Below are positions 1 to 24,000 of a DNA stretch of 24,000 nt, piece after piece; the first letter of the stretch is position 1; every line of letters starts with the position of its first letter. The position numbers and the translations under genes were made by a program. The notes under the pieces are model-generated. The model worked only from the letters and a program-made list of their open reading frames with translations. It was not told where the DNA came from and searched no databases. Origin of the DNA: Bacteroidales bacterium (lineage in GTDB: Bacteria > Bacteroidota > Bacteroidia > Bacteroidales > G963667975); the NCBI GenBank assembly GCA_963677395.2, contig OY781965.2, forward strand, positions 1,124,056 through 1,148,055, written 5' to 3'.

Positions 1-1232
1 TGCAAATCAAAATTTGCCTGAGGAGGATTAAATACGGTAATAGGACCGTAACTTTTAAACGGATTTCCACACACGCTTTTCGTAGTAAGCACAATGTTGT
101 GGGGAGTTTGTACTCCGTTCAAACAAGTTGATGTTACATACGTATGGTGTAAGGTGTCTCCGGCAGGAGTGCCCAAAGGGAGTGTATCAATCACTCCATC
201 ACCCCAATCAATGAATGTTAATGTATTTGGGGTAACACCTTGTGTGTTATTAATTGTTGTAATTTCAAAAGGAGTACAGCCTGCAGAATATGGTAACGAA
301 CTGAAATCAGGCAGGGGGATGGTTACTACTTTAAAAGTGTCACGGTAGATATTTGCACAGCCGTTTATTCCGTTTGCTTTAATTTTGATAGGGTAATTTC
401 CAATTGCATTGTAGATATGTGTTGCCGCATTAAACGGATCGAAAGGTGTTGGTGCAGGAACATAACCATTCCCATCACCCCAGTCAATTTGATAACTATT
501 TATCTGCGCGGAATTAGATAAATTATAGATTCTTGCGGTATCACTGGATGTGCCTGATACACTGGCGCAACGTTGGAAATTTCCAGTCTCAAAATAATCT
601 GTAGAAGGCTGTTGCAATAACGTAACGGGTTTTTCAATAGAGTCTTTACAGCCATAAATATCAATAACTACCAGTTTTACAACATTAACCTGATACCCGG
701 TTCCAAATGCATTTTTAAATGGATGAAGCGGGTTTTGAGAAGTGCCACCGACTCCTTCCATAGCGGATGGATTGTCACGGTAATACCATTTGTAAATTAA
801 GCCGGTACCGGTAGATGAATTGTAAAAATGTACATTGTTTGCAGCACATCCACTGTCAGGTGAAAATGTAAACTGGGCATCAGGTGCAGGAATTACTTTA
901 ACGCTGTCCTGATAAATATCATTGCATCCTGAAGAATGATAAATAGTTAGTGTAACAAGGTAAGTCCCGGTAGAAGCGTATATATGTGAAGGGCTTGAAA
1001 TAGTCGAGGTGTTTCCGTCTCCAAAATTCCAGTTTGTTGACGTAATTGAACCGGAAAATATAGTTGTCTGATTTGTAAAGTTTACCTGATTTGTATTGCA
1101 AACTCTTGTCCATGAATAGTGGGCATTCAGCGTATCAACAGGGCAAGAAAATGATTTTAGTCCGAATAGCATTAGGACTATCAGGTATATGTAAAACCTA
1201 ATACCAATCCTAAAAAAGGTAGCGCAAGTCAT
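1..1232 (-). CDS. PKD-domain repeat secreted protein, N-terminal part (reading frame still open at the left window edge)
   Basis: Hand translation of the reverse strand from ATG 1232..1230 gives MTCATFFRIGIRFYIYLIVLMLFGLKSFS, which looks like a signal peptide. Repeated PKD signatures follow: WNFGDGNTS..HIYASTGTYLVTLTI, IDWGDGNGY..HIYNAIGNYPIKI and IDWGDGVID..HTY. There is no stop in this frame down to nt 3. It is absent from the ORF track because it has no stop inside the window. Confidence 0.8.
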   Translation of the reverse strand, partial: MTCATFFRIGIRFYIYLIVLMLFGLKSFSCPVDTLNAHYSWTRVCNTNQVNFTNQTTIFSGSITSTNWNFGDGNTSTISSPSHIYASTGTYLVTLTIYHSSGCNDIYQDSVKVIPAPDAQFTFSPDSGCAANNVHFYNSSTGTGLIYKWYYRDNPSAMEGVGGTSQNPLHPFKNAFGTGYQVNVVKLVVIDIYGCKDSIEKPVTLLQQPSTDYFETGNFQRCASVSGTSSDTARIYNLSNSAQINSYQIDWGDGNGYVPAPTPFDPFNAATHIYNAIGNYPIKIKANGINGCANIYRDTFKVVTIPLPDFSSLPYSAGCTPFEITTINNTQGVTPNTLTFIDWGDGVIDTLPLGTPAGDTLHHTYVTSTCLNGVQTPHNIVLTTKSVCGNPFKSYGPITVFNPPQANFDL

Positions 1233-1265
1233 AGCAGTAAAAATAGGTAACAACAATAAGTCAAA

Positions 1266-1273
1266 CAAAGATA
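1266..1273 (-). promoter_or_regulatory. Candidate Bacteroidota -7 box (TATCTTTG) for the PKD gene
   Basis: The plus strand reads CAAAGATA, which is TATCTTTG on the minus strand. This is a perfect TAnnTTTG match 34 nt upstream of ATG 1232. Such matches can occur by chance in AT-rich DNA. Confidence 0.3.
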
Positions 1274-1401
1274 GTGTATATGAATCTTGGTTGTGTTAAT
1301 AAAGTATTAAACAGCTAATGTTTTCTATTATTAAGAGCTCTGTAAATCAATAAATAATCATTAGTTATAAGATTCACTGTCGTTTTGTATGAAATTATAA
1401 A

Positions 1402-2631
1402 CTACCTCTCTGCTGTTCGCACATCCATGGCATCGCGTAAGCCATTTCCAATTAACATAAAAGCAAGAACAACCAACATAATTGCAATACCCGGTAAGAT
1501 AGCCAGGTATGCATAATCCAAAATTATGTAACCATAATTTTCACGAATCATGATGCCCCATGAAGGCATAGGGGGCTGAACTCCAATTCCTAAAAAACTT
1601 AGTCCGGCTTCCAGTAAAACTGCTGATGAAAAGTTAGCAGCAGAAATTACAATTACCGGGCCTATTACATTCGGTAAAATATGTTTGAAGATAATTCTGA
1701 AATTTGAAAAGCCCAATGCTCGTGCGGCTTCCACATATTCTTTTTCACGAATGCTTAGTATCTGGCCGCGAACCACACGTGCAACTTCAACCCACATGGT
1801 TAAACCAACTGCTATAAAAACCTGCCAAAAACCTTTTCCTAAGGCAAATGTAATGGCTATTACAAGTAAAAGAGTTGGTATAGACCATATTACGCTAAAA
1901 AACCATACGATGAAATCATCGAGTTTTCCACCAAAATAGCCTGCAATTGCACCCAGAAAAATTCCGATTACCAAAGAAATTAAAACAGAAATAAATCCAA
2001 CAGATAAGCTTACGCGGCTTCCAATCATGAGTTGGCTTAATACATCCCGGCCATATCTGTCGCTTCCTAATAAATACGTTTTTCTGACTAGGTTGTTTTG
2101 AAGAATATCTTTCTTAATGTCTTGTAATGATGAGGATTGTTGTTCATCGTTTATTGTTGTAAATCGCACCGAGTCGAACGTGTATTGGGGTGCCGTTTGT
2201 TGTTTTAGTGCATAAACAACATCCACTAATGAGATGTAAGTGATTCTGCCATTGTTTGGTGAACTTCCTGTATATTCTTCAATTTTAAGATCATGCCCCA
2301 CAAAACACCATTTGTAAACCGGAATAATTTGATACGGATTTTTATTACCATACATCATTTTCCGAATAAAATTCCCCGACTTTTCCGTCTCATTTTTTTT
2401 AATGCGTAGAATGGTTGCTTTAAATCCAGGCTTTTTGGTTGTAAATTCCAAAATTTGCTCGTTAGCATAAGGTGTTTGATCAGGTGTAATCAAATATCCT
2501 AAAATGGAGATCAGCGAAAGAAGTCCGATAAAATATAGTGAGCCCATTGCCAGATGGTTTCGTTTGAAACGTTTCCAAGCAATGGCTCCAAGTGAGCTGT
2601 TTCCCTTCTTTTTAAAGAGGTTTAGATACAT
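1402..2631 (-). CDS. ABC transporter permease, DppC/OppC (peptide/nickel) type
   Basis: 409-aa ORF with multiple hydrophobic spans. It has the EAA-loop signature of binding-protein-dependent transport permeases (EAARALGFSNFRIIFKHILPN) and the long periplasmic N-terminal segment typical of OppC-like permeases. ATG confirmed at 2631. Confidence 0.85.
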   Translation of the reverse strand: MYLNLFKKKGNSSLGAIAWKRFKRNHLAMGSLYFIGLLSLISILGYLITPDQTPYANEQILEFTTKKPGFKATILRIKKNETEKSGNFIRKMMYGNKNPYQIIPVYKWCFVGHDLKIEEYTGSSPNNGRITYISLVDVVYALKQQTAPQYTFDSVRFTTINDEQQSSSLQDIKKDILQNNLVRKTYLLGSDRYGRDVLSQLMIGSRVSLSVGFISVLISLVIGIFLGAIAGYFGGKLDDFIVWFFSVIWSIPTLLLVIAITFALGKGFWQVFIAVGLTMWVEVARVVRGQILSIREKEYVEAARALGFSNFRIIFKHILPNVIGPVIVISAANFSSAVLLEAGLSFLGIGVQPPMPSWGIMIRENYGYIILDYAYLAILPGIAIMLVVLAFMLIGNGLRDAMDVRTAER

Positions 2632-2658
2632 TCGCTTCGGTTTCTATGTGTTATTGGT

Positions 2659-3435
2659 TTAATAGCTTTTGTCGCCACCAAATAATCCACCAAGCAAATT
2701 ACCGCCAATTCCACCTATGCCTGAGCTTTGTTCGCGGTTGCTACCCCAGCTTCCAGCTTGTGCAATACGGTCAGCTAATCGTGAAAAAGGTAAACTTTGC
2801 AGATAAACGATTCCGGGACCAGTTAATTTAGCCAGGAAAAGACCTTCTCCTCCAAACAGTGCGTTTCGAAAGCCTCCTACAAACTGAATATCATAATCTA
2901 TTGATTGTTCAAATCCTACGAGGCATCCGGTATCTACGCGAAGTGATTCTCCTACGGCGAGTTCTTTGCGGATAACAGTTCCTCCGGCATGTATAAATAC
3001 GAGGCCATCACCGTTAAGGCGCTGAAGAATAAATCCTTCACCACCAAAAAAACCAGCGCCAAGCTTACGGGTAAACGCAATATCTATATCAATTCCAGTA
3101 GCAGCGCATAAAAACGAATCTTTCTGACAAAGGAAAGTTCTGCCAAATTTATTCAGATCGATGGGTATAACCTTGCCCGGATAAGGTGCTGCAAAAGCAA
3201 CTTTCTGACGCAGACGGCCTGTGTTCAGGAATGTGCTGATGAAAAAGCTGTCTCCGGTTAGCATTCTTTTGAATCCGGCAAAAATTCCTCCTCCGGTTGA
3301 TGTTTGCATTTCAATACCGTTTTCCATATAAAGCATTGCGCCCACTTCAGCGCGTACACCTTCTGATGAATCAAGTTCAATTTCAACGATTTGCATATCA
3401 TTTCCGATGATGGTATAGTCAATTACATCTGCCAT
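2659..3435 (-). CDS. TIGR00266 / AIM24 (DUF124) family protein
   Basis: 258-aa ORF. The N-terminus MADVIDYTIIGNDMQIVEIELD, the repeated Gly-rich beta-strand pattern (FFGGEGF, LFGGEGLF) and the Gly-rich C-terminal tail are typical of this family as I remember it. It ends 27 nt upstream of the permease start, so the two are probably co-transcribed. Confidence 0.7.
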   Translation of the reverse strand: MADVIDYTIIGNDMQIVEIELDSSEGVRAEVGAMLYMENGIEMQTSTGGGIFAGFKRMLTGDSFFISTFLNTGRLRQKVAFAAPYPGKVIPIDLNKFGRTFLCQKDSFLCAATGIDIDIAFTRKLGAGFFGGEGFILQRLNGDGLVFIHAGGTVIRKELAVGESLRVDTGCLVGFEQSIDYDIQFVGGFRNALFGGEGLFLAKLTGPGIVYLQSLPFSRLADRIAQAGSWGSNREQSSGIGGIGGNLLGGLFGGDKSY

Positions 3436-3503
3436 AGTTCCTGTTTTTTAGAGGTCATTTATGTTTATAATATTTTTATTGATGTCAAAATTCTTATTGG
3501 TAT

Positions 3504-3511
3504 TAACTTTG
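3504..3511 (+). promoter_or_regulatory. Candidate -7 box TAACTTTG for the 3585 gene
   Basis: Perfect TAnnTTTG match on the plus strand in the divergent intergenic region, 74 nt upstream of ATG 3585. Confidence 0.3.
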
Positions 3512-3516
3512 CTCAG

Positions 3517-3524
3517 CAAATCTA
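3517..3524 (-). promoter_or_regulatory. Candidate -7 box TAGATTTG for the TIGR00266-permease unit
   Basis: The plus strand reads CAAATCTA, which is TAGATTTG on the minus strand. This is a perfect TAnnTTTG match about 82 nt upstream of ATG 3435. Confidence 0.3.
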
Positions 3525-3584
3525 TTAAGAACCAATTAATATTCCTATACAATTTTACGTTGTTTATATTTAATGACTGTTATT

Positions 3585-4466
3585 ATGAAAAAAATTCCTG
3601 TGTTTATTATTTTTACTATTCTGACATTGAGTGTTTTAGCTCAGAGTAAGATGGCTGATAAAGTCCAGATTCAGCAGTTTTTTAAATCAAAAACTTATAT
3701 TGTTCTTGAAGCAAATCTTTTTATGCTATATAATCCAACCATTAAAGATCAGGTTGGAAAACACTGGAAAATTACTCCTTTTGAGGTTGTTACGCAAAAA
3801 GAGTTTGAAAAGCTGAAACGCGATCCGCTTAGCTCGTTCCTGTTTTTATCAACAGCCAGGATGAGTCAGGAAAAGAATATGTTTAATACGATTGCAGGTT
3901 GGTTTTCAGGTGGAAAAGATGAGTCATCTTATCTCATTTTAAATTTAGTAATGGGTGTGAAATCGGGTAAGTTGAATGATATGCCTGATTTAGGATCAGT
4001 ACCGCTCGCTATGGAAGGGGCAGGAGAGGAGTTCTATCTGTTTAAAATTGGTGGAGTTTTGAAGATGATGCAACAAATTGTTTTGAAGCTCAAAGAAAAT
4101 CCTGAGCCAGACATAAAAAAAATGGCTCTTGAAAATCTACCCAAAATAAAAACGATGGAACTCTGGGTAATTAAAAGCCAACTTACTTCATCTCTTCAAT
4201 CCGAAACAGCTTTTAAAAAACTCTATCCCTATCCGTTTAAGTTTGTAACGGCAGATGAAATTGAAGAAGCTGTAAATCAATCTAAAAATATTGTATTTCT
4301 TCATAAAATGGGGCCAGAAGAAGCCGAAATTACCGAAGAAGCTTTTTGTACAAAGTTTATCCTTTCGGCTGCTGATGGTCAGTTGGTTTGGGTTGGCCGT
4401 CATAAAGTCAGCAAGAAAAAACCGGATGCCATGCTCGAGGAAGATTTGAGAGAACTGATTAAGTAA
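3585..4466 (+). CDS. Hypothetical secreted protein (signal peptide, no recognised domain)
   Basis: The ORF runs 3573..4466. The internal ATG at 3585 gives a classical signal peptide, MKKIPVFIIFTILTLSVLAQS. I recognise no family motif. Confidence 0.7.
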   Translation: MKKIPVFIIFTILTLSVLAQSKMADKVQIQQFFKSKTYIVLEANLFMLYNPTIKDQVGKHWKITPFEVVTQKEFEKLKRDPLSSFLFLSTARMSQEKNMFNTIAGWFSGGKDESSYLILNLVMGVKSGKLNDMPDLGSVPLAMEGAGEEFYLFKIGGVLKMMQQIVLKLKENPEPDIKKMALENLPKIKTMELWVIKSQLTSSLQSETAFKKLYPYPFKFVTADEIEEAVNQSKNIVFLHKMGPEEAEITEEAFCTKFILSAADGQLVWVGRHKVSKKKPDAMLEEDLRELIK

Positions 4467-4506
4467 CATATACTTATATCTTCTGTAGTTGTTTTCTCAA
4501 TTTCTG

Positions 4507-4514
4507 TACCTTTG
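4507..4514 (+). promoter_or_regulatory. Candidate -7 box TACCTTTG for ettA
   Basis: Perfect TAnnTTTG match ending 24 nt upstream of ATG 4538. Confidence 0.45.
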
Positions 4515-4537
4515 CAAATTATAAATCATACACATAT

Positions 4538-6214
4538 ATGTCTGACGACAAAAAAATTATTTTTTCGATGGTGGGTGTGGGTAAAATTTACCCTCCCAGC
4601 AAACAGGTTTTAAAAAATATTTATCTTTCATTTTATTACGGTGCTAAAATCGGGATTATCGGTTTGAATGGTTCCGGAAAGTCATCACTTCTGAAAATTA
4701 TTGCCGGTGAAGATAAATCGTTTAATGGCGAAGTTGTTTTCTCTTCTGGATATTCAGTAGGTTATCTTCCTCAGGAACCTGTTCTGGACGATTCTAAAAC
4801 TGTAAAAGAAGTCGTGGAAGAGGCAGTTCAGGAGGTTGTAAACCTGATGAAAGAATATGAAGAAATTAATAATAAGTTTGCTGAGCCTATGAGCGACGAT
4901 GAGATGAATGTGCTCATCGAACGTCAGGGAGTCGTAATGGAATTACTTGATCACCATAATGCATGGGAACTTGATAATAAACTTGAACGTGCGATGGATG
5001 CGCTACGTTGCCCGGAAGGAGATGCCCTTGTTACGAATCTTTCCGGAGGAGAGCGTCGCCGTGTGGCATTGTGCCGTTTATTGCTTCAGGAACCGGATAT
5101 TCTGTTACTTGATGAACCTACGAATCATCTTGATGCTGAATCAATAGAATGGTTGGAACTTCATTTACAACAATATAAAGGAACGGTAATTGCTGTAACG
5201 CACGACCGTTACTTCCTCGATAACGTTGCTGGCTGGATACTTGAACTTGATCGTGGCGAAGGTATTCCCTGGAAAGGAAATTACTCTTCATGGCTCGACC
5301 AAAAGACTCAGCGCATGCAAATGGAAGAAAAAACCGAATCGAAGCGCCGGAAAACGCTCGAACGCGAACTGGAGTGGGTTCGTATGGCACCCACTGCACG
5401 TCATGCAAAAGGAAGAGCTCGTTTGAATGCGTATGAACGTATGATGGATGAAGATGTAAAACAGAAAGAAGAACGTCTGGAAATCTTTATCCCGAACGGA
5501 CCTCGTTTGGGTACAAATGTGATTGAGGCAGTCAATGTTTCAAAATCGTATGGTGATCGTATTCTGTTTGAAGATCTGAATTTCATGTTGCCACCTGCCG
5601 GTATTGTCGGAATTATTGGCCCGAATGGTGCTGGAAAAACCACATTGTTCCGCTTGATTATGGGACTTGAACAACCTGATAATGGTGAGTTTAAAGTGGG
5701 AGAAACCGTAAAAGTGGGTTATGTTGATCAGCAACACACCGAAATTGACCCTGAGAAGAATGTTTGGGAGGTGATTTCGGAAGGCAACGAGCAGATACAA
5801 ATGGGTGGAAGACTGATTAATTCGCGTGCATACGTTTCCCGTTTTAATTTCAGTGGTGTTGATCAAGGTAAAAAATCCGGAGTTTTATCGGGCGGAGAAC
5901 GCAATCGATTGCATTTGGCATTAACACTCAAATCAGAAGCCAACGTGTTACTCCTCGATGAGCCAACCAATGATATTGATGTAAACACCCTGCGTGCACT
6001 GGAAGAAGGTTTGGAAAACTTTGCCGGATGTGCTGTTATTATTTCACATGACCGCTGGTTTCTCGATCGTGTAGCTACGCATATTCTCGCTTTTGAAGGT
6101 GATTCACAGGTTTATTTCTTCGAAGGAAGTTATTCCGAATATGAAGAAAACAAACGCAAACGTTTGGGCGATGAAGGTCCGAAACGTATCCGTTATAAAA
6201 AACTGATAAAGTAG
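4538..6214 (+). CDS. ettA: Energy-dependent translational throttle protein EttA (ABC-F ATPase)
   Basis: 558 aa with two ABC cassettes. Walker A motifs are GLNGSGKS and GPNGAGKT, signature motifs are LSGGERRRV and LSGGERNRL, and Walker B motifs are LLLDEPTN (twice). It is near-collinear with E. coli EttA as I remember it (HDRYFLDNVAGWILELDRGEGIPW.GNYSSWL, SRAYVSRFNF.GVDQ). Confidence 0.95.
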   Translation: MSDDKKIIFSMVGVGKIYPPSKQVLKNIYLSFYYGAKIGIIGLNGSGKSSLLKIIAGEDKSFNGEVVFSSGYSVGYLPQEPVLDDSKTVKEVVEEAVQEVVNLMKEYEEINNKFAEPMSDDEMNVLIERQGVVMELLDHHNAWELDNKLERAMDALRCPEGDALVTNLSGGERRRVALCRLLLQEPDILLLDEPTNHLDAESIEWLELHLQQYKGTVIAVTHDRYFLDNVAGWILELDRGEGIPWKGNYSSWLDQKTQRMQMEEKTESKRRKTLERELEWVRMAPTARHAKGRARLNAYERMMDEDVKQKEERLEIFIPNGPRLGTNVIEAVNVSKSYGDRILFEDLNFMLPPAGIVGIIGPNGAGKTTLFRLIMGLEQPDNGEFKVGETVKVGYVDQQHTEIDPEKNVWEVISEGNEQIQMGGRLINSRAYVSRFNFSGVDQGKKSGVLSGGERNRLHLALTLKSEANVLLLDEPTNDIDVNTLRALEEGLENFAGCAVIISHDRWFLDRVATHILAFEGDSQVYFFEGSYSEYEENKRKRLGDEGPKRIRYKKLIK

Positions 6215-6228
6215 TTTTTACATAAGAT

Positions 6229-6271
6229 AAAGCTAAGAGCCGGAGAATAAATGTTTCCGGCTCTTAGCTTT
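6229..6271. terminator. Bidirectional rho-independent terminator between convergent ettA and the membrane-NTPase gene
   Basis: Perfect 16-bp stem, AAAGCTAAGAGCCGGA (6229-6244) pairing with TCCGGCTCTTAGCTTT (6256-6271), and an 11-nt loop. It is flanked by A/T runs on both sides. It lies 15 nt after the ettA stop and overlaps the stop of the minus-strand gene by 2 nt. Confidence 0.8.
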
Positions 6272-8000
6272 ATTTATTCTGCCGAATTATTTGATTACTT
6301 GTAATGTATTGAATGATATCTGATACATTACATTTATTAACATTGAAAATCTTATAATTATTCAAATTCCAGTTTTCAATAACTTTATCAACAATGCTAA
6401 TTCGAACAATCCAAATCATAGGGATTTCTGTTTTTAATAACAGGTCATTTATACAAGAAGCCCAACCCTGATTTTCTAATTCCCAAGGGCCAACTTCGTC
6501 AATGAGGATTATTTGTGATTGAACATTATTTTCGAGAGATAAGATGTTTTTTGCAAACTCTATACTGGTATTTGAAAAATAGAATCTTCCAACTTGTATT
6601 AAATCTGGATTATCATAGGTTCTGGATAACATTATTTTTTCTTTGGTGGAAATATTAATTATATCATTTCCTGTACGTACGTTGTGCTCAAAAACAGAAG
6701 GAGATATGAATCCTCCAATTTTAATGTTGTTATAATTCAGATAGTTAATAACCTCATTAAGTAAGGCAGATTTCCCTTGCTCCGATTTTCCTGATATGAT
6801 TATTACAGGTTGTTTTTCTTTGAATTTTACAGAAAGTTTTTCAAGCCAAAAATCTGCCTGAGAAACCATTTGATGAATTATTGAAACTGGTTGTGAAAAA
6901 ATATTTTTAAAACTTGGCAAGTTTGCAATAACATAAGGTAAAGTATCAAAGGCAACTTCCAAAGCTAAAGGTATCTGACGAAATGATCTCCTTGTAAAAA
7001 AAGATCTGATAACAGGATTATACAGTTCGGTTCCAATAGTTGAAAATCCAACTATCATAATTGCTGCACGAAAGTTCATTTGTATTCCTAACAATAAACC
7101 TTCATATATTCCACTTGTTGTATTTTGAAATTTTGCAAACAGAAAACTTGAAAGCATTGTAATTAAAATGAATAGAATCCAGAACTTTGGCTTTTTTAAA
7201 GGTTTTAATGCCCTGTGATAACGAATAGTCCAGCAGGCAATAATTATTAAACCTGAAATGCTCCACCAAAGCCATCCGGTAAAATTCATGAAACACAATA
7301 CAGTTATCATTCCCAAAACATTAAAACCAAGCCAGAGTAACGAATAATTGAAAGATAAATCTATTTTCCTTGTTTGAATTTCACTTATTTTATTAAAATT
7401 AATGCCTTCTATTTTATTTGGTTCTCTTATAGCTTTTCGCCCGATGTAAATTCCAATTATCGCTGCAATTAATCCGAATAATAAGTCAATAACCCATAAG
7501 AAAATAACAGGTTGCCATAAGTTGTCAAAATGAATATTTAATTGTTTTTGGGCAAAACTTGCAAAACTATCATAAAGGTTGACAATATTGAACCCATACA
7601 TGATTATCAGATTTGCAATTTTATGGAGTAAATTCCACGACATTGCAAGCATTCCACCAACGAGGTATGCAAACATATTTTTTCGAAATACCCGTACCGC
7701 AAATTCAATAAGTAATGCTTCGCTGAATATGGCAATCATTGGTCCAAAAATCATAGTACTTGGTGAAATAGATTTCATTAAAGCACAAATCAAACCCGAG
7801 CGCCAGATAAGTCCTTTTTCTTTCCATAGATGACTAACAGAAATCAATAAAATAATACCTATAGCTGTAAGGAAATTACTACTGAATGGAATCCTCATGT
7901 TATGTAAAAAGCTACCTAAGACAATTTCAGAAGATGCCCATAGACAGCCAAGTACAGATGCTTTAAGCCATTTATTATTTAATTTATCATTGGTTTTCAT
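6270..8000 (-). CDS. Fusion protein: polytopic membrane domain (about 10 TM, about 390 aa) plus C-terminal P-loop NTPase (THEP1/DUF2478-like)
   Basis: 576-aa ORF. The N-terminal two-thirds is a series of hydrophobic helices. The C-terminus has a Walker A motif, ISGKSEQGKSALL, and a Walker B-like LIDEVGPWELENQGW, which resembles the EiGplEl motif of THEP1/DUF2478 NTPases. The family assignment is from memory. Its ATG at 8000 overlaps the upstream gene by 14 nt. Confidence 0.75.
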   Translation of the reverse strand: MKTNDKLNNKWLKASVLGCLWASSEIVLGSFLHNMRIPFSSNFLTAIGIILLISVSHLWKEKGLIWRSGLICALMKSISPSTMIFGPMIAIFSEALLIEFAVRVFRKNMFAYLVGGMLAMSWNLLHKIANLIIMYGFNIVNLYDSFASFAQKQLNIHFDNLWQPVIFLWVIDLLFGLIAAIIGIYIGRKAIREPNKIEGINFNKISEIQTRKIDLSFNYSLLWLGFNVLGMITVLCFMNFTGWLWWSISGLIIIACWTIRYHRALKPLKKPKFWILFILITMLSSFLFAKFQNTTSGIYEGLLLGIQMNFRAAIMIVGFSTIGTELYNPVIRSFFTRRSFRQIPLALEVAFDTLPYVIANLPSFKNIFSQPVSIIHQMVSQADFWLEKLSVKFKEKQPVIIISGKSEQGKSALLNEVINYLNYNNIKIGGFISPSVFEHNVRTGNDIINISTKEKIMLSRTYDNPDLIQVGRFYFSNTSIEFAKNILSLENNVQSQIILIDEVGPWELENQGWASCINDLLLKTEIPMIWIVRISIVDKVIENWNLNNYKIFNVNKCNVSDIIQYITSNQIIRQNK

Positions 8001-8799
8001 TTAGCAAGCAGATTTTTTTTGCACAATATTGAAATAAATGAAATCCTGCACCACCCTCAGAAACAATAGTAAACATTTTTTCTGGATTTGTAATTTTTGT
8101 TGAACCAATGATGGTAATATTGCGTTTGAACAGCATGTCAGGAATCAACCCGGCAGTAGGCCCAACAATAATCACCTGCTTGTTTGCAAGAATATGCACC
8201 AGTAGATTATCCAACGTATTGTTCAATAATGTTAATCCTGTAATTATAATAATATCAGAAACAGGCAGAACATCTGATGCTTTTGCAGCAGGCACGTAGT
8301 ATTGCTTTTCGTCTTCGTCAAGTGCATTTTCGTTCAATTCCAGAACGAATAATTTATGTGGTGTTTTGGATATTTTTTTAATGTATGAATGAAATGCCCC
8401 TACAATACATATTTTTTTTTGCCCACTCAAATCGAGCAAATCAAACGGATCTTTATCTTCAATGATTTTGATATTTGATTTGGCAATTATTTCGGTTGAT
8501 ACTGCGTTTAGCACTGCAAGTTTAACGCTATCCAATATTTTTGAACTTTCTGAACGGTTAAATAAATCCCAAACCTTTTGCCCGTTTATATTCCCAGGCG
8601 TAAAGCTGCCAAAATCATGTTTTTGTTTGTGACAGCAATTAACTGTAGTGTCCAAATCAATACTGGCAACACCACAATAACCATTTGATAATTTTACAGC
8701 AGTAAGAAATATCCCTATTTGAACGTTTTCTATTGTTGTATTCTCAATGTATTCACTATATTTGGTTTGTAATAAATGGAATGTTTCCTGTAAAATCAT
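7987..8799 (-). CDS. DUF4213/DUF364-like Rossmann-fold protein (putative metal or cofactor chelation/handling)
   Basis: 270-aa ORF. The N-terminal segment VQIGIFLTAVKLSNGYCGVAS resembles the DUF4213 pattern. The C-terminal part (KKICIVGAF...IIIITGLTLLNNTLD..L) looks like a DUF364 Rossmann-like fold. Assigned from memory of these families. Confidence 0.65.
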   Translation of the reverse strand: MILQETFHLLQTKYSEYIENTTIENVQIGIFLTAVKLSNGYCGVASIDLDTTVNCCHKQKHDFGSFTPGNINGQKVWDLFNRSESSKILDSVKLAVLNAVSTEIIAKSNIKIIEDKDPFDLLDLSGQKKICIVGAFHSYIKKISKTPHKLFVLELNENALDEDEKQYYVPAAKASDVLPVSDIIIITGLTLLNNTLDNLLVHILANKQVIIVGPTAGLIPDMLFKRNITIIGSTKITNPEKMFTIVSEGGAGFHLFQYCAKKICLLNENQ

Positions 8800-8824
8800 A
8801 AGTAATTAAATATTAAAATCTTAA

Positions 8825-8860
8825 CGATATGAATAATATTTCATATCGGCTTCAAAAGTA
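8825..8860 (-). promoter_or_regulatory. Promoter -7 box TACTTTTG (8860..8853) plus a palindromic operator-like element CGATATGAA-N6-TTCATATCG (8825-8848)
   Basis: Perfect TAnnTTTG on the minus strand. Five nt downstream is a perfect 9-bp inverted repeat ending 26 nt before ATG 8799. The same arrangement recurs at 19713-19748. Confidence 0.55.
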
Positions 8861-8930
8861 AAAATAAAATACAATATTTCCTAATTATTACCACTTAATA
8901 GGTGTTGTCTGGTTTTAAATAAAGAATTGT

Positions 8931-8961
8931 ATGATTATATAAAATTATTTTATATAATCAT
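8931..8961. repeat. Perfect 14-bp inverted repeat (ATGATTATATAAAA-TTA-TTTTATATAATCAT) in the divergent intergenic region
   Basis: Read directly from the sequence. The arms are 8931-8944 and 8948-8961 with a 3-nt centre. It is almost entirely A/T. Confidence 0.6.
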
Positions 8962-9045
8962 TACCAGATTGCTAACTTTTGCAGTTTTAGATGAATCGCA
9001 GCGATCTTTCCTGTCATGCTTCAAAATAACGATAGTATTTTTTAT

Positions 9046-9053
9046 TATTTTTG
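9046..9053 (+). promoter_or_regulatory. Candidate -7 box TATTTTTG for xdhC-family gene
   Basis: Perfect TAnnTTTG on the plus strand, about 115 nt upstream of ATG 9169. The surrounding sequence TATTTTTGCTTC is identical to the promoter at 19737-19748 read on the minus strand. Confidence 0.45.
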
Positions 9054-9168
9054 CTTCGTTTGAAATTTACAGGCTGGTTGTTTTAGGGCGTTGAGTCATG
9101 AGAATCAGTGTAATTGATATTAAATACAGGCTGTAATGGATATTTATAATTAATTAAAACTATGTTTA

Positions 9169-9939
9169 ATGGTTGACTTACTCCTTTCAATACCAAATTG
9201 CTACAAAGATCCCCGGTCTTCGGCGTTGTGTATAGTTACCAATGTTAGTGGATCTACTCCGGGTAAAGCTGGCGCAAAAATGATTGTCTATAGTGATGGC
9301 AAAATTGAAGGCACTGTTGGTGGTGGTGGAATTGAGAAAATGGTGATAGCAAATGCTCTTGATGTAATTAAAACACAAACATCCCAATTCAAAGAATTCA
9401 ATCTTCAGAAAGATCTGGGTATGACTTGTGGAGGTGTTGTTAGTGTATATATTGAGCCTATTTCCAGGCCATCAAAGCTTTATATATTTGGATCCGGACA
9501 TATTGGAAAATATATTGCTCAATATGCACCTGATATGGGTTTTGATACTTACCTTGTTGATTGGAGAGAAGATTATTTTGTAAGTCCTGAAAATATTCAT
9601 TACACACAGGTTTACAAGCCTTATTTGGAAGCTGTAAATGATATTTATTTCGATGCTGATACCTATATTGTTATTGTAACTCCAAATCACGAAATGGATG
9701 AAGATGTTTTGGCAGCAGTTGGGAAAAAAGATTCAGCTTATGTGGGTTTAATCGGAAGTAGCAGAAAGGTGGATACACTGAAAAAATTATTTCTACAAGA
9801 TGGAATTCTAACTGAAGAAGAATTGAATCGTGTTGATATGCCTATTGGAATTAAATTTAATGCAATAACACCTGCCGAGATTGCCATTAGTATTATTGCG
9901 AAACTTATTGATGTTAAGAACACAAAAGCATCAAAATAA
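9169..9939 (+). CDS. XdhC-family molybdenum cofactor insertion/sulfuration chaperone
   Basis: 256 aa. The N-terminal XdhC/CoxI motif is GSTPGKAGAKMIVYSDGKIEGTVGGGGIE. The C-terminal Rossmann domain is LYIFGSGHIGKYIAQYAPDMGFDTYLVDWRE. It is the only plus-strand gene inside the cluster. Confidence 0.85.
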   Translation: MVDLLLSIPNCYKDPRSSALCIVTNVSGSTPGKAGAKMIVYSDGKIEGTVGGGGIEKMVIANALDVIKTQTSQFKEFNLQKDLGMTCGGVVSVYIEPISRPSKLYIFGSGHIGKYIAQYAPDMGFDTYLVDWREDYFVSPENIHYTQVYKPYLEAVNDIYFDADTYIVIVTPNHEMDEDVLAAVGKKDSAYVGLIGSSRKVDTLKKLFLQDGILTEEELNRVDMPIGIKFNAITPAEIAISIIAKLIDVKNTKASK

Positions 9940-9949
9940 AATTTGAGCA

Positions 9950-10540
9950 CTAGAATGTACTGTTGAAAAAGCTTGTGTATTCCTCAGGTGTATTAATATT
10001 TCTTAAAATAGTATCGGAATTTATTTCAATATCCATTTTTGGATAAGGCGTTAATATATCACGTAGAGTAAAGTTATTATCATTTAACTGAGATATTTTA
10101 TTAATGATAACTTGTGGTAAAAGAACAGGATGCCCGCCTTTTCCTTTATAAACAGGCGAACACCACGCGTAAGGATTTCTTTGTGCATAAAGTTTTTCAA
10201 TAACATCAATACTTACGAAAGGATTATCAACGTTTTGAATAAAACAGAAATCGCTTTCTTTTGCTTCCTGTGAAGCTATTCTGATTGAATAAAATCGTCC
10301 CCATTCGGGATACTCATTAATTACAAATGTTACATTTGGTTGTACTTGTAAGTCACGACATAAGGGTTCTGTTTTCTTATTAACCATACAAATAATTTTA
10401 CTGCAATCAGCACTTGTATATTCATTAATAATTTTTTCCAGAAATGTTGTAGTATCATCCCATTTAAGAAGAGCTTTTGGTTTTCCCATTCTTTCTGAAA
10501 AGCCTGATGCGAGTATTATTGTTATAGAATTGCGATCCAT
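9950..10540 (-). CDS. MobA/MocA-like nucleotidyltransferase (probable Moco cytidylyl/guanylyl-transferase; DVU_1551-type)
   Basis: 196 aa. The N-terminal motif IILASGFSERMGKPKALL matches the MobA-like NTP-transferase signature LAgG.S.RMG..Kall. Confidence 0.8.
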   Translation of the reverse strand: MDRNSITIILASGFSERMGKPKALLKWDDTTTFLEKIINEYTSADCSKIICMVNKKTEPLCRDLQVQPNVTFVINEYPEWGRFYSIRIASQEAKESDFCFIQNVDNPFVSIDVIEKLYAQRNPYAWCSPVYKGKGGHPVLLPQVIINKISQLNDNNFTLRDILTPYPKMDIEINSDTILRNINTPEEYTSFFNSTF

Positions 10541-10590
10541 TTTGTATTTTTTGCGAGATTATATAAAATAATTATCAATGCAATAGATTT

Positions 10591-11823
10591 TTAATCCGTT
10601 TTATGACTTTCAATATGAATTCGTCTTTTTCCTCTGTGTGTAAAAGGATCTGCATTGCAATATTGAATTTTGACGTTTATTTCTTTTGGCAAATTTGCGA
10701 TGAGTGAATCTTCATCAATAAAGCTATCGGCTTCAATATTTAGAAGTAATGTATTTTTTTCTTTTTTCTGAATAAGCTTTGCATTAAAGCCACGAGCAAT
10801 AGGGTTTGCAAAAATTATTTCATCTAATTGATGAATACTTATTGTATTATCTCCAATGGGAATATTGCTTTCAATTCTCCCTTCAACTCTTCCTAATCTG
10901 TGAAGAGAACCTCCGCAACCGCAAGGTTTTTCAATGATGCTGGAAATGTTGCCCGTACGGTATCGAATAAGAGGCATAGCTTCATTAGAAAGTGTTGTTA
11001 TTACGATTTCTCCACTTTTGCCTTCTATGACTGGTTTTCCCGTTTTAGGATTAATAATTTCAAATATGAAATCAGCATCCCGCAAATGATACCCGTTGTG
11101 TTGTTCGCAATCAACAGCACAGCCGAAACCAAACTCAGTATGTCCATAATGAGAGAATACATTGCATTTCCAAGTTTCTCTAATACTTTCGATTACACTT
11201 TGAGGAACATAATCAGCTGTAAGGAGTACACTTTTAGGGCGTAGATTTTGCTCAACGCGACTCATATAGAGTATTTCTGCCGGCATACCAATTAAACAAT
11301 CAGCATCTTTAGATGCTTTAATTGCAGCATTCGCTGTTTTAATAGTTCCTGTTATTTCTGAGGAAACACCTATTCTCAAAAGACTATTTTTGAGAAGACT
11401 GCCTAAACTGTTTTCAGTTCTGTTTGATATAAGAATTTGTACATGCTCTCCTTTGTGTACCATTGTTTTCATGCCAGTTGCAAAGAAATTTACGGTTCTT
11501 TCAAGGTCTGCCTTTGAAAAAAAGATACGCTTTTTCAGAAGAGTGGTTCCAGAGTTAGCGAGAGTAGTTACTCTAGCAACTAAACTTTGCGGAATGGACA
11601 GAAAAGCAAATGGATCATTTGCAATATCTGATGGGAAAGTGAATGGTAGTTCGGTTATATTTTTTGTAGAATGAAGCTTTCTTTGATAAAACCTTGATTT
11701 TTCGCTTGCGTATTGAATCAAAGTTTGAAGCTTTTCAAGTTGCCAATCGCGTAATGTTTCAGGATTTAGATTTTCCAAAAGGCCTGTTTGTTGAGCAACC
11801 CAAGTATTTATTGGTGAAGTCAT
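10591..11823 (-). CDS. Adenylate-forming enzyme, PaaK/coenzyme F390 synthetase-like (DVU_1553-type AMP-dependent ligase)
   Basis: The ORF runs 10591..11871. I prefer the internal ATG at 11823, which gives MTSPINTW.., because it forms a TGATG stop/start overlap with the methyltransferase. The size, the SGTT motif (ANSGTTLLKKRIF) and the HYGHTEFG segment fit the PaaK-like subfamily of the ANL superfamily. Confidence 0.8.
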   Translation of the reverse strand: MTSPINTWVAQQTGLLENLNPETLRDWQLEKLQTLIQYASEKSRFYQRKLHSTKNITELPFTFPSDIANDPFAFLSIPQSLVARVTTLANSGTTLLKKRIFFSKADLERTVNFFATGMKTMVHKGEHVQILISNRTENSLGSLLKNSLLRIGVSSEITGTIKTANAAIKASKDADCLIGMPAEILYMSRVEQNLRPKSVLLTADYVPQSVIESIRETWKCNVFSHYGHTEFGFGCAVDCEQHNGYHLRDADFIFEIINPKTGKPVIEGKSGEIVITTLSNEAMPLIRYRTGNISSIIEKPCGCGGSLHRLGRVEGRIESNIPIGDNTISIHQLDEIIFANPIARGFNAKLIQKKEKNTLLLNIEADSFIDEDSLIANLPKEINVKIQYCNADPFTHRGKRRIHIESHKTD

Positions 11824-12461
11824 CACTTGTTTTGTGTATTCTTTTTTGCTACGATAAGATAATAACCACATTTTATGCGTTTCATAGCATCAGGATTTAT
11901 GCCTAATTCGCAATAGAAAGATTTTGCTCCTTTATCAAAAATCATTTGCCCCCACATTGCTTTAAGATGAGTAGAAAAATCTTCAAAAAGCTCTATGGTA
12001 AAACCTTTATTTTCGAGCAGAAGGATAATATTTTCTTTTGTATCAACTCGCCCCAGACAGCCCGTTAAATGCGTTGCTTCGCCACGTGCATATATATCTG
12101 AAATCATCAAATGACCATCCGTTTTCAAAACACGATGGCACTCTTTCAATACCGTTTCCTGATTATTGACTACAGAAAAACTGCATTCCATTAGAATCCC
12201 ATTAAAAGACACATTAGGAAACGGTATCTTTTCAGCCGAAGCTTTTAAGATGTTTGGATTCGACGACTCCTCATTCGGATCAAGTCCCAAAGCTTCTAAA
12301 CCATAATTTTTAACGATATGATCAATTGTAGAACCAAATCCACAACCCAAATCAAGAATTTTCGCATGCGTTGGAAAAGAACAGAAACGAAGGGCTCTAT
12401 CTGTTATGATAAAACCTCCGGGACGGTTTACGATACAACTTACGTTATTTACTGATCCCAT
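11823..12461 (-). CDS. Class I SAM-dependent methyltransferase (DVU_1556-type)
   Basis: SAM-binding motif I is ILDLGCGFGS, followed by a later HLMISD acidic loop. The start in the ORF track (12482) is a TTG. The first ATG is 12461 (MGSVNN..) and overlaps the radical SAM stop by 13 nt. Confidence 0.8.
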   Translation of the reverse strand: MGSVNNVSCIVNRPGGFIITDRALRFCSFPTHAKILDLGCGFGSTIDHIVKNYGLEALGLDPNEESSNPNILKASAEKIPFPNVSFNGILMECSFSVVNNQETVLKECHRVLKTDGHLMISDIYARGEATHLTGCLGRVDTKENIILLLENKGFTIELFEDFSTHLKAMWGQMIFDKGAKSFYCELGINPDAMKRIKCGYYLIVAKKNTQNK

Positions 12462-13750
12462 CCTGTAAGATAATGTGAACAAAAAGTGACAATATTCCCG
12501 TTATCGTAGACATGCAGACTGCATTTTCGAAGTCGGGAAAAATCAATATTTCCAGCATCCTGAAAAGCCATTGAAGTAACGGTAAAACCGTGTGTTTTTG
12601 AACGTTTTAGGAAATATTCCATATCATGAATATCTCCGTAACCTGGATCTTCACCAACATTTTCCACCAGTGGTCTTTCCCATCGTTTTGCAACGAAATT
12701 CCTGTTCATATCGGCCGGAGATGAATCACAACAGCATTTTTTCTCCATTCTTCCCCGTTTTAACAGCGGAAATAAGCTATTCTGTTCTACAATAAAATCT
12801 CCATGAAATCCACACAATGGATGATCACAGGCTGAAGGAAGTAAATTCTCAGTTTTAATCAACCCACCCGATTGCTTATTGATTTCATAAACCAATTCAT
12901 CGAGGGTGATACGTTCATTATCAGTCGGTATTTTGGGCACACGTCCCATATATGTTGCTGGTTGAAAATGCACTCCACGAACTTTAGGCGATTCGGAAAT
13001 AGCAAACTTGATGATGTCTCCAATGTTATGCATATTTACGCCACGAACCAATGTTGGGACAAGGGTTACTCCAATATTATAAACAGCGCAATTTTCAATT
13101 GCTTGTTGTTTTATTTTCAGGAGTGATTTTCCACGGATACTTTTATAAATTGCATCTTCTGTACCGTCAAATTGCATAAAAACGAATGATAGTCCAGCTT
13201 CAGCAAGCTTTTTCACAAGCTGTAGATCTTCACCCAACCGAACTCCATTGGAATTAAGCTGCACATATTTTGCACCCGCTTCTTTCGCCACTTTGATAAT
13301 TTCGGGAAGATCCTCGCGGATTGTTGGTTCGCCACCACTTAGCTGAATCAGGGTTTTATCTTTTTCTATGATGCGAACAAGCGATGCCTTGATCTCTTCA
13401 AACGAAGGCTCTTCTTTGCTGTCGCACTGGTCGGCCAAACAAAAGTTGCAATTTAGATTACAGATGTTCGTAATATTCAATACCACACAACATGTTTTCT
13501 GAAGATGATCCGAGCATAACCCACATCCGTCGGGGCATTTTGGATTGTCGAGCGGAATTACATCCGAATCCCTAATCCACTCATCAATATCAGAAAACCC
13601 GCGCCAAATAATAGTTTCGAAATCACCATGTTCATCGCATGTTTTTTTCAAAAAAACTTCTTTCCCAACCTGTACACGTTCAGCGGGCAGACGTTTCATG
13701 CAAACAGGACAAACACTCCATGTCTTAAAAAGAACTGTTGGTTCTTTCAT
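12449..13750 (-). CDS. Radical SAM enzyme with N-terminal Cys-rich zinc-ribbon-like segment (TrsS-like, Cys form)
   Basis: 433 aa. The canonical CX3CX2C motif is present in ITNICNLNCNFCLA. The N-terminus has CPVC..(17)..CDEHG. The C-terminal region is Cys-rich (KKCCCDSS, LRKCSLHVY, FCSHY). I saw no in-frame TGA. Confidence 0.9.
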   Translation of the reverse strand: MKEPTVLFKTWSVCPVCMKRLPAERVQVGKEVFLKKTCDEHGDFETIIWRGFSDIDEWIRDSDVIPLDNPKCPDGCGLCSDHLQKTCCVVLNITNICNLNCNFCLADQCDSKEEPSFEEIKASLVRIIEKDKTLIQLSGGEPTIREDLPEIIKVAKEAGAKYVQLNSNGVRLGEDLQLVKKLAEAGLSFVFMQFDGTEDAIYKSIRGKSLLKIKQQAIENCAVYNIGVTLVPTLVRGVNMHNIGDIIKFAISESPKVRGVHFQPATYMGRVPKIPTDNERITLDELVYEINKQSGGLIKTENLLPSACDHPLCGFHGDFIVEQNSLFPLLKRGRMEKKCCCDSSPADMNRNFVAKRWERPLVENVGEDPGYGDIHDMEYFLKRSKTHGFTVTSMAFQDAGNIDFSRLRKCSLHVYDNGNIVTFCSHYLTGWDQ

Positions 13751-13751
13751 C

Positions 13752-13946
13752 TTATTTATCCTCCATTTGCATCTCGACTTCCGAAATGCGACCTTTTACA
13801 AGCTCTTCGGAGATGTAAACCAAGCCACATTGAGGACACTTTGGCAAGTCGGTGAAGAAACTATAACCGAGATAAGTAAAATCAGTTTTTTTAAGTACTA
13901 ACTCCTTATCACATTTGCCACAAATGAGTTTCTTTTTTTCGGACAT
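13752..13946 (-). CDS. 64-aa CxxC...CxxC zinc-ribbon/rubredoxin-like small protein (DVU_1557-type)
   Basis: The sequence is MSEKKKLICGKCDKE...LPKCPQCGLVY.., with two CxxC pairs about 30 residues apart. Its ATG directly abuts the upstream stop, and its own stop is 1 nt before the radical SAM ATG. Confidence 0.65.
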   Translation of the reverse strand: MSEKKKLICGKCDKELVLKKTDFTYLGYSFFTDLPKCPQCGLVYISEELVKGRISEVEMQMEDK

Positions 13947-16190
13947 TTATACCTCCTCTATTTTCATACGGTGACTGTACGCATTTATCAGTTCAAATTG
14001 ATTTTTTTGTTTAATCCGATATTCCACCCAGTAAGTAGCGTTACCTATTTGCATATATCCTGTGAATGTTTCATCTTCAGGGTCAAACAGTTTGCTTCCG
14101 CTTTGTTCACAATTTTTAATTACAGCACAGACATCTGTTTCCAAAATATACTTCTTGTTTAGCTTTTCTTTAAGCTCTTGTGAAATAACCACTTCAAAAT
14201 CAGGTTTTCCCATTGTTTTCTCTTCCTTCCAAAACTCTTTAAGCAATTGTGCTTTCAACTGAATTCGATTTTCTCTTCGCTCTGAAATGGTTGGCAAAGG
14301 ACTATTTTCGTTATCCAAATCAAAAATAATATCAAAAATATGCCATGTTCTTTTCTTTGCAGAAACGAAGGTATCACGGCAATTTGAACAATATGTGATG
14401 TATGGATTATCATTTTGTTCAACCCTTTTTTTTGCCGAATGTTCTACATAAGGTGGATATGCAATAGCTACTTGACCACCATAACTGCAACATTCGGCAA
14501 GTTTTCCTTCCATTGGCAGAGACTCAAGGTTAAACCCCGCTTTAGTTGCCAATGTACGAATAGATTTTTGCAATTCAGGCTCATGACGACTTGAGCAGGG
14601 GTCGAATACAGAAGCTATTTCTACTTTACTTTTATTAAAGAGGTGACTTCCTTTTTCTTCAATGATGTTATAAATAAATAGCCCTTCAATTTCGGGTAAA
14701 AACCGTTGAAACATCTGTTTACAGGTAGGACATGCGAAAATAGCTATTGGTTTCCCAAGATTCATCCAATCATCCTTGATCTTTTCAAGGGTTTTGTTGT
14801 GATTTTCCACATCTCCGGCCCAATCAGCAGGAGCACCACAGCAATTCAGCATTAATGCGATGTCTGGAAAGTGTTTTGTCAGGAATTTATAACTTTCGGT
14901 TACGTAACGAGGGTCAGAAGCACCAAGTTGGCAACCGGGAAAAAACATATATTGACTTTTATCATGTCCTTGTGCAGTCTTTGCAAGTGCAGCTTCATTG
15001 TTCGAAAATTCCATATCTCTCATATAGAATTCATGGAATGCCCATGGCATGGCGACTTTTTGATGCATCGCCTGCATACTTACCCGTAAAAATTCACCCG
15101 TATCAATATCTTTAGGGCAAACTTCTTTACATAATCCACAATGATTACAGGTGGAAATAAGTCTTGTGCAAACAGTTCCGTTCCCGTCTAAAGTACTGGG
15201 TCGTATTGTTACCTCAACTTCATCCGCAAAACGCTTGGGGTATTTCTTAAAATAGTTCATTAGCGGAGAGAAGTGAACACAAGCATCACAAGCACACTTA
15301 AGACAACGATTGGCTTCTGCTATCGACTCTTCTTTTGTGTATGTTTTTCCATCCAATGGCATTACTGTTTCGGCTTTAATTACCCGAATGGCATCGTGAA
15401 GCAATTTGGTGCCTTTAACTTCTACAGGATGATTCATGTAATTAGTCTTCAGGAATCTTTCTATTGCAACAGAAACCTGTAAGCCTTGAGCAATTGCATG
15501 CATGGTATCCGCACCAGTGATGGAACCACCGATAAAAACACCCTCTTTATTGCTGGCAAATGCCCCTTCATTGCCCTGAATAAGTCCAAAATCATTTCCA
15601 TCTTTCCCTGTGGCAACATAAATTGCATCAAAGTTTAAATCATCCAAATTTGTCACTTCAGTATTGAGCAAAAGAGTGTAGTTTTCGTGTGAAAACTGCT
15701 TATCAATATCCGCCAAAAATATTCCTGTGTCAAGCAGGTTATAAAGATGCCCCCCAATTCGATCCGATTTTTCGAAAATCGTTACCGCATATTTTTTTGT
15801 GGTCAACCGAAGAGCGCATGCAAGACCACTGATACCGCCACCGATTATCGCAATTCGTTTATCTTTTGGTGGCATATTGTATTGATCCGGTTCTGTATTT
15901 CGGGCAAAGTTCATCGAAGCTATTTCAAGTTGCATCATTGAAATCGAACCACCCGCCTCTTTCATAGGACAAACTATTTTGCACGGCTCGTTACACAAAG
16001 CAGAAACAATGCCCGGAAAACCTACTGTATTTTGATATGTTTTGTATGCTACATTAAAACGACCTTGCTGTATCTTGCCAATAAAGTCACGAACATCAAG
16101 GCTGAACGGGCATTCAGCTGTGCAAAATGCCCGTTCGTTTTGTAAACATTCAGAAATAAATTCATTATTTGATTCCATAAATGTGATCAT
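13947..16190 (-). CDS. Multidomain oxidoreductase: GltD-like Fe-S N-terminus, FAD/NAD(P) Rossmann domain, 2x[4Fe-4S] ferredoxin domain, two CCG (HdrD/GlpC-like) Cys-rich domains and an unknown C-terminal domain
   Basis: 747 aa. Motifs, in order:
- C..AECPF and CNEPCKIVCP
- the dinucleotide fold RIAIIGGGISGLACALRL
- CLKCACDACVHF and CNHCGLCKEVCP
- CCG-type motifs FPGCQL, LNCCGAP, FACPTC, DPCSSRH and ECCSYGG. Confidence 0.9.
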   Translation of the reverse strand: MITFMESNNEFISECLQNERAFCTAECPFSLDVRDFIGKIQQGRFNVAYKTYQNTVGFPGIVSALCNEPCKIVCPMKEAGGSISMMQLEIASMNFARNTEPDQYNMPPKDKRIAIIGGGISGLACALRLTTKKYAVTIFEKSDRIGGHLYNLLDTGIFLADIDKQFSHENYTLLLNTEVTNLDDLNFDAIYVATGKDGNDFGLIQGNEGAFASNKEGVFIGGSITGADTMHAIAQGLQVSVAIERFLKTNYMNHPVEVKGTKLLHDAIRVIKAETVMPLDGKTYTKEESIAEANRCLKCACDACVHFSPLMNYFKKYPKRFADEVEVTIRPSTLDGNGTVCTRLISTCNHCGLCKEVCPKDIDTGEFLRVSMQAMHQKVAMPWAFHEFYMRDMEFSNNEAALAKTAQGHDKSQYMFFPGCQLGASDPRYVTESYKFLTKHFPDIALMLNCCGAPADWAGDVENHNKTLEKIKDDWMNLGKPIAIFACPTCKQMFQRFLPEIEGLFIYNIIEEKGSHLFNKSKVEIASVFDPCSSRHEPELQKSIRTLATKAGFNLESLPMEGKLAECCSYGGQVAIAYPPYVEHSAKKRVEQNDNPYITYCSNCRDTFVSAKKRTWHIFDIIFDLDNENSPLPTISERRENRIQLKAQLLKEFWKEEKTMGKPDFEVVISQELKEKLNKKYILETDVCAVIKNCEQSGSKLFDPEDETFTGYMQIGNATYWVEYRIKQKNQFELINAYSHRMKIEEV

Positions 16191-16193
16191 CTA

Positions 16194-19115
16194 CTAAAAG
16201 AATCTTTCTCCTTCGGCACCACCAAGAGGTTTGAAGAAATCGATTCCACCGTAAGGAACCGGATTTGCTTTAATATCTTCGAGTTCATCATATAAATCAG
16301 CACCGAGGAAATATTTCTTTGGCGGCATGATTTTGCCTCCAGTAGCTAAAATATCAAGACCTTCTTTTACTTTTTCTTTGGTAGCCGGCATTTCGAAGAC
16401 CCTAACACCACAAGCATTGTAAATAGCATTCAACACCGCAACGTGTCCTGAGGCTTGGAATGCTTCTGATGCTCCAGATGAACCAAATGGGCCAGTTTTA
16501 TCGTATGTTTCATTATAGATAACTTTAATTTCATCTGGAATATCTTTAATATAAGGGACTCCACTGCTTGCAATATTCGTGTGTTTTGTAACATCTTCAT
16601 AATTTTCAGATAATGCAAAGCCAATGCTGTGAGAAATTCCGCCATAAGCTTGTCCGTTAACGGCATCGATGTTACCAATCTTACCAACATCAGCAATACA
16701 AATGAATCTGGTTACTGTTGTTTTTCCGGTTTTTGTATTCACAGCAACTTCAGCCATATTAAGAGCATACGTGAATGCAGGAGTTGGATCACCAATACCA
16801 GTATTTGGGTCAAGACGGCTTAATCCTTCTGTTACGATAGTCATATATTTGCCTTCGTATTTAGTTGGAATTCCTTCTTTTACCATTTCATCATAAGTTC
16901 TGTATGTGCCGTCATCTTTTTTCATTGCTTTCATTAATTTTTCGGCAGCAATAATGGTAGCATGACCATTCATATAATGCGAACGGCTACCAGCAGACAT
17001 ACCGCTATCGGGACAAATTTTAGTATCACTTTGAACAAGTTTAATTTGTCCAGGAGTAATTACGAGTGGTTTCAGTGCTTCCAATGTGACCATTACAGAG
17101 CCTATATCGCCACCTTGACCTAGTTCTTGCCAAGTGTCATACTTTGTAAATGTTCCGTCAGGATTTAATTCCAGATGTATTGTTGCGTGATCAGTAGCAC
17201 CTTCGGTTACGTTAAAACCACCCCATGCAATACCAACACCACGGCGAACTTCGGGAGTATCTTTTTCTTGAGCTTCTTTAACTGCCTGATTGTAAAATGG
17301 TTTGAGTTTGTTCATCATTTCTTCCATCGGATAAAGTCTGAACTTACAACTGTTAAGGTTTGTTTCTCCTTCACGGGCAATGTTTCTCCATCTGAATTCG
17401 AATGGGTCGATACCAGCCTTTTCAGCTAACATATCCATTAGTGCTTCACTTAATGTGAAAGCTTGTGGAGAACCGTAACTTCTGTAAGCTGTACCAAAGT
17501 TGTGATTGGTGGCTGCAATGCGTGAAATACCGGCTACGTTAGGCACATAGTATGGGAAGAAAGCAAAGCGAACTTGTTTTGTAATGATATCATCACCACC
17601 AAATGTATAGCAACCTTGATCCATTCCAAATTCAAATTCAGTAGCTGTTATTTTGCCATCTTTATCGCAGGAAACACGTCCATTGGAGTGACAAGGACGA
17701 CGTTTTCCACTGAAATGTTGATGTTCTTCATAGGTCATTGATAATGCAACTGGCATTTTAGTAATAACGGTAGCAGCAGCAGCAAGGCAAAGGTCTCCAG
17801 CATTTGTTGACCAACCAAAACTAGCGCCTGTTGGGTTCATGATAATTCTGATCTTATCTTTAGGAATACCAACTGAATTTCCGATACGGCCAATTGAAGA
17901 GTATACACCTTGTGATTTGCATTGAATTGCCAACATTCCGTCTTCATCAAAATAAGATTGAACAGTGTCACCTTCTATTGATAAGTGTGGCTCACGTGTT
18001 GCGAAAAAGCTTCCTTCGGCACTAAAAGCAGAATTGTCAATTACTTCAGCAACTTTTGATGGGTCATCAAGGCCAACACCTTTTAACACTGGTTGCATGG
18101 CGAAAATATTCGGAGTGTTTGCGTGAATGTTCATTGCATCAGGCATTGCAGCATCAAGATAACCCAAGTATTCTGGAAGTTTTTCAATTTCCACTTTAAC
18201 TTTGGCAGCAGCTTCACGTGCATGGTCTTTTGTATCGGCACAAACAAGCGCAACAACGTCACCATATCTGTATATTTTATCATCACAAAGAACTTTACGG
18301 CTAGGAACCATAACTTTAGTACGTTCGTGGAAGTGACCTTCGGCCATGATGTTTGTACCACCAGCAGCTCTAATATCATCAGCTGTAATGACTTTTACAA
18401 CACCCGGCATTTTTTTGGCTTCAGTGGTGTCTATTTTTAATATTTTAGCATGATGAGCAAGTTTTGGTTGTACCATCACAACTTTAAGGCTTTCAGCAGG
18501 CATTTTTAACTCTTGGTCATCGCCATAATCAGCTAAACCACACACTTTTGCAAGAGCAGTAGGACGAACAACACGTTTGCCATAATATTCGCCGTCTGTA
18601 GGGTTTTTAAATTTAATATCATCTAACTTTTTTTCTCCGCGCATAACAGCTGCAGCAGCCATTACAGCATCAACAATCTGCACATAACCTGTACAACGGC
18701 AAACGTTACGATGCTTTTGGAACCAATCGCGTACTTCTTCCCGAGTTGGATTTGTATTTTCTAACAGTAAAGCATATGTTGAAACGATGAATCCAGGCAC
18801 ACAAAAACCACATTGAACAGCACCAAGCTCCATCCATGCTACTTGAATAGGATGAAGATTTGTTGGAGTACCAATACCTTCAATGGTTAGTATTTCACTA
18901 TATTCGTCAACAGAGCGAATCTTCTTAGCACATGAACGGATTAATTTTCCATTCACAATAATTGAACAAGAGCCACATACACCTTTGTTGCATCCTACTT
19001 TGGTTCCGGTTAATCCCATACGACGAACCACATCGGCTAAAGTATCCTTTTCGGGATTGCAAATAACCATGCGGTTTGCTCCATTGATATTCAGCCATAT
19101 TTTTCTTAGATTCAT
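16194..19115 (-). CDS. Molybdopterin-dependent aldehyde oxidoreductase, MOP type (two [2Fe-2S] clusters plus Mo-cofactor domains, no FAD domain)
   Basis: 973 aa. The plant-type 2Fe-2S motif is GCNKGVCGSCSIIVNG. The second 2Fe-2S motif is QCGFCVPGFIVS...CRCTGY. There are long stretches collinear with Desulfovibrio gigas MOP as I remember it (LHP.Q.AW...GA.QCGFC.PGFIVS; REEVRDWFQKHRN.CRCTGY; FDxLAEKxGxDPxExR). The catalytic-Glu region is GPFGSSGASEAF. Confidence 0.95.
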   Translation of the reverse strand: MNLRKIWLNINGANRMVICNPEKDTLADVVRRMGLTGTKVGCNKGVCGSCSIIVNGKLIRSCAKKIRSVDEYSEILTIEGIGTPTNLHPIQVAWMELGAVQCGFCVPGFIVSTYALLLENTNPTREEVRDWFQKHRNVCRCTGYVQIVDAVMAAAAVMRGEKKLDDIKFKNPTDGEYYGKRVVRPTALAKVCGLADYGDDQELKMPAESLKVVMVQPKLAHHAKILKIDTTEAKKMPGVVKVITADDIRAAGGTNIMAEGHFHERTKVMVPSRKVLCDDKIYRYGDVVALVCADTKDHAREAAAKVKVEIEKLPEYLGYLDAAMPDAMNIHANTPNIFAMQPVLKGVGLDDPSKVAEVIDNSAFSAEGSFFATREPHLSIEGDTVQSYFDEDGMLAIQCKSQGVYSSIGRIGNSVGIPKDKIRIIMNPTGASFGWSTNAGDLCLAAAATVITKMPVALSMTYEEHQHFSGKRRPCHSNGRVSCDKDGKITATEFEFGMDQGCYTFGGDDIITKQVRFAFFPYYVPNVAGISRIAATNHNFGTAYRSYGSPQAFTLSEALMDMLAEKAGIDPFEFRWRNIAREGETNLNSCKFRLYPMEEMMNKLKPFYNQAVKEAQEKDTPEVRRGVGIAWGGFNVTEGATDHATIHLELNPDGTFTKYDTWQELGQGGDIGSVMVTLEALKPLVITPGQIKLVQSDTKICPDSGMSAGSRSHYMNGHATIIAAEKLMKAMKKDDGTYRTYDEMVKEGIPTKYEGKYMTIVTEGLSRLDPNTGIGDPTPAFTYALNMAEVAVNTKTGKTTVTRFICIADVGKIGNIDAVNGQAYGGISHSIGFALSENYEDVTKHTNIASSGVPYIKDIPDEIKVIYNETYDKTGPFGSSGASEAFQASGHVAVLNAIYNACGVRVFEMPATKEKVKEGLDILATGGKIMPPKKYFLGADLYDELEDIKANPVPYGGIDFFKPLGGAEGERFF

Positions 19116-19150
19116 AAATGTTTCTCCTATTGGTTGTTAAATTTATATAA

Positions 19151-19591
19151 TTATAATTCTTCTTCAAGAAAAGAGACTACTGTTTCAAGAAATTTCGGAC
19201 AAGTTTTGTAGAAAACAGGAAGCTTTATCATTAAGTCAGCTCCACTTAAATTGCTTCTGTCAAACCCAACTAATTCATTGCAAATGCTTGTGTTATGTGC
19301 TTTTTCAAATGTTTGGATAAGTTCTCTGGTTTTCTCACGTGACATTTTTTTAGCTTCTAAATCAGTTGCTTTCGTTGTCCCGTATTTAAGCCCAATAACC
19401 ATCATGGCACCCGTAAGTGCACCACATGTTCTCCCATATCCGCCAAACCCCCCACCAAAAGGACAAGCAATCTTAAGAGCTGTTTCGCGAGATAGTTCCA
19501 TTTCTTTACTAAAAGTTGCTAATACTGCTTGAGAACAGTGATAACCTGATGTGAATAATTCTAATGCTTCTGCAACTCTGTCTTTAACCAT
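19151..19591 (-). CDS. C_GCAxxG_C_C family putative redox-active protein (DVU_1555-type)
   Basis: Family-defining cysteines are present: YHCSQAVL, CPFGGGFG, RTCGALTGA and TSICNELV. The start in the ORF track at 19600 is a TTG. The first ATG (MVKDRV..) is at 19591. Confidence 0.8.
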   Translation of the reverse strand: MVKDRVAEALELFTSGYHCSQAVLATFSKEMELSRETALKIACPFGGGFGGYGRTCGALTGAMMVIGLKYGTTKATDLEAKKMSREKTRELIQTFEKAHNTSICNELVGFDRSNLSGADLMIKLPVFYKTCPKFLETVVSFLEEEL

Positions 19592-19712
19592 AAGCTTCAA
19601 ATATATTTATTATGGAGATGATTAAATTATTATCATATATTCTTAATTAGAAATCAATTAATAATAGCATACAATACTTGAAACTTAAGTTTAGGATGAC
19701 TTGATAATAAAT

Positions 19713-19748
19713 GGATATGTGAAATTTTACATATCGGAAGCAAAAATA
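19713..19748 (-). promoter_or_regulatory. Promoter -7 box TATTTTTG (19748..19741) plus palindromic element GATATG-N10-CATATC (19714-19735)
   Basis: Perfect TAnnTTTG on the minus strand. Five nt downstream is an inverted repeat, GATATGT-N8-ACATATC. The spacing and half-sites are the same as at 8825-8860. It lies about 115-150 nt upstream of the first gene of the aldehyde oxidoreductase operon. Confidence 0.55.
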
Positions 19749-19878
19749 AAAATAATTATACAATAATCCAATCTCTTAAATGGCTTTATATAGTCGCTCC
19801 TTAAAATTTATATAGTTGCCTCTTGTTAATAATATAATCGATTGGTTGTTAATAAATTAATTCAATATTTTTGTGTTT

Positions 19879-19919
19879 ATAAAAGCAGGAATAAGTATCT
19901 TTAAGGTATAAAATCCTGC
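19879..19919 (-). terminator. Weak candidate terminator after the 1102-aa gene
   Basis: On the minus strand, GCAGGA...TCCTGC forms a 6-bp GC-rich stem (19919-19885) with a large 23-nt loop, followed by TTTTAT. The oversized loop makes this uncertain. Confidence 0.3.
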
Positions 19920-19960
19920 AAATAATGATAGGGAAATTGCCTTTAAAAATTCAGCGAGAT

Positions 19961-22900
19961 TTATTTGACAAGGGTTACTATTCCTTTTTTCTCAATAGTT
20001 TTGCCACTTCCGGCAAATGTTATTCGCATATAATAAACATAAACACCGGATTGAACCATCTCATTTTTATAAGTTCCATCCCAGCCTATATCAAAATTGG
20101 TTGTTTCGAAAATCATCTGCCCCCAACGATTATAAATTGCCATATAATAATCGGCATAAGCAGTAATGTTTCCAACTGGTTTGAAAATTTTATTAACTCC
20201 GGCAGGAACAAAAGCATTGGGAATATAAAGAGTATTACAGTTCTCAATATTTACCATAATGCTATCACTCTCTATACAATTATTTACATTTACATTAACC
20301 CAATATAAACCAGAATTATAAACCATAAAAATTGCATTTTTCGATCCGTCTTGCCAATAATAGGTTGCATTGGGAGCTGTGGCATTTAATAAAACCGGAG
20401 TGCCTTCACAAATACTTGTGTCATTTCCCAGATTCACATATGGATATTGATTAACCGTAAGATTGCAAATTATTATACTGTCGCATCCATAAGTAGAAGA
20501 AAGAGTATCGGAATAAATTCCGGAACTATTGATAATTTGATTTCCAAACTGATAATTTTCCCCTTGGCATATGGAAGGATTTATAGTTGTTGTCTTTATA
20601 GGATTCACCGTTAGATATGTAATAACAATACTGTCACAACCTGCATTTGAAATTAAAGTATCTTTATAAACCCCAGAATTCAGATAATAATGATTGCCAA
20701 TAAAAAAAGTATCACCTTGACAAATTGTAGGATTTAATGTATCAAAAGAAATTGGTTTCGTATATACAACAACGCTATCGCAAACAGAAGTATCGCACTG
20801 ACTTTCCCAACGAGCATAATATGTTGTGGTTTGAGTTGGAGAAGCTATCGTTAACGGACTATTTATTCCAATCATATTTAGACCGCATCCTCCTGAAAAC
20901 CATCGCAAAGTATCTCCAATTCCGCCAATAGCTGTTAATGTTATATTCCCATTATCATTAGAACAAAAGTTATTTCGGTCAGTATGTACGGTAGTTGGTT
21001 TTAAAGTATTGCACGGACTTATTTTGAGAATAAAGCTATCATCTTCTCCGTTCCATGAATTATCATAATAAGCTCCATTGCCGTAATCTATTGTATAGCT
21101 GTTTGCACCATTCCACTCTCCGATAAAATAAACTGCATTTTGATGATCAACAGTGATGGCGGTGCCCCAGTCGTTTCCGAATTCTCCATAATATGTTGCC
21201 CATTGTCTTACACCCTGATTGTTGAATTTTAAAATATAATTATCAATAATACCTGCAAGATTGGGTTGCCAGTATTCATTTTGCAATTGTTGTGTCGGGA
21301 AGTTTGATGACATTGTTCCTCCTGTAATATAAAGATTATCTTGTAAATCAATATTTGAAATTACTGTCATTGCACCTTCATTATTACTGCCTCCATAATA
21401 AGTTGCCCACAATCTGACTCCTTGGTTGTTGAATTTAAGAATAAACAAATCAAAATCACCGGCATTGGCGGGTTGGTTATAAGCCCCAGTAAGTGTTTGT
21501 ATAGGGAAATTAGCCGAAAATGTTCTTCCGGTAACAAAAATATTATTTTGACTGTCGGCAACAACAGAATTGGCATTGTCGCCGGGATCTCCTCCATAAT
21601 AGGTTGCCCACTGTCGTACTCCCTGAGGGTTAAATTTTACGATAAAAGCATTAGTGTTTCCTGCATTACCAGCTTGCCAATAAGCTCCCGACATTTGTTG
21701 TGTGGGAAAATTCTGTGAGAAAGTTCCTCCGACAAAGTATAAATTATTTAAATGGTCAACACAAATAGAATAACCCATATCGTAATCATCCCCGCCATAA
21801 TACGTTGCCCATTGCCTTACTCCTTGATTTGAAAACTTCAGAATAAACGAATCAAAATCGCCGCCAGAACTTGCCTGCCAATATGCATTTGTAAGCTGTA
21901 GAACTGGCAAATTACTTGAATTGCAGTAGCCGGTAATATAAATTTGATTCAGGCTGTTGCAGGCAATAGAGCTGGGAAATTCATTATAAGTCCCGCCATA
22001 ATACGTTGCCCATAACCTTACGCCTTGGGAATTAAACTTTAAAATACAACCATCGGATGCACCTCCAAAACTTTGCTGATTATATGCATTTATAGCACTT
22101 TGAGTAGGAAAGTTCGATGAATAAGAATATCCTATAACAAATAAATTATTTTGATTATCGACCACAGCATCGCTGGCCATATCAACCTGTCCACCACCGT
22201 AAAAAGTTGCCCAAATCCTTACTCCTTGATTATTAAACTTAATAATTGTTATATCATTTGAAGCAACTATACTGCTTTGCCAGAAAGCAGCATTCATATA
22301 CAAAGTAGGAAAATCAGAAGTTGTTGCATAACCTACAACGTAAATATTGTCCAGACTATCCGTGCAGATTGAGGTAAAACCATCATAGCTGGTACTTCCT
22401 CCGTAATATGTCGCCCAAATCAACGGATCTATAACTAAAGTCTTGGTTTTATCATAGTCAGCAATGTCAAATGAAATTACCGATTCTTTATCTATCGTAA
22501 ATTTACTTTGTATATTATGACTGATGTCTGATATATACGACAAAAGATTGCCTTCTTCAATAGTGCCCGCGATAGTTTTAATTTTTAACTTGGTATCATT
22601 ATCAGTCAGAGTTGTTCTTTTAACATTCACATATTTTATCTTAATATCCTTATAATCAGCTTTGGGGTGTACGATAAAATCATATTTCAATGGATGTTTT
22701 TTGGAGTTTGGGTTGGTGTAAATTACCCAATCAATTCCTTTATAGATATTTTTAATGGTTATTTTTCCATAACCTTTTACATTATAAATGCCGTTGGGGC
22801 AATGGGCATAAAAGTAATTGTAATATCCCTGTCTGCTTTCTTCTTCCTTGATAATGTTTGTTTTATCAATATTCGCACCTTCCAGATTCATATCCATGCG

Positions 22901-23269
22901 GTAGTAAGAAACCTTCCTGTTTTCTTCTTCCTCTTTTTCAAAATCCTTAAAATTTTTAGCTTTGTTCTTGTTTTTTCTTTCTTCAAACTCCTCTTCTTCA
23001 TTTTTAGTAAACTTCACAAAAACATAGCTTAAACCTCTGTTAGTAATATAAATATTGCAATTTCCATAGGAAGCTTTAAACAAAACTTCATCGGCAGCTT
23101 TTCCATCAGTTTTTGTTAGCTGCCCTTTGTTCTCAATGAACTCAATTGGTTTATTTCTAAGAAATTCCATAGCTTTCGCTTCGGTAATTTTATCTGCATT
23201 ATTTTTACTACTGGCATATAAAGAAGAAGTAATAATGCATAAAAGAAGTACAATGATTATCTTGTTCAT
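19961..23269 (-). CDS. Large secreted SBBP beta-propeller repeat protein with Cys-rich Ig-like modules and a T9SS type-B (gliding-motility CHU_C) C-terminal sorting domain
   Basis: 1102 aa. Elements, in order:
- signal peptide MNKIIIVLLLCIITSSLYA
- FIENKGQ motif
- seven blades carrying GVR.WATYYGG...N.Y..G.T.S.NFPT
- three CxGD/E...GxY.DTL.S..GCDSI..L.LTVN modules
- C-terminus LYIPNAFVPAGVNKIFKP...YNRWGQMIFET...WDG......SGVYVYY, which is typical of the type-B sorting domain. Confidence 0.9.
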   Translation of the reverse strand: MNKIIIVLLLCIITSSLYASSKNNADKITEAKAMEFLRNKPIEFIENKGQLTKTDGKAADEVLFKASYGNCNIYITNRGLSYVFVKFTKNEEEEFEERKNKNKAKNFKDFEKEEEENRKVSYYRMDMNLEGANIDKTNIIKEEESRQGYYNYFYAHCPNGIYNVKGYGKITIKNIYKGIDWVIYTNPNSKKHPLKYDFIVHPKADYKDIKIKYVNVKRTTLTDNDTKLKIKTIAGTIEEGNLLSYISDISHNIQSKFTIDKESVISFDIADYDKTKTLVIDPLIWATYYGGSTSYDGFTSICTDSLDNIYVVGYATTSDFPTLYMNAAFWQSSIVASNDITIIKFNNQGVRIWATFYGGGQVDMASDAVVDNQNNLFVIGYSYSSNFPTQSAINAYNQQSFGGASDGCILKFNSQGVRLWATYYGGTYNEFPSSIACNSLNQIYITGYCNSSNLPVLQLTNAYWQASSGGDFDSFILKFSNQGVRQWATYYGGDDYDMGYSICVDHLNNLYFVGGTFSQNFPTQQMSGAYWQAGNAGNTNAFIVKFNPQGVRQWATYYGGDPGDNANSVVADSQNNIFVTGRTFSANFPIQTLTGAYNQPANAGDFDLFILKFNNQGVRLWATYYGGSNNEGAMTVISNIDLQDNLYITGGTMSSNFPTQQLQNEYWQPNLAGIIDNYILKFNNQGVRQWATYYGEFGNDWGTAITVDHQNAVYFIGEWNGANSYTIDYGNGAYYDNSWNGEDDSFILKISPCNTLKPTTVHTDRNNFCSNDNGNITLTAIGGIGDTLRWFSGGCGLNMIGINSPLTIASPTQTTTYYARWESQCDTSVCDSVVVYTKPISFDTLNPTICQGDTFFIGNHYYLNSGVYKDTLISNAGCDSIVITYLTVNPIKTTTINPSICQGENYQFGNQIINSSGIYSDTLSSTYGCDSIIICNLTVNQYPYVNLGNDTSICEGTPVLLNATAPNATYYWQDGSKNAIFMVYNSGLYWVNVNVNNCIESDSIMVNIENCNTLYIPNAFVPAGVNKIFKPVGNITAYADYYMAIYNRWGQMIFETTNFDIGWDGTYKNEMVQSGVYVYYMRITFAGSGKTIEKKGIVTLVK
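21022..22423 (-). repeat. Seven tandem in-frame coding repeats of about 58-60 codons (SBBP propeller blades)
   Basis: The peptide core NQGVR(Q/L/I)WAT(Y/F)YGG recurs seven times in the 1102-aa ORF. Coordinates are converted from residues about 283-750. Confidence 0.8.
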
Positions 23270-23506
23270 ATAAAATTAGGGGGCTAAAAATGTATTTATA
23301 TTTTATAGTTAACAATATTCATTTGTATCAAATATTAGGGTTGGTCAAATAAATTACTAAATATAACGGTATGCTTTTTTAAATGAGGTATAATATGCTA
23401 AATAAGAGAAGAATATCAAAGATACAAAATTAATTACATACAAACCTATAATGAGACTTTTTTATTTAAAAACCAGTATGTAACCAAGAATAGTGAGAGT
23501 TGCTTC

Positions 23507-23845
23507 CTATTTCCGATTATCTGTAGCCGGGCTAACAGTTCTGATTAATCCCGAGATCGGGACTCTAACCAACAGAGCTAAGGCGGCAGGAATATCATTT
23601 TTCAAAACCAAAGCTTCAATAAATGTTCTTGATTTTTGTTTTTTGATAAATTTTTCGATTTTCAAAGCAACACCCCAGTTTCCCTTAACTTCAAATAAAG
23701 CGACCATTATCCATGGCCGATGTTTTGAAGTGTATGTTGTTCTTTCAGAAGTGTTGTGTTCCGATAGCCTTCGTTCCGGATTCTCAGTTACTCCAACATA
23801 GTATTTGTCGGAATTAGAACTATAAAGAATATAGAGGAAATACAT
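23507..23845 (-). CDS. Small GIY-YIG nuclease-family protein; the last 30-35 codons are encoded by a duplicated tRNA-like segment
   Basis: The GIY-YIG core is YFLYILYSSNSDKYYVGVTENPERRLSEHN, followed by ..KIEKFIKKQKSRTFIEAL. Codons from about residue 80 onward lie in the 67-bp repeat 23540-23606. Confidence 0.85.
   Translation of the reverse strand: MYFLYILYSSNSDKYYVGVTENPERRLSEHNTSERTTYTSKHRPWIMVALFEVKGNWGVALKIEKFIKKQKSRTFIEALVLKNDIPAALALLVRVPISGLIRTVSPATDNRK
23540..23606 (-). repeat. Direct repeat copy 1 (67 bp, identical to 23934-24000)
   Basis: Base-by-base comparison of TCTGATTAATCCCGAGATCGGGACTCTAACCAACAGAGCTAAGGCGGCAGGAATATCATTTTTCAAA at both positions (offset 394 bp) shows identity. 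The match breaks on the left side at 23539 versus 23933. The right side is cut by the window end. Confidence 0.95.
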
Positions 23846-23863
23846 TGAGCGAATTTATAATAT

Positions 23864-23898
23864 GAAATAAAAACGAAAAAGGTCGCCACATGACGACC
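23864..23898 (-). terminator. Rho-independent terminator immediately 3' of the tRNA-like gene
   Basis: The minus strand reads GGTCGTC-ATGT-GGCGACC, a 7-bp stem including one G.U pair with a 4-nt loop (23898-23881). It is followed by TTTTTCGTTTTTATTTC. Confidence 0.7.
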
Positions 23899-23903
23899 TT
23901 TTG

Positions 23904-23981
23904 CTCCCCCTCTAGGACTTGAACCTAGGACCCTCTGATTAATCCCGAGATCGGGACTCTAACCAACAGAGCTAAGGCGGC
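23904..23981 (-). tRNA. Non-canonical tRNA-like gene or tRNA pseudogene/chimera (3' half of tRNA-Asn type)
   Basis: The minus strand reads GCCGCCT-TA-GCTC-TGTTGGTTA-GAGT-...-TCAGA-GGGTC-CTAGG-TTCAAGT-CCTAG-AGGGGGA-G.
- Canonical features: a good D-arm, a 5-nt variable loop, a perfect T-arm and a 3' acceptor strand followed by a terminator.
- Non-canonical features: the 5' acceptor strand pairs at only 5 of 7 positions, the D-to-variable interval is 4 nt too long, and no 5-bp/7-nt anticodon arm with U33 can be drawn. Confidence 0.4.
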
Positions 23982-24000
23982 AGGAATATCATTTTTCAAA
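23934..24000 (-). repeat. Direct repeat copy 2 (67 bp, truncated by the window end), forming the 5' two-thirds of the tRNA-like gene plus its upstream flank
   Basis: Identical to 23540-23606. Confidence 0.95.

What the first reader, a model, noticed from the sequence alone, without database searches (positions are those of the whole stretch)
6270..19772. Uncharacterised accessory gene set wrapped around a MOP-type molybdenum aldehyde oxidoreductase
Thirteen kb of almost gap-free genes place a Mo-hydroxylase-family aldehyde oxidoreductase next to two groups of genes.

(a) Expected Moco helpers: an XdhC chaperone and a MobA/MocA-like nucleotidyltransferase.

(b) Genes with no known role in Moco biology:
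- a radical SAM enzyme
- a SAM methyltransferase
- a PaaK-like adenylating ligase
- a C_GCAxxG_C_C protein
- a 64-aa zinc ribbon
- a flavin/Fe-S/CCG fusion reductase
- a DUF364-like protein
- a membrane-NTPase fusion

From memory, NCBI family names such as DVU_1551 family NTP transferase, DVU_1553 family AMP-dependent CoA ligase, DVU_1555 family C-GCAxxG-C-C protein, DVU_1556 family methyltransferase, DVU_1557 family redox protein and radical SAM (seleno)protein TrsS were coined for exactly this neighbourhood beside aldehyde oxidoreductase in Desulfovibrio vulgaris. I know of no biochemical function assigned to it.

The combination of ligase, radical SAM and methyltransferase is the enzymology of a small-molecule, cofactor or post-translational modification pathway. 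This suggests a dedicated maturation or cofactor-tailoring system for this enzyme. The flanking genes and the TAnnTTTG promoters show it is embedded in a Bacteroidota genome.
Basis: partly seen in the sequence, partly recalled or inferred. Interest (0 to 1): 0.85.

Follow-up and report, generated by a model that had tools for sequence, protein, structure and literature searches.

The report
Aldehyde oxidoreductase with TrsS accessory genes
This is a Bacteroidota copy of a gene island found in many anaerobes, in which a molybdenum aldehyde oxidoreductase sits with a flavin/iron-sulfur partner, cofactor-insertion genes and a four-enzyme radical-SAM module of unknown function; the island is real and conserved, database curators have already named it, and nobody has worked out what it does.

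Summary
Window 6270-19600 carries eleven genes. Three fail: the DVU_1555, XdhC_rel_AOR and DVU_1551 models.

The order CGC-AOR-FLAV-Zn-TrsS-MT-LIG recurs across at least six phyla:
- 36 of 50 TrsS-anchored genome loci
- 21 of 29 AOR-anchored metagenome loci
- 5 of 5 Desulfovibrio-type AORs, including D. gigas MOP, the crystallised enzyme

The island splits into blocks.
- AOR+FLAV(+DUF7479) is the tightest pair (26/29). FLAV lacks an NAD(P)H domain. It is probably the enzyme's flavin partner.
- CGC-TrsS-MT-LIG travels with XdhC/MocA (16/21 versus 0/8). This favours a cofactor or active-site maturation role.
- DUF364 plus the membrane-NTPase is a separate Bacteroidota pair that also occurs far from any AOR.

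Linkage is not strict: 8 of 50 loci show bona fide TrsS without partners. Native D. gigas AOR shows ordinary MCD, so no product of the module is visible.

The mechanism remains inferred. The neighbourhood is already named in NCBIfam, and the naming is cited to Haft & Tolstoy 2025, which I could not read. I rate it a new member of a known, uncharacterised kind.

The parts
19151..19600 (-). C_GCAxxG_C_C small Cys-rich protein (CGC); the ORF starts at TTG 19600, the likely ATG is at 19591. First gene of the 8-gene operon.
   Evidence: Passes TIGR01909 (80.8 vs cut-off 47.4) and PF09719 (104 bits). Fails NF045669 DVU_1555 (54.1 vs 103). No homologue with a solved structure. The related DUF5714 domain is fused to TrsS in close relatives.
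16194..19115 (-). MOP-type molybdopterin aldehyde oxidoreductase, 973 aa: 2x[2Fe-2S], a/b hammerhead and Moco-binding domains, no FAD domain. Carries a C-terminal tail of about 53 aa that D. gigas MOP lacks.
   Evidence: NF045668 scores 1158.7 vs 1100. Pfam domains. PDB 1SIJ/1VLB matches at E = 3.7e-245, with 42.9% identity over 914 aa. Tail conservation.
13947..16190 (-). FLAV, 747 aa: NfnB/GltD-like 2x[4Fe-4S] + FAD domain without an NAD(P)H domain, then a ferredoxin-like dicluster, CCG (HdrD-like) domains and a C-terminal region of about 140 aa. Probable electron-accepting partner of the AOR.
   Evidence: NF045663 scores 786.6 vs 530. Pfam hits Fer4_20, NAD_binding_8, Fer4_17 and CCG. The alignment to NfnB/GltD skips the NAD(P)H domain of about 150 aa. 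Starts 3 nt after the AOR stop. Present beside the AOR in 26/29 loci.
13752..13946 (-). DVU_1557 / DUF7479 four-Cys zinc-ribbon protein, 64 aa. A subunit or detachable domain of FLAV.
   Evidence: NF045645 scores 78.4 vs 60; PF24292 scores 91 bits. Fused to the C-terminus of FLAV in 4 of 5 Desulfovibrio-type loci.
12449..13750 (-). Radical SAM protein TrsS, the Cys form (no selenocysteine), 433 aa. Has the fold of the tetraether lipid synthase GDGT-MAS.
   Evidence: NF045646 scores 507.1 vs 490; Tes model NF045702 scores 307 vs 450. PDB 7TOL matches at E = 5.7e-73. AF2 model pLDDT 79.4; Foldseek TM 0.79 to 7TOM. No in-frame TGA in any of 80 loci.
11823..12482 (-). DVU_1556-family class I SAM methyltransferase. 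The likely ATG at 12461 overlaps the TrsS 3' end by 13 nt.
   Evidence: NF045667 scores 184.2 vs 155. Start read directly from the sequence. RPGG and ECS motifs are invariant in 44 homologues.
10591..11871 (-). DVU_1553-family PaaK-like adenylate-forming ligase. An alternative ATG at 11823 overlaps the methyltransferase stop as TGATG.
   Evidence: NF045666 scores 375.4 vs 300. Best PDB match is Bacteroides phenylacetate-CoA ligase 4R1L, E = 1.1e-26. Overlap read.
9950..10540 (-). MocA/MobA-like NTP transferase, 196 aa. Likely the Moco cytidylyltransferase. Corresponds to the N-terminal half of DVU_1551 and has no HD domain. Last gene of the operon.
   Evidence: PF12804 scores 92 bits. TIGR03310 scores 124 vs 186; NF045665 scores 103 vs 315, matching profile positions 3-189 of 359. 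The HD half is a separate gene or a fused domain elsewhere.
9169..9939 (+). XdhC-family Moco chaperone, 256 aa. Its own transcription unit, convergent with the operon.
   Evidence: PF02625 and PF13478 both pass. NF045664 scores 208 vs 350; TIGR02964 scores 135.7 vs 161.6.
7987..8799 (-). DUF4213 + DUF364 protein, 270 aa. First gene of a two-gene Bacteroidota module.
   Evidence: PF04016 scores 140.5 bits; PF13938 scores 41.7 bits. Adjacent and co-directional with the membrane-NTPase in 14/15 loci. Literature links DUF364 to mod operons and SAM-derivative chemistry.
6270..8000 (-). Polytopic membrane domain of about 390 aa fused to a THEP1-type NTPase_1 domain, 576 aa. Overlaps the DUF364 gene by 14 nt.
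   Evidence: PF03266 matches residues 400-566. AF2 model pLDDT 78.8. Only the NTPase domain matches solved folds. The pair occurs without AOR in 3/3 other Bacteroidota contigs.
19601..19960 (-). Intergenic region upstream of the operon, with TATTTTTG at 19741-19748. Putative Bacteroidota-type promoter.
   Evidence: Sequence read; motif list. The motif is not enriched in the window overall.
8800..9168 (.). Divergent intergenic region between DUF364 (-) and XdhC (+). TAnnTTTG copies at 8853-8860 (-) and 9046-9053 (+).
6227..6273 (.). 20-bp-stem hairpin between the convergent ettA and membrane-NTPase genes. Likely a bidirectional terminator that closes the region.

Best explanation
What it is (shown): the Bacteroidota version of the conserved 'TrsS / DVU_155x' gene neighbourhood around a MOP-type Mo-MCD aldehyde oxidoreductase. 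It consists of separable blocks.

1. Redox block: AOR + FLAV + DUF7479. Inferred mechanism: aldehyde is oxidised at Mo. Electrons pass through the two [2Fe-2S] clusters into FLAV, which has Fe-S clusters, an FAD domain, no NAD(P)H site and HdrD-like CCG domains. The Zn-ribbon protein acts as a FLAV subunit. FLAV would stand in for the FAD domain that MOP-type enzymes lack.

2. Maturation block: XdhC and MocA, with HD and His-phosphatase proteins in other lineages, together with CGC, TrsS, methyltransferase and ligase.
- From established knowledge of XdhC and MocA: MocA makes the cytosine dinucleotide form of Moco, and XdhC holds and inserts it.
- Inferred: the four unknown proteins work with these two during assembly of the Mo site or of the AOR-FLAV complex. 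The Cys-rich CGC (or its relative DUF5714) would be a metal- or sulfur-binding carrier docked on TrsS. TrsS would do GDGT-MAS-like multi-cluster radical chemistry. The ligase would activate a carboxylate by adenylation. The methyltransferase would cap a thiol or hydroxyl.
- The product is unknown. It must be either lost on purification or not located on the crystallised AOR.

3. Optional Bacteroidota add-on: DUF364 + membrane-NTPase. Inferred: an oxyanion or metal (Mo) handling pair, not specific to this enzyme.
For: Identity:
- Six curated NCBIfam cut-offs are passed.
- The gene order matches 36/50 TrsS-anchored loci from Bacteroidota, Bacillota, Acidobacteriota, Synergistota and Spirochaetota.
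- It also matches 21/29 AOR-anchored metagenome loci and 5/5 Desulfovibrio-type AORs, including D. gigas.

Redox block:
- FLAV follows the AOR in 26/29 loci, with a 3-nt spacer in the window.
- DUF7479 is fused to FLAV in 4/5 Desulfovibrio-type loci.
- FLAV aligns to NfnB/GltD on both sides of the missing NAD(P)H domain.
- The field regards the flavin partner of Dg AOR as missing, with flavodoxin only a putative partner (PMC10223205).

Maturation block:
- MocA or XdhC lies co-directionally within three genes after the ligase in 25/47 loci. It lies between the ligase and TrsS in 4 loci.
- Among AOR loci, XdhC or MocA is in reach in 16/21 loci with TrsS and in 0/8 without (Fisher p = 3e-4).
- ModABC, ModE-like and MoCF_biosynth genes recur beside the cluster.
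- DUF5714-TrsS fusions occur in relatives up to 88% identical. DUF5714 matches the 'metal-binding' MbdU model at 102 bits.
- TrsS has the GDGT-MAS fold, TM 0.79.

Add-on; literature.
Against: - Native D. gigas AOR comes from an organism with the full set. Its 1.28 A structure shows ordinary MCD and well-defined metal sites (PMC10223205). No product of the module has ever been seen on the enzyme.
- Linkage is not obligatory. Eight of 50 loci show TrsS alone, often beside an ArsR-type regulator and a CobW-like GTPase. Eight of 29 AOR loci have no TrsS within 10 kb.
- The XdhC/MocA co-travel statistic partly reflects physical linkage and shared ancestry, so the p-value overstates independence.
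- Some loci insert catabolic-looking genes. L026 has a family III CoA-transferase and an enoyl-CoA hydratase next to the ligase. P6C dehydrogenase recurs nearby.
- No experiment was found for any accessory gene.
Confidence: 0.4

Rival explanations
1. Electron-supply reading. The AOR-FLAV-DUF7479 block is a low-potential electron source: aldehyde oxidation feeds the CCG (thiol/disulfide-type) site of FLAV. FLAV reduces the Cys-rich CGC/DUF5714 protein, which serves TrsS. The TrsS-methyltransferase-ligase module makes or transforms something unrelated to the AOR itself, for example an organometal(loid) or thiol compound.
For: - FLAV has no NAD(P)H domain and ends in CCG domains.
- CGC-like DUF5714 is fused to TrsS and resembles the 'metal-binding' MbdU.
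- Stand-alone TrsS sits beside ArsR/SmtB regulators and CobW-like GTPases.
- The methyltransferase has weak ArsM-family similarity.
- TrsS scores as a bona fide family member without any AOR nearby.
Against: - XdhC and MocA, which the AOR needs, travel with the TrsS block and not with AOR-FLAV.
- Only one ArsM-type cysteine is conserved in the methyltransferase.
- No transporter, resistance or metalloid gene is conserved in the cluster.
Confidence: 0.22
2. Catabolic-pathway reading. The accessory enzymes act on the AOR's substrate or product. The ligase converts the acid product to an acyl-CoA or acyl-adenylate, and TrsS and the methyltransferase modify the carbon skeleton. The island would then be a dedicated aldehyde or acid utilisation route.
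For: - The ligase's closest solved relatives are phenylacetate-CoA ligases.
- A family III CoA-transferase and an enoyl-CoA hydratase are inserted beside the ligase, and an Ech-like complex beside the redox block, in L026.
- Fe-ADH lies upstream in Desulfobacter. P6C dehydrogenase recurs beside Bacteroidota clusters.
- AOR is listed under ethanol metabolism in D. vulgaris.
Against: - No conserved transporter or substrate-sensing regulator.
- The unknown genes are interleaved with Moco genes, not with catabolic genes.
- Some ligases are about 350 aa. I infer from length alone that they lack the C-terminal ANL subdomain.
- From memory, MOP has broad aldehyde specificity.
- The catabolic insertions are single cases.
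Confidence: 0.2
3. Lipid reading. TrsS is a bacterial tetraether-synthase (Tes) homologue that makes membrane-spanning lipids, and it merely sits next to the AOR.
For: - E = 5.7e-73 to GDGT-MAS and TM 0.79 over the whole chain.
- It would pass the E < 1e-50 criterion used to call bacterial Tes homologues (PMC8941075).
Against: - Fails the Tes model (307 vs 450) and passes the TrsS model.
- The protein is about 90 aa shorter than Tes, and the region between residues 310 and 385 does not align to it.
- No lipid genes are conserved nearby, whereas there is fixed synteny with AOR and Moco genes.
Confidence: 0.03
4. Chance juxtaposition of unrelated genes.
For: None, beyond the fact that some partners (DUF364 + membrane-NTPase) also occur elsewhere.
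Against: The same order recurs in several phyla, seen from both anchors, with overlapping stop and start codons.
Confidence: 0.01

Closest known systems
NCBIfam 'DVU_155x / TrsS' neighbourhood (NF045645, NF045646, NF045663-NF045669). The TrsS name is cited to Haft & Tolstoy 2025, mSystems 10:e0141724, in PMC13188914; I could not read that paper.
   Same: Six proteins pass the curated cut-offs. The core gene set is the same, and D. gigas and other Desulfovibrio-type genomes carry it next to the AOR. NCBI already names Bacteroidales MAG proteins 'radical SAM (seleno)protein TrsS'.
   Different: - Gene order: CGC comes first and TrsS precedes the methyltransferase. In Desulfovibrio-type loci the order is AOR-FLAV/Zn-MT-CGC-TrsS-LIG.
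- The window's CGC, XdhC and NTP transferase fall below the family cut-offs.
- There is no HD domain, His-phosphatase or MoCF_biosynth gene.
- The AOR has a tail of about 53 aa.
- A DUF364 + membrane-NTPase pair is attached.
- TrsS is the Cys form.
Desulfovibrio gigas aldehyde oxidoreductase MOP (PDB 1VLB, 1SIJ)
   Same: Same domain architecture with no FAD domain. Full-length alignment at E = 3.7e-245 and 42.9% identity. The accessory genes are the same.
   Different: A different sub-clade: 973 aa versus 907 aa, with a conserved C-terminal tail. Cofactor and substrate were not determined here.
Tetraether lipid synthase Tes / GDGT-MAS (PDB 7TOM, 7TOL)
   Same: Whole-chain fold, TM 0.79. Shares the N-terminal zinc-ribbon/rubredoxin-like domain, the radical SAM core and the Cys-rich auxiliary motifs.
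   Different: Below the Tes cut-off and shorter. It has its own CDHPLCGFH and CC motifs in a non-aligning region. The context is Mo-enzyme genes, not lipid genes.
Maturation sets of other xanthine-oxidase-family enzymes: XdhC for XDH, CoxDEF for Mo-Cu CO dehydrogenase, and YqeB/YqeC/MocA for selenium-dependent Mo hydroxylases (from my own knowledge)
   Same: An XdhC-type chaperone, a MocA-type cytidylyltransferase and a P-loop NTPase sit next to the structural genes.
   Different: None of those sets contains a radical SAM enzyme, a SAM methyltransferase, a PaaK-like ligase or a C_GCAxxG protein. The AOR does not reach the Se-dependent XDH cut-off (371 vs 830).
NfnB / GltD small-subunit flavoproteins and HdrD-type CCG proteins
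   Same: FLAV has the N-terminal 2x[4Fe-4S] + FAD-binding module and C-terminal dicluster + CCG domains.
   Different: The NAD(P)H-binding domain of about 150 aa is absent. The combination with a DUF7479 zinc ribbon is specific to this family.

Membership tests
TrsS / DVU_155x aldehyde-oxidoreductase neighbourhood (NCBIfam) | AOR reaches the NF045668 cut-off | tested here: met
   1158.7 vs 1100 bits.
TrsS / DVU_155x aldehyde-oxidoreductase neighbourhood (NCBIfam) | Radical SAM protein reaches the NF045646 (TrsS) cut-off | tested here: met
   507.1 vs 490 bits. The margin is narrow.
TrsS / DVU_155x aldehyde-oxidoreductase neighbourhood (NCBIfam) | NF045663 flavo/dicluster protein, NF045645 DVU_1557, NF045667 DVU_1556 and NF045666 DVU_1553 all reach their cut-offs | tested here: met
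   786.6/530, 78.4/60, 184.2/155 and 375.4/300.
TrsS / DVU_155x aldehyde-oxidoreductase neighbourhood (NCBIfam) | NF045669 DVU_1555-type C_GCAxxG protein | tested here: not met
   54.1 vs 103. It passes only the general TIGR01909 model (80.8 vs 47.4). The D. gigas protein passes at 153.7.
TrsS / DVU_155x aldehyde-oxidoreductase neighbourhood (NCBIfam) | NF045664 XdhC_rel_AOR and NF045665 DVU_1551 NTP transferase | tested here: not met
   208 vs 350 and 103 vs 315. The NTP transferase lacks the HD half.
TrsS / DVU_155x aldehyde-oxidoreductase neighbourhood (NCBIfam) | Conserved co-location of the core genes with the AOR | tested here: met
   36/50 TrsS-anchored loci, 21/29 AOR-anchored loci and 5/5 Desulfovibrio-type loci.
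TrsS / DVU_155x aldehyde-oxidoreductase neighbourhood (NCBIfam) | Selenocysteine in TrsS (optional: the family is named '(seleno)protein') | tested here: not met
   The window ORF is uninterrupted. No in-frame TGA was found in TrsS in 80 loci. The 416-aa forms are start-call artefacts.
MOP-type Mo-MCD aldehyde oxidoreductase | 2x[2Fe-2S] + hammerhead + two Moco-binding domains in one chain, with no FAD domain | tested here: met
   Pfam hits Fer2, Fer2_2, Ald_Xan_dh_C, MoCoBD_1 and MoCoBD_2. Full-length match to 1SIJ.
MOP-type Mo-MCD aldehyde oxidoreductase | Molybdopterin cytosine dinucleotide cofactor and aldehyde-oxidising activity | not testable with these tools
   Only indirect support: a MocA-like gene lies in the operon.
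Tetraether lipid synthase Tes / GDGT-MAS | Reaches the NF045702 cut-off | tested here: not met
   307.4 vs 450.
Tetraether lipid synthase Tes / GDGT-MAS | Same fold | tested here: met
   Foldseek hit to 7TOM at E = 1.9e-35, TMq 0.79, 31% identity.
ArsM-type metalloid methyltransferase | Family cut-off and the conserved metalloid-binding cysteine pair | tested here: not met
   Best ArsM-type score is 50.6 vs 240. Only C100 is invariant; the second Cys is not conserved in 44 homologues.
NAD(P)H-dependent GltD/NfnB-type flavoprotein | NAD(P)H-binding Rossmann domain between the two halves of the FAD domain | tested here: not met
   FLAV residues 9-207 and 195-247 align to NfnB residues 33-246 and 405-459, skipping about 150 residues.
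Selenium-dependent molybdenum hydroxylase | Reaches the TIGR03311 cut-off | tested here: not met
   371 vs 830.

The most novel reading that the evidence does not exclude
In vivo, MOP-type aldehyde oxidoreductases would carry a labile extra feature that aerobic purification removes. This could be an alkylated or methylated chalcogenide, another organometallic ligand at Mo, or a modification on the FLAV partner. The feature would be built by CGC-TrsS-methyltransferase-ligase and delivered with XdhC. The true holoenzyme would be an AOR-FLAV-DUF7479 complex. This would explain two old puzzles of D. gigas AOR: a catalytically competent form without the sulfido ligand, and the missing flavin domain.
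Probability: 0.12. Interest if true: 0.9.

Novelty: new member of a known kind. Interest (0 to 1): 0.6.

Why it matters
- The textbook bacterial xanthine-oxidase-family enzyme, D. gigas MOP, has been studied for 40 years as an isolated homodimer. Its flavin partner is only putative, and its Mo site is treated as an 'exception' (PMC10223205).
- Its gene is followed by a conserved FAD/Fe-S/CCG protein and a radical-SAM/methyltransferase/ligase module, in D. gigas and in at least six phyla (Bacteroidota here). Both puzzles therefore become genetically and biochemically testable.
- If the module matures the enzyme, it would be a new type of Mo-enzyme maturation chemistry.
- Practical point: TrsS proteins pass the similarity thresholds used to call 'bacterial Tes homologues' as markers of brGDGT lipid producers (PMC8941075). 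They may therefore inflate such surveys.

Tried and rejected
- **Selenocysteine.** I looked for in-frame TGA in TrsS, CGC, the methyltransferase, the ligase, FLAV and the AOR across 80 loci. No convincing Sec site turned up. Recurrent 416-aa 'truncated' TrsS entries looked like Sec truncations, but the DNA shows an ordinary upstream start.
- **Riboswitch or other RNA.** Rfam found nothing in the window.
- **ArsM-like metalloid methyltransferase.** By eye the methyltransferase seemed to keep both arsenic-binding cysteines. In an alignment of 44 homologues only one is conserved.
- **Membrane domain of the NTPase fusion.** The AF2 model is reasonable (pLDDT 78.8), but only the NTPase domain matches a solved fold. 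The transporter hits have TM scores near 0.14 and are noise.
- **Expression data.** The supplements of a D. vulgaris proteomics paper list Aor but none of the neighbouring loci. Full-text searches for DVU1553, DVU1557 and DVU1559 gave nothing on the accessory genes.
- **Haft & Tolstoy 2025.** The library does not hold it, so I could not check what those authors propose.
- **TAnnTTTG as evidence of taxonomy.** The motif is not enriched.
- **DUF5714 remnant in the window.** None found.
- **L026 as a TrsS block attached to a different Mo enzyme.** The neighbouring genes are an Ech-like complex, not a Mo enzyme. The AOR probably lies just beyond the locus edge.

Full report
**1. What is in the window**

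Between 6270 and 19600 lie eleven genes.

- Eight form a co-directional run on the minus strand: C_GCAxxG_C_C (19151-19600; the likely ATG is 19591), AOR (16194-19115), a 747-aa flavin/Fe-S/CCG protein called FLAV here (13947-16190), a 64-aa four-Cys zinc ribbon (13752-13946), a radical SAM protein (12449-13750), a methyltransferase (11823-12482), a PaaK-like ligase (10591-11871) and a MocA-like NTP transferase (9950-10540).
- Spacers are 35, 3, 0 and 1 nt. Two overlaps follow: the methyltransferase ATG at 12461 lies inside the TrsS 3' end, and a ligase ATG at 11823 overlaps the methyltransferase stop as TGATG.
- XdhC (9169-9939) is on the plus strand and converges on this operon.
- After a 369-bp divergent spacer come DUF4213/DUF364 (7987-8799) and a membrane-domain + NTPase_1 fusion (6270-8000). 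These two overlap by 14 nt.
- A 20-bp-stem hairpin at 6227-6273 closes the region against ettA.
- Rfam finds no RNA element.
- Flanking genes include a T9SS CHU_C/SBBP protein. The nearest relatives of the proteins are in Bacteroidota and Bacteroidales MAGs, and the exact proteins occur on a 4.18-Mb NCBI/ENA contig. The Bacteroidota origin therefore holds, although TAnnTTTG is not enriched (38 versus 32.5 +/- 5.7).

**2. Family placement**

| Model | Score / cut-off | Result |
|---|---|---|
| NF045668 AOR | 1158.7 / 1100 | pass |
| NF045663 FLAV | 786.6 / 530 | pass |
| NF045645 DVU_1557 | 78.4 / 60 | pass |
| NF045646 TrsS | 507.1 / 490 | pass |
| NF045667 DVU_1556 | 184.2 / 155 | pass |
| NF045666 DVU_1553 | 375.4 / 300 | pass |
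| NF045669 DVU_1555 | 54.1 / 103 | fail (passes general C_GCAxxG_C_C model) |
| NF045664 XdhC_rel_AOR | 208 / 350 | fail |
| NF045665 DVU_1551 | 103 / 315 | fail |

The window's NTP transferase is only the N-terminal half of DVU_1551. The HD half is a separate or fused domain elsewhere.

A 2026 review (PMC13188914) cites the TrsS name to Haft & Tolstoy 2025. That paper is not in the library. NCBI already labels Bacteroidales MAG proteins as TrsS.

**3. Conservation seen from TrsS**

A scan of one genome per species returned 243 relatives, and I analysed the best 80 loci.

- The order CGC>AOR>FLAV>Zn>TrsS>MT>LIG recurs in Bacteroidota, Bacillota, Acidobacteriota (Holophagae), Synergistota, Spirochaetota and others.
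- Among 50 loci with enough flank:
  - 36 have AOR+FLAV+MT+LIG.
  - 3 have AOR+FLAV only.
  - 3 have MT/LIG without an AOR in reach.
  - 8 have TrsS with no partner.
- The lone TrsS proteins are not a weak paralogue. They score 548-559 bits against the TrsS model. They often sit behind an ArsR/SmtB regulator and a CobW-like GTPase, among housekeeping genes.

**4. Conservation seen from the AOR**

- I rebuilt the D. gigas MOP sequence from the PDB alignment and found it as P0121. In D. gigas the mop gene is followed by a nitroreductase-like gene, FLAV, DUF7479, the methyltransferase, CGC (a true DVU_1555, 153.7 bits), TrsS (632 bits), the ligase, XdhC, a CobC-like His-phosphatase and a HEAT protein.
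- Four further Desulfovibrio-type AORs show the same set, usually with DUF7479 fused to FLAV and with XdhC, NTP-transferase+HD and His-phosphatase at the end.
- A metagenome scan gave 80 AOR-anchored loci spanning 43-88% identity. Of the 29 with at least 7.5 kb downstream:
  - 21 have FLAV+TrsS+(MT/LIG).
  - 2 have FLAV+(MT/LIG) but no detectable TrsS.
  - 3 have FLAV(+Zn) only.
  - 3 have none.
- FLAV is therefore the tightest partner (26/29). The TrsS block is frequent but detachable.

**5. Modules**

*(a) AOR+FLAV+DUF7479.*
- FLAV's N-terminus aligns to NfnB/GltD-type proteins on both sides of their NAD(P)H domain, but that domain of about 150 residues is missing.
- Downstream are a ferredoxin-like dicluster and CCG domains.
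- The window AOR is 42.9% identical to MOP over 914 residues and has the same FAD-less architecture.
- The historical account of Dg AOR describes a search for the 'missing' flavo-domain and treats flavodoxin as a putative partner (PMC10223205).
- I infer that FLAV is that partner.

*(b) CGC-TrsS-MT-LIG with XdhC and MocA.*
- MocA or XdhC follows the ligase co-directionally within three genes in 25/47 loci. It lies between the ligase and TrsS in four loci.
- In AOR-anchored loci, XdhC or MocA is in reach in 16/21 loci with TrsS and in 0/8 without (p = 3e-4).
- The known Moco-insertion genes therefore travel with the unknown enzymes rather than with the structural genes.
- Close relatives of the window's TrsS (88% identical; most members of its 90% cluster) carry an N-terminal DUF5714 domain. 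That domain weakly resembles C_GCAxxG_C_C and matches the 'metal-binding double selenoprotein MbdU' model.
- TrsS has the GDGT-MAS fold over its whole length (TM 0.79). It fails the Tes model.

*(c) DUF364 + membrane-NTPase.*
- The two are adjacent and co-directional in 14/15 cases.
- There are about 1900 homologues of the fusion.
- In 3/3 long Bacteroidota contigs the pair lies after Crp-rhodanese-Porin_O_P-rhodanese and near Nitro_FeMo-Co, DsrE and TusA genes, with no AOR.
- DUF364 is linked in the literature to molybdate and tungstate transport operons (PMC2954201; cofitness with nif and mod genes in M. maripaludis). Its first characterised member cyclises a methyl-SAM (PMC12930334).
- The membrane domain has no solved structural match.

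**6. Mechanism**

The module structure is shown. The following is inferred.

- The AOR passes electrons to FLAV/DUF7479.
- MocA and XdhC make and insert MCD, from established knowledge of those families.
- The four unknown proteins act in the same assembly process. A Cys-rich carrier (CGC or DUF5714) docks on a multi-cluster radical SAM enzyme, with an adenylating ligase and a methyltransferase alongside.

The main obstacle is that D. gigas has all the genes, yet its native enzyme at 1.28 A shows ordinary MCD and clean metal sites. The product must therefore be labile, be located on FLAV or another partner, or not concern the enzyme at all. The same review notes that Dg AOR is accepted as an exception that lacks the sulfido ligand. 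That leaves room for a lost ligand, but this is speculation.

Rival readings:
- The AOR-FLAV block supplies low-potential electrons to an otherwise independent TrsS chemistry.
- The accessory enzymes form a catabolic route around the ligase. This is supported by single-case insertions of a CoA-transferase and an enoyl-CoA hydratase in L026.
- TrsS has a lipid (Tes-like) role. Context and HMM scores argue against this.

**7. Novelty and verdict**

- The neighbourhood is real, ancient or widely transferred, and uncharacterised. It is already encoded in curated NCBIfam models and applied to Bacteroidales MAGs, so the window is a new member of a known, function-unknown kind.
- Its particulars are: CGC placed first, a short MocA and a short XdhC, no HD or His-phosphatase, a conserved 53-aa AOR tail, an unfused TrsS, and the DUF364 + membrane-NTPase add-on.
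- The value lies in making two old questions about MOP-type enzymes testable: the flavin partner and the odd Mo site.
- It also flags that TrsS proteins satisfy the thresholds used to call bacterial Tes homologues.

Noticed in passing
window 16197-16355 (AOR residues 921-973): The AOR has a C-terminal tail of about 53 aa (PPKKYFLGxDLYDELExIKANPVPxGGxDFFxPLGxxxGERFF). It is strongly conserved in Bacteroidota, Clostridia, Holophagae and Synergistota, and absent from D. gigas MOP and other 905-907-aa Desulfovibrio-type AORs. Some loci have a half-length tail. It may be a docking peptide; the function is unknown.
   Followed up: partly
P0001, P0046, P0071, P0075; cluster members: Relatives up to 88% identical to the window's TrsS are 665-695-aa fusions with an N-terminal DUF5714 domain (Zn ribbon, HGPEHH and GGxCGxxGxCG motifs). 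The window's TrsS is unfused, and the window holds no DUF5714 remnant.
   Followed up: partly
L039, L040, L053, L057-L059, L063 (TrsS at about 10000-11300): Bona fide TrsS occurs as a small unit of ArsR/SmtB regulator + CobW-like G3E GTPase + TrsS among housekeeping genes (pheS, zapA, polX, nif3, U32 peptidase), with no AOR within 10 kb.
   Followed up: partly
L087-L089, about 5700-11750: In other Bacteroidota the DUF364 + membrane-NTPase pair follows a Crp-like regulator and rhodanese-Porin_O_P-rhodanese. It is followed by DUF134, Nitro_FeMo-Co, DUF5320, CGGC, CbiA-like, DsrE and TusA genes. This looks like a sulfur or oxyanion handling locus of unknown function.
   Followed up: no
L026 1956-7101 and 11525-13668: In a Syntrophomonadaceae genome a six-subunit Ech/Mbh-like membrane complex is inserted between DUF7479/MoCF_biosynth and CGC-MT-XdhC-TrsS. 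A family III CoA-transferase and an enoyl-CoA hydratase sit between TrsS and the ligase.
   Followed up: partly
L083-L086 (gene after the AOR): DUF7479 is fused to the C-terminus of FLAV (838-912 aa) in 4 of 5 Desulfovibrio-type loci. XdhC, NTP-transferase and HD are fused into one 715-aa protein in Desulfobacter curvatus.
   Followed up: yes
L081 12800-13414 and 20673-21260: The D. gigas cluster also holds a nitroreductase/BluB-like gene between the AOR and FLAV, and a CobC-like alpha-ribazole-phosphatase homologue (156 vs cut-off 163). MocA-His-phosphatase fusions occur in Clostridia (L035, L041). A nucleotide-handling theme (HD, His-phosphatase, PpnP-like cupin) runs through the clusters and is unexplained.
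   Followed up: partly
L003-L025 (cluster c10), e.g. L023 3020-4573: An L-piperidine-6-carboxylate (ALDH7-type) dehydrogenase (772 vs cut-off 730) lies beside the cluster in many Bacteroidota loci. It is not in this window.
   Followed up: no
window 6227-6273: A perfect 20-bp-stem hairpin lies between the convergent ettA (4538-6214) and the membrane-NTPase gene. It is probably a bidirectional terminator.
   Followed up: no
window 6270-7450 (residues 1-390 of the NTPase fusion): The membrane domain of about 10 helices has many invariant residues (WASSEI, GSFLHN, SPS..FGPM motifs). It has no Pfam family and no solved structural match.
   Followed up: partly
window 23507-23845 and 19961-23269: A small GIY-YIG nuclease-domain ORF and a 1102-aa SBBP beta-propeller / CHU_C T9SS-sorted protein flank the island. 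Neither is related to it.
   Followed up: no
L135, L166, L125: Some MOP-clade AORs (65-67% identical to D. gigas MOP) keep only FLAV(+Zn ribbon) beside them, with neither the TrsS block nor XdhC/MocA within 10 kb. I could not check whether the block is elsewhere in those genomes.
   Followed up: partly

What the first reader, a model, noticed from the sequence alone, without database searches (positions are those of the whole stretch)
23507..24000. GIY-YIG gene whose 3' end is an exact 67-bp copy of the 5' part of a neighbouring chimeric tRNA-like gene
Read on the minus strand the order is:
1. repeat copy 2 (24000..23934)
2. a unique tRNA 3' half (variable loop, perfect T-arm, acceptor strand AGGGGGA, discriminator G)
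3. a strong terminator
4. the GIY-YIG ORF, whose last 30-35 codons are repeat copy 1 (23606..23540)
5. unrelated sequence beginning ACTGTTAGCC

The repeat carries a good tRNA-like acceptor strand plus D-arm (GCCGCCT-TA-GCTC-TGTTGGTTA-GAGT). It also contains a CTCGGGA heptamer that looks like a CGG anticodon loop, and then TTAATCAGA, which looks like the 3' side of an Asn or Lys-type anticodon arm. The 5' strand does not match the 3' acceptor strand (5 of 7 pairs) and the molecule is 4 nt too long. It therefore looks like two tRNA parts joined in the anticodon region.

GIY-YIG enzymes include homing endonucleases. The picture fits endonuclease-associated duplication or insertion at a tRNA gene, or a tandem array of GIY-YIG plus repeat units continuing beyond the window. 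The 100% identity of the copies indicates a recent event or ongoing gene conversion.
Basis: partly seen in the sequence, partly recalled or inferred. Interest (0 to 1): 0.6.

Follow-up and report, generated by a model that had tools for sequence, protein, structure and literature searches.

The report
Hairpin-nuclease cassette duplicated at tRNA-Asn
The "chimeric tRNA" is the seam between two tandem copies of a small nuclease gene cassette that sits beside the asparagine tRNA gene in many Bacteroidota; each copy ends in a tRNA-derived stretch whose anticodon arm is replaced by a conserved DNA hairpin, probably the nuclease's own recognition site.

Summary
There is an exact 67-nt direct repeat, spaced 394 nt, with its second copy cut by the window end. 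There is an intact 112-aa GIY-YIG ORF and a tRNA-like chimera that is not a valid tRNA (ARAGORN: none; Rfam 23.9 bits, threshold 29).

A 98-99.5% identical relative has a normal tRNA-Asn(GTT) exactly where the window has the chimera. In 80 related Bacteroidota loci the layout recurs:
- promoter;
- 0-6 leader units;
- tRNA-Asn;
- a hairpin followed by a T-run;
- a 100-aa GIY-YIG ORF ending in tRNA D-arm-like DNA plus the hairpin TCCCG-N6-CGGGA;
- a copy of tRNA-Asn nt 35-76.

Tandem cassettes with periods of 373-456 nt occur in at least 10 loci, so the window most likely shows a junction between two such cassettes.

The hairpin shows covariation and nucleotide-level constraint, and it occurs only inside these cassettes. 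It shares the TCCCG...CGGGA core and the 5' GTC of the Neisseria NTS repeat, which is cut by Ssn, a single-domain GIY-YIG single-stranded-DNA nuclease (Chenal et al. 2025).

Best reading: an Ssn-like nuclease/hairpin module tied to tRNA-Asn and recently duplicated here. That paper's main text mentions neither tRNA nor Bacteroidota, so I rate this a new variant of a known kind. The biochemistry and the DNA beyond 24000 remain unverified.

The parts
23934..24000 (-). Repeat copy 2. It is the 3' end of a further, upstream GIY-YIG ORF: 19 nt coding LKNDIP, then a D-arm-like stretch, the hairpin and TTAATCAGA. The window end truncates it.
   Evidence: It is 100% identical to 23540-23606. The first 19 nt are GIY-YIG coding sequence, not tRNA leader.
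23943..23956 (-). Hairpin module TCCCGA-TC-TCGGGA, copy 2. It stands where tRNA nt ~26-34 would be.
   Evidence: The family-wide motif is TCCCG-N6-CGGGA, with covariation.
23904..23942 (-). tRNA-Asn(GTT) 3' part, nt 35-76: TTAATCAGA, variable loop, T-arm, acceptor 3' strand and discriminator.
   Evidence: It is identical to the same part of the intact tRNA-Asn at L002:9869-9943. It lies inside the sub-threshold Rfam tRNA match at 23904-23981.
23877..23902 (-). Terminator-like hairpin followed by a T-run, between the tRNA 3' end and the nuclease ORF.
   Evidence: The same element follows the intact tRNA-Asn in L002, and an equivalent hairpin is present in relatives.
23507..23845 (-). GIY-YIG ORF, 112 aa, a single-domain Ssn/UPF0213/SLX1-like nuclease. 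The catalytic positions Y5, Y16, R26, H30 and E64 are present. The reading frame runs 16 codons past the family's usual TAA because the hairpin is 2 nt shorter here.
23540..23606 (-). Repeat copy 1, codons ~80-102 of the ORF. It holds the D-arm-like stretch (23581-23563), the hairpin (23562-23549) and TTAATCAGA (23548-23540).
   Evidence: Third-codon positions of this block are conserved at 0.89, against 0.56 in the catalytic block.
23507..23539 (-). Unique sequence after copy 1 (ACTGTTAGCC...TAG). In this lineage the tRNA 3' part that normally follows the hairpin is missing after the last cassette.
   Evidence: The same truncation occurs in L004, the closest genome. Most other relatives keep the tRNA 3' part here.

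Best explanation
The window shows the last one-and-a-bit units of a tandem duplication of a roughly 394-nt cassette that lives at the tRNA-Asn gene.

What one cassette contains:
1. tRNA-Asn nt 35-76.
2. A terminator-like hairpin.
3. A small single-domain GIY-YIG nuclease gene.
4. The gene's own 3' end, which is a tRNA-Asn 5'-half-derived sequence. In it the segment from the end of the D-stem to anticodon nt 34 is replaced by a conserved hairpin, TCCCG-N(4-6)-CGGGA.

When two cassettes sit head to tail, the hairpin-bearing gene end of the first abuts the tRNA 3' part of the second. That junction is the non-functional 'chimeric tRNA'.

Shown:
- the anatomy of the cassette;
- its recurrence in many Bacteroidota;
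- the hairpin's covariation;
- nucleotide-level constraint on the gene's 3' end;
- the copy-number difference from a near-identical strain.

Inferred:
- The nuclease is an Ssn-type enzyme. It would bind this hairpin in single-stranded DNA and cut just 5' of it, as Neisseria SsnA does at its NTS repeat.
- The tRNA gene supplies the promoter and the direct repeats (D-arm on one side, nt 35-76 on the other). Recombination between these repeats, possibly stimulated by the nuclease, amplifies, deletes or spreads the cassette.
- A complete or nearly complete second gene copy, and an intact tRNA-Asn, lie just beyond position 24000.
For: Near-identical relative:
- L002 is 97.9-99.5% identical to the window and carries an intact tRNA-Asn followed by the same terminator, gene and tail.
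- The window differs from it only upstream of TTAATCAGA.

Survey of 80 genome loci:
- 61 of 72 loci with enough upstream DNA have tRNA-Asn(GTT) on the same strand within 200 nt of the gene. Four more have it further upstream, four have only its 3' part, and one has tRNA-His.
- 81 of 91 gene copies carry the hairpin in their 3' end.
- In 27 of 64 comparisons, the 40 nt after the hairpin equal the local tRNA-Asn nt 35 onward exactly.
- Tandem cassettes occur in at least 10 loci, for example four copies with a 402-nt period in L039.

Hairpin:
- 98% of cells are paired.
- Pair N1-N6 occurs as CG:23, AU:15, UA:14 and GC:6.
- No shuffle out of 500 reaches the observed covariation.
- Hairpins occur only inside the cassette region and not in the flanks, nor elsewhere in the window.
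- The leader and tail hairpins of one locus share the variable stem pairs in 17 of 25 loci, against 4.6 expected. Eight of these differ in the loop.

Coding tail:
- Third-codon conservation is 0.89, against 0.56 in the catalytic block.
- AlphaFold confidence falls from about 90 in the core to 74-38 in the tail.

Protein:
- It is single-domain, with invariant Y5, Y16 and E64. SsnA's active-site mutants are Y6, Y17 and E64 (PMC11893778).
- Its nearest solved relatives are UPF0213 proteins and SLX1, not I-TevI.

Resemblance to Ssn (PMC11893778):
- The NTS repeat is CGTCATTCCCGCG-MAV-GCGGGAATC. It shares the TCCCG...CGGGA core and the 5' GTC with our AGAGTCCCG-N6-CGGGATT.
- Ssn genes are typically flanked by their hairpins, 42% of them on both sides.

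Independent assembly: Logan unitig L001 starts exactly 30 nt (k-1) inside repeat copy 1. This is what a graph branch at TTAATCAGA|A versus |G would produce.
Against: - The DNA beyond 24000 could not be obtained. A full second gene copy and an upstream intact tRNA-Asn are therefore predictions.
- Placement of the protein in the Ssn clade (CDD cd10448) could not be tested, because no reference sequence was reachable.
- The published degenerate search pattern for Ssn-related motifs does not match this hairpin.
- The covarying stem leaves only a 2-nt centre, which is unusual for a hairpin and would also fit a double-stranded palindromic site.
- In this lineage the only sequence shared between the tRNA and the tail at the junction is 9 nt (TTAATCAGA). 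That is short for ordinary homologous recombination.
- A second Logan unitig (L088) breaks at a place that the simple two-copy model does not predict.
- No biochemical data exist for any member of this Bacteroidota group.
Confidence: 0.6

Rival explanations
1. Classical homing. The nuclease cuts the double-stranded, intact tRNA-Asn gene in the anticodon region. Repair from a cassette-bearing allele copies the cassette in between nt 34 and 35. The hairpin-substituted copy is simply the cleavage-immune version of the target.
For: - The insertion point is precise and is the same for tRNA-Asn and for the one tRNA-His locus (nt 34|35).
- The cassette is flanked by tRNA sequence that could serve as homology arms.
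- Close strains differ in copy number.
- Repeated insertion next to a regenerated target would give tandem arrays.
- A precedent exists: the T4 GIY-YIG endonuclease SegB acts in a tRNA cluster and drives segmental amplification (PMC13096335, abstract seen).
Against: - The protein has no DNA-binding domain, and its fold neighbours are SLX1 and UPF0213 proteins rather than I-TevI (Foldseek E 2.3).
- An 'immune scar' would not need a covarying stem that is kept across the family.
- It would not need to match between the leader and tail of one locus, nor to be re-inserted in T-loops and D-arms.
- The intact tRNA next to the gene would stay a target.
Confidence: 0.17
2. RNA-level element. The hairpin and the pseudo-tRNA parts act in the transcript, as processing, stability or decoy structures for the tRNA-Asn precursor and the nuclease mRNA, not as DNA sites.
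For: - Leader units lie between a Bacteroidetes-type promoter (TAnnTTTG) and the tRNA, so they are probably transcribed.
- The ORF starts 28-60 nt after the tRNA end in most loci, which leaves little room for its own promoter.
- The covariation is compatible with an RNA stem.
- Pedobacter units keep a second small hairpin with compensatory changes.
Against: - A 7-bp stem with a 2-nt loop is sterically poor for RNA. The N2-N5 pair is kept in 91% of distinct anticodon-position hairpins.
- No Rfam family matches.
- RNase P cleavage at the pseudo-tRNA would truncate the ORF.
- The characterised relative SsnA does not bind RNA.
Confidence: 0.1
3. Passive relic. An old duplication of tRNA-Asn trapped a GIY-YIG gene, and the pseudo-tRNA pieces are decaying remnants without present function. 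The window copy arose by chance slippage.
For: - Many pseudo-tRNA parts are visibly degenerate or truncated.
- The leader unit of the window's lineage is decaying.
- The window ORF has lost the family's normal stop.
Against: - The D-arm-plus-hairpin block is far more conserved than synonymous sites elsewhere in the gene.
- The hairpin shows compensatory changes.
- The architecture is kept across several orders of Bacteroidota and in more than 2000 protein clusters.
Confidence: 0.08
4. Assembly artefact: a repeat-induced mis-join or a duplicated contig end.
For: - Copy 2 touches the window end.
- Repeats of this kind break assemblies. Several related loci sit at contig ends, and Logan contigs stop at the repeat.
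Against: - A mis-join needs reads that link the hairpin to GGGTCC. The Logan unitig boundary exactly k-1 inside the repeat indicates that both continuations exist in run ERR12015701.
- The same tandem arrangement is assembled independently in many genomes, including long-read chromosomes.
Confidence: 0.04

Closest known systems
Ssn nucleases with NTS/SRM hairpin repeats (SsnA of Neisseria meningitidis; CDD cd10448; Chenal et al., Nat Commun 2025, PMC11893778)
   Same: - The protein is a single-domain GIY-YIG enzyme of about 94-100 aa with catalytic Tyr, Tyr and Glu at the same positions.
- The gene is flanked, often on both sides, by an oriented hairpin repeat.
- The hairpin core TCCCG...CGGGA is preceded by GTC.
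- Each locus has its own hairpin variant, which suggests enzyme/site pairs.
   Different: - Here the hairpins are not dispersed in hundreds of copies. They are confined to one locus type, tRNA-Asn.
- They are built into tRNA-derived sequence, replacing tRNA nt ~26-34.
- One copy lies inside the nuclease ORF and encodes its C-terminus (LAQLVRVPxxRD).
- The cassette forms tandem arrays.
- The published SRM search pattern does not match.
- The paper's main text mentions neither tRNA nor Bacteroidota.
- Clade membership and single-stranded-DNA activity are untested.
SegB, a free-standing GIY-YIG homing endonuclease in the phage T4 tRNA gene cluster (PMC13096335, abstract; earlier work recalled from my own knowledge)
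   Same: It is a GIY-YIG nuclease gene embedded among tRNA genes, and nuclease-linked segmental (tandem) amplification of the locus has been reported.
   Different: - SegB is a phage enzyme of the Seg/I-TevI type with a DNA-binding part that cuts double-stranded DNA.
- No hairpin module is involved and the ORF does not overlap tRNA-like DNA.
- Our motif is absent from viral contigs.
REP/BIME repeats with RAYT, and IS200/IS605 transposases (from my own knowledge and the discussion in PMC11893778)
   Same: A small enzyme gene is flanked by the hairpins it recognises in single-stranded DNA, and the hairpins multiply near the gene.
   Different: Those enzymes are HUH tyrosine transposases that form covalent intermediates. 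A GIY-YIG hydrolase cannot carry out strand transfer by itself. REPs are dispersed across the genome and are not tied to a tRNA gene.
Integrase-borne islands that insert into the 3' part of tRNA genes
   Same: A direct repeat of the tRNA 3' part flanks the inserted DNA, and the tRNA stays intact. tRNA-Asn is also used this way in relatives (L004/L084, L005, L024).
   Different: The cassette is only about 390 nt long and carries no recombinase. The repeat starts at anticodon nt 35, and the second copy is fused to the nuclease gene through the hairpin.

Membership tests
Ssn site-specific single-stranded-DNA nucleases (cd10448) with SRM hairpins | Single-domain GIY-YIG protein of about 90-150 aa with no extra DNA-binding domain | tested here: met
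   The proteins are 100 aa in the family and 112 aa in the window. Only Pfam GIY-YIG matches, at residues 1-73. The AlphaFold model shows one compact domain, residues 1-82.
Ssn site-specific single-stranded-DNA nucleases (cd10448) with SRM hairpins | Conserved catalytic Tyr, Tyr and Glu (Y6, Y17, E64 in SsnA) | tested here: met
   Y5, Y16 and E64, together with R26, H30 and N31, are invariant in 23 aligned members including the window copy. The SsnA residues are taken from PMC11893778.
Ssn site-specific single-stranded-DNA nucleases (cd10448) with SRM hairpins | Phylogenetic placement in the cd10448 clade | not testable with these tools
   No CDD model or SsnA reference sequence was available. 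The nearest solved proteins are UPF0213 (E 3e-9) and SLX1. NCBIfam and PADLOC gave nothing specific.
Ssn site-specific single-stranded-DNA nucleases (cd10448) with SRM hairpins | Oriented 20-50-nt hairpin-forming repeat next to the gene, often on both sides | tested here: met
   The hairpin is in the 3' end of 81 of 91 gene copies. At least one further copy lies upstream in 36 of 72 loci. All copies are on the gene's strand, and the stem shows covariation.
Ssn site-specific single-stranded-DNA nucleases (cd10448) with SRM hairpins | Match to the published degenerate SRM pattern HGTCWY...RNCYNB | tested here: not met
   The pattern gave no match in the window or in any locus, although it does match the NTS control. 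The first mismatch is the base after GTC (C here, W in the pattern), and relaxing that position alone still gave no match.
Ssn site-specific single-stranded-DNA nucleases (cd10448) with SRM hairpins | Binds and cuts only single-stranded DNA, on one strand, a few nt 5' of the hairpin | not testable with these tools
   This needs biochemistry.
Free-standing GIY-YIG homing endonucleases (I-TevI/Seg type) | GIY-YIG domain joined to a DNA-binding domain, with similarity to I-TevI-like enzymes | tested here: not met
   There is no second domain. The I-TevI catalytic domain matches only at Foldseek E 2.3. TIGR01453 scores 16.7 bits against a cut-off of 56.
Free-standing GIY-YIG homing endonucleases (I-TevI/Seg type) | Presence/absence polymorphism at a conserved target between close relatives | tested here: inconclusive
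   The window has an extra cassette junction where L002 has an intact tRNA-Asn. The cassette itself is present in both, and no empty-site allele was examined.
Functional tRNA | Cloverleaf with a 7-bp acceptor stem and a 7-nt anticodon loop, and a score above detector thresholds | tested here: not met
   ARAGORN finds none. Rfam gives 23.9 bits against a threshold of 29, with two non-pairs in the acceptor stem and an 8-nt insert in the anticodon region.
Integrase-mediated tRNA-targeting genomic islands | A recombinase gene inside the element bounded by the tRNA repeat | tested here: not met
   The 394-nt unit holds only the GIY-YIG ORF.

The most novel reading that the evidence does not exclude
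A large Bacteroidota clade of Ssn-type nucleases has become tied to the tRNA-Asn gene (once to tRNA-His).
- Its recognition hairpin overwrites the anticodon arm of tRNA gene copies at nt 34|35.
- The tRNA-derived DNA serves at once as promoter context, as recombination arms, as part of the extended hairpin, and as the last 12 codons of the nuclease.
- The module multiplies as tandem cassettes and as arrays of hairpin-bearing tRNA 5' halves in the tRNA leader.

This would be a self-propagating or domesticated element of a kind not described for Ssn or for tRNA genes.
Probability: 0.45. Interest if true: 0.75.

Novelty: new variant of a known kind. Interest (0 to 1): 0.62.

Why it matters
Ssn nucleases were described only in 2025. 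Outside Neisseria their biology, and the reason their hairpins flank the gene, remain open.

This locus type gives a compact natural system for studying them:
- It has one gene, one hairpin type per locus and an essential tRNA gene as host.
- Enzyme/site pairing, hairpin spread and nuclease-linked tandem amplification can be read directly from genomes and tested with a 100-aa protein and short oligonucleotides.

It also explains a common annotation oddity. These Bacteroidota 'GIY-YIG nuclease family' proteins end in LAQLVRVP..RD because they are read through tRNA-like DNA. It further explains pseudo-tRNA fragments and contig breaks next to tRNA-Asn.

If the many hairpin variants correspond to distinct specificities, they would add to the pool of candidate programmable single-stranded-DNA cutters.

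Tried and rejected
Attempts to see beyond position 24000 all failed:
- The exact GIY-YIG protein is not on record.
- Neighbouring proteins returned only a 6.6-kb Logan contig that stops inside the repeat, while a contig of more than 1 Mb was listed but not delivered.
- The adenosine-kinase (PfkB) route returned the relative L002 again and a 1.2-kb Logan unitig. A 4.18-Mb contig on record was not delivered.
- Scans of genome contigs with the 48-nt tail and of metagenome contigs with the junction and with a lineage-specific hairpin pattern found nothing.

Other searches that gave nothing specific:
- Rfam found nothing except tRNA.
- The hairpin motif has no hit in viral contigs.
- Phage BLAST hit only tRNA-like stretches.
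- Plasmid tblastn gave three distant GIY-YIG genes.
- NCBIfam and PADLOC gave nothing specific.
- Literature searches for GIY-YIG with tRNA-Asn or Bacteroidetes found no description of this arrangement. The Ssn paper turned up through.
- A profile search meant to reach distant, named relatives for a link to SsnA listed only the same subfamily.

Readings considered and rejected:
- A CGG anticodon loop. It is the hairpin's 3' arm.
- A generic dispersed REP-like repeat. The hairpins are confined to the cassette.
- A functional odd tRNA.
- Using L004 for a dN/dS test. Read by eye from the sequence printed, its copy has a 1-nt frame problem near the start.
Full report
**1. What is in the window**

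Read on the minus strand from 24000, the sequence runs as follows:
- 19 nt of GIY-YIG coding sequence (TTTGAAAAATGATATTCCT);
- a tRNA-like acceptor and D-arm stretch (GCCGCCT-TA-GCTC-TGTTGGTTA-GAG);
- a 14-nt hairpin, TCCCGA-TC-TCGGGA (23956-23943);
- TTAATCAGA, then a perfect variable loop, T-arm and acceptor 3' strand, ending at 23904;
- a terminator-like hairpin at 23902-23877;
- a 112-aa ORF at 23845-23507.

The 67 nt at 24000-23934 recur exactly at 23606-23540 inside that ORF. The spacing is 394 nt and none is expected by chance.

The ORF is a GIY-YIG domain protein (Pfam 1.1e-16).

ARAGORN finds no tRNA in the whole window. The Rfam tRNA model scores the chimera at 23.9 bits, below the 29-bit threshold, with two broken acceptor pairs and an over-long anticodon region.

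The repeat covers codons about 80-102 rather than the last 30-35 codons. The 'CTCGGGA anticodon loop' is one arm of a hairpin.

**2. What the chimera replaces**

A JGI metagenome contig (L002) is 97.9-99.5% identical to the window over the shared parts. At the position of the chimera it has a normal tRNA-Asn(GTT) at L002:9869-9943.

Downstream of TTAATCAGA the two sequences match except for a few substitutions: the tRNA 3' part, the terminator, the GIY-YIG gene, its tail and the unique sequence ACTGTTAGCC. Upstream of TTAATCAGA the window has the gene's own 3' end instead of tRNA nt 1-34.

The junction therefore lies between anticodon nt 34 and 35. The difference between the two strains is recent.

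**3. The arrangement is a family trait**

Homologues are typically 100 aa and end in a nearly invariant LAQLVRVPxxRD. That peptide is the translation of TTAGCTCAGTTGGTTAGAGTCCCG-N6-CGGGATTAA, which is a tRNA D-arm followed by a hairpin. The stop codon lies inside ATTAATC.

Eighty loci from species-representative genomes were fetched. All but three are labelled Bacteroidota or one of its lineages: Pedobacter, Chitinophagaceae, Bacteroidales, Cyclobacteriaceae, Chryseobacterium and others. Counts are as follows:
- Of 72 loci with at least 250 nt of upstream DNA, 61 have tRNA-Asn(GTT) on the same strand within 200 nt of the gene. Four have it further upstream, four have only its 3' part, and one (L077) has tRNA-His.
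- 81 of 91 gene copies carry the hairpin in the tail.
- In 27 of 64 comparisons, the 40 nt after the hairpin are identical to the local tRNA-Asn from nt 35 onward. This includes lineage-specific T-arm and anticodon-stem variants.
- Ten loci hold two or more full tandem gene copies, and others hold partial copies. Periods are 373-456 nt, and L039 has four units of 402 nt.

The window's 394-nt spacing and its junction (tail, then tRNA nt 35-76, then terminator, then gene) are exactly those of such arrays.

In the tRNA-His locus the hairpin is joined to the tRNA at the same place: GGGA|TGATTCTGA, after nt 34.

**4. Leader arrays**

Half of the loci (36 of 72) also carry one to six units between a Bacteroidetes-type promoter and the genuine tRNA-Asn. 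Each unit contains:
- the host tRNA's own nt 1-25;
- the hairpin;
- TTAATCAGAGGG;
- a purine-rich spacer.

The units repeat with periods of 74-113 nt. L002 and the closest complete genome (L084) keep one decaying unit of this kind upstream of tRNA-Asn.

**5. The hairpin is a constrained element, specific to these cassettes**

On 63 distinct sequences, the seven proposed pairs are formed in 98% of cells. Pair N1-N6 occurs as CG:23, AU:15, UA:14 and GC:6, and pair N2-N5 as AU:50, CG:5 and UA:3. No shuffle out of 500 reaches the observed covariation, and slid registers collapse. The two central bases pair only at chance level (24%).

In 56 loci with full flanks, the strict motif occurs 143 times, almost all between positions 1200 and 2800. 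It is essentially absent from the remaining 2.8 kb per locus. In the window it occurs only in the two repeat copies.

Third-codon positions in the LAQLVRVP block are 0.89 conserved, against 0.56 in the catalytic TYTSKHRPW block. The gene's tail is therefore constrained as nucleic acid. In the AlphaFold model, confidence drops from about 90 in the core (residues 1-82) to 74-38 in the tail.

Within a locus, the leader and tail hairpins share the variable stem pairs in 17 of 25 cases, against 4.6 ± 1.8 expected. Eight of these have different central bases. This is what enzyme/site pairing or local gene conversion would give.

**6. What kind of nuclease**

The profile of the family hits only UPF0213 proteins (1ywl, 1zg2; E about 1e-9) and SLX1 among solved structures. 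Foldseek gives SLX1-lineage enzymes first and I-TevI only at E 2.3. There is no second domain.

A paper found describes the Ssn family (Chenal et al. 2025, PMC11893778):
- Ssn proteins are single-domain GIY-YIG proteins of about 94 aa (CDD cd10448).
- They bind an oriented hairpin repeat only as single-stranded DNA and cut a few nucleotides 5' of it.
- The Neisseria repeat (NTS) is CGTCATTCCCGCG-MAV-GCGGGAATC.
- The GTC 5' of the palindrome matters for cutting.
- 71% of ssn homologues have such hairpins nearby, and 42% have them on both sides.
- The active-site mutants are Y6A, Y17A and E64A.

Our module, AGAGTCCCG-N6-CGGGATT, shares the TCCCG...CGGGA core and the 5' GTC. Our invariant residues are Y5, Y16 and E64. 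Hairpins lie on both sides of the gene.

Two caveats apply. The paper's degenerate search pattern does not match our module, and I could not test cd10448 membership. The paper's main text contains neither 'tRNA' nor 'Bacteroid'.

**7. How it most likely works**

Shown: the anatomy of the cassette, its linkage to tRNA-Asn, the tandem arrays, the constraint on the hairpin, and the copy-number difference between close strains.

Inferred:
- The nuclease recognises its hairpin in single-stranded DNA.
- Because the hairpin is embedded in tRNA-Asn-derived DNA, every cassette is bounded by direct repeats of tRNA sequence. Recombination or template switching between these repeats, possibly triggered by nuclease cuts, adds or removes whole cassettes.
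- In the window lineage the last cassette has lost the tRNA 3' part, so only TTAATCAGA (9 nt) is shared at the junction. That favours a site-directed or microhomology event over ordinary recombination.
- Folding as DNA suggests that once nt 26-34 are replaced, the D-loop TGGTTA can pair with TAATCA of the anticodon loop and stem. This extends the hairpin to about 14 bp and is a possible reason why tRNA-Asn is the host.
- The ORF begins 28-60 nt after the tRNA end in most loci, so it is probably expressed by read-through from the tRNA promoter.

**8. Rivals**

- A classical homing endonuclease that cuts duplex tRNA-Asn DNA would explain the precise nt 34|35 junction and the arrays. It fits poorly with the domain-less SLX1/UPF0213-like protein and with a covarying, locus-matched hairpin.
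- An RNA-level role fits the leader position of the units. It fits poorly with a 2-nt loop, and the ORF overlaps the pseudo-tRNA.
- Passive decay is contradicted by the conservation statistics.
- An assembly artefact is unlikely. The Logan unitig L001 from run ERR12015701 starts exactly 30 nt (k-1) inside copy 1, as expected if both continuations of TTAATCAGA exist in the reads. The same layout is also assembled in many independent genomes.

**9. Limits**

- The DNA beyond 24000 was not obtainable.
- A second Logan unitig from the PfkB side stops just before the decayed leader unit, which the simple two-copy model does not predict.
- The hairpin module also appears inside the T-loops, D-arms and acceptor ends of the pseudo-tRNAs (55 of 200 instances). 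This looks like repeated copying of the module by an unknown route.

**10. Verdict**

The finding is real, and its tandem-array reading is probably right. The chimeric tRNA is a by-product, not a gene.

The underlying system is best filed as an Ssn-like nuclease/hairpin module with a previously undescribed, tRNA-embedded architecture. I rate it a new variant of a known kind and of moderate to high interest.

Noticed in passing
L014:2256-2360, L059:1768-1880, L035, L042, L045, L013, L016, L061, L075:1709/1807, L058:1579, L007:2330: The 16-nt hairpin module TCCCG-N6-CGGGA is also found inside the T-loops, D-arms and acceptor 3' ends of the pseudo-tRNAs, and nested within another module in L073 and L077. 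It looks as if it is copied or inserted repeatedly. These cases account for 55 of 200 instances.
   Followed up: partly
L037:1534-1872, L020:1532-1864, L070:1438-1883, L080:1750-1860: Pedobacter leader units (111-113 nt) carry a second small conserved hairpin, xxCAAAGGATTTTGxx, with compensatory stem changes (GATCAAA.., CCAAA.., GTCAAA..). Its function is unknown.
   Followed up: no
window 6277-19874: This 13.6-kb segment is absent from the otherwise 98-99.5% identical contig L002. It encodes a xanthine-dehydrogenase-family molybdenum hydroxylase, XdhC, a MobA-like transferase, a radical SAM protein, a methyltransferase, DUF364 and an NTPase. It is a strain-variable metabolic island.
   Followed up: partly
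L004:1500-1900 and L084:1-3800 (contig OY764079.1): In the closest complete genome, about 60 kb lies between the intact tRNA-Asn next to PfkB and a partial tRNA-Asn copy (from CTGACTGTTAATC...) that precedes the GIY-YIG cassette. The segment carries Replic_Relax and TraG/TrwB-like genes at one end and what looks, by eye, like an integrase N-terminus at the other. It is a classical island integrated into the same tRNA. L005 and L024 show similar partial tRNA copies.
   Followed up: partly
L004:1986-2003: Read by eye from the sequence printed, the GIY-YIG copy of the closest genome has a 1-nt frame shift between its ATG and the conserved YILY motif. It is either a pseudogene or a homopolymer error of the assembly.
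   Followed up: no
L088:1-30 (Logan run ERR12015701), equivalent to L002:~9763-9792: The unitig from the PfkB side ends at ...acaacaaataaaatt, just before the decayed leader unit. This suggests another branch or repeat boundary in that sample, which the two-copy model does not explain.
   Followed up: no
window 19961-23269 (-): This 1102-aa protein has DUF7948, SBBP-like repeats and a CHU_C (type IX secretion) C-terminal domain. It lies immediately downstream of the cassette.
   Followed up: no
L031:334-386: A Flavo-1 RNA (RF01705) match just above its gathering score (44.4 against 42 bits) lies about 1.1 kb upstream of the tRNA-Asn array in Pedobacter chitinilyticus.
   Followed up: no
L002:8664-9659 and L003:1805-2725: An adenosine/ribokinase-family (PfkB) gene lies divergently next to the tRNA-Asn/GIY-YIG locus both in the window's Bacteroidales lineage and in Pedobacter zeae. 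This neighbourhood is conserved across orders.
   Followed up: no
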